Assembly (NCBI GenBank): GCA_973895155.1
Contig: OZ316893.1
Location: forward strand, 15,902,645 to 15,966,644
Length of the DNA stretch: 64,000 nucleotides
Direction of reading: 5' to 3'
Source of the DNA: Marsupella aquatica
Taxonomy: Eukaryota > Plantae > Marchantiophyta
Part shown: positions 1 to 64,000 of the stretch, piece after piece
Layout: each line of letters begins with the position of its first letter
Numbering within the stretch: position 1 is the stretch's first letter
Made by a program: the position numbers and the translations under genes
Notes under the pieces: model-generated
Database searches by the model: none
The model's input: only the letters and a program-made list of their open reading frames with translations
Told to the model about the DNA's origin: nothing

Positions 1-809
1 GACATAGAGTAGAAGGAGGACTGGGACTCAAGGACTTTTGTTGCCATTCAGATGCTCTATTATCCAAGTGGTTTACTGGGGCATTAGACTCCCCCAACAT
101 TGAATGGGCAAGACTTTTTGCTAAGAATTTGAGTCTTGTGGGATGGGTAAACTTTAAGACAATTCGTAGGAATCACTACTCGTTCCAAGACAAAATGTTG
201 TTATGTTGTCCTTGTTTGTTTAATGGATTAGCATACACTGGTGGACTATGGAAAGCATGGATTCAACTCCAGGCACACTTTATTTTTTTCCGACTACTTA
301 TATGCCCAGGAGATGGACGGTAAATGATACTCTCCAATGCATTAAGGACCTACAGGCGTGGCCAAATGAGGATTACGCGGTGGTCACGGTACTGTGTGGA
401 AGGATGGGAATTTGCTGCATTCAAGACCTGTAGTCCAGGGAATCACACGATTGGCACAACATGGCTGACAAAATTTAGCAACTGAGAGGGTTCACTCGAA
501 GAGAGAAGGATTGTTGTAGAGGTTTTTTTGGGAAGATGAGAGAAATTGCAGGTCGTAGCAAGGATTTTGTGCCTGGATCTTGTTGCTGGTGTTGGGCAGA
601 CCGTTTGAAGGCCCTAAAATCCTTTAAGATCAACAATCGGAGAGCTTATATTCTTTTGGGCCCTTTGATAGGGGATCATGACAAGCTAAATTGTACCTGA
701 GGCAATAACAAACCATAAACGGAATGGAACTCCAATTGGGCCGGTCTGTGGTGTTCAGACCTTTCCTCTCATGCCAAGACGTTAATTTGGAGGATACTGG
801 CATCCGGGC
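1..809 (+). mobile_element. LINE-A (L1-like non-LTR retrotransposon), decayed ORF2 C-terminal part, left half; interrupted by MULE-1
   Basis: Translations GGLGLKDF..H, WVNFKTIRRNHYSFQDKMLL, GLAYTGGLWKAW and LIWRILASG match LINE-B (5461-5712, 9811-10545); many stop codons. Confidence 0.85.
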
Positions 810-1717
810 GAGATAGGTAACATCATCAGTATTTAGTGACTGATAACTGATATCAGTCACTGATATCAGTGAAGGGTCCATAGTGAGGGGATGTGGGCGA
901 GGTCTCTGACATTGGCAAGGATATGTCGGCGTACTCACCAACATCGTAAAATCATTCAAGCGGACCCAATATGTCCTTTCCTTACACATTAATGCGACCA
1001 AATTAGAATGTCAGCGAGACCTCCGACTTGATCTTTACTATAATTTTTTTGGAAACTTCATACATTGTCTCTCCTTGGTGGGTTAGACGCTACGCTTGGC
1101 TGTTTCGTGTTGGGAAAAGATCTCGGCGAGGGTCGCCAACTTCACAAAGTTGCGTGCTCAAAACTAAGCTGCCTGCTCAAAACCGCAAAATGTGTCAGAG
1201 ACCCTCACCGAGTGTTGCATGTCATTGGCGATCTGACGTATGTCCAGCAATCTGACGTACGCCAGCATATCTCGGAGAAGGCCACCAAGATCTGGCCAAG
1301 AATCATCTCAGAGACCCTCGTCAAGTTTTGCATGTCGGTGAGGTGGTCGACATTGGCGATCTGATGTACATCTAGCGATTTGATGTACGCCAGTATATCT
1401 AGGAGAAGGCCGCCGAGATCTGACCAAGATTCATCTCAGAGACCCAAGCTGAGTTCTGCATGTCGGCGAGGTAGCCGACATTGAAAAAACACCGTGCCAA
1501 ACATGTTTGTCGTGCAAATGTCAAGTAATTTATTAATCACAAACTCGTACAAAATTTGTCCATGTTACAAAATCTGAACCAAAACTACCAAGGGTGAGGA
1601 TAAATTCTTCTAAACTAAACCTAAACCAACAATGGCGGCCGACCTAAACCCTAAATGATCAAATGTCATCACTATGAAGCACGTACCCACTATCGGGATT
1701 GTTACTCTCCCAACTCG

Positions 1718-2390
1718 CTACATTGTCACACCACAACAATGTGTGTAGCCTGTTCTCCACCCATAGCTTGACCCTTCCAAGCTCATCCTCATCAAGAAAT
1801 TGTCATATAGATCCCTCTCATATCTCTCTGTCCTCCAAACATAATATGCCACACAAGACTTCAATGATATAGGTGACATCATTTCGAGGGCATCAATAGG
1901 AGGAATTTGACGCAAGAGGACTCGAAATGTGGACGCAGTTGAGTGTCGAGTCCAATGTCAATTTTCAGATATGTTTTCAACAATGTTCAACAACACTTTT
2001 ATGGCTGCCCATCCCTTCGAGTGAGTCATTAGGAATCTCCATTTCCTACTAACTCTTGACAATACACGCATGTTGTTGATTGCGTTGAATGTAGCATTAT
2101 CATCTCTGCCATGAGCATTTGCACATTCAAATCTATTTCGAAGTAGAGGCCAAATGTGTCCCTTCGTCAAATCATCCGGGAGGCCGGGGATGAGACTCTG
2201 CTTTCGGGCTTCCTGACTGCGCAATGAATAACGCATAGGCTCCCCCCGAACTCCTGGGAGAACTCCATATTGACAACTTATCGGAAAGAGCTATCAATTT
2301 TAGCTTAGTAATGGTCGTCCTGAACTTCTCAAGCCCTGCAGCGTACTTCTCATGATAACACCTCTGCGCATTGGATCCTTCCATGTTGAA
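1718..2390 (-). pseudogene. F-box-like cargo gene A in MULE-1 (frameshift/stop)
   Basis: SLIPGLPDDLTKGHIWP...LSRVSRKWRFL resembles the plant F-box LIPGLPDD...VSRxW signature; paralogous to 10804-11072. Confidence 0.6.
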
Positions 2391-2989
2391 CAAGAGAATA
2401 GTGTCAAGTGAAGTCCTCCATGATAAGGCAACCAAAGAGTGAATAGTGATATGGATGTTTGACCTCACACATTTTGCCCAAAGCTTATGGTTTTATTGCT
2501 AGGAGTAGATGAACTAAAAAAACATTGTCTAAATATTATGGGACTGTTCGATATATTACAGGGTCTCCTATATGTTATCCATCTCAAAGAGGGTCTCTGA
2601 GATTTTGCGGATTGTGCCCGCCAATTTGTCAACACAATATAGTAGACTTATCTCAGAGACTTTGGCCGACTTCACAAGGACAAAAGTGATGGTAAACGAC
2701 CTCTCCAAGACACATCTCAGAGACTCTCGCCAACATGAGAAGGACAATTGTGTACTGCTATGTATGTTGAAGAGGTCACTAACATAACGAGAACACCGCA
2801 CTGAGATTCCGCTCAAAAAAGTCCAAACTTTTACTATTCAAATTTTTTTGTACAAAATTGTTCTAATTGGTCTATTACACAAAATTGGTCTAATTGTTCT
2901 AATTGGTCTATTACACTAATGTAGGCTGATATTTGACATGGCATTCAATGTGGGCAAACAACTTTCACATTGGTGCTCAGTCGATGCCG

Positions 2990-3279
2990 CTAAAAATTAT
3001 CACAATTAATAGGAACACCATTATCAAGTCTTTCTTGAACCTGTTCAATGTACCAGTTATCAACACGTGTCCTTTTCCAAGACTTTACTCGCGCTTGCTC
3101 AAGACCATATACGGAGAGGTAGCAGTCCACTTCCTCTGAAGCACATAACAACCAAGAATCGATCCTTCCATTTAAGATACTATCAGACAATCAACTCCAA
3201 ACATCGATCGGTGGGAACGCTCTCACTGAATCTCGAAAGAACAAAGGGGTCATTGTAGGCCATCTTACGCGACAAAATG
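2990..3279 (-). pseudogene. Probable C-terminal half of F-box-like cargo gene B, split by LINE-B
   Basis: Joins to ...KKWRH(F) at ~10804 after removing LINE-B (candidate TSD AAATG 3275-3279/10804-10808). Confidence 0.4.
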
Positions 3280-3325
3280 CTATAGCTATAGTCATTGCAG
3301 CCCATAGTATGGAGTTTGTTATCAA

Positions 3326-5818
3326 ATGTTTCAAGGAATTGACAGGGGGGCCAGATACACTTGGCGTCGGAGTAGGAATGGAATACTGGTGCAATCACGG
3401 TTGGACCGATTCTACTGTAGCACTAACGGGGAATGGATTAACCAGATAGTAAAGCTTGAGCACGATGGGGGCTCGGCCCTCTCAGACCATGATCCAGTTG
3501 TGCTAAGTCTACGACTTATAGACAATAGGCGGGGGGAGAGCCCGCGGGTGAGAATGACACTTTTTAAAGCAAACCCGGCATTGCTAAAGATTGCAGGCAC
3601 AGTGGAAGCACTTCAGGCAGCATGGATTACAAGAAAAGGGGAATGTGTCAAACCACTACTAGCATTTGATAAGGCAAGCCGGAACATGCATAGAATGTAC
3701 ATAGAAAAGCAAGGGTCACCTAAGAGAAGAGAGGAAGAAATGATGATGCTGAGGAATCAACTTTGGGTACTGAAGACGACAATAATGGAAGATTACTCCG
3801 AAAATGAACTTAAGAAATATGTTGATACAGAAGATCTACTACATGCAACAGAGCTAGAGGAGGCGTATAGGGGAAGACGACTTGCAAGGATAAAATGGTT
3901 GAGAGAGGGTGATGAACCCTCTCATTTTTACTTTGAGACTGTGAAGGCAAAAAGAGAACGGGAAGCAATGAAGAGCCTGCTGCTAGAAGACGGGAGGGTG
4001 GTCACGGATCCAGTACAGATCATGAGGGAAGTAGAAAGCACATGTCGGGAGTTGTATGCCCCTAAGGATCCCTCTCATCAAGAGCGGATGGTCTCCTTAA
4101 ATGAACGAAGTCGACTGCTTGGACACACTCGGGCGGCCCTGTCCGCAACTGTAATCACTAGGCTGGAGAAGCTGCCGACTAACTCTGAAATTAAAGAAGT
4201 TCTATGGAGGCTCCCAAAAGACAAGGCCCCCGGACCTGATGGGCTGTCTGTGGAAGTGTACCAGGCATGCTGGGAGTTCATACAAACAAACTTGGTGGCA
4301 ATGATACAAGAATTTTGGTTGACAGGGAAGCTGGCGAGTGGGATAAAAGAAGGGATTATCAAACTCATTCCTAAGAAGGCGGATAAGAGGATGTTGAAGG
4401 ACTGGAGGCCACTAACTATGTTGAACACAATATATAAGCTGATTGCCAAGATTTTGGCACTTAGACTGATCCGCATCTTGCCCCGGCTAATCAGTCCGCA
4501 GCAAACGGGGTTTATACCTGGCCGGAATATATTGGAAAACATCTCACTGGCGTGGCTGACTTTTGACTGGGCAAAAAACAGGAACTATGAGGCACTCTTC
4601 CTCAAGCCGGACTTCGAGAAGGCGTTTGATCGAGTAGATCAGGGATATATTTGGGAAACGATGCACCTGCTCGGAATTAGTGGCAATTTCATCAAATTGG
4701 TGCAGGCACTGATGCAACACGCTACATCAAGGGTCCACCTAAATGGAATGTTGTCATTGGATATTGGGCTCCAACGGGGGGTTCGACAGGGCTGTCCATT
4801 GTCGCCTCTACTCTTTGTGATCTCAACGCAACCACTAATGGACTTCATGGACGCGGAGCTGGCTGCAGGCTTGAGGGAATACAGATATCGGAGCTACTGA
4901 CTATTTGCTACCGATTGTTCGCGGATGATATGGGACTGTTCATCCCTGCGAAGGAGAGCAGTTTCCAACAGGTAACTGAGGTGATAAAATGTTATGAGCT
5001 GGCATCTGGGGCTCGCCTCAACTTACGGAAATCTATTGTGATACCACTGGCAATGACGATTACGCCGCAATGGCTCAGGGACACCGGGTGTGTGATTAGT
5101 GGTAGGGGTGAACTGCAAAAATACCTAGCGGCACCACTGGGGATGGATCTAAAGACGGAACAATTGCACAGCTATGTCTTGGACAAAATTGGTCAAAGGC
5201 TCTCATCCTGGTCGAACAAGCTACTAACATTCACAGGCCGAACACTGCTGGTAAGACACATCTTACAGGCAATTCCAATCTATCACTCAATGTTTCTCAA
5301 GGCATCTAAAGCACTGGCTAAGAAACTGACGGCATTATGTAGAGATTTTCTGTGGGGCTATAATAGTGTAGGGGGCCGAAGAGTACCATTGGTATCCTAG
5401 GCACGCATCTCTCGCCCTAAGGGGGAGGGGGGACTTGGCATAAAGGAGTTCAGAAGTCACTTGGATGCACTACTTACTAAATGGTTTACTGGGGCACTAG
5501 ACTGCCCTGGATTGGAATGGGCGTGCCTATTCTCCGAAAATCTGAAGCTGATTGGATGGACCAACTTTAAGATTGTAAGGAGGAACAACTACACATTTCA
5601 AGATAAGATGCTACTCTGCTGGCTGCGCGCACTGCATGGCCTGGCATACACAGGGGGACTCTGGAAGGCTTGGGAACTACTTCGGTCAAATTTGATTTAC
5701 AGCACAACATAACATGTACCAGGACGTTGGGCTGTAGGTGACATGGTCAGGTGCATGCAAGGATTCCAGGCGCGAAACAACAAGGATATGACGACTGTTA
5801 CAAGGCTATGTGGGAGAC
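3326..5818 (+). pseudogene. LINE-B ORF2 endonuclease (partial) plus reverse transcriptase, frameshifted
   Basis: ORFs 3326-4900, 4915-5400 and 5461-5712 carry consecutive RT motifs. Confidence 0.9.
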
Positions 5819-6376
5819 TGTGACACGGGTAACGTGTCACTTAACCAAACCCAGGTCGTAGATTAGGTTTTATACGGTCATTAGGACCGTAGCCGTAGCG
5901 TAGAATAGCACGTATAACCGTCTATTGCCATTATGAATAGATTAGGAGTAGGTTAAGTCGACCAAATGATTACAAATTTAGGAGGAGGATTATTACGCGC
6001 GACCGAGGTACGGTGGCGGCGGCGGAGTAAAAATCCATTAGGAGAATCACACTTGGACCGAGGCGCCGACTTCAGCTCATTATCGACGACCAAAACGGCC
6101 TGGCCTTCTCATGCTCGGGCTCATCCTGGCACCTCCATAAGAGAGGAGCCGATGGCACTGCCAGCCATTTGCTCATTTCTACCTTTTGGAATTCGCGGAC
6201 GCTGCCATTCACCCACCTTTTTGCTCGAATCAAGCTGACCTTTACAAGGAGATTATCGAGGGATAAGAGCGGAATGTGGCGAGATTTAGTCAAGACGAGC
6301 AAGGCCTCCACAAGCACGAGGACCAGTCGGGTGGGAACGCGGACTCGACAAACCGGACTCGACGACCCTTACAGCC

Positions 6377-6802
6377 TTGGGATTTTGGACCTTGTTTGGC
6401 GAGGTAGGTGCTAAGTTCTCTGAGACTTACTGGTACTCTTGTCCCGAGAAAGCTGCTTACGAACGAAGATACGCGAAGCTGGTGGCCAAGGTAGCACTGG
6501 TTAATTGCGAGAAGATAGCCATCACCAGGGATTCCAGCTACAACGAGCTGCGAGACTACATCACCGAGCTATATCTCAGCGAGGAAGGGCTTAGATCGGT
6601 AGCAGAGGCGATTCTTGAGGTCCCAGCAAAGTTCTTTAGGCTGAAGGGCAGCCAGCGGCTTACTCAAGCGGAGTTTGACAAGATTCTGGGGTACCTAGAC
6701 CAGCAGATCGCAGCCAAAAAGCACCAAGAAGACATCAGCAAACAACAGGAAGCGGCGCGTAATCTTACTTTCCTCGAGGAAAGTTCCAACGCCTTCGACT
6801 AG
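6377..6802 (+). CDS. Unknown helical protein within the solo-LTR-like unit
   Basis: Open 141-codon ORF with protein-like composition, directly followed by the next ORF. Confidence 0.4.
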   Translation: MGFWTLFGEVGAKFSETYWYSCPEKAAYERRYAKLVAKVALVNCEKIAITRDSSYNELRDYITELYLSEEGLRSVAEAILEVPAKFFRLKGSQRLTQAEFDKILGYLDQQIAAKKHQEDISKQQEAARNLTFLEESSNAFD

Positions 6803-6805
6803 GAT

Positions 6806-8583
6806 ATGGCCACCCCAACACCACCAGCACCTCAGCCGATGACCACCGGCGTACCTCCGAACCGGTCCCAAGTCCGACCAGTGATCAACACAGAGTGTTC
6901 TTCGGGTTCCGAGCGAGTTAGTCTGCAACTCGAGCAGCGTTCTCGTAAGCGGCCAAGGACGACGCCGGCCCCCGAATCAACAACGCGAACCAACGCCGCG
7001 CCTACACCTGCCCCGACAAACCCCCCGGCCAACCAGACCCGACGGCCCCCGGATAACCCGAAGTCCAACTTATTACAAGTGATCCGCATCCCCGAAGTAG
7101 TCTGGATCGCGATCAAGAAACTCGAACACGCTGACTATCTCAAGGAGCATCAGTTGGAGCCGTTCGCTCACTTGCTATGGAGACCGTGCGCCGCCGGGCC
7201 AAAGGAGATTTGTGAGTTCATCTCCAATTTTGACACCGACGCATCGACCACTAAGGTTCAGGGCAGACCTTATCACTCACGGAGCATCGGTTGGCACAGA
7301 TCTTCTGCCGGCCAATCGGGCCGGTGCCGGTTGAACTCTGAATTTGGGATAAGGAGTATATACCTCAGCACTTCAAACCCGAGGGTAAGACGGACAACGG
7401 ATACAAGCAGGGGTCGTGCACCAACTTAATCTGCATGGAGTGGCTTAACTTCATACGGACTACCCTACACATGATTGAGCCACGATCCGAGATCTCCCTC
7501 TGCACGATCGTGCAGGTGGAACAGTACAAACGGCGGAACTGGACCCAATTCTTTTACCAAAGATTCTCGGGGGAGCTGAAGCGGGCTCAGGGTGGTATGG
7601 CTATTGGGGGGAAGACTTACTTGGGAAGTCATATCGCCATCATCCTCGCCTGGTACAAGGCACGGCGGGAGGCCAGAGGAAAGAATATGGCCACCTCAGC
7701 CCCGACTAATGTCACCCCCGCACCAGAGGAGGCAACCCCAAGCGCGCGGACTACCGCTCCTCGGCCAAACCCCGAGCTGGAAGCCCCGACTAATACTCCG
7801 TCACCTCCTCCTATTGAAATTCTGCCGCCCCCTTCCTTCGAGCCTCCGCTACCCGCGGTACAACCACCCCCAATCCCTCCACCACCTGAAGAAACCTTCC
7901 CCTCCCCAGCGCAGACGACGGAGGAGATCGTTGCCCCGCCCGAGGAACCACTGGTACCCGAGAGGATGGAGGACTACCAAGTAGCCCCGGGGACCATGGC
8001 CTACGACCTGGTCCACAAGTTTAGCCAGACTATGTCTGGGGAGTTGGCGACGTACATCGGACAACAAGTCTCGGCATACTTTCAACCAGCCTTCTTCATG
8101 TTAGAGCACCAACCACGGATCGTAAGCCGCTTGGAAGAAGAACTCATGGCGAAGGGGAATGAGATCGGGCGCCTCCAAATGCTGGTAGAGCACCTCGAGG
8201 AGGAGGCCACTACTCACCGCGAGGAGTTAGTCCGCACCGTCGAACAGAGGGACGGACTAACGCAGGAGTTGAGCGGAGCGCAAGCAGATCTCAAGAAGCT
8301 GGACGACACCGTGCTTCAATTGCGCTCAGAATCTTCGGCTCGGGTTACCAGCCTGACCGACCTCAACAAACAATTCCTGCAGGCAGCTCAACAGGTAGCT
8401 AGTCTCTCCGCCGAACGGGATAAATTGCTGGCGCAGGACCAGACCCATCGCGACTCCATTAACCAGCTCAACCCGGAGGTAGCGTGGCTCCAGACATAGG
8501 CCGATGAAGCTGCAAATGAGGCGGAGGAGGCGGTGTGGGACAACAAGGCCTTGCAGGATCGCGTTGCCCTGCTTGTCCTCTAG
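6806..8583 (+). pseudogene. Retroelement accessory ORF: putative plant-transposon-protein-like domain, Pro-rich linker and coiled coil (frameshift near 7270)
   Basis: EICEFISNFD..TTKVQGR resembles Athila/Tat extra-ORF domains; PPPP tracts; heptad-rich C-terminus (ORFs 6806-7429, 7435-8499). Confidence 0.5.
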
Positions 8584-9666
8584 CGGGGAAAACCTGGGCC
8601 CACCTCTGATCAAGGCGGCTCGTGGTCTCGCCCCGACAGGGGGACAAACCCTGGTCCGACCACAGCACACACGTAAGGGGTGGTTAGCGAAGGGTGGAAG
8701 CAGGTGCCGCGCGAGGTAGTTGAGTCAACGGCATCTTTTGGTTAAGGGTAACGATAGAATAGCTGTCATTAGGCGCCGATTAGCGGCAGTAGGAAGAATT
8801 AGGACCAAATCAGTTAGGAGCAGCCAGCGTAGGATGGAGTCCATCAACGGACTAGATTTTGTCAGTAGACTTAGCTGCTGCCATTCCGGTTAGCACTCTT
8901 GTCGTCAACGGTCAACCAATCAGTACGGCGCGGCCAGTTAGTCAGAGGGTAGTTAGTCAATAGGTATTGCCCCGGAAGGTAGTATCCTCCGGTTCCCTTC
9001 CGCAAACGTAGTATTTAGGCTTCCTCTTCCGCTATGGAAGGGGGAGAAGGCTTAGTTATCTCGGCAGAAGAAAAGGCGAGACACGGGGAGTCCCGGCCTG
9101 AGTAGGATCAGAGAGCACCAAGGAGTGAGAGCCAGAGTCGAGCTTGCTGGGCAAGTGCGAGGTGGGGCCTCGTAGAGACTGGGCATCGACTGCCGGTGGG
9201 CCTACTGACCCCCTTAGAAGTCGAGTCAACCGTGTAAACTGATGCTTCGCTGAGTAAATGTAGTCTTTTCCCTCTAATATTTCCGCAAGTAACTGGTGTT
9301 GTGTGTATGCTTTGTCTGGGCAAAGGCGCCATTTCAAGGGACGTACCGGGTGCGGACTAATGGTAGGGATTGCCACCCATTGCATGTCACAAGGTTCTAT
9401 CGCATCGATGGCTTGAAAAGCCCCAAGCCGGGAGTTAGTCCGAGTCACTAACTGAGGGAAAATTCCAGCAGTGGAAAATAAATATACCTATGACTAGTAC
9501 AAATTGCGTAAGTGTTATACCAGTAAGTATATCGACTTAGCCCGACTTAGGGCTAATCGGGGCCACTACACACCTCCTTGCCCGAACCCTCACCCCTACT
9601 GGTGGTCGAGGTTGCGCCATGGAACTAAACTGGATTTAAGGCCCAGGTTAGGGACGCGACAGAGAC

Positions 9667-10545
9667 TGGGTATCAGGTGTCTGTAGGACCTCTGGTCTGT
9701 GGACAAGTAGGAATGGAGAACTGTGCGATGGGGGCTATTGCGTGGATTCACACTGGAATAGAGGATACTGGGCAGGGCATTTATCGATGCACTGACATGC
9801 ACCAATTACTGTGAGTGGGGATTTGAACCTGGCCCTAGATGTTGGCACTGGCCGGGCGGACAGTCCGGATCCTTTGAAGAGTTTTAGTATCTCTAATGGA
9901 AGAGCATATGGGATGCTCCGGACCGAGTGCAGTGACACCCCTAGTCTGAATAGGACGTGGGGACTGTCCAGGACAACGGAAGAATGGAGTGGGAGCTGGG
10001 CTGGTATATGGAGCTCGGGAGTGGCAATGAGAGCCAAGACTTTCTTGTGGAGGATCATAGCTTTGGGTCTGTTCACCGGGGCGCGCGCACTCAAGATTGG
10101 CAAAGGCAATGGAGAGTGCAAGTTGTGTCCTGGGTCTAGGGAGACCATTCCTCGCCTCTTCCTGGAATGTTCACATGCCCAAAAATGTTGGGCTCTATGT
10201 GCTGACTGTTTTGGTGGCTCTTATGTGGACTACTCAGCTAGACTGATTGGGGTGATGGATTCTGCTTTAGGGCGGAACCCAGGCAAGATTGTAAAGATGT
10301 TTGTGATTTATCAGCTACTATGGATGCTATGGAATGGCAAGAATGAGCACATGTTCCAGGCACTTGGGACCAGGAAACTGGACCTTTGCTTCATGTTATC
10401 CGAAGCAGCTGATCATGTCTCGGCGATTGCACTGGCTCTACTTGCTTGTAACAAGAAGACGAGGCTATTAAGAGCCAAGGAGATGATCAATAATGAACGG
10501 ATTGTATGGTTGAATCGTAGGGACATCTGGGTTACGTCAGGCTAG
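9667..10545 (+). pseudogene. LINE-B ORF2 C-terminus (zf-RVT-like zinc knuckle region)
   Basis: KTFLWRII..GLFTGAR...CKLCPGSRETIPRLFLEC; LWMLWNGKN. Confidence 0.85.
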
Positions 10546-10803
10546 CAATGATGTAGGATTGGAGATGGGCTGCCTGTTGCTTCAGCAGGGGGGGTACTGA
10601 CACTGGATATCTTGGATTAAAAATTGAGCCTATGGGCTACAGCGGACTGTGTACATCTTTGATCCCATTGGTAGCGCTGTTGTTCTGTTTGGGTCCTCTT
10701 GTACCGAGGCATTCATTATGTACACTGCTGTGACACTGCTTGTTCCCCGTGCCATGGGGTTTTCGTGGCTCATATATATAAAAATATAAAATGGTTTAAA
10801 AGG

Positions 10804-11072
10804 AAATGTCTCCATTTCTTGTTGATATGAGCAACTGATCGCACCGTCAGGAAGAGAGTCTTCACTGGATGATGACCATCCCAGACTGGATCCAAAATTG
10901 CAACACCTTCAAGCATTGACCAAATCCAGGGCCAGATGTGCAACTCCACAACATCATCAGGCAACCCTGGAATCAAGTTACTCACTGGAGGGTGACATCG
11001 TAGGGGATAATGAGGATTCCAAATGCGAGCACAGTCTTGTTCCTTACTAGCCAGAAGCATTCGCAATTCCAA
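10804..11072 (-). pseudogene. F-box-like cargo gene B, N-terminal half
   Basis: NLIPGLPDDVVELHIWP...VAHINKKWRHF; homologous to 1958-2236. Confidence 0.6.
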
Positions 11073-11269
11073 TCTAAGCTTTTATTGTGTCCTATCAATC
11101 AAAAGCTCACGTTCGCCTGCATCGCGATCCATAGTAAGTTTGTAACAAAAAAACATGCCTAATCTGAGAGCGGTCCGATGGTCTACCCTCCTAATGTGAC
11201 CCTGTCCATAGCAAACCCTAAACACTAAACCGACAAGGACAATGGATACATAATATCGGTCACATAAAA

Positions 11270-12470
11270 TGGTCTTTATCCTAAACCCTAAACCCTAGGC
11301 CCAAAACAGGTGACCCTATTTGGCTGTTTGGTAAATGTCGGCGAGGGTCTCTGAAATACATTGTCGGCGAGGGTCTCCAAGATACAATGAGGAAGAAAAC
11401 CTGTTCATGTCGGCGGAGGTCGCCCAGATCAGACAATACCGGCATTTGATACAAGTTTGCCGACCTCAAAGTCAAAATTGGTTGGTCATTTTTCCTAAAC
11501 CCTAAACCCTAGGCCCAACACAGATGACCCTATTCAGCTGTTTGGTAAATGTCGGCGAGGGTCTCCAGAATACAATGTCGGCGAGGGTCTCCGAAATACA
11601 ATGTTGGCGAGGGTCTCCAAAATACCCTGTCAGCGAGGGTCTTAGTAATAACATGTTGGCGAGGGTCTCCGAGATACAATGAGGAAGTAAACCTGTTCAC
11701 GTTGGCGGAGGTCGCCGAGATCAGACAATACTGGCATTTGATACAAGTTTGCCAACCTCAAAGTCAAGATTGGTTGGTCATTTTTCCTAAACCCTAAACC
11801 CTAGGCCCAACACAGGTGACCCTATTCAGTTGTTTGGTAAATGTCAGCGAGGGTCTCCAAAATACAATGTCGGCGAGGGTCTCCAAAATACCCTGTCAAT
11901 GAGGGTCTCAGTAATACAATGTCGGCAAGGGTCTCCAAAATACCCTGTTAGCGAGGGTCTCAATAATACAATGTTGGCGAGGGTCTCCGAGATACAATGA
12001 GGAAGGAAACCTGTTCATGTTGGCGGAGGTCGCCGAGATCAGACAATACCGGCATTTGATACAAGGTTGCCGACCTCAGAGTCAAGATTGGTTGGTTAAC
12101 ACATTCATCCATTCATAGGAACCGTTGATACATAATATCGGTCACATAAAACCACGTCTTTTTTCCTAAACCCTAAACCCTAGTCCCAAAATAGGTAACC
12201 CTATTGGGCTATTTGGTAAATGTCGGCGAGGGTCTCCAAAATACAATGTCGGCAAGGGTCTCCGAGATACAATGAGGAAGGATACAATGAGGAAGGAAAC
12301 CCTATTTGGCTATTTGGTAAATGTCGGCGAGGGTCTCTGAGATACAATGTCGGCGATGGTCTCCAAAATACAATGTCGGCGGAGGTCGCCGAGATCAGAC
12401 AATACCCGCATTTGATACAAGGTTGCTGACCTCAGTTAGAGTCAAGATTGGTTGGTTAATACATTGATCC
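11270..12470. repeat. Complex tandem array (~210-380-bp units) with CCTAAACCCTAAACCCTAG heads and multiple TCGGCGAGGGTCTCC motifs
   Basis: Unit heads at 11280, 11494, 11786 and 12165; internal ~22-bp subrepeats. Confidence 0.9.
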
Positions 12471-15400
12471 GTGTCAATATTCCTTTTCAAGATGTTTGCA
12501 AAGCACTAGTACAAGTGCTTGCACGGGAAGTAGGCTCTTCCCATAGACTCCCTGTACATGAAATCCTTGCAGGAGCAACTTGGGAAGACACATATCTGTA
12601 CGCAATGTATTGAAGTTTGGCCCCTGCAAGTGTTGTTCACCATGAGCCTCACGCCTGTAGCATTCCCTATTTTGATTCTCCTCATTGATGTGCACACAAT
12701 TGCCTCGGTCCTAGCATTACAGATACGTGTGGCAGCGTACTTGGAGGTGTCTGACCTCCTTCGCCTTGCCTGGCCATTGTGTCGAGTACCACGCTCATCA
12801 GGCATTGTAGGATCTATCTATTCTGGGTATGTGTTCAAATCCATTATGATGTCAGCAGCACTCACCAATTCATTCATAACATCTTCACCAAAAATGACGT
12901 CCACTCCATTGTTGTGCAAGAACAGGACCTCTTCTTCTGTAAGATTAGTTCCACGAGAGACAGGAAACTTTGAAGGCAGTGGTGGTAAAACACTTGTAAT
13001 AAATGGCAAAGATGATTTTGTGCAACACTGGTTGTTTGGGCAAAACCAATACGGATATGGAACACCTGGTTCGTTAAATTTACTCCCAGCCAGCCAACAG
13101 ATACCGACAATGCCTAATCCGCTTACTTTTAGTCCTGCCTCTCTAATAAATTGAGCACATACTCCCTGTTCCTTGCCTTTGAATGCACCTCGACAATCGG
13201 GACTCTTACCAATCATTGAGATGCGAGCCAAAAAGAACATGCCTGGAACCAAATCACTTTCCTGAACACGTCTTCTCACGGGCTCCGGACGTGGTGTTGA
13301 CCTCGTCTTTCGGGGTTCCACAATGACAACATCTGGTTTGCCCGAGCCACGAGAGCCATCGGACGACAGATCCACAACTTCAACATCCTGGCTTTTCAAG
13401 TTTGCGTCCCTATTTGCAATCCCCTTGAACTTCCTCTTCTTTGGTCTGGTTACCAAAACAATGTCAGGCTGGTGGGAATCTTCTACTACAACATGATGGC
13501 CAGCAGCGGCCTTCCCGGGTTTCATCATAACCATTTCTACATCTCCGCTAAGTGGGTCCGTGGATGAGAACTCACGCAAGTGTGGTTGAGTTACAGTGGT
13601 GTTCAATTTTGGAAAGAAAGATTCTGCATTCCCAATGGCAGTAGCATCTCAAAGTCAAAGTTCAAACAAGCTCGGTGCCCGTCCTTTCCTCCCACTGAGT
13701 TTGTAGTTCTTCAAAGCTCCATTCTGGCTCAACGCGCGAGATGCATCCAGGGTACAAGATTGTACTAACCCAACCTTTGTACTAGATGAGGATTTACACA
13801 TAGATGCGTGTACCAACTCTACCCCGCTGTGGTTAGGCATGAGTGCTGCCTTTTCTCTGTCCATCTCCTACAATATTGTTCCAGAAAACATATCAATTTT
13901 GGTCATTTTTATGTTCTAGGCAACAGACAAAATAGGTGTACCAGAGCATATCTCGGAGAGCTTCGCCGAGATCCGACGTGTTGACGGATATCATGCATAG
14001 AGAGGGAAAGTGTTAAAACACTTACGAGTCTCAAAAAGTTTCCCCACTAAGAAAATCAAACAATCCACCAAGACATCCACGTGGTGAGCTCCTTTGCTTT
14101 TCCTGGTAGCGCATTGCCCTCATTCCACCACGTTTTCAGCTTCTCAAAAACTCGATAGGCAAGAACTATATTACCGACGTGCCAAAGTGAATCCAACAAT
14201 TCTTTATGCTCAAATCTCTTACTTGGGACAATGTGCTTTTGCATTCTCTATATTGATTGGGCCCAGTGAAATGCATCAGACCTCTCTTTATGGGAATTTA
14301 CCTTTCCATCCCAAAATTTAATGCGGATCGCATTCCACCCAGCAGCAGCATTATCAGCCATAAATCCACAGAATTGCACATTCTTCAGCCCATGTTCTTC
14401 ACATACCCTCCTCATGACCTTCCATGCAGTTTGCAATGACTTGTTGTCTTCTGAAACTAGCTCACAGACAAAGATTGTGCATAAGCCTCGATAGAAATGG
14501 TCATATACGTGTGCATACATAGTGCACCATCTATTGTCAAGTATGCGGTGCATGACATCAGACATCACCCAAGAATGCTCAAGATCCCCTCCTTGCTGCA
14601 TTCTTCAAACAAGGTCCACTCCTGACCCAGGACTTTCTGTACTCATTTTAAAAATGTGCGGCCGCTCATTTGTTCCCACGTTCTGGGCTGGGAACAAAAC
14701 ACTTTGGATAAAAGGAAATGCAGTCTGCTTCCGCATCTCTAGTATCATGCTTACATTAGACAACACATGAGAGTATCTCTTGATGCTCCTGATCATCAAG
14801 CGGAAAACAGATTCGTCGCCCAGAATGGCCAACATTTCATCAAGGTCGTTTGCCTCCTCAGTGGTGGCCATCTCAGCCATTGGGTCCTCAAAAATATCTT
14901 TAAGTTTCTGTATTGCTTCGACCTTGATCACAGACGGCCGTGCAGTAGGACTCCTCTTCAGTTCCTCCTCCACGAGATTACGCACAAGTGATCGTTGATC
15001 TTTGTTGTGCGTGAACATTGCGGGATGGGTGTGATTTCCAACATGCATGGCAACACGAGACTTGTGACAGTAATTAAGGTCGTCCTTGGTTGGAGTGATG
15101 TAGTACATCTCACTTGGGCATCCAACTATACACCTAGGAGGCCTCCTGCAGAAGCTACAAATTACACTTGATGGGGGAACGTCGCATCCAACAGGGAAAG
15201 GCAGCTCATTTGTGCCTGCTCGATCTCAGGTCCACTTTGCAGAATTGTGCTCTTTGCGCTCTTCAAAATTCTCACAATCCCTATGCATACAATGCAAAGA
15301 ACCCAAACACTTCACAGTTTGGATCTTGTAAGAGTGACTGTTGTTGTTTAGCTTTGGGCCGATATTTGCTCCTGTCTCAATCAACCTGCTCCACATGTAA

Positions 15401-16679
15401 CAATCATTCTTTCGCTCCATGCCCAAAAAGAAACACCCCTTCGAGTATGGACCTGTAAAAGGTGGCAACTCAAAAACATGGTCTCCATCATACACTTCTG
15501 GTAATCGTTGAACTCTCTCCGGAAATTTTGTGCTCAAAATCTTAGAAGCAGCTTGTACACATCGAGAGGTCCCTTTCCCGTGTAGCATGGCATGAACAAC
15601 ACTGACAAGGAACTCATCCTTCCATACTGAATTGCCTTCTCGAAGACCCTCTCTGAGAAGGAATGCCTTTGATCGAGGTGTCTCCTTTGGTGGAGTATAA
15701 AGCAACTCCTCGATCCTCCCAAAATTGGGATGATGTAGACTCGGGTGTATTCGTTCGAGAAGGTTCACCATCTTGAAGACCCCCTCTGAGATTGAATGCA
15801 CTTGATCGAGATTTCTCTTTCACTGGTGTATCACCATCTCCAAGATCCTCCCACATTTGGAATGAATTGGACCCAGGTGTACTTGTCCGAGGAGGTTCCC
15901 CATCTCGAAGACCCCCTCTGAGATTGAATGCACTTGATCAAGGTTTCTCTTTCATTGGTGTATCACCATCTCCAAGATCCTCCCACATTTGAAATGAATT
16001 GGACCCAGGTGTACTTGTCCAAGGAGGTTCACCATCTCGAAGACCCCCTTTGAGATTGAATGCACTTGATCGATCTCCTTCATTAGTGTATCCACATCTC
16101 CAACATCTTCCCACATATGGAATGAATTTGACCAAGGTGTACTCAATCAAGAAGGTTCACCATGTCGAAGACCCCCTCTGAGATTGATTGCGCTGGGTCG
16201 AGGTGTCTCCTTCACTAGCTCATCTGCCTCTCCAACATCCTACCACACTGGCGACAAATTTGAGTGGGGTCTACCAACTCGGTGAATGTCCTCCCAAAAT
16301 TGGGACGATTTCTGACGCGGTGTATTGTTCCATAATTCACCCGGTTCTTGGAGTGCGCAAAATCTCCAAGACCCTCACTAACATTGCATGAACTTGCTTT
16401 CTTTTTGCAAATAGTATAGGACACGCCACATTTCAGATACCACTCTCACTCATCTCCATCGCCTTTGGATTCAGCAAAAGTGGACAACCCATCTTCTCTC
16501 TCCTCGTAAATCATAAAATCCCCTACCTTCAAACCAAATCGGCTTGCTACTTCATGCTCCTTAGTGACTCAAACACTGTCTCCCTCAATCTGACGAAAAA
16601 CAACAACATCCCCGGTTACTGATTGGATTATCACAAGAGAAGCCATGTGTCCCAAATCCACACTGGGAATGTTAGTCAT
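12395..16679 (-). pseudogene. MULE-1 transposase: GCM-like Zn finger, DDE catalytic domain and SWIM finger; decayed, one intron ~13870-14025
   Basis: KCLGSLHC..C / CSFC..C..HVGNHTHP; VMSDVMH (D1), FMADNA (D2), DAFHWAQS (CxxH-equivalent), GVELVHASM (E); SWIM CSCKDF...CKHL; homologous to the MULE-3 transposase. Confidence 0.85.
15740..16200. repeat. 132-bp (44-codon) tandem repeat, ~3.5 copies, inside the transposase N-terminal region
   Basis: AGGTTC(A)CCATC..GAAGACCCC at 15761, 15893, 16025, 16153. Confidence 0.9.
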
Positions 16680-17084
16680 CAGACGTTATTGTCTTGGTAC
16701 CACTTTATGCCAATAATACCGCACTTTCAGGCTTAGAACTTGGGTGGTACATCAGACGTTAAAGTACCCGTACTTTACGCCAAGAATACCGTTCCGGACA
16801 ACATGCGTACCATATAACAATCGTAGAATCCGGAGCGTACATATAACAACTGTACCACAAAGAAGGTACCTATTTGCTAGCAGCCGCCAAGAAGGTACAG
16901 ATTCTGCACATGTACAAGGTACATATTTGCCAGCAACTGCAAAGTAGGTACATGCAAACTCTGTGGATGTAGTACATTCTCCAAGATTCCGTCTGGCCTT
17001 GCCTAAAACATTTCTTCTTCTTTCGTCGTGTGGCTTATCCCCTCTGCAAAAATGCCTGACTTGAAGGATGAATAAATAGCCTTT

Positions 17085-17750
17085 CGATTTCCTACTCGGC
17101 GAGGGTCTCTGACATGCGATCGCGCTACCTGGCAAGCCTCTTTGTGGTGGATTAGGGACTTCCTCGGTCGTTGAGTGTCATTTACTTTTCATCCCAAGTC
17201 ATTCTCGACGGGGGCTTCAAGATTCTGAGATGGATTCTCATAGACTTTTATCTAGAATCCTACTCGGCGAGGGTCTCTGACATGCAGTCGCGCTATTTGG
17301 CAAGCCTCTCTGTGGTGGATTAGGGACTTCCTTGGTCGCTGAGTGTCATTTACTTTTCATCCCAAGTCATTCTCAGCGGGGGTCTCCGAGATTTTGAGAT
17401 GGATTCTCATAGACTTTTACCTAGAATCCTACTCGGCGAGGGTCTCTGACATGCGGTCACGCTATCTGGCGAGCCTCTCTATGGTGGATTAGGGACTTCC
17501 TTGGTCGCTGAGTGTCATTTACTTTTCATCCCAAGTCATTCTTGGCGGGGGTCTCCAAGATTTTGAGATGGATTCTCATAGATTTTTACCTAGAATCCTA
17601 CTCGGCGAGGGTCTCTGACATGCAGTCGCGCTATCTGACGAGCCTCTCTATGGTGGATTAGGGACACTTGCGGCCCACATAACACTTCCTCACTCGAAGT
17701 GTCATTTAGTTTCCACCCTAAATTATTCTTGGCGGGGGTCTCTGAAATGG
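17085..17750. repeat. ~169-bp tandem repeat, ~4 copies, between the divergent genes of MULE-1
   Basis: CCTACTCGGCGAGGGTCTCTGACATGC at 17091, 17259, 17428, 17597. Confidence 0.92.
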
Positions 17751-17912
17751 ATCGGGTCATTTGGGCAACAGTATTTGTACTCGGCGAGCCTCTCTGAGAT
17801 GGTAGATTTGTACGGACACGCGATCCGTATAGAATTACATTGTAAAAACATTGAAAAGTATTGTACGGTCAGTTTTTGCATGCACTTTTGGGTTCATCCT
17901 TGTATTTTGGCA

Positions 17913-18540
17913 AGGGTCTCTGACATCGAATGTGGGATAGAACCAATTTGGGTCCTTCCTTTGAAACGGAATACCCTTAATTTCATCTCGGAGAGGGTCT
18001 CTGAGAGACACAGTGTATGTTGTAGCTAACCCTTTGAAACTGTTAACAGGGTCCACAAGTGGTGTCATCTGGCCAAAGTACGCCCACGACTCCATCTCAG
18101 AGAGGGTCTCCGAGAGGCTGGGTCTCATTTGACGACCTTTCTGACCCAATAGGCAATCTGGGAGAACTGCTCTCTGGCCACTTGGGGCACACGGCTCCAT
18201 CTCAGAGAGGTCTCCGAGCGATTGGGTTGCAATCTCACTTCCCTTTCCACCCAAGACGCGATTGACAATTTTTGCCATCTAGCCGTTCGGGCCACACCAC
18301 TCCATCTTAGAGAGGGTCTCTGACATCGAATGTGGGATAGAACCAATTTGGGTCCTTCCTTTGAAACGGAATACCCTTAATTTCATCTCGAAGAGGGTCT
18401 CTGAGAGACATAGTGTATGTTGTAGCTAACCCTTTGAAACTGTTAACAGGGTCCACAAGTGGTGTCATTTGGCCAAAGTACGCCCATGACTCCATCTCAG
18501 AGAGGGTCTCCAAGAGGCTGGCAACCTTTTTGACCCAAGA
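17913..18540. repeat. ~210-bp direct duplication with 400-bp spacing
   Basis: AGGGTCTCTGACATCGAATGTGGGATAGAACC... at 17913 and 18313. Confidence 0.9.
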
Positions 18541-18881
18541 GGCGTATTTTTCTATCGTGAAGTTCACTAGAGTGTTGGACTTTTTTCTAATTCTCATATT
18601 TTACCCTAAACCCTAAACCCTAAACATAATTGGCCGCCTTTATTAAGTCTCCTCCAACAAACCCTCCTTGATCTTGTTGACTTGTGCTCTTCCCCCTTCT
18701 CTTAACCCCAATTTCCTCTTTTAGTTAAGCCACCCAAATAATAATGCATGTGGGCAACCATTTCCTCTTTGAGCTGACGCACTGAGATGTTGACACGCCT
18801 CAGTAGGCCTTGGAATGAAATGACGGCGAGGGTCTCCTACATTCGGACTCATTTGAGTTGTAGGCCAAAGTCCCTAATTGT

Positions 18882-19159
18882 GGGTATGGCACGCGTGACA
18901 GTAAACAATAAACAGGTTTACTGGTACCAGGAAAATTTTTCCTGTTACCAGCAAAAAGGTACTGTTACCAGGAAAAATAACCATGTCAAAATATTTTCTA
19001 AAAAGTCTCATTTTCCAAAAAAATCTAAGTTACAACATTTTTTGGCTATTTTAAAAAAAAATTCAAAAAAAATTACCATTCATTTTCCTGTTATCAGTTT
19101 CTGTTTTCTGTTACTGTTTTCTGTTACTGTTTGCTGTTTCCTGTCGTTTGTAAATACCC
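18882..19159. mobile_element. 278-bp non-autonomous MULE-type MITE
   Basis: 9-bp TSD CCTAATTGT (18873-18881, 19160-19168); termini GGGTAT...ATACCC; inverted GACAGTAAACAATAAACAG / CTGTTTGCTGTTTCCTGTC. Confidence 0.8.
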
Positions 19160-19931
19160 CCTAATTGTACCCTAAATGTACTCTAAACTCTCTCGTACTA
19201 GTGGTGGTCAGTACTCGAGTTAGCATTGTGTACTTTCTTGTTTGGGCCGTTAATAACATGTACGTATCAAAGTATAGTTGGGATCTCCCATATCTATTGC
19301 GTACTTTAGTGTTGTGCAGTACGTGCGATCGGTACGTTATTCCTTGAAGTGGATGTCGTTCCTTCCTCGTCACTCTTCCACGGTGTGACCTTAGGTTTGG
19401 CGCTCGTCTTTATCACTAATCCCCGGACCTTCTCACTCTGCCTCACTCTTTTGCGCAATCCCTTACTCGTTTGCGCTCTAATCCGTGCTCTTCCTCAATC
19501 TTCGCATATTGGTCTGTGCAATCTCTCACTTCTCCGCGCTCACATCCGCGTTGTTCCTGCTCTTCTTCAGTCGTCCCACTCACGGTAAACTCTCTTGTGC
19601 AACCCTGTTATCGTGTCTACTGGATTGCGTTGGTGTTTTGAGGCAGTGAGCTAGTGGTAGCTTCTCCGTGAACGTTTGTGGCAACATTTTTTTGTGAGCA
19701 TTTGCGACAGTGATTTTCCATGAGCGTTGGTGATTCTCTCAGGTTTTTCTCTTGGCTCCCCCTTTTTCTTCATATGTCAAATCCATTTGTAGATGAATCA
19801 AATGTGTGAGAGGCTGGACCCCGTGTATCCTTGAAAACTGGCTCTCGGGGCGGGGCTCGTTGAGATCTTGTCATAGGTCGAGCTATTGCCGAGTAATAAC
19901 TCTTTCATTTCTCATGTAATCTAAGGTCAAA

Positions 19932-22900
19932 ATGCCAAAGAGGAAAGACTCGACTGGAGCTGGACCTGCCGACAGCCAAACTTCTCAGCGGAGTAAGAAA
20001 CCACGATCCAAGTCTCCTTTGCCAGTCACGTCTTGACTGACGCGCTCACAGGGTGGTCCACTTATGGAGTCAGTCGACTCCAGGAGGAAGTTTGAGCCAA
20101 GCAGATATCATTTGAGCCTATTGGAGCGGCGGAATTGGCTGATATTGCTGAGAAGGGAGCCTGGGAGTCTATTGTCTCCAAGTATGAGACAAAGTTTAGT
20201 AAGGATCCGCCCCGGATCCCCTTGTGCGGGCTCATGCCAATGGAGGCAATGAGGAATCTTCAGGATGAGTCGGTTGCAAAATTTTAAAAAGGATTCAAAG
20301 AGAGCGGCTATGTTGTGAAGCTCAGCGAGTTCCACATTACTGAGTTCAATGAAATTGGAGAAACGCAGATAGTGACAGACTTCAAGCCATTTTGGGACCC
20401 TCTATGGACTCAGTTCAAAGAATAGTTTGAGCAAGAGTGCGATGCATCAGAGGAGTTCAAAGTCCTTAAGGACAAGATGTTTTGGGTTTTTGATGGAAAC
20501 CACAGATACACAGCCTGGTCCGCACTTGCTTCTGAGTATCCGGATCAATTGCAATACCATCCGTGCGTCAGATTCTCTCTTTTGAATGCTGGGAAGGACG
20601 GATTCAAGAAGGTTGAGCAAGCAATGCACGCTCTCAACTCGTAAGTACTCTCATTTGCGTCTTTTTGCAAAATGTGATTACCCGTTTGTGTAAACCTTGT
20701 GTGCCATCTTGGAGAGCCTCTCTGAAATTGCCGCTATGAGTACTGTTTGTCATTTTCAGGATAAGTGCGACTGTCGTGAAGACGTCCTGGTTTAATGATG
20801 CTGATCGGGTTGCAAAGCTATTGAACACTCCATTGGAGGAGTACAGTTCGCTCATGTCAAAGGAGACAATGGAGGCTTTCATGAAGGCCCAAAATTGAGG
20901 ACATGGGAAGACTTGGTACTCAAAGAATATGACAAAAGAAGCCGTTGTGTACATCATGTCTTGGTCAAACATTGAAGCGGGATGAATCAATATCTCCAAG
21001 GAGATGGCACAAGACGCAGCTCGTGGGCACCCGTGGAGTGTGAAGAGAACTGAGGAGGAGACGGAGGCAATGATTATTGTTGCATGCAAGGCCTGGGACA
21101 ACAAGTTCCCCAAGCTTGCGGCTTGCGTGAATCCGGCCAATGGAGACCAGTTCATGCCGGTATGTCGGCAACTGTATCACATGTTGTCAAAGGACGCCAA
21201 GCAGGGTGTGATGAATGTACAGGTTGGCTTGGACAGGGTCCGCTTGTTTGCTGGGGCTTGGGTAACTGCAGAGTGCAGAGTAAAGCTATTGAAAGCTCAT
21301 TTTGGAATGGAGGAGAAGAGTATGTATCACCATCCACATAGCAATGGTGATGCTGCAATTAGATCTTGGTTAGCGGTCTGGTCAATGTGGTGTTACATTG
21401 ACCACGTTGGTTGTGTGATTTTGACCGATTTTGCTGCAAAGGCCTACCAAAGACAGATGTACCGTGAGTTTTCCGAGACAAAGGAGGAATTTGCAGAGCT
21501 ATACAGAAGGCTTTATCAAGCTTATGTGCAAGAGAAATCACTGAAACTAGGCGGGGAAATTTGGATTGACGGAAAGGCCATGGTCCTGTTAAAAGAATTG
21601 TGGAAAAAGTGAACAAAGAGGTGCGTGACAAGATTTCTAATCAATCAGGAGAACATGAATGCATCCGTATTGAAAGAGCTGCCATGGGCACTCACATCTT
21701 GGATGGAGCCGAAAGGGAGCCTTAGCATGTATCCATGTGATGGCCAAATTCCTAATGGCAGAGTAGTCTGCGATTGGGAACGTCAAAACTGCCCATGGTA
21801 TATGGAATACCGTGACTGGAATACTTTTATCGATGACGCTGAGAAGGAGTGTGCAATGAAGCCGAAGGACCAACAGGAGCCTACAAATTACTACGATATA
21901 TCCAAGTTGCGACAATTGACGGACTCTATGCCCCAGGCAATAGCGTTTGAGGCCATAATCCCAATGGACCCAGTCTATGATGGGAAAAAGGCCCGAAAGG
22001 AAGGAGGCAAGAAGAAGGTCGACAAGGAACAATCTGCCAAGGCCAGTCAGTCAGATTCTATAAGCACTCCAACAAAGTCCCCATCAGGTATTACTCAATT
22101 CCTTTCGAATCAGGTGGTGGCTTGCATTGGAAAAAACCTTGGCTGGGGTTGGTGACATAACACCGAAGGTATGAGGGTCTCATCTCGGTGAGGGTGGATG
22201 ACTTAGAGCGTCTTTGAAATCCAGACCCTGGCCCTATATTTACTTGGCGAGGCTCGCGGAGATTAAGTATCCGGTCCAGTCCAGATGTCGGCGAGGCTCT
22301 CCGAGATTAAGTGTCTGGTCCAGTCCAGATGTTGGCAAGGCTCTCCAAGATTAAGTGTCTGGTCCAGTCCAGATGTCGGCAAGGCTCTCCGAGATTAAGT
22401 ATCTAGTCCAGTCCAGATGTCGGCAAGGCTCTCCGAGATTAAGTGTCTGGTCCAGTCCAGATGTTGGCGAGGCTCGCCGAGATGAAGTATTAGTTGAGTA
22501 ATAAGTTGCTTGCATATAATGAACCCAATCTTGACGAGGCTTGCCGAGATGCAATTGCCATCATGAAGCTCATCAATTTGCATCCTATGCAGGTCATGCA
22601 GAGATCCAAACGGAACTTGGTTCTATCAAGAGCAAGGGTGTAGAGCCGGCTACAAAGGCAGCAGTTGAGGATGGTCCAGGGGTTTCACAGGGTCGAGCGC
22701 ACAAGAATAAACAACCAATAGTTGAGTTGGGTCCAGACGAGGCTCCACTGCAAGAATTTGACTTGCCTCCGCATGAGGCTCCTGAAGTACAAGATGAATT
22801 GGTTGACGAGCAGCAAGGTGAGGATGATGTGGGTGAGCGAGAGGAAAAGGAGCAAGAGGAAGAGGACAAAGGACAATCCGGAGACAAAGGGCGCTTGTCT

Positions 22901-24239
22901 GATATCTCTCCGGTGCCTTACCGGCCACCATTACTGTCACGGCAAAAGGAAAAGGCCTTAAAAAGAAAGCAAACTAGGCGATCCAGAGCTCCCAAAGGGA
23001 GCCCAAGCAAAGCACGTGACAAGGAATTTCCTCCTCTTCCTTCCCCCACTGAGTCGCCTCCCCCACCCGACACTGGAGAGGTTCCGTCCACAACCATCCA
23101 ACCTGACCCCACATTGGAAAATGAGGAGGATGAAGAGGCCCTTGGAGAAGAGGATAATACAAAGTTGGAAGGAGTAAGGCGTCCTTATGCCAATACCATG
23201 TCTTCCCAGAGCAAACATATGTATTTTAGGTGGTCTCCAAATCTATTTACAACTTTTTTTGATGCGGCTAAAGAAGGTACCGAACCCCCTGTAGTTAGTA
23301 AATTGATCTCATGGTGCAAAAAGCTATTGCGGGAAGGTTTGCGTCAAAATGCCTAGAGAAAAGGGGGGAAGCGAGTGAAGACTGGTGCAGATTTAATTCT
23401 GATACATATGGGAACAGACACGCGTATGGTCGACGGTAAGTCCACCCCGTTGTGGAATTCGTTCCGGGAGGACGACTTGAACCGGGTTCAGGAGTTTGCT
23501 TGAGATGTCCTTGATTCCGAAGGACTGTTTGCCATCGTGCACAATGGTTTGCTTTGGCACTCAACTTGCATTTATGATGCATTAGTTTACGAGAATACCA
23601 ACTAGGGGTTGAAAGAAAGCTTCTTTATCTGGAACGACACACCCACCTACAATGGTAGGACTGGGAAGCAAGTAAGTCCCATCAATTACCTACTTCTTCG
23701 TTTATTTTTTATTCCAATGACTTACTATCCTAAACTGAGGAAGTCTGACCTCTGAATATGTCTGGCCGATCCAGAGCGAATATCTCAAGCTAGACCTATG
23801 GGGGTTTCAATCTGCTGTGGAGATATGCCCAAAGGACGATGTGGCACCAATTAGTGCAGAGCTCAATATGAAGAGTAGGAATGGGCTAACAAACTATACA
23901 TCCAAGAAGAATCAGGTTAACGATCCTTTTGCGGGCACATTGTTGCCAGCAACGCTCCAATGTATCATCAAATATACAACACACCCTGGGGCAACTATCC
24001 TCACTTTCAACGCACAGTTTGGGGCAATATTCAAGGTGGGTGAAAATTGCGGGCGGATGGTGTTTGGGACTGAATCTTATCCTCACTTCGGAACTTGTGC
24101 GCAAGACCAACTGGCACAACTGGTTGGAGTGATCTCCCCGGAGGAGGAAGAGGTGGTCCGTTCAAAAGCCAATCCAGAAAAGCGCAAGAAGACAAAGCCG
24201 GCAGTACTCCCAACAACATGTAAGTTTTCTGGCGTTTGA
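19932..24239 (+). pseudogene. ParB/Srx-like plus DNA-methyltransferase-like fusion gene, copy 1 (spliced, decayed)
   Basis: DKMFWVFDGNHRYTAW at ~20470-20520; acidic/Pro linker; ADLILIHMGT...DVLDSEGLFAIVH (~23385-23545); LQCIIKYTTHPGATILTFNAQFG...GRMVFGTE (23950-24075); homologous to copies 2 and 3. Confidence 0.7.
22245..22485. repeat. 44-bp tandem repeat, ~5 copies, in an intron of the ParB-MTase-like gene
   Basis: GATTAAGTGTCTGGTCCAGTCCAGATGTCGGCGAGGCTCTCCGA units at 22261, 22305, 22349... Confidence 0.92.
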
Positions 24240-24444
24240 CGTTGTTCATTTCATATTTGCTTGCTTGTCGCAATGGTTGACAATAGAGGGATACAAGTCA
24301 GCGGCCTCGCCGATATGTATGCATGTCGGCTGACCTTGCTAACATTCATAGTGTTTGGCCTCCTCTACAAGCAAGGGCAAGTCCTAACTTGAGATGCATC
24401 TTGGCGGACCTCGCCAAGATTCATTCCTCTACATGCAACTCAGG

Positions 24445-25160
24445 AAGAGTGATCTTGGCGGGCCTCTCCAAGATCCGTCTGAGGAAGAGTGATCTTGGCT
24501 GGCCTATCCAAGATCCGTCTCAGGAAGAGTCAATCTCGGCTGGCCTCTCTAAGATCCATCTCAGGAATAGTCATCTCGGCTGGCCTCTCTGAGATCCGTC
24601 TCAGGAAGAGTGATCTTGGCTAGCCTCTCCAAGATCCGTCTCAGGAAGAGTCAATCTCGGCTGGCCTCTCTGAGATCCATCTCAGGAACAGTCATCTCGG
24701 CTGGCCTCTCTGAGATCCGTCTCAGGATGAGTCAATCTCGGCTAGCCTCTTTGAGATCCGTCTCAAGAACAGTCATCTCAATTGGCCTCTCCGAGATCCG
24801 TCTCAGGAAGTCATCTCGGCTGGCATCTCCAAGATTTGTCTCAGGAATAGTCAATCTTGGCTGGCCTCTTTGAGATCTGTCTCAAGAATAGTCATCTCGG
24901 CTGGCCTCTCCAAGATCCGTCTCAGGATGAGTCAATCTTGGCTGGCCTCTTTGAGATCCGTCTCAGGAACAGTCATCTCGGCTGGCCTCTCCAAGATCCG
25001 TCTTAGGAAGTCATCTTGGCTGGCGTCTCCAAGATCTGTCTCAGGAATAGTCAATCTCGGCTGGCCTCTTTGAGATCCGTCTCAGGAATAGTCATCTCGG
25101 CTGGCCTCTTCGAGATCCGTCTCAGGAAGAGTGATCTCGGCTGGCCTCTCCGAGATCCAT
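24445..25160. repeat. ~40-bp tandem repeat, ~17 copies, each with a version of the palindrome ATCTCGG-N9-CCGAGAT
   Basis: GTCATCTCGGCTGGCCTCTCCGAGATCCGTCTCAGGAA(G/T)A repeated without spacers. Confidence 0.95.
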
Positions 25161-25574
25161 CGATCCATGTCGACTACCTTCCCCGACAGATGTCTTCTTG
25201 TTTACGTCTATTTTGGGCGCAATACATTATTTGATTGGATTTAAGTATAACTAAGTAGCAGTTCCCGACAAGACTACCGAGTCAGCTACAGCGGAATGGG
25301 ACAGCCAGGACAGACGGCTTGTCAAGCTCGCGTGGGAGGAAGCTTTGGCATATTTCTCGTCGGAGAAGTTAACCCTTCTGTGCTACGCTGCTGATACCTA
25401 TCATGAAGAAATAGTGCCTCGTTGTGTAAAAGAGAGAAAAAGGAAAACTCTCAAATTTGTCAAGATAGGGCAAAAGAAGCTCAATCGGATGAGAGTAGCT
25501 CAGTAGGAAGTGACAATCTCCAAACTCACCATGTAAGTATAAGATTATCAAGCTCCAGTTCTGAAGAGTAATGT

Positions 25575-26375
25575 TTGAATGAATTTACCTTCATTGTAGC
25601 ACAGGAGAGACCTGAGCAACCAGTGAATGAGGGGCTGACTCCCCGGGCAGGAGTGAAAGAGGTGGGGCTTGCAAACAAAGGAGTGCCCGCACAACAGCAA
25701 CCATCCAAATTTTTGGTGATAGTGAAGGCATTGGAGCCCAAGGCGGACCAAAAAGAGGTCATAGTGACAATCGAGGACGTGCACTTGACGAGGGCACGTT
25801 TAAAATGCTTGAGGCCAAAAAAATGGATCACTTGCGATGTCATGAATGCTTACATTGCTTTACTGGAATGAAGAGCACAAACCCTTCATAAACCCAAGGC
25901 CATGTTATTGCCAACACATTTTTACCAAGTGATGACAACTCCGGAATATAACTTCAACGCAGTGTTGGCATATTGGTGGGGCATTCAAATGTGGGAGCAC
26001 GAGTACGTTTTAATCCCCGTCTACCGGCCAAAACACTGGGTACTAGTTGTGGTTGATACTACCTTGCGGCAACTACATTTACTTGATCCGCTTGTGCCCA
26101 AAGCACAGGATGGCACAGAAGTGTTCAAAGTAGCTTAGTTTCTTTCGGACCTCTCCATCTTGCGGGGTCGTACCTTGTTATGTCCATTAGAATGGCCACG
26201 CATTTACCGAGATAACATTCCAGGTCAAGGGGATGATTACAATTATGGTGTATATATCATTATCTACATGGAGCATATTTCTGGAGGCGGTGTCCTGAAC
26301 TTTGACCCTGCACTTATAGACATCATGCGGCAAAAGATTGTTGTGGACCTTGTCTGCCAGACAATTACCCTATAG
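25575..26375 (+). pseudogene. Ulp1/C48 SUMO-protease-like cargo gene of MULE-1 (stops; catalytic Cys position reads Tyr)
   Basis: LRPKKWITCDVMNAYI; VLIPVYRPKHWVLVVVD; LLDPL; PGQGDDYNYGVY (canonical Q..xxDCG). Confidence 0.8.
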
Positions 26376-26815
26376 AGAGGATGGAAGATGGGGACGAAGC
26401 CTAGTGGAATTTAGTTTAGAAAATTGAGATAGACAACATCGTTGTAAAGTTTGGTACAAAGCTTAATAAAAAGTGTGTCATCCAAATGTTCTTAATGTGG
26501 CTCCTATTTGATATGCTATGTTGTACACGTTGTTGGGTATGTTTTCATCTTGGTGAGCTCAGCCGAGATGGAACAACACTCCAAGGATATCCCAGAGAGG
26601 GCGCCAAGATGGTTAGAAAGGGCACCAAGATGGTCAGGGAGGCAGCCGACATTACTAATTGTCCAAACCAAAACAATGTCGGAGTGGACGCCGACATAGG
26701 GTTTGACTATGGGTGTGAATTAAGTCCATGTCGGTGGCGTCACTGAGTTTCGGGCACAAACTAATATCAGTGACTGATGAAAGTCACTGATGAAGTTGTG
26801 TACCTCCATCCGGGC

Positions 26816-27534
26816 TGTTTACATGAGCGAGAGCGGCTCGCATTGGCAAAGGTGATGGTCATTGTAAGCTGTGCACCGGGGATGTTGAAACCAGCCCTCA
26901 CATTTTTGCTCATTGTGTGCACGCAAGGAGATGCTGGGCCTTGGGGGCCAGGTGCTTCCAAGGCATATTTGTGGACTATTCGGATAAGTTACTGGAGATG
27001 TAGGACTTAACTGTGAGAAAAGACCATGACAGAGTGGCAAAACTGTTTGTTTTATATCAGATACTCTGGTCTTTGTGGCTGGGCCGCAATGCACAGATTT
27101 TTCAACCCAATGGCTACAGGGAAATTTGACCTGAGGTTTATTTTATCAGAAGCGGCAAATCATGTGACTGTGTTAGCCTTTGCCTGCCCCCAGGGCAACA
27201 ACACACTAGACTGCTACGAGTGAAAGAACTCATTAATCAGGAAAGAATTGCATGGTTACATTGCCGTGATGTGTGGATTTCCTTCGGTTGAGCTGCTGAA
27301 TTGTTGTGTAGGTACTCTTTTAGGTTGTTAGGGATGGTCGTTACGTCCACACTGCTTCTTGGGTGAGGACACCTAGGGCACTAGGGCTCTGATTACCAGT
27401 CTAGCGCGGTTTTGCTTGCATGCGGCCCTTTTCTTGATAATGTTTTCATTGGTGGTTGAGATTGGCTTGGTTGTTTCCCACCCACCACGGGGTTTTCGTG
27501 GCTTGTATTTTATAAACTAAAAACAATTTCAAGG
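26816..27534 (+). mobile_element. LINE-A right half: zf-RVT region and 3' UTR
   Basis: ARIGKGDGHCKLC, KFDLRFILSEAANHV match LINE-B 9811-10545; 3' end CCACGGGGTTTTCGTGG plus AT tail like LINE-B. Confidence 0.85.
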
Positions 27535-28088
27535 AAATTTATGACCTTTTTGAAATTTCTCAATACTAGCGCCAGGCCCTATTATTAAAATCCTCCATTT
27601 TCATCAATATTTGAGTCTATCATAATAATAGCGCCAGACGCTACTATTAACTCAATAGAAATTTCCCAGACTAACGGTCTTTTTTAACGATAACTTTGTC
27701 AATTTACTGTTCCAATTTATGACCACTTCCATGATACATTTGCACATCAGTACATATATGCGAGTTATAATTTGACAAGTGTTTGTCTTTGGTTTGTCTG
27801 CATGTGGCTCCTCATGCTTTTCCATGCGTACATGTCGCACTTGAGATCATATTTTGTCATTCCATGCCTCATGTCGGTCTGCCAAAGAGTATGACACAGA
27901 AGATCGATCTATCTGCAAGATTGTCTTTCTTGATTGGTAGAATGGTCTCTGTGCAGGTAGTTTGGGTCGTGCTCAATCATTTGTCCTTAATTGTATAGCA
28001 CCACCAAGAAAATGTTGCATGATCAGTGCTAGGAAACACATTGTGTTGCCTGTAGGTTTCTCCGCATGTGTCTTTGTCTTAAATAACC

Positions 28089-31000
28089 ATGGAGAATCAT
28101 TCTCCTAGCCATTCTGAAACATCTGAGTCCTCGTTCTCAAGATTGGTTTATACCCCGGTTTATACTCGGAGACTCACTCGTTCATCTGCATCAAACTCTT
28201 TGCAAAACATTAGTCAGGTAATTTCAAAGCTGAAACGAGGCCTCATATATAGTCTTACAAGGATTTTGTTATGGAGGATAGGGGTGAGGGAGGTCTGTCC
28301 ATGGATGTTGTCATCGCCAAATACACAATGTCATTTGGAGTAGATTTCCAAGGGGAGAAGAAAGAACCACCGTGTATTCCTCTTTGCTGCCTTGTACACA
28401 TGGAAGTTGTTTGGACAATCCAAAAAATAGTGCATCTATCGACAAGCTCAAGGATTCATTTTGGAGCTTGGGGTACAATTTGTCAATTGGGATGCGGTTT
28501 TACGTCTAGCCTGCGGGTTCATAAGGAGTCGTTCAATTGTGCATGCTTGAAATTTGTGAAACTTGGGATGCTATTTGGGTAGCTCAAAACGACTTGTTTG
28601 AAGCAGAATGTGTTGCTGTTTCAGATTTTTCACATCTTGAAGGACAAGATGTTTTGTGTCTTTGACGGGAATCATTGACTCTACTCCTAGACCCAAGTAA
28701 CAAATGAGAACCTAGAGAATATCAAGTACCATCCCCGTGTTCAATGCACTAACTTTAAGGGAGATCAAGGTTCCCTTGTCAAGATTGAAGCAACTATGCA
28801 CACGGTGAATCAGTGAGTCATCCTCTCCTAAACGCTTTTAAATTTGATTCTATTGATTTTTGCAAGTTTGGTTAGCGCGCGCTAGGCGCTGTTAATTAAT
28901 GGTATCTCTTTTAGGTTAGGGCAAGCAGTGGTGGAACCATCATGGATTCTTGGCATTGATAGAATCAATCGGATTCTAACACATGACCTGGATGCCTACA
29001 AGCCGATCATCAACCTTGCTAGCTTCAAGCGATTTGAGATTATTCAGACCAAGACAAGAAAGGGGTCGTGGTATACCAAGCAGATGCCATTGGAAGCGTT
29101 GGTTTACATCTTGTGTGAAAACAAGATTAAGTCGTATTCACTTCAATTTAAGCAAGACTTGGCTACTGCTACAAGTCAAGGTCGCGCGTGGTCACCTGAG
29201 GAGATTGGTAAGTGGTATGCTGCCATGATGAAGGAGGCAACATAGGAGTGGAGCATAAAGACATCAAAGATTACCCCTCTGATAAGCCTTGAGTTTGGTG
29301 ATTTTTTGTCAACATGTGCAAAAATGTACACACTTACAGAGAGGAACAGATGGGAAAAGAAGTCGGACTCCGTAGTCTATACGATGGACCGTGCGCGTCT
29401 GTTCACTATTGTCTCTTATTTGGATCTGAAGCTGCAATGTACCCTTCTTGTTGCTCATTGTACCCCCGAGCTTAGAAAACAGTTTTTCCACCCCTTGAGT
29501 GTTAACGATGACCCTTTTAAATAGTGGTGTCATACCTGGCACAAGTGGAGTTGAGTGGAAGGAATTGCAATTGGAATGTTACAAACATCTCTTTGGCAAG
29601 TCCAATTGATCCTACTTGCTGACCGTCTAACGATAGGAGGAGTGGATACTTTTGAATCTTTCAAGGTCTTAAACATCACCAGTGATTTTAAGACATACAA
29701 GGAAATAGTGACTCAGGCTAAGTTTTTTAGCACAATTTGGCTGTCCAAGTATGGGGACAAGGAAGATTGTACCATTGGAAACCAGAAGCGAGCAAAGAGA
29801 TATCTCTATCGCCTCTACGTGGCGATGGAGACCAGTTCTCCTGAGTATTTTTGGGCTTACCCTCTTGCATTTCAGAAGTGGTCCGTTCTTGAGGGGATAC
29901 TTTTAGCAAAGTGTATTCCATGTACCCTACCGAGGGAAACTTTCCCTCACATGACATTTCACAGTGGGAGATAAGGTCCCATTGTTTGTGGTATCTTGAT
30001 ACTGATAAGTGGGGACACCCCTTTTGATGAAGCTGAAAAGGATGCATTTTTGAAATTGTCAATGTTGTTAGTGCCTAGACAGAAGTCAAAAAGCTTGGGC
30101 GAAAGCAAAAGTAGACACGTGAGTGTTTGCCCGTCAACAAGATCTGGGAAGAAAAGTGAGATTCTTCTCTTTTTCATCGGCATCCCTTATTTTCTTCTGT
30201 TTGTTTGAGGATTGTTTTCAGTGACTTTTGGTTAGCGCCACAACCATTGTTGTGTCCTCATCCATTACTTTTTGTGCAATTTGGTTTAGTTAGCACATGG
30301 CACTAGTCTTATTTAGATTGTGATCTTTGCAAATGTTCAATCTATGTTTTAGGTGGAAGAAAATCAGATAAAAAAGAGAATTCAAGATGCAAAGACAACT
30401 GTCACACCTGGCCTCTCTAAAGCAGATACGGGGGAACAAGATGTCCCTGATGAACAGACTCCTCCCAACACAGAGAAGATGGTGCAACCCGCAGATGCCA
30501 CCAGCACGAAGAAAAAGAAAAAGAAATCTTCCGATCATGGATTTTCCTCTTGGGATTTCTCGAACTACTGATGTTCAATGAGATGTTGGACGATACAAAT
30601 CCAACACTTCCAAGCATGTTTTTGTAGAGTCCAGCGTGATGGACTTCTTTGATAGTGTATTTACAAAAGATCAGAAATTGGCTTGGGTGACAAATGTAGA
30701 GAAGTGGGGGAAAGACCTTGTCTTGCTCGGTCTCAGGGAGAAAGGCGTCATGAGAGGAGGAAAGTTGAGAGCATCTGGAATTGCAAGATTTGTTTACCTC
30801 CCAACTAGACTCCGCCCATCTCTTCTTGAGAAGAAGTCCCCAAAGTGGAATTCCCCAGATCACTTAATTGTTGGGTCATTCTTTTGTGCAATGGACCCAT
30901 TTCTGGTCGACGATGGTTTGTTGGCCATATTGCACATGCATCAACGAGTATGACCAGATCTCCCAGGTCATTGCCGCGAGCCAGGAGTCACAAAAGTTTT

Positions 31001-31833
31001 AGTGTGTCAAAACCCTGAACATGGTTATGGGAGTTCCAATGTATATAGCCCAAAGTGATTGCCAGGTAATTTCCCACTCATTTGGAAGGTTGTTTCCAAA
31101 AATGTATTGATCTTTCCTTCACTTTAGGGGTTGCACTTTACTAGCGTCGAGCGCTATCCAAAAATGAATGGATCTTTCATTCACTCTAGGGACTGCACTT
31201 TACTAGCGCCGGACGCAACTATCCAAATATGAATTGATCTTTCCTTCATTCTAGGGACTGCACTTAATTTACTAGCGTCAGGCGCTATCCAAATAACTTG
31301 TTAATTGTTTGGTTCTTTCTGACTTTAAGATTGGATCTCTTCAGTTGTGTTTCTTCAGAGGTTAAGGTTCCAAAGGACCCCAAGTTTTGTCCCCTCTCTG
31401 CAACCGAAGATCCTTCCATCACTTACCTAATCTCATGGCCTCCCGAGTGTGAGGAAGGATCCAACGCCTTCAGCAGCATTTGCTGGGAACGGACGCGTGT
31501 ATGTGGGGTTCATGAATGCAATCTATTTTGGAGTTAATCACCCAGCCAGATGACATTGTCATGGACTGGACTGTGGGGTCGGGGAAAGTTCTCGTTTCTC
31601 CTCAAAAGTCGTTTGTGTTGCCCTCTTATGAAGAATATGCTGCATGCAAAGAAGTACATAGGAGAACACTTACTTGGGAGAGTAAGGGGCTATGGTTAAG
31701 AAGAGGTTTAGATAGGATATTCAGCTGTCATCCTTTTGTTGATGATGTGGCTACAAGCAAATTTATAGACGATGAAGCCGAGTCTACAGATAGGTCTGAC
31801 AGTAGCGAGTCTGAGTCATCTGACTTGCAGTAG
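28089..31833 (+). pseudogene. ParB/Srx-like plus DNA-methyltransferase-like fusion gene, copy 2 (decayed)
   Basis: DKMFCVFDGNH* at ~28643-28678, KYHPRVQC; RFVYLPT...PKWN...PFLVDDGLLAILH; SILELITQPDDIVMDWTVGSGK (31516-31590). Confidence 0.7.
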
Positions 31834-32256
31834 GTTAAGTCTTACTTTTTAATGTACTCTTGGTATCCTTATTCTAGTTGCGCCTGGCGCTATTAAAGTT
31901 TATATTCTGATTTGAGCCTTCAATGAATACAAAGGCACTTGGAGTCTTTTTCTTTAGGACATATTTGTCCACATATCATAAATGCATGATGAGTACTCGT
32001 ATCGGTGTACCCAAAATAATCGTACTTTGATTGTGATACATATTTGTTTGATCTGGTCCCATTGATGTGGTCATTTCTCCCCTCTCAAAGGGCCACGTAC
32101 TTGTTCTTTGACAGTTACATTGGTCGCATTTCTCCTGATTCTCAATGCGAGGCATCGACTTTTAGAAGTTTTGAATCTACCCATCTTGACCTCTTCTTCT
32201 CGAACAAGTGAGGCGCCCGTAGCTTTGCATCAACCCATCCGGTATTTTTTTGCTTT

Positions 32257-32728
32257 GATGGATAAGGGGAAGCAGATTGCAAAATTGAGGAGTCAAACTC
32301 CCCCAAAGACGAAGGTTATGCGGTCGACCAAAGGTCCAGATTTGGATTTGACTGCTATTGTGACCCAATATCCGGAGACATCCATAGAGAGGAATAGTTT
32401 ATTGCTGGCCTTGGATTAGGGAATTAGCCACAGATTGCAATACCTTATGTCTTGTGATCCTTCACCTCCGCATGCTTTTAGAGATAGGTTCTTTGTTTAT
32501 GACCCGAATCCTTCCAATATCTATCGTGTTGCAAGCACAACAATTTTCAGAAACATTCAAGAATATATTGGATGTGTGAGTTTTGCAGATTTGAGCATCC
32601 CAAACTGCCCGATGAGGAGCCGCTATCTTGGACCTCATTTTTTTGTTGAGCAAGACTATGGATTTTGGCAGGATGAGGATAGGTCTAGTGCAGGATTGGA
32701 TGACGATTGCATGTCTTCTACGTCCTGA
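32257..32728 (+). pseudogene. Unknown small cargo ORF of MULE-2 (one internal stop)
   Basis: MDKGKQIAK... continues in frame through the stop at 32417-32419 into 32435-32728. Confidence 0.35.
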
Positions 32729-33278
32729 ATAGTCTGTGTACTGCTTCTCTGATACTAGTGCATAGCGCTAGCTCTCACCTCATCTTTGGAGTGGTTGAAG
32801 ATTTTCATTCATTTCACAATGTTTGTGAACATGTTGACCATCTACTTACGATGTTTTTGCTTTCAACGACGGCTTTCGTTTGGCCGAGGTAGCTTTACCG
32901 CTCCTTTCGTTTCATAGAGTTAGTTTTACGTAGGCATCTAATTTTTGGAGTACGTTTTTAGGGTTACATATTTTCCCTCATAGGTTGAGGATATTGATTA
33001 CCTTCAATCAGGATATCAATGTAATCTTGTTACCTCCAGTTTATTTTGAGGTTTGTATCACTTTTTAAAGTAGCGCGTGTCGTTAGCCCTGGCGCTACTA
33101 ATATATGTTTTATTTTTCTCCACTATTATGTCAACTTGCCTCAATAAAATTGTGTCTTCAAACTTCTTTTTTCTTGTGTTAAGCAAAAATTCTGAGAATG
33201 TTAGTGGTTTTTTTACTGTTAAAATTTGCTATTTCTTGTTACTATTATCTGTTTCCTATCATGTGGAATTTAACCCTC

Positions 33279-33745
33279 ATGTGAGAGGCCTCAATGACCC
33301 TCTAAAGCTGAAGCAGATTGGCGGATGGATTAGAGATGAAAAGCAAGAAAAGTAAAAAAGACAGGGCGTTGTTCCAACTGGGGGTTTTGGACCCAACAGC
33401 TACCAAGTTGGTAGACTGTGAGTGAACGGGAAGGTGGGAACAACATTGCTCATCCCAGGACAATATCAGATTCTTGACCATGGGATGAAGGGCGATGGGA
33501 CCTTTGTTTGGGGCAGCATTCGGATAGCCAAAGGGGAAGCCAACATCGGATTGGTGTATGCATTGAATGAATGGAGAGGTCACACGTGCACCATGTGAAA
33601 GTGGATCAGGAAACACTTAAATGTATCAAATTGGATTCTATGTGGTGATTGGAATATGACATAAATGTGGAATGATGCGGTGGAACCACACTTGCTAGTA
33701 CCTGGATCGGAGGCTAGGGCATGGTAACTCTGGCCAGCGGAACAC
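33279..33745 (+). mobile_element. LINE-C fragment: APE endonuclease N-terminus
   Basis: (N)VRGLNDP at 33279-33300 and WILCGDWNMT at ~33632-33661. Confidence 0.7.
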
Positions 33746-35489
33746 CAAAGGTGAATAGTAAAACACATAATAGAAAGCTTATTGATCCTCCAAGAAATTA
33801 ACTGGACTGAGCAAGAAGTAACATGTAGGTACTCATCCCTTCTAAAGCTCAATTCTCAGCCAACTACAAAATTTGAATCATAGCTAAAAATAATGTCAAT
33901 AAACGGTAGCTTTATGTAACATCATAAAATTCGGAAAAGAAAATTATATTCTTTAGATGGGTTGTGATTGATGAATCAATGTTTTCCAGTAAATTATTTG
34001 AATCTTCTATTTAATTGGCAGATTTTTATATAACCAGGGGTAGAAAGAAACTCTTCAAATAGTGTACACAAGAATACCAAGGGACAATAACCAACCCCTT
34101 TGGCTACTATGGACAAGGGAATTGAATACCAAGGGACAATGAAAAACTCTTAGGCAACTACAAACAGAGGAATACCAAGGGAAGGCAAAAAAAACCTTCA
34201 AATAATGTAACATTTTGCATGCCTGGACTGTCTAGAATGTTACATGGACTTTATGGACATATATAACAATACTATGGGAACATTTTGCTTAGGACGTTAC
34301 CGCAGATAATCTCCTCTTTTTGTCATGTCATCACCAATTTGATTTCAAACCCATTCCAACATGCAACTCTTCTAATTGATCTAACTTGTTGAATAACATC
34401 AAACTTACATAAGCATAATAGACACTTCCTAAGAAGATGACATGAAAACATATATTTGACACGCAATAGAATATTTGAGTGGAGTCCTCACATATTCTGT
34501 CCATGTAGAGGCATAAGTGCGTGAGTGAGTTCTCATTCAACTGAAGGAGTTAGTTGCCCTTGGTTACTGTGGTGATAGCCTACATTGTCTCTTACACTGT
34601 CTTTTTCTCATTCAACTGAAGGAGATAGCTCCCTTGGTTACCATGCATCAAGCACACGGGTAATTGTAATGTGCGAGCAAACAGTAGAATTTTTGCTTGC
34701 ACAGGTAACTTTTCCCCTTTTATTGGGGCCCAAAATCAGGTCCGGAATCTTCCTCGCTAGCATGAAGACCCCGTTTGATCATCAAAAAAGGAGAAGAAAA
34801 TGACATAGGAAATGAGTAAACACGAGCATGTTCTAGTCACTGGAATGTACTGGGACCAAAAATTAGGACCAATTTTTATGTGGCAACTCTTGCCACCTGT
34901 TTTAACCTCCATGTCCGATCATTCTAAATGACATTTGCTTCAGGCCAGCGAAATTGCTAGTCCAATCACGCCAACACTTTGGGTCACTCACACAAGGTAC
35001 GGGCTCCAGGTATGGGCTCCCACATGGGAAATATCCCACCCAAGGCAAAGCAAAAACGGAAAAGTCCGACGCAATTCCCGCATGACAAGAATCCGCATTT
35101 CATTAGTGACGAGTCAAGGATGATTAAGGTCATTTGGAACCTAATCATGTCACTTGTGAGTGAACGAGAGAATTACCGTTCCAAACCACAGGCGAACCCT
35201 CCACTTAAGCAAAGCCAGTCACCCCAAAACCCCCAGTCTTCAAAATTGTTCTCCCGATCATTTCCTCCGCCTCCGTCTCGAGCTCGCAGATTCGAAACTG
35301 CTCTCAGTATTACAAGTCCTCAACGCTCACTCAAATCAAGTTCGGGTACGTGCCTCTCTATGGCTTTGAGTTTTGTTTCAGTGAAGAACTCTACGTGAAG
35401 GCATTCAATGTTTTTCAGCGTGGAAACGCTTTTCATTTCACTACTGGAGTTCATTTTTATCACTGTTTGGTTATTGTAAGTGCAAAGAC

Positions 35490-35930
35490 ATGTCAGGAGT
35501 TCCAACAAATCCTCCTAACAAGAAATGGCGACTTGAGGTCCGGCGTTACAACCCGGCAACGGATGGCCCTTTGGAAGACAACTCTCTGCCACAGCGTCAA
35601 ACCAATGCCGACACTCTCAAGGTCTCCGTAGATAGCAGTGTCCCAACTGCAGTTGGTCATAAAGATCCATCTGTTGGATCATCACGATCATCATTGAGGC
35701 GAGCACCCACGCCACCAAAGTCAGGTCAACCAGAGAAGTCTCCACCAAAGCCAAAGGTAGATGTGACATAGCACGAGGCCGTAGCAAAGAGGAAGAGGCT
35801 TGCAGAAGAGGAGAAATATTGGATTGAACGGGAGATCCATGACTATTGGACCGAGGAACGCCTTGCATCTTTGGATTACGATTCGGAGTTGGACACAGAG
35901 TCTGATGCATACAAGGCGACCAGCCCCTAA
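35490..35930 (+). pseudogene. Unknown small cargo ORF near the MULE-3 left end
   Basis: ORF 35490-35771 continues past a stop as ..AKRKRLAEEEKYWIEREIHDYW.. Confidence 0.3.
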
Positions 35931-36876
35931 GTAGAACTCAATTTGTGGGGTTTACAGACCTTTTAATAGTTGCAAAAGCATGACATGTACTCTACAATAT
36001 GTATAAGAACCAAAGTTCATGTGTTTCTGTCTTTTCTGTTTTGTCCATCAATGACCCAAATGACAAGTCTTTTCCTCTTTCTGTCCACATTCTGCCCCAT
36101 TCCTCCCTAAATCTGTTGCTTATTAGAGAGACAAACATGGACCCTTAGCAGACTAGCAAGATCGCTAGTATATTAATTACTGATATCATCTATCAATTTC
36201 TGTACAGATCCTCGTCTCCAGGTTCATCTGCTACTGGTTTAAGTTTAGAACATGCATTCAACAGAGGAGTACTACAACCACTACACTGAACACATTTCCT
36301 ACCCTAGAACTCTGCCCTAGAACTTTGCACTTGACCCTAAACCCTAGATTGCATCCTATTGGAGAGTTTCTTAGACTAGCAAGATCGCTACCATAACACT
36401 GACATCGTTTTGATCATTCCAACTTCAACCAGACAGATCCTAGTCGCCAAGTTTAAGCTATTTCGGGTTTAAGTGTAGTCAACAGAGGAGTACCGTAGCC
36501 CCTACAACAAACCTATTTACCAGCCTATAACTCGAAGGTCTTCTTTCAAATTTTTGAGTTGTATCCAATTTGAAGACTTCTGAAGACTAGCGAGATCGCT
36601 AGTTTAAAACACAGAACATGAAACCCTATAAACTATTAGTGTATAGGACCTTGCTAACATTAGGGAGAGTGACTCAAAGTTGTAAAGCATTACAAAAGAA
36701 GGAACCAGTTGAACTAGAACATTAGTTTGGCCATACAATTCAAATAATTTATTTCTTAAAGTTGAAAATAGATTGGTATTTGTGAAACCACTACCTCACG
36801 GAATCCTCTCCCACCAACCTAAAACTAGCATCTCCAATAAACGACTAGTCCCCTATCTGTAACGGAATTAAACTCC

Positions 36877-38409
36877 TCACTCCCCAACAGTCAAAATCGG
36901 CTGTTTGACAAAGTCGTCCCTCTCCAGGTTGAGTGAAAACTTGTTTAAATACACCCACAACAGATGTTTACAAGACATGTATGGTTTCCCTCGTGTATGT
37001 CTCTTATAAAAGTCTTCACAGGAACACGAAGGGAAACAACAATATGTGTGCAGAACTTGTGAATCAGTCTCGTGAGTGGCGATCAAGTATCTCCAACCCC
37101 ATCCATTTCCAGTGCTTACCTTCTCATTTCCGATAACTCTCATGTACTCTTGTGTAGCGGAAATGATGTGCTTGAGCAACTTTGGAGTATTGCTGAAATG
37201 CTGCCGTGCACCCTTACCATTTTGGGTTTTCAACCGACGGTCCACATTAGTTAGATCGATTTGTTCCGGGAATGAGAACTTTAACATCAATTTGTAGGTT
37301 GACCCGGTTGGGGGAGGAGAACTCCCCAACTTCTTTTGCATCAACATAGGACAGTCCACTGATCTGGAATCCTAATCTCAGCAGGAAATCTATCTCGGGT
37401 TGGGAGAGGCAAGTCCCACATTGAACCTTGAGCGACTCGGATGGGGGGTAGTTGAGCTAGAGTTCTGCATCCTTGGCTCTTGTGACACTTATTGTTAGGA
37501 CAAAAGTACAACAACTGGCAGTGTGGAGATAATAATCACAACCCATGAATGGCGACTCCAACAATTCCCCCTTGCGCGGACTTACATCCAGTCTCCTTGA
37601 TGAGATTTTGACATTCATCTCTTCCAAAAACGCTTCGGTCAACCGACCCGTTGAAAACAGGTCTAGCACCTCTCCCGCTCCGCCTGAGATGCCAGGTCCC
37701 ATAAGGAACATCAACCTCTTGGATGGAAGGGATCCTTTGGGGGGCATCCCGATGGTTGTCCCCAACATCACGCAAAGGTTGAGTCCCCGTATGGTCAATG
37801 TCATCAATATTACGACTTGCATCATCACCATCGTCATCCAAAATATGGATGACTCAAGGAGAGCGACCTCTGACAGGAGTCCCCAAAGTTGTGTTCCTTG
37901 CTATTTCTAGATCCCTAGAAGTCTTTGGAACATTGATGCAACGGAATTCAGGATAAAGATTACGCCTTTTTAGACGTGAAGCAGAAGCTGTTGTTCGTGA
38001 CACTTTGTCATGTCTATGAGAGTCATTCTCGTGGATTGTAGTTGAAGCTTTCCCTTTCCTCTTTGTCGATGTTGTTCGGATATCCCCATGTAATGGTACT
38101 ACTGTTCTATAGAATTCATACTTAGCTGATGATTGAAGCAAAAGATTCGTTGCCTTTTCATAAGCATCCATTGATCCCATAGCATCGGCGTTCCTATATG
38201 CTAACTCAAAAATGGTTGGCCCTTGGCCTCTATGAACACCGGGATGAACACCTTCAATGTAGGTAGTAAATGCAGCAATTTTCCCCGAAGCACAATTCTG
38301 GTCCACCTCACATGCTTCAATCAATCCCACTAGTTTCTTCATTTGGCAGGATCTCATGGATGCATGAACTGATTCTGCTCCAGTACAATTTGGCATCAAG
38401 TCTGACTCC
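36877..38409 (-). pseudogene. MULE-3 transposase, C-terminal part (catalytic E region and SWIM)
   Basis: MPNCTGAESVHASM; CCFPSCSCEDF...CKHLLW; QPILT matches MULE-1. Confidence 0.85.
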
Positions 38410-39134
38410 CACTAGTACATTTTTGATGACTTTCCGATACTCAAAATGCGACTATTTTGCCATGTCCAAACCCGAGAGAATCGGATGTTGTCCGATACAA
38501 ATACCTTCGTAATGTCCGATGTGCACCGCATCGGATTTAGTTAGTCCGATGTGTTCCCTAACGCAACCAATATCCCATATCAGTTACATCGGAACGTTTC
38601 CAAAACTAAATGAATCGGACATTTGACCGGAAAAGTATTGTCAAGGGTCCGATCTTCAGGTTATCGGATACAATGTGCGTTAGAGACAACATCGGATATT
38701 GTCCGATGTTTATTCCAACGGACATGGTTTTCGTAATAGAATACTACGGACATAAATTGCTTAAGGTAAAGAATCGGAAACATTTTCGAAGCGGTCAATA
38801 TCGGACCCCTCTGTTGGAACATTGGACAAGGGGTCCGATGTTTCCAATATCGGATGTGAGTGTTCCGATAGTTGTGATATCGGACAATTGCTGTGATTGA
38901 GCCTTTTGTGCTCCGATGCATATCCGATGCAAGTTTCATCGGATAGACCATTGGACACTGGTTATCTTGAGGTTCTTAGTTGAGTGGGGTTGAGAGAAGT
39001 ATTAGAGATACTTTATGGAATATGTTTTATGCAAGAGTGGACATTGAGAAACAAATATAGTACCAAGAAATATATAATGTCGGGAAAATAAACACAAATA
39101 TGGTAGGGGGCTAGCTATAGTTGCTACTTACTAG

Positions 39135-42100
39135 CTAAGTGGTGGAGGGGATGTCATCATCTTCCACTACAACTACGTTGGGTCTATCCTGGACTATGGA
39201 TCGTGATCGAGTGATATATGGTATCACAATAGACCAATTTGAGTCATCCGGATAAGGTAGGTAAAAACATTGCTCAAGGTGATGTGGGAATGCAAACGGA
39301 TCTGAAGACCTCCAATTTGAGCTGATAACACTTGTCTTCAACCGAGTAAATCTGCATGCATCATCTTCACATGTACGATTGTGGCCCACAAGATTCATCT
39401 TGAACCATTTGCACTTCCTCCAAAGTAGTATGTGCATGGTACTTCATAGTTAGGATCTCCTCAATCTTTCCATAATGAGCAATAGTGGACCGAATGGGAT
39501 TCCTGTCCGATGTGCTGCTCTGTGAATCCTGGGTGAACCAACCCATGACCCCACAATCTTGTGTAGCTGCCCTCTTCTCATCGAGTCGTTCCACACAAAA
39601 GTGTCTTCCCTTGGACCACATGGCAGTCCGAGTTGTGACTATAAGTAGTGGACCATGAACAAGGGTATGAAGCTTATCAGTCACCTCTGGATAATGCAAT
39701 ACACTCTCCCCTGTACCCACCAAGGCATCCACTTCTAACAACTTTGACTTCATGTATGGGTGAAACATAGGAAATATCTGTGGTCGTCGACTATTTTGCT
39801 TCTCCTCCTCATAAAATGATGTCCACTCCCCTACAACCTCTGGTGAGTTGTACAACATAAATTTTGTGAGTTGCAAACGCTCCGCTGAGCTTAAGAGATG
39901 CTCTTTTGATGCCCCAGTGAGTCTATCATCCTCGTAGTCCGCCTCTCGTGCCGCCTCATCTATCCATCCCCTAGGAGCATTTGGATCTAGTGTGGCAACT
40001 ATGTTTGTACAATAAAACATACTCTCTGCTCCAAGATGACGCTCTACAATGCTACCTTCCACCCTAGCGCGATTAGAGACATACGATTTCATCACTCCCA
40101 TATAATGCTCTACCCAATACATCCATCGACAATGCATTGGGCCTGCAATTGCAACCTCACGCACTAAATGTATGAGAGAATGAACCTGACCATCAAAAAA
40201 TGAGGGAGGGAGTGCCTTCTCCAACTTGCACACAACCTCTACTCCAAATGTCTCCATTGCAGCAGTTTCATCCTCCTGTACCTCCTTCTGACATACCCAT
40301 CTCAAAAGCTTTCCCAATGACCAAAGGGCATCACGAAGTTCCTTACTACCCAATCCAATAATCGCAACTGGAATGACATGTTCTAGTAACCGATGATAAT
40401 CATGTGTTTTCAAGTAAGATGGCCATTTTGGAGAATCATCCCCCCCAAATGCTTTTTGGAGATTTGTGCCATAACCTGTGGGAAACCTCATTGACCCAAT
40501 ACGTCTGCGAAACTCAGTGCACTCTGCCCTACTCAAAACCCAAGGAGGATGGATGTTGGGGGGGTCACCAAGGGGGTCCAAAGATGGCCAAAAACCAAGA
40601 AGACCATGCATCCCCATCTCCTCACAACTTTCTCTCCAATTGTGGTTCTTTTCCCCATATAGATGATGAATCAATGATCTGCCCACATTCCCCTCAATGT
40701 GCATCGGATCTAACAAGTGATTAATGGGCAACTCTGACCAATATGGCAATTGTGACAATGCAGACAAATGGGTCATGCCACATCGGAGAATTTGTAATGG
40801 ATCATCTGGGTCTTGAACTCTTTCCCATACCTCTCTCCAATATGTTGGACCCTTTTGCTGAGGTTGAGGACGAGTATCGGGTTGGCCATCTTCAGTATCA
40901 TACAAGAATGATCACTCCTCCAAGGATGGTCTTCTGAAAGATATTTGGTATGGCCAATGTAAACTATCTTACGCAAAGTACTTGACTTGCGTCTTGCCAC
41001 ACCGTCCAAATCTGGTCCGCACGAAGGGCAAGCTCTATAGCCTGATGTTTGCAATCCAGAGATATATCCAAACCCTGCGCTTGATCAATACACAACCAGC
41101 CAATGAAAGTAAGTTAAATGATACAAATTATAACCAAAAAAAATTAATTAATAAGCATGGTGTAAATAGATAGCAATGGAAATAAGGGTTTAATACCCTA
41201 CCTGGCAAATCATGCATGGTCCACATAAGAATGGCCTTCATGGTAAATGTGCGGGATAAACCTCTAGTGTTGTCACGTCCGTCATAACAATCCACCCCTC
41301 TCCAAAGTTTCAAAAGCTCATCAATCAAGGGTTGCAAGTAAATGTCAATCTTTTTTACTTGCTTAGGACCAGGGATGATCATTGAGAGTAGTAGATGACC
41401 TTTCTTCATGGCCATCCATGGAGGGATATTGTAATTTGTGAGAACTACAGGCCATACTAAATATGGCTTAGCTTTACCTGCTAATGCAAAAGGACTGATA
41501 CAATCTGCTGCCAAGCCAAGTCGAGCATGTCGCGGGTCAGTTTTGAACTCACCCCATCTGCCCTCTACAAATTGATTAGCAGGAGAGTCTACCATCATCC
41601 GCATGGTACTAGAGTCTGTACCCATATCCGAACGATGTTGTGAGTGCCAGACCATATACTCAGCCAACTCCGCACAACAATATTGATGGCACAATCGAGG
41701 GATGAGAGGAAAGTACTACATAACCTTTTGAGGCACCTTCCCCGTCAACATGTCATCACGGAACCGCGGCTTCTCACACATAGGACATATAATTGCATTC
41801 TCATGCTCACCCCTGAAAAGAATGCAATCATTCACACATGCATGTATCACTTCATATTTTAGGCCAATGGACTTCAACACCTGTTTAGCCTCCTTCCAAG
41901 AGCTTGGCATGTTGTTGCTTGGTGGTAAAATACGATCATGTAGGGTACGAAAAACATCATCCAAAAGTAGGTTGCTTGCCCCATGTCTTTGTTGCACATT
42001 CAACAACAACATTATTGGTGAGAGCCAAGATAGCCTACTCCCCTCAAATATGCGAGTACGAGCATGACATTGAGCCTCTTCCCATTCCTTCTGCTGCCCC

Positions 42101-42340
42101 CCCTAGAGAATGCGGATGAGTGTTGTTGTCATCCTGGCTACCCATGTCCTCCATACCAATGTCCGCATCATCGTCATAGAACTGATCCATGAGCTCATCC
42201 ATGGCCCTCTCCTCATCAACATGATCTTCGGTTGGATTGCCCCCCTCATGTTGTACCTCAGTCTCCTCCCCACGATTGGCCACCATGGCCTCAACAAGGT
42301 GTTGCCGCATAGCTCGTGATATTACCCCAATATCAGGCAC
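39135..42340 (-). pseudogene. CACTA TnpD/Tnp2-like transposase (spliced, frameshifted)
   Basis: IHACVNDCILF..CPMC; RLGLAAD.ISPF; WPVVLTNYNIPPW; YLQPLIDEL; WTMHDLPG; LDPMHIEGNV; LKTHDYH; HCRWMYWVE; VEGSI. Confidence 0.92.
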
Positions 42341-42483
42341 TACATATTGGTTCTATCATACAACATGCATCCATGTAATGTCATCAACATCAATCTTGCC
42401 AACAATCTCATTAATCCAACATTAGAAATGGAAAATAAATTTCAGATATATATATATATATATGTATATGTAAGCCCAAGAAA

Positions 42484-43748
42484 CTAAGTTGGACGAGAAC
42501 TTAGAGACAATTTTGGTGCATCCCAGTCATAATCACACAATAACTCCTCTCCCGCTCTAATGGTCCTAATGGCCACTGTCATGATGTGGTCATCCATATG
42601 TTTCACAAAATATGGGTCTCTAGGTGGACCAAACATTTGGATCCACTCTACATTAGCCTCCAAATCTCTACCTCTACCTGTGGTACTATTGATGTATCCT
42701 GCTAAATTTCCATTCCTAACAGGGTCACCGTCAATCATCCGACAATGCCACGGCCTAGTGAACACCTCGTCTGGGTCTGAGTCCATCCTCAATGCATACA
42801 CCCCCCAACTTGGGTGTTGACGCAACAAAATGTTCCAACTCTTTGCGTTATATACAGCCCCAATATAAGGGAAAAGGTGCTCTCCATCGTAGCCACGTCT
42901 CCATGGCTTTGGAGGGACAACAATGTCATCCAAAGCATATAGACCATATCCTATATCAGCACCAATAGAGGACTCCTTCACTGTCCAAGGACGGCCCCAT
43001 ATCTCCATAGGTTCATCAATAGGAATGTAATCTGGAAATTTGAAGACACTGGGAGAAAAGTCTTTCCAAATGTCTGCAGCCCTGCCAGTGAGATAGGATA
43101 CTCCAAATCGGCCCTCAACGCCAATGTAATCTACATTTGTTGGAGGACGATCACTACCTAACACCCCCTCCCGGATGTCTATGTGGTCCACAGGCTCGTA
43201 CTGCCGCCTACATCTATGAGACCGTGCTCGTGTACGTAGGACTCTTGAAGTCCCAACCTCTGGCCGAGATACTGGTTCTCCCTCTACATGCTCATGTATG
43301 GGGATAGGAGCTGGGGGGCTAAGAGGAGGATGGGCAGGGGGGCTGCAAGCAAGTCTCTAGCCCTTGCTAGGAATCCTTCTAGCCACACAGCCTCATCAAC
43401 CAAAGGAGGTGGGGGTCTACGGGGCACCTATTTCAGCACACAATAAATTAGTGTTATTTAAATGCAAGCCCAATTGGAGTTTCATGAATGGAATTAAAGG
43501 GGAGACATATATATTACCTGGCTAGGCAAGTACCCTGGTGTATCACCCTCATGACGGCCATAGTTCTCAATGTGCTCACAAGTCTCCCAGGCATGTCGGA
43601 CCACAAGTCCCTTGCATCTCACACACCAGCAAGGTATGGGCCCTAGTGGAGCACAAGGACGCTCAAGAGGAGGGGGTGGAGGAACCTCCCCCTCTGACGA
43701 GCTCATGTCTGAGTCTGAATCCGACGTGGAACTATCGGATGTAGACAT
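42484..43748 (-). CDS. SET-domain protein carried by the CACTA, with an upstream CxC-xx-C..H exon (intron ~43428-43517; possible frameshift in the Pro-rich linker)
   Basis: WTVKESSIGADIGYGLYA (GxG motif), GNLAGYINS, ANVE, VAIRTIRAGEELLCDY; intact 235-codon ORF 42484-43191. Confidence 0.8.
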
Positions 43749-45097
43749 CTACATATCATACACATCCAACATGTAAGGCGGATTCAACAACTTATCATGT
43801 TTAAAACCACAATTAAAGAGATATATAAACATCAATTGCCCTACCTCAATGATACCCGCGCTTTGCCATGCCTACTGGGCTGTATTCTCTACACACAAGG
43901 TGTGGGATATCCAAAATCTCTGCAGGGTGGAGATGAATATGGTTACACAAATGCTGCATAAATGCAAAAAAGTACTTGACTAACTTTTGGCACATGATAT
44001 ATCAAACTTGCCAAAGCAGACCTCAATGTTCCAATCCAAAATGGATGGATGGGCCGGGGAATTACATCATACCTCATGGATGCGCGGTCTCACACTGTGC
44101 ATAGTGCATTGTCCAAGAACAAAACCCTACCTAGCTACCCCCCTCAACCCAAAAAAAACAAACCTAGCTACCCCTCGATCAAAGCCTAGGTACTGCACAT
44201 AAAATCCAATCACAACCATTAGTGTAACAAAGGCTTAACATTATCCTCAAAAAATGTCTAACAATATCCTATGTATTAAAACCCTGTACCAATAAATCCC
44301 AAAACCCCTCAAAGCCCTAAAGTCCTTCAAAGAGAATCGGGATCAATTATAGTAAAAGAGTAAATCTAGGTATCACTTACTAGCCAAAACACCTTGACTT
44401 ATCCTTGCATCCATCACTCAATGTTGAGCAAGTTAAGGCCCTATAATTACATTACTATACAACTTAGCTTTATAAATTTAGGGTGCAATAAATTAAGCAT
44501 GCAATCACAACCATATTTTAGTTATCTTAGGAAATACAAAGTCATGAACTAACCCCAAAATTGTAGTTGCGAAGAAGGAACTTGCAAGAGGCCGGGTAAC
44601 ATATACACAATATGCCATCCCGTTCACGGTGTTACCTAAAAAAAACCTGATATATTCAAAACAACCACAAAAAAGTGACTACAACCCTCCCTTCTATTAC
44701 CCCACCCAATTACTTAATTCCATGCTCCACATACAAACCCAAACACCCAAACTAAACCCAAAGTAAATAGATTTAACCTCCTATGGGACCAAAACATGGA
44801 ATCCGTTATAGCTGAACGAGGGGTCCGATACTAAAACAAACGGAAGCAGCATCGTAAAAGCAGGAGAAAGAAAAGCAAGGAGGGGTCCGAAGCAAAACGC
44901 ATCGGAAGGTCCGATTGTAGGTCCGATTCTTTCGGCTTCGGACATTGCGTTGCATAAAGTATCGGAAACAACAGACCTGTTTTCAAAAAATAAGTCCCGA
45001 TGCGGATGCGAAGATCCGGGCATCGCGCCAAGCTTTGCATTCCGTGTTTTGCAAGGCCGGGAGGCTCAGGTAGACGTCGGTGGGCAAGGAGAGAGAC

Positions 45098-47514
45098 ATG
45101 GTGGGAGGAGGATCAGGTGGTGGGGACGGGGCTGGACCCTCTCGGCCCTATGATGAGATTATGAGGGAGATTTTTATGAGTAGGGCAAGGCTAAGTGCTG
45201 AGGATGCAGAGAGAGTTGTGCCACTTCTTCAGCCCTTGATTGATGGATCTAGGATCGAGGCAGAGAAAGCTACGGTTGCAACCATTACTGCAGAGAAAGC
45301 TGCAAAGAAGAAGCGAAAGGAGGCAAAGAGAGGCAGGGAAGATGGTGAGGAATCCCTCTCTCCCCGAAAAAAAGAGAGGAAGCTTTGCAAGGCAGCTAAG
45401 GAGGCTGAGAAGAAGAGAGTGGAGGAGTTAAAGCGAAAGGAAGCTGAGAGAGCTCTAAGGCCTGAGCTAGCCCTAAACTCAGGTGGCTCCCCAATGCCGA
45501 GAGGATACAATCTCTTCCGCAACCAGTTCAAGCAGGTGGTGAAGGCCAATTTGGGCCATTAGATTACTGGGGAAGGAAGACTGAGGAGGAGAAAGGTCGA
45601 ATTCGAGAGCAAGTGAAGGAGCGATTCAGGAATGGGGCCTCCCTTGATGACAGGTTCTTGAATAAGAGGATATCAGCTTCACTTTCAGACATGCGAAATC
45701 ATCAGAGAGAAGTTCAGGAAGTACCTTGCTGATTTGCCAATTGATTCAGAGGTGGTCAGGGAGCAAGGCTGTCCAGATGTGCTCTCCCCAGATGAGTGGG
45801 CAGCTTGGCTTGAGGAGGAATTAGCAATCCAAGCCTCGCAAAAAAAGAGACAATGGGACCACGAAATCAGCTTGGCAGAGGAGAAGCGGAAGGTTGGGGA
45901 GGAAATTGACATCCTCCCCCTCCAACAAAACCTACGGCAGTGGGGAGCTCAAGCAGTACGATTAAAAGAGCCTCCCAAGGACATCATCAAAGCATTGGAG
46001 GGAGTCCAAGGGCGGCCCATCGTCACTCACCGCATGGGGCAAGGAGGCTCCAATCGACTGAAAGCAGAGTTTGTAAGTGCCTTCTCCCTCCTCCCTAGCT
46101 CCTCCCCCCCGACCACCTGACCTTCTCTTGCAAAGAATGACTCAATTTCTGCTGCCGAATGCCTTTATGTCGTTTCAGCCCGATGTTTTTTGCTCTCGGG
46201 ACTGTTCTGTCCGATACTCATCCGAAGCTTTTAGCATCGAACCTAGTATCGGACCTATTGTTATGCCATTTAGGGTTACCGGGATCCGATACTGTTCCGT
46301 TGCTTTAAGTATCGGAAACAACATCGGACCCCTCGTAAGAACAACGGATTTTTTTAAATGTTGCTCTTTCACTCAATTAGGGGTATGGGTTTGCATTCTT
46401 CAGTACCCTAAGAAGGCATGGGACCCCTTACAAGAATTGGGAAAAGTTGGGCCGATGCAAAGACTAGTTTTCATGCTAATGGGTTTCTCGTTTGGTATTG
46501 TGATGTGTCAGGAGCGGGACTGGGGTCGACCTATTGGGCCATCAGAGAGGGAGTTAGCAAGGAGGGATGGACCCCAAGCTCTTAAGCTCCACCTTGAGGA
46601 GGAGCTGGGAGAGGTAATTGGTGTTGAATTGGCCCTGTATAGGTTCAAATTGTTTTTGGTTGTGGTCAATATTAGAGAGCTTTCAAGGAACTATGTTTTC
46701 AAATGCAATTTAACCCTACTTATGTATTGTGCAGGATGAGGAGACAGGGTCTGATGAGGGAGAGGAGGGTGAGGGTGAGGAGGGTGAGGGAGAGGAGGGT
46801 GAGGGAGAGGAGGGTGAGGGTGAGGAGGAGGGTGATGGTGAAGAAGGAGAGGATGGCGAGGGAGAGGAGGGAGATGATTCTGAGGTGTCTGTGCCCTTAG
46901 AGGGTGCGGCAGAGTGATCGGGGAGGGTGCCCCGAGTTACCCCTACCCCTACAGTCCCTCATGTTGCCCCCACATTAGCACAGAGGGGTAGGTCACATGG
47001 TGTTCATGGTGTGGCCTCCCATCAGTCGGGAGTGTCACGGAGTGCGAGGCCCGGCCCCTCAGGGGGTAGTAGAGGTGGCGCGGGACCAGGCCATCGCTCT
47101 GGAGTACTATCCGGTACACCTGGCTCTTCTCGACGAGTGGGTCGTGACATGGAGGATGGTGGCTCTAGGGGGCGAGCACCATCACGTGAGTCTGGTGGGA
47201 GTACCGCACGGCATGGGCCACAGACAGCATCTGCAGGGGATGCATCCCATCACTCTCACAAGTCTACCGGAGGGGGAGATGGCTCCTTCCACTCTACCGT
47301 GTCAGTGGGTTTAGAGACATCTGTTGCACCTCAGCATCCTAGCGGTGCATCTAGTGGGTCAGGGTCCCGGCCAACATCAGGCCAACCCACTGGTGAGCAG
47401 GTGGTTGCCACGGTTGTGGGCAGCCAAAGAGAGGAGGGGTCTTGTGTTCCTGGATCTGTACCACCCCCTCGTTCTCGCCCGCAGAAGAAGAAGGGATGCA
47501 ACACACCTTTTTAG
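45098..47514 (+). pseudogene. CACTA second gene (TnpA-like/unknown; Lys/Glu-rich helices, GE acidic tract, Gly/Ser tail), spliced
   Basis: ORFs 45080-45562, 45734-46120, 46729-46917, 46927-47514 with GT-AG gaps; THRMGQGG resembles the CACTA TnpA-type H..G.GG motif. Confidence 0.5.
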
Positions 47515-48397
47515 AGCTTAGTGGCATGAGCTAGATATGTAGTGCATGGTAGCTTTTATACTAGCATATATATGTACCATCTAGTATAGTAAGCTACCTA
47601 GGCTACTACATATTGTACATACCAGGGGGTTTCCCTTTTTGAATATGATATTTTGAGCTTGTACATATAACATTCTTTTGCATCAATCATAATTTAACCC
47701 AATTTGGCCCATTTCACCATGAAATTAACCCTAAACCCTCAAATACCAACCCCATGAGGCCCACTCTTCTATCAAGAAAGAATCACCCTTGTCCGTTACT
47801 AGTCCAATGCAATATACATCAGAAAAACACCTAATTATCCCATGCTTTCAGTGTCGGGACATCCGATACTCTGCTCTTCAAAAAGTCCTATACTAAATGC
47901 ATCGGACCCCTCGTCCAGCAAGCATGACAAAAATCCAATGTCCGATACTGACCACTTCGGACCATCCAATATAAAAACAATCAGATTGTCTGATACATGC
48001 AACATTGGACCTTCCGATCTGTAATCCAACGGATGTTATGATACTAAACGCATCGAAAACTCTGATGCTATAAATTACGCACATTGTGAAACTCTAGGTA
48101 ATGGAAATTCCAATATGATATGTATCGGACGCCAAGTTTTGCGATTAAGGTCACCCAAGTGGATATCCGACTCTCTTTGCATCGGATACAAAATAGTCCG
48201 AAATGGTTTGCTTCGGAAATACCGATGCAGAGAGAAACGGAAAGTCCGAAGGTTGTCCGATGGTCGGTGTCCGATATGTGGAGAATGGGAACATACGAAG
48301 CGGGTTACATCGGAAGTACCAAATTTAGTGTGCAACTTTTGTGAAGGGATCCGATGGAGATGGCATCGGATAAAGGCCCAAAAATGTACTAGTGTCC

Positions 48398-50247
48398 ATT
48401 GCGATTTGCGTCTGCAAAAAAAAATCCCCCGTCAAAAATAGACATGATATGCTAACGAGATTGCTAGCAAAAATGAGGACATCAGAGAGAAAGAAAATAG
48501 GTCACTTACTACGCAGATGAAGTTCCCACACTACCTCCATCTCACTACCTACCAAGAAATCCATCCTTGGAGAGACTTCAATTTCCTAGCATAGCAGTTT
48601 CCTTCCTTCCACCAACGATGGATTTCATCGGCAACTCAATACGCCTAGACATATGTTGGTGCTGTTCTTAGCCTTTCCCACATTTTATAGTGCTCCCGAT
48701 GCTGATCTTCCCGAATACCCTCCAATGTGTGCCTACGAAGAGATTGAGCAAAGTGAAAGGCGTCATGAATTGTGCTCCTTCTTAGGGTGACGGACTCCTA
48801 AAAAAAACATTCTGAACTGCAATCCATCCAGCCTCGGCATTATCAGCAATAAATCCTCCAATGACTGGGTCGCGCACATCATGATCAAAGGCTGCAACTT
48901 CAATCATATGTCTCCATGCTGTTTCGAGAGACAAGGAGTCCTCTGCACGGAGCTCACAAGTGAAGATGGTACAAAGGGACCTGTAATTATGGTCGTACAC
49001 ATGGGCACTGAATGTCAGCCACCCAATGCTAATTCGCCACATCACATCAAAACTGACCCATGCAGCTTCCAGGACACCTCCACTCCTCATCTGCCTGAGA
49101 ATATCAACACCCAAACTTGGGCCATTTGTACTCATTTTGAAGACATGAGCCCAATTGTACTCATTTGTACTCATTTTGAAGACATATGCTTTGCAGCATT
49201 TGACTCAAGAGACGGCTTAGGATAGACGTACAAAAGTTTAGTCGGACATTCTTGGATGCATAGAGGCCGCTCATCACAGAATCCGCACACCAACCCTCCT
49301 TCCTCCACAAACTCACCAAGATGGAACGGCTCAGTAAATTGTCCATTTCCTTGGAAAGAATAGTCATTTTTGGAACCGGTGTGCTTCAACTTTCTACATA
49401 CCAGATTTTGATATTCAAGGACACCCGCACATCTTACTTTTGACACAGACCAGTGGTTGCAGGGTTTGAGATTAGCTGAAGTTGTGACAAGTCCCCGGAA
49501 AAGTCTCGTCCAAGGGTAGCCATCATTATCCCTGTCCATGTCCTGAAGACCATATCCTCGACAAAATTGACCTTCGACTAGAGGAAGCTCAAAAACACAG
49601 TTCCCATTGTATGAAGTGGGCAAAGTCTGCACTTGAATCTCCTTCCAATCGTTTCCCCTTTGGAAATTTGCCAACTTGCTTGACCCAGTAATATTGAGGA
49701 AGGCATCGTATGCACTTACTCTATATAGAACTGGCTGAGATTGAAACTTGTTATGACTCACAGCTTCAAAAAGGGCTTTCTCAGAAGACTTCGTAGATAT
49801 AGAAGAGAGATCCCGACCCACACTCTCAGGGGAGATGTCGATAATTTTGGGTACAGCTAACGATGGTGGAGTCAGCAAGTCTGGATCTAAAACACTGATA
49901 TGTGCAATGTCATCCTTACATGAGACCATCTCTACAATTGAACCACACTTCAGGTCCCAAACTCTCTATGGCAATATTCCTAAACCATTATCCGGCACCT
50001 CGTGATTTTTGGACCCTTTCCTAGAATAAAGAAGGAACAACTTCTAGATAAAATCATCTTCCAAAAGCCCAAACCTCGATAACAGGAAAGACTCCTTGAC
50101 AGAGATAACATTATTCTCCAGATTATCTAGAACAACAACATCACCCGTCTTCTTTCTCTCGATCAAACCTTTGATCGCAGAGAAGACATGCTGACAATTT
50201 TGGACATTACAATCTACAACAATCCTCAATTGTGAGATACGTTGCAC
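48398..50247 (-). pseudogene. MULE-3 transposase, N-terminal/central part
   Basis: TGDVVV..SRFGL N-terminus, KVRCAGVLE..CGFC..C (GCM-like), WVSFDVM, AHVYDH, FIADNA, AFHFAQS; intron ~48412-48509. Confidence 0.85.
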
Positions 50248-52291
50248 TCCTATTTCTCCATATACACATGAGAAAACGTTCTCATGTAGGTGTTTGACTC
50301 AACATATTTATTTAATAAATGACCCATCTTCCCGTTACTTGACCATTATTTTATCTTATATGGAACTATATATGGAATGTTAAAGCTAGCGAGATCGCTA
50401 GCTCAATCAACCACGTAAAATGGTTCAAAAACTTATAAAACACCCTCTTTGACTTGGTCAAATTAAGAACCATTTTTTGGCTAGCGATGTCGCTAGTAAA
50501 AATAGTTTCTCATATGTGACCATTATGACCGTTTGTATCCGTTGGAATTGGTCAACGAGTAACTTGATGTCAACAGTACGGTGGAGTACAGGACACTTGT
50601 CTCTATGTTATTTGATACTTTTGCTTCAGTCATGAGTTTGGTTGATTGTATTTTTGTAAGTACATGTATCCCTAACGGTGTGACCTGAAAAATGATTGTG
50701 AAGAGCACATATCGTACATAATATCTGCATCTCTTTTCACGACTGGGCATTGCATTCAGGTGAAAGCAACAAAGGCAGGTACAATTCTGTCTTTGACTGG
50801 ATGATTGGTTCTTGGGTTTCAAGGGTTTTTTTACGTTCTCAAAGCATGTTGCCCTCATCCTTGACCTGTTCATACCCTTATCATGTTACGGGCCGGCTGA
50901 TGGAGCCATTGTCTTCACCTGAGAGCTTGTCATCAATAGGATCATTCAAGTCAGTCAAGTCAAGCCGAAGGGAGACAAGGTCTACTACAAACAAGAAGGT
51001 GCTTGAGGCGGGATTGAAAACACCAAAGAGACCGAAGATGGTGAACCAAGTGGATGTTGTGAATCCTATGTTTCAACCTGGCGCTTTAGAACCCTATTTT
51101 GTTGTCATCAACCGCTATCTTTTCCCTTTTGGAGCTGACAAATTTTGATTCCCCCTTGCTCCTCCAAGGATTTCGCTTTGCAGAATGCAAAATATGCAGA
51201 TTGTTTGGTCCTTGCAGACAAACTCAACTGTGATTGAGACCCTCAAGAATGAATTCCAGACGCAGGGATACATCGAGGATGCACCTCAATTTTACGTACA
51301 AATGACGGACAAAGAGGGCCATGTCCAGATGTGCGACGATGTGATTAGGGAGTCGTGGGATGACATGTGGATTCTTCAGAACAACAAATTCAAGAGGGAA
51401 TGTTATTCTCATGAGGCTTTCAAAATTTTGAAAGACAAAATGTTTTGTGTTTTTGATGGAAATCATCGTCTCTACTCGTGGATGCAACTTGCAAACAAGA
51501 ATCCACATGATGTCAAGTACCATCCTCGAGTTGTTTGCCAAATTTTCAAGGGTGACAAGAACTCATTTGTGCAGATTGAGTCGGCCATGCATGCGTTGAA
51601 TAGGTTTGTTTCTATTCCTTCAAGCAGTGAATTGAAAAAAATTCTTTTTGTTCCTCTTGTTAGCAATCTTGCTGACCTATTTCTTTGGTTCAGGTTGACT
51701 CAATGTCACGTTGAGAATTCTTGGGTGCTTGAAGCTGAGCTAGCCCAGAAGGTGCTCAGCAATGATCTTTCTGTATACAAAGATATCATTGATGCAGACA
51801 ACTACAAAATTTTCCAGCAGAAGATGGCAAATATCAGGAAACCGGCTTGGTATTCAAAGAACATGACACTTGATGCCTGCACATACATTATGTCTGCTGC
51901 TAATATTGCAACGCAGACTGAAGATTTGAAGAAGAAGTTCCAGTTGAAAGAAGCGCAAGGAGAACCGCTTTCTAAAGCTGCATAAGACATGGCTATGAGA
52001 GACATGATGAAGGAACAACTAGTAGATTGGAATGTGAAGGTGCCAAAGATTGGACCTCTTCTGACTCATGAGTTTGGTGACTTTTTCCATAAGTGTGTTG
52101 AGATGCACACGGGGATGCACAACTACTGCAAACATGAGAGGAAGGAGGCCCAACGAACAAATGATAAAGGAAGGGGAAATGTGTCGTGTGGTCTTGATTG
52201 TGCGAGACTATTTACTGGTGTCTCTTCATTGACACCCCAACTGAGATGTGTACTCCTTGAGGCACAATGCAGACTTGAGCTTCGCAAAAAG

Positions 52292-52634
52292 TGTTGAGCA
52301 TAGACTACATTTGCAACAGCAAGCCCATGAACCATCCAACGCACAAGAGTCGACACAGAGAGATACGTGGTTCACCTCCACATGAGGCTACGTCCACAAG
52401 AACACACAAGAGTTTTCTGCACTCTAGGCCGACCGGCCATACCAAGCATCCACAGTACAAGCTCTCCCTATCTCTCAACTAGCTCCGTAACAATGAGCCT
52501 AAGTTCCACCAGGGTCTAGCATCAGCCCTAGCTATATGCACAACAACACTACGGCTAACATTAGCTTAGACCTAACCCGAGTTAGACTAACTATGGTTAG
52601 CTCATGAGTCACAAGACTAGAGCAATATCTAACA
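52292..52634 (-). repeat. Copia-1 3' LTR
   Basis: Direct repeat of 58862-59205. Confidence 0.95.
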
Positions 52635-52841
52635 AACTCCCCCTTGACTCTTGTCTTGGGGACTGGACTAATTGCTACCATATGGAATCCTTAGCGGGAA
52701 GTTCTAGACAATCACCAAACCAGGTCTCCCCCTAAAAACCACAAGGGTTAACTAAGGGTTAACTAGAACTAAGCCGTAGCCAAACATGAATGAATTATCC
52801 ATATACAAATAGTCACACATTGCTAAATAATTCTACTTGCA

Positions 52842-55800
52842 CTACAACTGCAAAACCTGCAAAGTAGCACGGTGTCTTGAGAAACTCTCCAAAGGAATCA
52901 CTTTGGTAAAAGCATCCGTGGGATTGAGCTTTCCATCAATCTTGACTAGCTCAAAAGTTTTATCAGACACTGCTTGCCTGATAAAATGGTACCTGATATC
53001 AATGTGCTTCACCCTGCTATCCATCACCTGGTTAGCAGCCAAGTGAAGAGCACTCTGACTATCACATTTTAGAGTCATTTTGTCATGCTCTAAACCCATC
53101 TCCGCGATCAACTTGTCCAACCAAATTGCTTCCTTTGCTGCTTTTGCTGCTGCAACATACTCTGCTTCTGTAGTAGACTGAGATATACACTTTTGCAAGG
53201 TAGTTTTCCAACTGATATATCCTCCTCCAAGAGTAAAAACAAACCCAGTTGTAGACCTCCTTGTATCCAGACAGCCTCCATAGTCAAAATCTACATAGCC
53301 AACTAACGCTCTATCTAATCTGTTATCAAATAATAATCCATAGTCCTTTGTTCCCTTCAGATACTTGAGAATCCACTTCACAGCTTCCCAATGTACCTTC
53401 CCTGGATTTGACATGAATCTACTAACCTTGCCCATCGCTAGGGCCAAGTCGGCCTAGTACAAGTCATCAAATACATCAGACTGCCTACTGCCTTCTCATA
53501 AGGAATCTTAGCCATCAGACCTTTCTCCACAGCATCCATAGGAGAGAAAGCCGATGATAACTTGAAATGTGAAGCTAAAGGAATACTCACTGGCTTACAG
53601 TTTTCCATGTTGAATCGTGCGAGTACTTTCCTCACATACTGGCCTTGACTCAAGCACAACTATCCAGTATCAGAGTTCCTAAAAATCTTCATCCCTAAGA
53701 TCCTCTTGGCCTTACCAAGATCCTTCATTCTGAATTCAACACTCAATTTTGCCTTGAGACTATCAACCTCAGATTGATCTTTAGCTACAATCAGCATGTC
53801 ATCCACATAGATCACTAGAATGATGAAACCAAATACATCATTCTTGACTGATTTTGTATACATACAAGGATCATACACCATTCTTGTAAAACCTTAGCAA
53901 GCATGAAATCATCAAACCGCTTGTTCCACTGTCTGGGAGACTGCTTCAATCCATACAAGGACTTGAGCAATCTGCAAACTAAGTTCTCTTGGCCCCTCTT
54001 TATAAAGTGTAGTGGTTGTCTCATGAAGATCATCTCTTCCAAGTTGCCATAGAGAAAAGCAGTAACAACATCCATCTGATCCATCACCAGACCAAAAAAC
54101 ACAACAAGCTGACACAAGATCCGAATTGTGGAATACTTAGCCACCGGTGAAAAGACCTCATTGTAATCCACTCCTTTCTCCTGAGTGAACCCCTTGGCAA
54201 CAAGCCTTGCCTTGTAGATCTTATCTCCACCCTCTGAAGGACTATCCTTCAACTTGTAAATCCACTTGCTGTCCACCACTTGCTGACCTCTTGGAAGCTC
54301 CACTAGCTCCCATGTCTTGTTATCACTCAAAGATTGCAACTCCCTCTACATTGCTGCATTCCACTCATGCTTCTGCTCTGAAGCACAAGCCTCACTGTAC
54401 GAAGAAGGCTCTCCTTCTTCCAAGATCAAAGCCATGTCATCATTATCAGGTGCAATGTCAATATCATCTAGCTTAGATGAGTCTGCCCATTGACCATACT
54501 TGATGGGAGCTCTAGTAGAACGACTGGAAGTTCTTCTAGTAGATGACTCAGGCTGATCTGTTGCTGCTGCTGGTTGAATTTGAGGTACCTCAACAACAAT
54601 CTTCTCCTCTTGTTCCATCACAGGAACCAGCTCCAAGCTAGAGCTTCTCCATCTCTCCTGTTATGAACTGCATCATGACTAATCTCCCCCTCAACCCGGT
54701 CCGGGATGGGAGATTTCCCCTTGTCAATATGGGAGTCTTGAGAACTCTCCCCCTCCTTTGATGATCTAGACTCATTAAAGGACACATCTCTACTCACAAT
54801 TAGTTTACAAGTTACTGGATCCCATAACCTATAACCCTTCACACCTTTCTGATAGCCAAGGAAAATGCACTTCTTCGACTTGGACTCCAGCTTGGATCAA
54901 AGCTGGGAAGGTGTAAGCACATAAGCATCACATCCAAAAATCCTCAGATGTGAGTAATCTGTTGGACGCTCGTACCTCATTTCAAATGGCGTCTTGAATC
55001 CAATAGAATTGGATGGAGAAAAAATTACCAAATAAGCTGCAGTGTTGACAGCTTCAGCCCAAAACTCATGTGGTAAGCATGATTGACTCAACATACTCCT
55101 CGAGCGGTCCAATAGTGTTCGATTGAGTCTCTCAGAAACACCATTCTGTTGAGGAGTATAATTTGTTGTGAGATGGCGGGTAATCCCCTGCTCCTTACAA
55201 TACTTCCAAATTCCCCGGAACTGTATGCACCGCCGTTATCCGATCAAAGATATCTCACCTTATTACCAGTCTGATTCTCAACTTGGGCTTTCCACTCCTT
55301 AAAAGTGGCAAAAACATCATACTTATTGTGTAGAAAGTATATTCACACATACCTTGAGTAATCATCTATGAACGTGACATAGTATAACCGTCCAGAATGT
55401 GAGGGAGTAGGGGCTGGACCCCACACATCACTATGTACATACTCAAGTACCTCCTTGCTGGTGTGAGCTCCAACTCCGAACGGTTTCCTCTGTTGCTTCC
55501 CAAGCACACAGTGCTCACAAAATTCCAACTTACAAGACTGCAAATTAGAAAGTAATCCTTTTTTCTGAAGAATAGCCAAACCTTTTTCACTCATGTGGCC
55601 AACGGAAGTGCCACAGCCGGACCGTCTCCTCATGAGATAAGGTTACATTGGCTTCATCACAAACTACACTGCCCTTCAAAACGTATAGATTGTTATGTCT
55701 TTTTCCCTTCAATATAACTTTAGTACCAGTTGAAACCTGAAGGACACCATTAGCAGAACTCCACTGATGGCCATTTGCTTCTAAAATTCCAAGTGAAATG

Positions 55801-57117
55801 AGATTTTTCATCATGCTGGGAATATGTCTCACATTCTTCAACGTTCTTACAGCACCATCAAACATCTGAAATCTTACAGATCCAAGTCCAACAACTTGAC
55901 ATGGGATTCCATTTCCCATCAACACTGACCCGTTGGAAACCGTGTAAGAACTGAAAAAATCTCTCCTAGAGCAAATGTGAAAAGTACATGCACTATCTAG
56001 AATCCAGTCATCACTACCTGGATTTGACACTACATTGAGAGCATAACCTTGGCATCACAATATATCATCATCATAGAGTAAATCTACCTCATGCGAGCTC
56101 GATGCCGCGTTAGCAAATGCAGTAGGGACCTTTACTTGACAATCCCTTTTCATGTGGCCAGGCTTGCCACAATCCCAACATGCAAGAGGCTTCCTCTCAT
56201 AATTTCCCTCTGGATTTAGATCTCCCACATGATGTAGATCTAAACCTGTTCTGTCCATTTGAGCGTTGCGTTGCTCTCCCACGGTTCACATTGAGCGCAA
56301 TGCCAGTAGAAGATGCTGTCTGTGATTGACCCAGCTTCTTTTGAGCATCATCAGACAGTAAAGAGCTCACCACCTCATTATATGATATGGACTTCAGATC
56401 TCTGTACAAGAGCACATGTTTCAAGCCCTGATATGACGGCAGTAAGGAGCTTAGCAAAAGCAAGGCCTTATCCTCATCGTCAACTCCTTTTCCTAGGTTT
56501 GACAGATCCACCGCTAGACTGTCAAACTCATCCAGGTGATCCTGCATCTTGCTCCCTTCCTTGAGCCTGAGGCTCATCAAGAAAGACTTCTTGTACAGCT
56601 GGTCTGACGCATCTTCCCGGTAGTACTTCTCTCTAAGAGCCTTGAATAGTGATGCGCAATCCGCATAATCATCCAGCTACTTGATGATGTGCGGCTTGAG
56701 ATATAGCATCATTGCATTGACAACAATCACCTGCTCCTGTCTCCATTGTCTCACAAAAATCTCCTCCTCTTCATCATACTGCTCTTGCGATGAAAGCAGA
56801 TGAGCTAAGCCCATGGCCCGAAGAACACCCTTCACTTGCTTCTCCCACAACAAGTAATCAGTACGACCATCATACTTCTCCACCTCAAACTTCACTCCTC
56901 CAAATCTAGCCATCTCCCTCTTCTTTCCTACTACCGATAGCTCTGGTAGTAGTACAACTTCCTCCACTGCACGCCGCACCGGTGATCGTACCGGTGACAC
57001 TAGTTCTTCCTCAAACGGTAGCAGCTCCTCCTCAGACTCTCCGTCTGACTGTCGCGATCCTGAAGCTTCACCGATGCCAATTCTTCCAATATCCTCCAAG
57101 TCACTCATATGAAACAA
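52842..57117 (-). pseudogene. Copia-1 gag-pol (gag, CCHC, protease, integrase, RT, RNase H)
   Basis: FEVEKYDG; CWDCGKPGHMKRDC; WILDSACTFH; CEHC; YKARLVAKGFTQ; YVDDM; STTEAEY; KHIDIRYHF. Confidence 0.95.
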
Positions 57118-58861
57118 TCACGAAAAAACATCTTTTTTTGAAACTTCTCATAAAACTCAAAACTCAACACCACCGCGTAGCCCACGAAGCTAGGAGTCCA
57201 ATACTGAAAGCCGAAATCAAAATTGAAATTCAACAAAAAAGTTATTCAAATTTTGGTCGGGGTGGGTAAAACCTTGGGAAACTCCCCCATTTTGACCACC
57301 TCAGAGAATAACCAAAAATACCCAGTACAACCCGTCGTCGGAATCGCGATGTGATTGGTGCGCCTTGTTGCTAACTCCAGTGGCAACGTCCTCACCGAAA
57401 AAGAACCAAAAAAGTTCCCGTTCGGCGGACGAAATCTTCGTCGGACGGCCAAAAAACAGCTCTTTGTTTTTTTCAAGAATATTCCCGCACAATTCGACAG
57501 GTCTCACAGGGGGCCGTCCCCTTGTTGGAGCGGTTAAAATGGAGGGCGGCAGGTCCCGACATCAAGTAGAACAAAAAGAGGAGAAAAAAGGCTAAAAAAG
57601 GGTCCTTAAAGGGGGTGCAAAGTCCCTAAATTCTAAAAATACAGGTTTAAAAAAGGCGCATCCGCATCACCTATACGCGAGGAAGGAAAAAAACAGGCAA
57701 AAAATAGGCCCTAAAGGGGGTCCTTAGTGCCCCTTAAAGCCAAAATACACCCCGTATGGGGTCGGGGGTACATGGGCAGGCGAGTGCGGGCGTATGAGGG
57801 GCGGGAGGCTCGCAGGTCGGCTGCATACGCAGCCGGAGATGGGGTCCCGGGGGCGTACCATTGCCGTGCACCGGGGAGGGGTGCTGGCAGGAGGCAAGCG
57901 CAAGGTGGGACTACGGGGGCGTAGGGCGAAGACAGGGCCGGCCTTAAGGCGAAACCTGCCGGGAGGGAGTCGGGGCCGGCTTGCGAAGGGTGAGGTGCGG
58001 GGCGCGTGCCGGCCGGCGCTGCAGACCCCACCGTATAAACGGGGTGCGGGGGGGCAGGCGATTACGGGGTCACGGGGGCCGGGGTGTGTAAGGTGTGTAT
58101 ACACACCTCGTGTGTGTATACACACACCAAACACCCCCTTTAAAACAAAAAGTGACCCTTAAAAATAAAATGCCGATTACACACCTTATCCGCCGCTGTT
58201 TGAAACAAAGAAAGTGAACCCCGCTGACAGAAAAAGTTTCCAAATTGCACCGGCACAGTTTGCAGCTCCAGTAGAGTAAAAAAATTCCGCCACGACGCCT
58301 TCACTCCGCGTCAAGTGGCAATCTCGGGCTCTAAATGACCGCCTTGCCGCGATCAAACCGTTGAGCCGTAGCACTTCGCATTTCTTCCACCGAGTCAGAT
58401 GTCACAAAGAGAAACCCGGTTCAGATAGGAACAAGCTCCATAGCTTGTGAAAAAACCTGAATGCCTCCGTCACTCGTCACGTCTCACTTGGTAACAACTC
58501 GGTAGCAATCGAGCTACCGAAACGACCAACTCGCTTCAACCTTCAAGTTGAGCTATAATGCGCGATCCCTCCCGCACTGCACAGCTCACACCGTTGAAAA
58601 ACGCAAACTCTGGTCTCTCCCCCGAAAAGCCGTCAAACATGAATAAAACCTGAACGACACAAATTTCAATTCCTCCGCACCATGGATATCGATCAACGAG
58701 TTTTAACCACCGTTAGAAAGCCCTCTCACTAACCTATCCGCTCAGCCACACACAATCGAGTTTCATGCGACAAAACTCTGAATGTCCCATTGACAATGAA
58801 CGTTGGAAGAAACCTGTCACGAAAAAATCTCGTCACCTCCCAGGCATGCTCAGATACCACT

Positions 58862-59205
58862 TGTTGAGCATAGACTACATTCGCAATGGCAAGCCCATGA
58901 ACCATCCAACGCACAAGAGTCAACACAGAGAGATACGTGGTTCACCTCCACATGAGGCTACGTCCACGGGAGCACACAGGAGCTTTACTGCACTCTAGGC
59001 CGACCGGCCATACCAAGCATCCACAGCACAAGCTCTCCCTATCTCTCAACTAGCTCCGTAACAATGAGCCTAAGTTCCACCAGGGTCTGGCATCAGCCTT
59101 GGCTATATGCACAACAACACTACGGCTAACATTAGCTTAGACCTAACCCGAGTTAGACTAACTATGGTTAGCTCATGAGTCACAAGACTAGAGCAATATC
59201 TAACA
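58862..59205 (-). repeat. Copia-1 5' LTR
   Basis: Adjacent to the PBS; direct repeat of 52292-52634. Confidence 0.95.
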
Positions 59206-60923
59206 AAAAGTACTTCCACCCCGGTCAATTCTTTGACACCAAAACAAAACTTTGGCTTCACCAATGGGCTGTATGGGAGCAGGTCGAGTCAATTTGTTTT
59301 TCACTCATGTCTAAGATTATTTCTGAGTTGATCCCAACTATTCCAGATGCAAGGATCCTTATTTTGTCTGAGAAGACAAAGCCACCGCTAATCCTTGACA
59401 TAGAGGAGGACTTTGAAGATTTCCAAACGAGAGTGAAAACTCATTTTTTCAAACAGATTTGGCCACCAAAGTCGGGTGAGAAGATTGACATCTCACTTTT
59501 TTGGAGGAGGGCGAAGAGATATACGTATTGTTTTTTTGTGGATAGAGAAGTTGTTGACAAAACATATGGTGGTCCTATCTTGCTTGCTTCTTGCCTTGGA
59601 TAGTAGGGGTGAAAGAGGATCCAACCTCTGTTAAATACGAAGAGTACTCGACGTACCCATGTGAGGGAGTGGAGGCTCCAAGGAAGATGAGTGAGTGGGA
59701 AGTCCTCCACTGTCCATGGTATTTAGAATCAGACAAATGGGCAGTGACATTTGACACTGTAGAGAAGGCAGCCTTTCATATGATAAATCGAGGCTTGATA
59801 CTAGAGTCGTCTTACATTACGGAGTCCAAATTAGCTCCTGTAGAAGCAGAGGCTGGCGGATGTGAGGCAATGGAGAAAGTTGTTCTTGGTGTGGCCGCCA
59901 TTGTTGACCGGAGTCAATCGAGGAGACCTCGGAAGGTGCCGGTGAAGGACTCGTCTAAAGATGGATCAATCTTGTCTGGCAAGCAAAGTAAGTCCTTTTC
60001 TCCTCTTATATATTTTCATACTACACTCGGAGTAATTTTGTCTGAGTGACCTGTCTGACATGAACATGTTTTTCAGAGAAGAGAAAGGCAGCAGCCTCCA
60101 GGAGTTTGAAGAGTGGGGCGGATGATGGAGAAGAACCCAAGTCTCCTGATGTTGAGGTCACAACAAAATCTGCTGTAGACCTTGGTTCAATCAAGCGTTT
60201 AAAGAGGAAGCGCAATGTGCAAATTCTCTCCGACTCGGATGAGGAGGAAGCATGCATCGCTCGAGGAGTAGCACAAATGTGTGGTCTTAAGAAGGACGGT
60301 GAGAGGCTTTTCTTGGCAAAAAGCAATCTCACTGAAACTGCAAACTCAATTAGCCAGAGGAAAGTAAGACCTCCCTGGATGGGCGATGTAGATCAGTGGT
60401 TGTCTGGGATGAGCAAATCGAGCAAACACCCAAATCCAGTAATAATCAATGGCAAACCGTACTCTGGGATTGGTGCTCACTTGGGTTTCATTTTCCTTCC
60501 CACGGGTCATAGAACGAGTGTCACAGACCGGGAGGTCCCAAAGTGGAATGTTTGGAGTGAGAAATTACCATATTATGTTTTTGGATTCATGCGTCCGATG
60601 CTTGCCGATGATGGTTATGTTGCAGTTCTTCACAGCTATGACTATAACCAGATGAGACAAAAAAATTCTGCCGTCGAGCAGAAGAACAAATTCAAACATG
60701 TCCGACAGTATTCAGTTTTGCTTTCATCTCCTTTGTATCAGGCAGATATGGACATAGAGGTAAGATATTCTATTAAATTCCTCAATATTTTTTGTGCAAT
60801 TTTTGCTAGCGAGCTTGCTAACCAAAAGTACCCATTTCTGACAAATCCTTGTTTTCAATTCAGGTAGTTACTCTCATTATGGATGTCTTCTACAAGGTGG
60901 AATTCTCAGCAAAAGTCCCAAAA

Positions 60924-63900
60924 TGTTACAAACCTAATACACCAACAATGATATGATCTTCTATTCCAAGGAGAGAATATATATACATATGGTAACTCTG
61001 GTTGGAGTTAACCATGGGTTCTAACTATAGTTAGTATACCCAATCATATTAGGGTATAACACTCCCCCTTGGGTGTTATCATTTTAGGAAAAATGTGACA
61101 ACCAATCTTCTATCAATGTATATGAATAGGTGATGGGGGTGCAACCTCATTAAAACCTTCCCTACTTTCTTTTGTGGAAGGAAAGAGTATTGCCACCCTA
61201 CATCCCTTTAAGTTTTAAAATAAAGTTGTGTCTTTCTAAAGTAATCTGTATTTGCATTTGTCTATTCCCTACTTTTCTAGACTAATTGCATTCAGAGTAT
61301 ATGTTTTTAGGTTTGTATTTTGGGTTGTGGTGTCGTTCTGCAAGAGGTCCATCGAGTGTAAGTGGTGTTGAAGTCGGTTGTATGAGAGTGGAATGGCGGG
61401 TTCTCTTTCGTGCAAGTACTGTCGATGTCGGGGTGAGCTGCAATGGTTGGAGATGCAATTGCCCTGGGTCTTTGTGATAGGGTCAATCGGAGAGATGCCG
61501 GTGCGTCTTCTTGAGGATTCATCAAGTTTCGTCTGTGGCTCTTGAGGAAGTCGATTGCCAGAGGTTAGTCGAACAACTTGTGTTTTGTCAGGCTGGTGTT
61601 GTTCGTTCTCGCAACGTTCATCAGGGAAGTCAAATCTCCCCCTCAATCTTTGTATCCTGCAAAAGCTTTGTTACGCTGCGTATTCCTATTGAATAAGTTA
61701 GTGATTGATGGAGGGACGGTGGTAGAGACTTCGTAAGGATATCTGTCTTGTTCTGATTTCCTGGAATCCATTGTACATCAATTTCTTTTCCTTGTTGTTC
61801 GTGTGAGAAAAAAAAATTAGGCGCAATATGTTTTGTACGTTCGCCTTTGATGAATCCGGTTTTGATTTGAGTTATGCAAGGCATGTTATCTTTGAAGAGT
61901 ATTGTAGGTTTGGTTAATTTTGGTTTACCTGTGATGATCAGAATATGATCTAAGACTTTACGTAGCCATAAACACTCACGACTTGTTTCGTAGAGAGCAA
62001 TTATTTCAGAGTGATTGGAAGAAGTAGTAGTAAGAGTCTGTTTGGTGCTGCGCCATGAAATTGGTATCGGGCCCATCAAGAAAATATATCCAGTTTGAGA
62101 TTTACCATCTTGTGGATCGGATAGATAGCCAGCGTCAGCATATCCTGTTAAACTGTAATCTGCATCATAAGGAAAGTATAATCCAAAGTCGGATGTACCA
62201 ATAAGATAACGGAATATCCTTTTAATACCGTTCCAGTGTCTGATAGTGGGCTGTGCGCTGTGTCTTGCGAGTAAGTTGACCGTGAATGCTATGTCCGGTC
62301 GAGTTTGATTAGATAGAAACATAAGAGCACCGATAGCCGAAAGGTATGGCATATCTGAACCTAGTAAAGGTTTGAAATCTTCTCTCTTCCTGAACATATC
62401 TTTTTGTATGTCCAAGGTACGTATATCCATGGGGGACTTCACAAATTTTAACGAGTCCATATGGAAATGTTTTAACACCTTCTTTGTGTAAGTCTCTTGA
62501 TGTAGGAGAATGCCCGTTTGTAAATGTTCAAATTGAAGTCCAATGTAGTAAGAAGTTCTTCCTAAATCCCGCATTTCGAACACGCGTTTTAGCGTTTGTA
62601 TAGATTCTTGCATCATCTTGTTTGTACCAAACAAGTTGAGGTCATCTACATAAATAGCAATTATTATGAATTCAGGTCCTTGATTCTTTATGAATAGACA
62701 AGGCGCAATCTCTGAATTTTTGTATCCCATGGATATCATCTCTGTTTTGAAACGCTGGTACCAGGTACGTCCACTTTGTTTTAGGCCGTAGAGTGAACAA
62801 AGAACCTGAATAGCAAATTGGGTCTTTCTATTTCCAGGAGTTTCCTGGAATGCAATTGCTTTAGAGGTATTATGGAGTACCAACTTATTTAAGTAGTCAA
62901 ATTCATTTGCATGTTTGTTACTATGCATATTTGAATCATGATTTGAATTCGCATGGAAATTGACACGTTCTATAAGCTGTGGTGGAGCTTCCATATAGAT
63001 CACAGTGTCAAGTTGACCGTAAAGATAAGCGGTCACTATATCTAGTTGATGATTAAGAGTTTATGTTGGATTGCAAATGCTATCAAGTAGCGGTAAGTAG
63101 TTACATCCATGACTGGTGAATAAGTTAGGTCATAATCTGTGCCATAGATTTGAGTATATCCCTTTGCAACGAGTCGAGCTTTATATCTCACAATTTCTCC
63201 TTGGGAATTCCTCTTTTTGGTAAATATTATTCTGTACCCTGTAAGGTGTTGGTCTGGGGTAGCAATGGTTATAGGACCAAATACTTTTCGAGAGATCAAA
63301 GAGTCTAACTCTGAGTTCATGGCTATTTTCCATTTAGGCCAATCTGTTTGGTTTTGTGCTTCTTGGACAGATTTCGGGTCAGGTAAGTTAGTAATATCCT
63401 GTGATATATGAAAGGCAAATTGATCATCAGGTATTACTCTAGTTCTATCTAAGATATGGCCAGTGGTATTATAATGTATGGCTATCTCTGGGTGATATGA
63501 TTCTGAAATGTGAGTATGGGTTTTTGGTCTCATTTCAGATGATGTTGGTAGTTTTCGCCTTTGTCTGAGTTGTTTATCAACAGCCCCTACAGGGCGTCCT
63601 CTCTTGGGTTTTAATTGTTGATCAGAAGCTAACCGAGTTCCAATTTGAATCGGGGATGGGGTATTCGCTGCTGGGATATGGGATTTTGTAACATTCGCTG
63701 TATCTGCGAATGAATCAGGTATGGCTTCCATAATCTTTGTAAGTTGAATTATTCTTCTGACTTCTAATTCAGCCTGATCTGTGCGTGGATCAGGACAGAG
63801 TTCAGGACTAGCTTGCCAGGTGAATATTTTTGGTAATGTTAGCTGTTTGCCCTCTGGTAATGTCAGAGTGGGGAAGATGGTTTCATAAAAGTGACAATTT

Positions 63901-64000
63901 GTAAATCGAGCTTTGAATATGTCTGCAGTGGTAGGTTCCATGTAACGGATGATTGATGTAGAGTCGAATCCCACATAGATGCCTTTTCTTCTCTGAAGTC
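60924..64000 (-). mobile_element. Copia-2: Bianca-like Copia, 3' part (short ~138-bp putative LTR 60924-61061)
   Basis: TG at 60924, CA at 61060-61061, PPT (CTCCCCCTT on plus strand) adjacent; SHIPAANTP and YLSAIGALM typical of Bianca-like pol. Confidence 0.85.
61630..64000 (-). pseudogene. Copia-2 pol (integrase C-terminus, RT, RNase H; in-frame stop at 63042-63044)
   Basis: YKARLVAKGYTQ; SLYGLKQSGR; YVDDL; GYADAGY; TSSNHSE; KHIAP. Confidence 0.93.

Follow-up and report, generated by a model that had tools for sequence, protein, structure and literature searches.

What reads the short palindromes that recur through this stretch of DNA, and what would be gained by reading them? The window analysed here, the whole stretch of 64,000 nt, contains three related transposable elements, probably of a liverwort-like plant, all decayed and each with an accessory gene, and a preliminary description proposed that each has its own parS-like palindrome, confined to that element. 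We scored the three words as M1, TCGG(C/A)GA-N3-TC(T/G)CCGA (7-3-7), M2, TAGCGCC-N-GGCGCTA (7-1-7), and M3, CTAGCGA-NN-TCGCTAG (7-2-7), against a background of 60 dinucleotide shuffles of the window. With up to two mismatches, all 43 matches to M1 (1123 to 25137; shuffle mean 0.32, maximum 3) lie within element 1, all 6 to M2 (27567-31878; mean 0.02) within element 2 and all 8 to M3 (mean 0.03) in the segments of element 3, which bears out the proposed confinement. With up to three, element 1 holds 66 of 67 M1 matches (4.2 expected), element 2 holds 9 of 9 for M2 (0.6 expected) and element 3 holds 8 of 8 for M3 (0.9 expected), leaving each word 0-1 matches outside its own element within the window; these figures, like those at two mismatches, flatter the confinement, since the patterns came from this same sequence and elements 2 and 3 were delimited only once the matches had been seen. 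The borders of element 1 were set independently of the motifs, by its target duplication. The 67 M1 matches are not independent: they fall into 10 clusters, of which element 1 has 9, and tandem arrays hold most of the copies.

Exact copies are scarce in the window (three of M1, none of M2 and three of M3), and motif decay is CG-biased, with C>T or G>A accounting for 88 of 131 mismatches in M1, 10 of 17 in M2 and 7 of 9 in M3, mostly at CG. M1 extends beyond the 7-3-7 shape described for it, its consensus AT(C/G)TCGGCGA-GGG-TCTCCGAGAT being 10-3-10 with one built-in asymmetry; M2 and M3 have TAGCG...CGCTA in common. The motifs were found where they had been placed before, except that the M2 site near 33084 has lost one base and the M3 site near 51660 is a weak copy with five differences.

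Element 1 (810..26806) is a complete but decayed copy of a Mutator-like DNA transposon, about 18 kb without its nested LINE. A 9-bp target duplication, CATCCGGGC, borders it at 801-809 and 26807-26815, the sole two copies in the window, and the sequences on either side of the element match successive stretches of a LINE. The duplication falls within the 8-11-bp range of MULEs, of which non-TIR and short-TIR forms exist (PMC6446971), and the terminal inverted repeats at 810..872 and 26760..26806 (about 50-60 bp, degenerate, GAG...CTC) are in keeping with MULE ends, where TIRs are long or nearly absent; the left repeat has words of its own, CAGT(G/C)ACTG / CTGATATCAG, and not M1. The transposase gene (12431..16661, minus strand) is broken by stops, encodes a Zn-finger region, a D..D..(D)xxHW..NxxES catalytic pattern and a SWIM-like end (weak, E = 0.23), and matches its intact relatives P0196 and P0197 at 66%. 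It gave no Pfam MULE match and no PDB match; the D, D, (D/C)xxHW and NxxES residues were recognized by eye and may represent the Mutator-type DDE transposase pattern. The remaining genes are two small F-box-like ORFs on the minus strand, at 1958..2290 (Pfam F-box at just E = 0.39) and 10770..11081 (its paralog at 32%, without a Pfam match), a broken Ulp1-like (Peptidase_C48) gene (25701..26372, plus strand; PF02902, E = 3.9e-11) and the broken accessory gene (19932..24239, plus strand, with an inferred start codon), which comprises a ParB/Srx-like exon (to 20640), a helical region, an acidic linker and methyltransferase-like exons (23246-24239).

Through this element M1 is distributed over ends, spacers and introns. 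Near the left end (894..1479), five 7-3-7 copies at 1123-1400 are accompanied by 7-2-7 variants at 894, 926, 1011 and 1463, and a further 7-2-7 variant (26679..26694) lies about 110 bp from the right end. Three copies cluster at 2584..2733, and arrays occupy the region downstream of the transposase (11338..12392; 18 copies in tandem units of 26, 52 and 292 bp), the spacer between the divergent genes (17096..18839; 15 copies), an inferred accessory-gene intron (22244..22547; 7 copies, 44-bp unit) and the spacer between the accessory and Ulp1 genes (24401..25186; 13 copies at up to three mismatches, 40-bp unit). An exact copy (13953..13969) sits in the transposase intron, whose donor is at 14025, and another copy (20709..20725) in intron 1 of the accessory gene (20641-20759), an intron in which elements 2 and 3 have only degenerate copies. 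The earlier claim that the motifs are scattered through non-coding DNA and introns is mostly right, but 3-5 degenerate M1 copies (15640..16378) are the exception, lying in a 132-bp repeat of the transposase linker that is probably coding.

Element 2 (27540..33100, borders approximate) is a fragment, its left part cut by a LINE, with an accessory gene and M2 sites only. Neither a transposase nor element ends were found within the window for this element, the MULE-2 of the preliminary description. The M2 sites (27567..33097) lie upstream of the broken accessory gene (28256..31833, plus strand) at 27567 and 27629, in its inferred introns at 30291, 31142, 31204 and 31273, and in spacers at 31878, 32756 and 33071/33084. 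Element 3 (34750..60920, borders approximate), for which likewise no ends were found within the window, is interrupted by a CACTA element (38410-48394) and by a copia element (52292 to ~59205), and a second copia truncates it at ~60924. Its transposase (36880..50190, minus strand; pieces at 36880-38411 and 48414-50190) shows 28-54% identity to relatives of the element 1 transposase, and its accessory gene (50942..60900, plus strand) is also in two pieces (50942-52291 and ~59205-60900). M3 sites (34945..60821) are found at 34945, 36153, 36376 and 36587, at 48452 in the transposase intron, at 50386 and 50481 between the divergent genes, and at 60806 in the intron 60760-60863, in addition to the weak copy at 51660. 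As had been noticed before, the corresponding transposase introns of elements 1 and 3 each carry the element's own motif, M1 at 13953 and M3 at 48452.

In a tree of the accessory proteins, elements 2 and 3 fall across a supported branch from element 1. Comparison with four outside loci (L001-L004), all shorter than 1.9 kb, bears on M1 and not on M2 or M3. Two metagenome loci, L002 and L003, with 55% and 53% protein identity to element 1, group with it at 99/99, and their accessory-gene intron 1 contains two copies of M1 and one exact copy, respectively (0.01 and 0.00 expected at up to two mismatches). This intron is otherwise unalignable between element 1, L002 and L003, whose proteins are 53-59% identical. 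The accessory-gene intron of L001 is cut off and L004 has none of the three motifs; the motif is thus seen in two of the four loci. The retention of M1 in the same intron suggests that the word follows the clade and not the single element, and the earlier statement that each MULE has its own palindrome, correct for the three elements, is better worded as each clade having its own. The proposed co-phylogeny of motif and protein is upheld for one clade, in two outside loci.

Clade tracking does not separate the transposase from the accessory protein as reader of the motif, since their genes move together. Some element-encoded protein very probably reads it, and we consider it probable that this reader is the accessory protein. 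It is unlikely that the transposase instead reads the palindromes, as sub-terminal or internal sites for end pairing or activation of its own family, with the accessory gene as a passenger or in another role. Transposases are sequence-specific, the M1 variants near the ends of element 1 (85-200 bp in from the left, ~110 bp from the right) could serve one, and the nested CACTA has a sub-terminal word of its own, with 21 of the 63 ATCGGA/TCCGAT hexamers packed into a single kb at its left end. The AtMu1 transposase alone activates cognate copies, but transposase and TnpA bind termini (bioRxiv 10.64898/2026.08.24.746577), whereas the majority of the present copies are 8-15 kb into the element, within introns and spacers. 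Element 1 moreover uses words different from M1 in its terminal repeats, which we count in favour of the accessory protein as reader. A search with the transposase, which might have placed the Riccia and Adiantum genes for relatives of the accessory protein within transposons, gave no Riccia match.

Relatives of the accessory protein in Riccia and Adiantum are predicted to begin with a ParB/Srx domain, continue through a helical region and end in a beta-class DNA methyltransferase fold, the structure models being of Riccia relatives with about 25-37% identity to the window segments. The five best VIA rows for the N-terminal domain all have the ParB/Srx fold and are KorB (Z 7.2, r.m.s.d. 2.9, 95 aligned), PadC (6.5), Pnob8 ParB-N (6.0), Srx (5.4) and SerK (5.0), all below the Z of 8 under which VIA warns that a match may reflect a common arrangement. 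The best five Foldseek rows are ParB/Noc (E 0.24-0.57), and atlas neighbours of the protein include PF02195 (11% of members) and DUF3723 (31%); Pfam gave no ParB match, only a weak N6_N4_Mtase. Taken alone, each line of this predicted ParB match is modest. A DGNHR motif is conserved (G in 38, N in 38, H in 37 and R in 34 of 39 aligned rows), as is a downstream Asn (38 of 39), and these presumably correspond to the ParB nucleotide-motif (GxxR) boxes, the bacterial ParB motif being GERR. For the helical region (residues 311-720, modelled within the larger protein), the VIA and Foldseek rows included neither a helix-turn-helix nor any other fold known to read DNA.

The methyltransferase fold of the Riccia relative matches CcrM (E = 2.3e-13, Z 18.8, r.m.s.d. 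3.5, 214 aligned) and the region also matches M1.HpyAVI (E = 5.9e-4), while the methyltransferase-like exon of the window matches M.RsrI at E = 0.023; motif IV precedes motif I, as in beta-class N6A/N4C enzymes. The catalytic [DNS]PP[YFW] is canonical in none of the 24 rows with the column filled, and the acidic and the aromatic residue are both kept in only one. Motif IV reads HMGT in element 1, YLPT in element 2 and FLPT in element 3, and DVPF in the Adiantum row is the sole near-intact version. The outside protein P0066, which is close to element 1, has SVGT, and decay of the element 1 copy thus does not by itself account for the loss of motif IV. Motif I is lost in element 1 (TFNAQFG), and the SAM-binding motif is kept in element 2 (DWTVGSG) and many Riccia-like rows (DFAGGWG). 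Since the three window elements and 23 of 24 aligned rows have a degenerate catalytic motif, writing of 4mC or 6mA by the accessory protein is unlikely; the ParB-methyltransferase-like protein of the preliminary description is retained as to its two predicted folds, but not with an intact catalytic motif. We accordingly regard as improbable the alternative in which the protein binds the motif and, as an active N6-adenine or N4-cytosine methyltransferase, marks its own element, a role proposed for the Ectocarpus Sola1-1 protein in the part of that report available (PMC12477816): the clear beta-class fold, the kept SAM motif and the DVPF of Adiantum speak for it, the state of motif IV, in P0066 as in the window, and of motif I in element 1 against it.

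Our main reading, to which we give a probability of roughly 0.55, is that the palindrome is a likely landing site of its own clade's accessory protein, a fusion of a predicted ParB fold and a probably inactive methyltransferase that would bind as a dimer and aid escape from silencing. Recognition of the dyad by the dimer would use either the helical region or the methyltransferase-like domain, and a clamp, closed when nucleotide binds the ParB domain, would spread from the many internal sites, with a VANC-like local loss of silencing that protects its own family. ParB and KorB are nucleotide-closed clamps that spread from their sites; clamp spreading with anti-silencing is, for the present elements, a tentative proposal. 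Placement in spacers, introns and tandem arrays, as reported for VANC21 sites in the accessible part of PMC5735166, is counted in support, as is the same pairing of ParB and inverted repeats described in red-algal elements in the available portion of bioRxiv 10.1101/2025.02.11.637652.

Neither a host factor acting in transcription or on chromatin nor an RNA hairpin for splicing or export is a good candidate to account for the sites. Many copies do lie in introns and between divergent promoters, and telobox-like AAACCCTA words, presumably a host motif, also cluster at 11.2-12.3 kb, but the three words are confined to three clades with 0-1 matches elsewhere in the window, and loops of 1-3 bases, with copies in presumably untranscribed spacers, would better suit a DNA dyad than a hairpin. 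Least probable is a neutral origin with no reader, the dyads being spread by slippage or tandem duplication or left as footprints of tiny mobile repeats: most M1 copies are inside tandem arrays and all three elements are decayed, but single copies of each element's own word occupy matching introns, and M1 survives in an intron unalignable between loci with proteins as divergent as those above.

Bacterial ParB/parS, KorB/OB and Noc/NBS share with these elements a ParB/Srx N-terminal fold with GxxR-type and Asn motifs, and dyad sites of 15-23 bp that occur several times on the encoding replicon; here there is no ParA partner, no helix-turn-helix was found, the motif is DGNHR, a long helical middle and a methyltransferase-like C terminus follow, and the context is eukaryotic chromatin. 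VANDAL21 of Arabidopsis is likewise a Mutator-like element with accessory genes and a short, family-specific motif, multiplied in tandem over introns, intergenic and terminal non-coding DNA, and the VANDAL-like layout suggested earlier is borne out here; VANC motifs, however, are 9-bp, non-palindromic and in the same orientation, VANC is not described as ParB-like in the part of the source at hand, and its binding and demethylation, putative in the present system, are shown there (PMC5735166). Compared by description, and as far as the available text of PMC12477816 goes, Sola1-1_Ec32 of Ectocarpus encodes a similar protein of about 1100-1200 aa with ParB-like and N4C/N6A methyltransferase domains, opposite the transposase in a DNA transposon of >20 kb, a proposed role of the protein being to bind the element that encodes it and modify it, with no motif given in that text; in contrast, the present elements are from land plants, with a Mutator-type transposase, a degenerate catalytic motif and dispersed clade-specific palindromes, and no algal protein was among the 20 accessory-protein matches looked up by name. 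In red-algal Plavaka (EnSpm), Mutator and Zisupton elements, PAG3 is a ParB-like accessory gene of giant DNA transposons with inverted-repeat tandem arrays as proposed sites, a PF01555 methylase (PAG2) is in the same cassette, and the comparison with VANC has already been made, in the portion of the preprint available (bioRxiv 10.1101/2025.02.11.637652). In those elements two separate genes encode a fusion of ParB with a 2OG oxygenase and one of the methylase with SET, the arrays adjoining PAG3; here ParB and the methylase fold are in one protein, sites extend over spacers and introns, and sibling clades differ in their word.

The pairing as such has precedents, inverted-repeat arrays alongside ParB accessory genes, with or without a methylase, being already on record for transposons of red and brown algae. 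The present case combines land plants, Mutator elements, a probably dead methylase and several specificities in one genome. More speculatively, and with doubt on our part, non-seed land plants may harbour a radiation of Mutator transposons with ParB/parS-type self-recognition, in which a nucleotide-gated sliding clamp fused to a dead methyltransferase would load at clade-specific palindromes in nearly every spacer and intron, spread over a 20-kb element and shield it from CG silencing, with orthogonality between sibling clades of one genome set by the spacer of 1, 2 or 3 bp and by the arms.

A motif search of the window confirmed the preliminary description's positions for three palindromic words, each belonging to one of three related, decayed mobile elements: M1, TCGG(C/A)GA-N3-TC(T/G)CCGA, in element 1; M2, TAGCGCC-N-GGCGCTA, in element 2; and M3, CTAGCGA-NN-TCGCTAG, in element 3. 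The individual copies it listed generally stand, with those at 33084 and 51660 proving degenerate. At up to 2 mismatches there are 43 matches to M1, 6 to M2 and 8 to M3, all within their own elements (0.32, 0.02 and 0.03, respectively, in 60 dinucleotide shuffles, figures that are generous because the patterns were picked from the window itself and because elements 2 and 3 were delimited once the matches were known). At 3 mismatches, 66 of 67 (M1), 9 of 9 (M2) and 8 of 8 (M3) lie inside the element concerned. The full M1 is a 10-3-10 dyad, and its 67 matches form 10 clusters, mostly tandem arrays, so that independent events are far fewer than 67; 3–5 weak copies lie inside a transposase repeat that is probably coding. 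Perfect copies are scarce (three of M1, none of M2, three of M3). C>T/G>A changes make up 88 of the 131 M1 mismatches and are also the majority type overall, at CG positions, an excess expected if the copies were long methylated; CpG observed/expected in the element exons is 0.5–0.57.

Element 1 (810–26806) is bounded by a 9-bp duplication, whose copies occur at 801 and 26807 only, and by short degenerate terminal repeats. It is flanked on either side by LINE sequence, the two flanks matching consecutive parts of another LINE. Besides a nested LINE and a pair of small F-box-like ORFs, it carries a minus-strand transposase, the accessory gene divergent from it, and a Ulp1 gene (PF02902, E = 3.9e-11). 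The transposase shares 66% identity with two intact relatives (P0196/P0197) and 65% with a Calypogeia fissa protein; it has no Pfam MULE match, and its recognisable features are a DDE pattern and a weak SWIM motif. The label Mutator is based on this motif pattern and on the duplication length, as given in the available text of PMC6446971. Contigs from four of six listed runs, with three organism codes, were mapped to 12300–26900 (2799, 3739, 577 and 314 per run), covering 30 of 30 bins in each run at identities ranging from below 90% to above 99%. Two stop codons of the window copy are CGA in other copies. This coverage and the CGA codons indicate that the element 1 family is multi-copy along its length and that the window copy is decayed. 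Among the runs listed as holders none was from RNA, which carries no information about expression.

Several further features of element 1 were observed. Loose contig ends accumulate in three runs at 20471–20505, the DGNHR-coding stretch, which suggests that the accessory gene has further diverged families in those organisms. The F-box-like ORFs (1958–2290 and 10770–11081) are diverged from each other and are both carried alongside the Ulp1 protease gene; they are possibly ubiquitin/SUMO-directed cargo. Telobox-like AAACCCTA words are interspersed in the M1 array at 11213–12304, a stretch with 6 of the 12 telobox-like copies in the window. The linker of the transposase includes a tandem repeat of 132 bp (15638–16216) that bears degenerate M1, and the linker of P0196/P0197 is variable and of low complexity there. 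No target duplication was found for the nested LINE, within which lies an insert of 55% GC (5820–9660) with CpG far less depleted than in its surroundings; the long ORFs of this insert (6290–8499) have no Pfam match.

Element 3 has two divergent genes, as does element 1. It is split by a copia element and by a CACTA element (38410–48394; CACTA...TAGTG ends, TCC duplication, Transposase_21 and DUF4218), and a second copia truncates it. The CACTA element encloses a SET-domain ORF (42484–43356; PF00856, E = 1.4e-6) and has a sub-terminal word of its own, ATCGGA/TCCGAT. In element 2 the accessory gene is the sole element gene in the window, and a search with the transposase relatives gave no matches there. 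Judging by the named relatives of the element proteins, the host is probably a liverwort or another non-seed plant. An ORF with one stop and no Pfam match lies 3' of this gene at 32066–32728, with M2 sites on either side.

The association of word and protein clade was followed in metagenome loci outside the window, of which 4 were confirmed from 61 pattern matches, all on contigs shorter than 1.9 kb. Two of these loci, L002 and L003, have ParB exons 55 and 53% identical to that of element 1 and cluster with element 1 (support 99/99) in an 85-row tree whose database rows each span at least 125 profile positions. The same intron of the accessory gene, intron 1, contains two copies of M1 in L002 and one exact copy in L003 (expected 0.01 and 0.00 at 2 mismatches), and the best local alignment between the two introns is the M1 motif itself. 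In L001 the intron is cut off after ~60 bases, and L004, which belongs to a distant clade, lacks all three words; this AT-rich relative (L004:1035–1832) shares the intron position and contains T-rich tandem repeats. Elements 2 and 3, whose words have TAGCG...CGCTA in common with differing middles, are sisters in the 85-row tree, where a stretch with a frameshift gives element 2 its long branch. They are not sisters in a quick 60-row tree built from the following exon, and both fall outside a 99-supported branch uniting element 1 and Riccia. The word is thus clade-specific and conserved under apparent selection, in a sample of two loci from one clade.

A profile of the three window accessory copies retrieved 297 clusters at E ≤ 0.001; among the 20 chosen for name look-up, 9 were from Riccia sorocarpa, 2 from Adiantum and 9 without an organism name. 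A full-length search with the Riccia relative P0158 gave 31 matches, all R. sorocarpa. The structure model of a second Riccia relative, P0012 (mean pLDDT 74, ordered at ~133–720), has as its best five VIA matches KorB, PadC, Pnob8 ParB-N, sulfiredoxin and SerK, with Z falling from 7.2 to 5.0; every one of these matches covers residues ~135–305. Foldseek ranked ParB and Noc top for this model (E ≥ 0.24), and Atlas neighbours of the window's own accessory exon include ParB_N and DUF3723 clusters. These three lines are individually modest and agree in predicting a ParB-like domain. Across 39 aligned rows, DGNHR and an Asn downstream of it are near-invariant. Nothing relevant came from PDB sequence searches (ParB exon, its profile, full-length P0158, transposase profile) or from a word-based search of longer proteins with the element 3 ORF (0 of 1817 candidates); Pfam matched no ParB, MULE or methylase family in the window ORFs; BFVD gave no match at E ≤ 0.001, its weak rows including ParB-type phage proteins.

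The C-terminal domain model of P0158 (pLDDT 85) folds like a beta-class methyltransferase, matching CcrM at E = 2.3e-13 and Z 18.8, and the corresponding window exon matches M.RsrI at E = 0.023. Pfam N6_N4_Mtase matched 1 of 31 relatives and NCBIfam PRK13699 3 of 8, in each case weakly. The canonical catalytic motif occurs in none of the 24 rows with the column filled (4 of 28 rows lack it); the variants are D[LMI]P[TSI] in 17 rows, DVPF in Adiantum, and HMGT, YLPT and FLPT in the window elements. From these residues we read the domain as a dead enzyme in the clades concerned, with activity perhaps kept in ferns. The DVPF of P0117, from Adiantum nelumboides, is near-canonical, so that a version of the accessory protein with methyltransferase activity may exist. 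A link to Marchantia DN4MT1 was set apart by description, since those proteins carry TSPPY and ParB is unmentioned in the available text (bioRxiv 10.1101/2021.02.12.428880).

We consider that the accessory protein probably reads the palindrome, at odds of roughly two to one (0.65). This reading is favoured because the sites are for the most part well inside the element, because the terminal repeats bear different words, and because the pairing of ParB with inverted repeats recurs with other transposase types (bioRxiv 10.1101/2025.02.11.637652, available text). The transposase is the rival source of specificity: M1 variants lie near both ends of element 1, no DNA-reading fold was found in model comparisons of the accessory protein, with no helix-turn-helix match in the ~400 helical residues after the ParB-like domain of the full P0012 model, and one Mutator transposase alone binds and activates its own family, according to the available part of bioRxiv 10.64898/2026.08.24.746577; all three count against the accessory protein as reader. 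Clade tracking fits both proteins alike and cannot separate them. None of the four outside loci has a transposase adjoining the accessory gene on its short contig, and a Riccia linkage test by transposase search and locus tags gave 11 matches, none from Riccia. As reader, the accessory protein would act as a dimer on the dyad, the likely outcome being VANC-like protection of the element against silencing, putatively through a ParB-like clamp spreading along it; we regard this clamp-based anti-silencing as tentative and less likely than not.

ParB-type accessory genes of eukaryotic transposons are proposed to bind their own elements (PMC12477816; bioRxiv 10.1101/2025.02.11.637652), the former proposing a class of self-binding accessory proteins. 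In the available text, Petroll et al. describe red-algal Plavaka, Mutator and Zisupton elements with a ParB-like PAG3 and adjoining inverted-repeat arrays, report a PF01555 methylase gene in the same elements and draw the VANC parallel (bioRxiv 10.1101/2025.02.11.637652). Likewise in the parts available, Ectocarpus Sola1-1 encodes a 1104-aa ParB-like and N4/N6 methyltransferase protein opposite its transposase (PMC12477816), ParB-HTH fused methylases are described in chlorophytes and chytrids (PMC4738411), and the motif layout of VANC21 is given in PMC5735166. The present case adds an example from land plants on a Mutator backbone, in which the methylase is fused and probably inactive and three specificities neighbour one another in the window, and gives direct evidence that within a protein clade M1 is retained in an intron that has otherwise diverged. 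No land-plant Mutator element with a ParB-methylase gene was found in the literature searched, chiefly the main text of open-access papers; such families may be curated in Repbase Reports or in supplements. The palindrome feature is real, and it belongs to a known kind that stays hypothetical.

Three clades with three words in one window provide a ready 3 × 3 specificity matrix of cognate versus swapped sites, and Marchantia is a transformable model within the lineage. If true, the proposed mechanism would represent a second route to VANC-like anti-silencing, unrelated to VANC, and a bacterial CTP-clamp mechanism operating on eukaryotic chromatin, and would be a possible source of orthogonal, sequence-specific epigenome tools.

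What the first reader, a model, noticed from the sequence alone, without database searches (positions are those of the whole stretch)
42484..43748. CACTA transposon encodes a stand-alone SET-domain (lysine methyltransferase-like) protein
Seen: an intact 235-codon SET ORF (GYGLYA, YINS, GEELLCDY; no Cys-rich pre-/post-SET) lies inside the TIR/TSD-bounded CACTA, directly upstream of and co-oriented with TnpD. It is preceded by an exon with CWCVRC...HIENYG, which resembles the transposase-associated Zn domain that usually starts TnpD. Inference: an integral accessory gene, perhaps alternatively spliced with TnpD, that could write or counter histone marks. The minimal architecture recalls viral/bacterial SETs rather than host SUVH/E(z) proteins.
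Basis: partly seen in the sequence, partly recalled or inferred. Interest (0 to 1): 0.8.

Follow-up and report, generated by a model that had tools for sequence, protein, structure and literature searches.

The report
Plant transposon with spliced-in SET enzyme
A cut-and-paste jumping gene, with relatives in mosses and liverworts, carries a conserved exon for a SET-fold protein between the first exon and the body of its transposase gene; intact copies likely splice out both the transposase and a predicted protein-methylating enzyme that might mark chromatin, but this copy is broken.

Summary
Real, but neither stand-alone nor intact. A 9,985-bp CACTA (16-bp TIRs, TCC duplication) holds a SET frame (Pfam E 1.4e-6; SET fold). 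It is exon 2 of a two-exon gene. Exon 1, a C-x-C-x2-C-x13-H-x4-G finger, is joined to it in Calypogeia and Sphagnum protein models. In this copy a one-base frameshift cuts the gene, and TnpD is broken too.

The pairing is old. 16 of 18 related loci with enough DNA have TnpD right behind SET. SET-linked TnpDs group together, beside a TnpD that carries the same finger without SET. Both the SET exon and the TnpD exon follow phase-0 AG sites, so alternative splicing is likely, but no RNA evidence was obtained. SAM-site and catalytic-Tyr motifs are kept; activity and substrate are untested.

Transposon-borne SETs are known (HarbingerS, MuDR, Helitron, red-algal Plavaka), so this is a new variant. 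The scan found this family before in peat-moss DNA. This window adds a complete element of a distant subfamily (about 42% SET identity).

The parts
38407..38409 (.). Target-site duplication TCC (left)
38410..38425 (.). Terminal inverted repeat CACTAGTACATTTTTG (3' end of the element in coding orientation)
   Evidence: 16 of 16 identical to the other end
38410..39000 (.). Subterminal repeats with a TCCGAT core (21 copies)
39135..42352 (-). TnpD transposase body (acidic linker, PF02992, PF13960), broken in this copy by stops and frameshifts (for example near 42109 and at 41716)
42353..42355 (-). Predicted distal 3' splice site (TAG|AAC, phase 0) for the TnpD exon
   Evidence: the same TAG| boundary in 14 of 15 loci matched by the script (L006, missed there, shows it); inferred, no RNA
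42484..43427 (-). Exon 2: Pro-rich linker, conserved N-terminal extension and SET domain, with its own stop; conserved core 42487-43122
43337..43342 (-). C6 run at or near which this copy shifts frame by one base, cutting the SET off from exon 1
   Evidence: against P0002 and P0004; one contig of run X2 has an extra base behind 43341
43428..43517 (-). 90-nt phase-0 GT..AG intron
   Evidence: same junction in the Calypogeia model P0002 and the Sphagnum model P0045
43518..43748 (-). Exon 1: Ser/acidic leader and C-x-C-x2-C-x13-H-x4-G finger, related to the transposase-associated domain PF13963
45074..47514 (+). Divergently oriented, broken second gene; the piece 45662-46117 has 29-36% relatives at the same place in 6 related loci; possibly TnpA-like (resemblance recalled, no Pfam hit)
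47801..48394 (.). Subterminal TCCGAT repeats (11 copies) and TIR 48379-48394 (5' end of the element in coding orientation)
48395..48397 (.). Target-site duplication TCC (right)

Best explanation
This is a broken copy of a CACTA transposon lineage, with relatives in mosses and liverworts, that keeps a SET-domain exon between the first exon and the body of its TnpD gene; intact copies likely make two proteins by alternative splicing, finger+transposase and finger+SET, and the SET is predicted to be a SAM-dependent lysine methyltransferase that would serve the element, most likely by modifying chromatin at its own copies. Shown: the boundaries, the exon layout, the SET fold, the conserved linkage and the lesions in this copy. 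Inferred, with my odds for each step: integral part of the element 0.9; exon 1 shared by alternative 3' splice sites 0.7; catalytically active 0.65; histone substrate with an anti-silencing role about 0.35. How the finger would target the enzyme (DNA binding or contact with the transposase) is a guess.
Against: This copy cannot make either protein. Within the Sphagnum-type family there is little sign of selection on the SET core: singleton pN/pS 0.95, shared 0.79; 15 of 24 loci have stops or shifts in the SET match. Exon 1 and the linker are only weakly constrained (dN/dS about 0.74 and 0.79 for L001). None of the 45 exon-1 hits is a model that splices exon 1 directly to TnpD, and the TnpD exon has its own in-frame Met 8 (Sphagnum type) or 15 (window) codons in. 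The exon-1/PF13963 link is weak on its own: hhalign probability 12.5%, E 0.0023; Pfam E 0.08 and 0.14 in 2 of 12 proteins. The usual His of the NH motif is Ser in 59 of 61, and the Phe/Tyr-switch position is variable (Ala 16, Cys 14, Val 10, Ile 6). The SET-linked TnpD group is not starred (ultrafast bootstrap 82). Two loci lack TnpD downstream: L016 (SET cut by other DNA) and L022 (distant clade, 354 bp).
Confidence: 0.6

Rival explanations
1. Two separate tandem genes: exon 1 belongs only to the SET gene, and TnpD starts at its own ATG just inside its exon, having lost the finger.
For: In-frame Met early in the TnpD exon in both subfamilies. No direct exon1-to-TnpD gene model among 45 hits. 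Arabidopsis EN/SPM families exist with TnpA and TnpD as separate tandem genes (passage, PMC13547354).
Against: Only 131 nt lie between the SET stop and the TnpD exon, which is little room for a promoter. The TnpD frame begins exactly at a phase-0 TAG in both subfamilies. The sister TnpD P0232 and 17 of 29 long relatives carry the finger.
Confidence: 0.2
2. The SET fold is kept but is not a histone writer: it is a catalytically weak reader or decoy, or it methylates a non-histone protein such as the element's own TnpD or TnpA-like product to tune transposition.
For: NH-motif His replaced by Ser and a variable switch residue. No reader domain besides the small finger. About 20-29% identity to solved SETs, with no preference for one histone-site class. 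Atlas neighbours include PR/SET clusters.
Against: The SAM-site glycines, the Asn and the catalytic Tyr are near-invariant across very divergent members, as expected of an enzyme. An active bacterial H3K14 enzyme has the same His-less motif. This argues against 'dead' but not against a non-histone substrate.
Confidence: 0.35
3. A recently captured host exon riding passively in a few copies (Pack-CACTA type).
For: This copy is frameshifted; variation within the family looks neutral; members of the wider SET clade are annotated as genes in Adiantum, Ginkgo and Calypogeia.
Against: The same layout occurs in subfamilies only about 42% identical, across mosses and two liverwort groups. dN/dS between subfamilies is about 0.35-0.38. 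The Adiantum and Ginkgo proteins are only 25-26% identical. The run family covers the SET part like the rest of the element (any depth in 30 of 30 bins in 4 of 4 runs).
Confidence: 0.04

Closest known systems
Plavaka elements (EnSpm/CACTA superfamily) of red algae with accessory gene PAG2 (bioRxiv 10.1101/2025.02.11.637652, passages read)
   Same: An EnSpm-superfamily DNA transposon that has kept a SET-containing accessory gene for a long time, proposed to act on chromatin.
   Different: PAG2 is a separate gene with an N6-adenine methylase fused to SET, in a three-gene cassette of 17-19 kb elements. Here the SET exon lies between exon 1 and the body of a plant-type TnpD gene (PF02992/PF13960) in a 10-kb element, and no DNA methylase was seen. 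Homology of the two SETs was not tested.
HarbingerS and Phytophthora MuDR families, and Helitrons, with SET genes (PMC12730594 Introduction; passage; the Repbase Reports were not seen)
   Same: A transposon-borne SET methyltransferase gene.
   Different: Other superfamilies and hosts. In the passages I read there is no shared first exon with the transposase.
Maize En/Spm and Arabidopsis EN/SPM3 and 7: TnpA and TnpD by alternative splicing (passage in PMC13547354)
   Same: Same superfamily, with TIR/TSD and subterminal repeats; two products predicted from one transcription unit.
   Different: The second product here would be finger+SET rather than TnpA; the TnpA-like candidate sits on the opposite strand upstream.
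VANDAL/VANC anti-silencing (named)
   Same: Proposed role: an element-encoded factor that relieves silencing of its own family.
   Different: VANC is a MuDR protein that induces hypomethylation; here an enzyme fold, and the role is untested.
Minimal SET enzymes: LegAS4/RomA, SET8, SET7/9, viral SETs
   Same: Fold and catalytic motifs; no Cys-rich pre- or post-SET part; the His-less YINxS motif is shared with LegAS4.
   Different: Only about 17-29% identity; this family has a conserved N-terminal extension and insertions; no close kinship shown.

Membership tests
CACTA (En/Spm) DNA transposon | TIRs starting CACTA and ending TAGTG | tested here: met
   16 of 16 identical
CACTA (En/Spm) DNA transposon | 3-bp target-site duplication | tested here: met
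   TCC/TCC; empty-site joint in 2 of 4 runs
CACTA (En/Spm) DNA transposon | TnpD transposase (PF02992, PF13960) | tested here: met
   (E 1e-37, 1e-27); broken in this copy
CACTA (En/Spm) DNA transposon | Subterminal repeats | tested here: met
   21 and 11 TCCGAT-core copies at the ends; 12-18 TCCGA/TCGGA per 500 bp in the richest end bins against a window mean of 1
CACTA (En/Spm) DNA transposon | TnpA / ORF2 gene | tested here: inconclusive
   A conserved opposite-strand gene has no Pfam match
SET-domain lysine methyltransferase | SET profile and fold | tested here: met
SET-domain lysine methyltransferase | GxG, YxG and ELxxxY motifs with the catalytic Tyr (motif roles recalled) | tested here: met
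SET-domain lysine methyltransferase | RxxNHS motif | tested here: inconclusive
   Asn kept in 56 of 61, His replaced by Ser in 59 of 61; LegAS4 also lacks it
SET-domain lysine methyltransferase | SAM-dependent methyl transfer to lysine | not testable with these tools
   needs an assay
Host SUVH/SUV39, E(z), ASH1 or Trx classes | Cys-rich pre-SET, CXC, AWS or post-SET regions and accessory domains | tested here: not met
   Sequence has none; Pfam finds only SET
PF13963 transposase-associated domain (exon 1) | Pfam score at the curated cut-off | tested here: not met
   Best 13.6 bits against 27.7 for an exon-1 homolog; P0232 17.3
PF13963 transposase-associated domain (exon 1) | C-x-C-x2-C-x13-H-x4-G pattern at the N-terminus of TnpD | tested here: met
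   Same spacing in 11 of 12 matched PF13963-type N-termini of 23 proteins scanned, with 10-16 allowed; gap-free core; bridge P0232
Plavaka PAG2 | N6-adenine methylase fused to SET, in a PAG1-3 cassette | tested here: not met
   No methylase domain in Pfam scans of the element's frames or of 50 relatives

The most novel reading that the evidence does not exclude
A land-plant CACTA lineage gained a SET exon inside its transposase gene once, long ago, and uses the transposase's own zinc finger to bring an active histone methyltransferase to its copies, writing a mark that blocks H3K9/H3K27 or DNA-methylation silencing. It would be a plant transposon with its own histone writer, which may help explain why CACTAs are abundant in peat-moss genomes (6.8%, passage in PMC9946827).
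Probability: 0.3. Interest if true: 0.85.

Novelty: new variant of a known kind. Interest (0 to 1): 0.6.

Why it matters
Few transposon-encoded anti-silencing factors are understood (VANC is the model), and the transposon SETs in the papers I read were inferred from domain content. This family offers many intact reading frames (P0045 cluster, P0002), a small enzyme that models confidently, and hosts that can be grown. So the question whether transposons write their own chromatin marks can be tested directly. It also shows a way to gain an accessory enzyme by putting a new last exon behind the transposase's first exon. A practical point: these copies are annotated as host 'SET domain-containing proteins' in Sphagnum and Riccia, which would inflate SET-family counts.

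Full report
The observation. The window holds a 9,985-bp element, 38410-48394, with 16-bp identical inverted ends starting CACTA and a TCC duplication. TCCGAT-core repeats cluster at both ends, 21 and 11 copies. Contigs of runs X2 and X4 join 38406 to 48395, the empty site; since the flanks are themselves a repeat, this may be another copy of the flank. All 4 laid runs have depth in 30 of 30 bins and many variant contigs, so this is a multi-copy family. On the minus strand, 42484-43356 is an open frame of 290 codons that passes the Pfam SET cut-off (E 1.4e-6). PF02992 and PF13960 pieces follow on the same strand.

Not stand-alone, not intact. Exon 1 (43748-43518) ends at a phase-0 GT donor, a 90-nt intron ends at AG 43428, and exon 2 starts VPRRPPPPLVDEAVW. 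The Calypogeia fissa model P0002 (74% identity) runs from the exon-1 motif through this junction into the SET in one frame, as does the 343-residue Sphagnum protein P0045. In the window the spliced frame stops after ...PYMSM; the SET frame is one base away, and comparison with P0004 puts the shift at or near the C6 run 43337-43342. One contig of run X2 has an extra base there (depth 1,747 of 10,812). TnpD is broken as well (frameshift near 42109, stop at 41716). So this is a dead copy of what would be a protein of about 390 residues. I cannot exclude an assembly error in the C run.

It is an old part of the element. A metagenome scan gave 24 loci with SET relatives at 33-45% identity. Of the 18 with at least 280 bp downstream, 16 carry the TnpD exon about 145 bp after the SET; the exceptions are L016, where other DNA interrupts the SET, and L022, a distant clade with 354 bp. 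Nine loci show exon 1 upstream, and six show a relative of the window's opposite-strand gene further up. L006 and L008 begin with the same CACTA end in different flanks. By protein identity most of these loci are of the Sphagnum type (L006 is 89% identical to P0045). P0045 heads a cluster of 360 members; 40 were read, and the 15 listed include S. jensenii, troendelagicum, balticum, fallax and compactum. A profile search found 134 representatives at E up to 0.001. Named ones among the 17 I looked up come from Riccia, Calypogeia, Adiantum and Ginkgo, the rest being unnamed. Three Riccia models join SET pieces to Transposase_21. Eleven of the 134 match the exon-1 profile, 4 of them by construction; many of the others are single-exon gene calls that could not include it.

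Selection. Between subfamilies the SET core is constrained: L001 against 21 copies gives median dN 0.15 and dS 0.43; the window against them gives 0.62 and 1.64, near saturation (Nei-Gojobori counts, one duplicate locus dropped). Within the family, change looks neutral (singletons 0.95, shared 0.79), and 15 of 24 loci have stops or shifts in the SET match. That is what dead copies give, but it is no support. Exon 1 and the linker are weakly constrained (about 0.74 and 0.79).

Exon 1 is probably the transposase's own first exon. Its pattern C-x-C-x2-C-x13-H-x4-G matches the N-terminal finger of angiosperm TnpD: 11 of 12 matches have the same 13 spacing where 10-16 was allowed. Direct scores are weak (hhalign 12.5%, E 0.0023; Pfam PF13963 E 0.08 and 0.14 in 2 of 12). 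The bridge is P0232, a 1,135-residue single-frame TnpD that starts with such a finger and has no SET. It hits the exon-1 profile at E 2.8e-8, the angiosperm profile at 6.5e-6 and PF13963 at 0.0056. In a tree of 32 Transposase_21 regions the six SET-linked rows form one group (82/94, not starred), with P0232 and P0233 beside them (100/99 together; midpoint root; P0249 dropped for too short a match). The simplest reading is one gain of a SET exon between finger and TnpD body; the order of events was not tested with a rooted test. In the SET tree the window groups with P0002 and P0003 (100/99) and with the Sphagnum type in a 16-row group (100/97), with Riccia outside. The TnpD tree has the same order with weaker support.

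Splicing. The TnpD frame begins right after a TAG in phase 0, in the window (GATAG|AAC) and in 14 of 15 loci matched (CATAG|AAT), so the exon-1 donor could join either acceptor in frame. The 15 loci are near-copies and count as one lineage, so this is two independent cases, not fifteen. Against: no gene model among 45 exon-1 hits makes that junction, and an in-frame Met lies 8 or 15 codons into the exon. I put the shared exon at 0.7. The precedent is En/Spm TnpA and TnpD made from one gene (passage, PMC13547354).

Comparison with what is known. SET genes are reported in HarbingerS and Phytophthora MuDR families (Introduction of PMC12730594), in Helitrons, and in red-algal Plavaka elements of the EnSpm superfamily, where PAG2 fuses an adenine methylase to SET (passages). 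The idea is therefore known, even within this superfamily. Eight searches of the open library showed no description of a land-plant CACTA with a SET exon behind the transposase's first exon; Repbase and subscription papers were not seen. Earlier agents of this scan reached much the same reading on peat-moss windows. Those are unchecked notes and not independent support; my note on the shared exon predates reading them. This window adds a complete, TSD-bounded element of a distant subfamily whose nearest named relative is from a leafy liverwort. The host itself was not determined.

Verdict. Observation partly confirmed, interpretation partly supported. New variant of a known kind, interest 0.6.

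Noticed in passing
proteins P0002, P0053, P0032, P0037: Calypogeia fissa holds two subfamilies only 31% identical to each other: one like the window, one like the Sphagnum type (57% overall, 69% over the SET part). This is either an ancient split or a moss-liverwort horizontal transfer.
   Followed up: partly
proteins P0121, P0259: A distant member of this SET clade in Calypogeia has a different N-terminus, with weak DUF5763-like Cys/His repeats (E 0.007-0.09); its carrier is unknown.
   Followed up: partly
proteins P0190, P0194: Distant members occur in the fern Adiantum and in Ginkgo (25-26% identity); they could be other transposons or domesticated genes.
   Followed up: no
window 45074-47514 (+); L006 and L008 about 7000-8900 (-): The second gene is head-to-head with the SET/TnpD unit and upstream of it, unlike the tandem TnpD-TnpA layouts in the passage; it has a conserved HR(M/L)GQGG motif and no Pfam hit.
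   Followed up: partly
window 36877-38409 and 48395-49965: The CACTA sits inside another broken repeat with SWIM-like C-x-C...C-x-H frames; similar frames lie at 12506-15819. It looks like a MULE-type element by recalled motifs.
   Followed up: no
window 3308-10545 (+), 52413-59207, 61630-63060 (-): A broken LINE-like element; a Copia-like element with 224-bp 98% identical direct repeats at 52413 and 58984; and a second Copia-like RT frame (names from recalled motifs).
   Followed up: no
window 11275-12435, 15635-18521, 22202-22532, 24407-25208: Arrays of 26-, 44-, 81-, 132- and 169-bp repeats, several sharing a GGCGAGGGTCTC core and some with CCCTAAA runs; possibly ends of another transposon family.
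   Followed up: no
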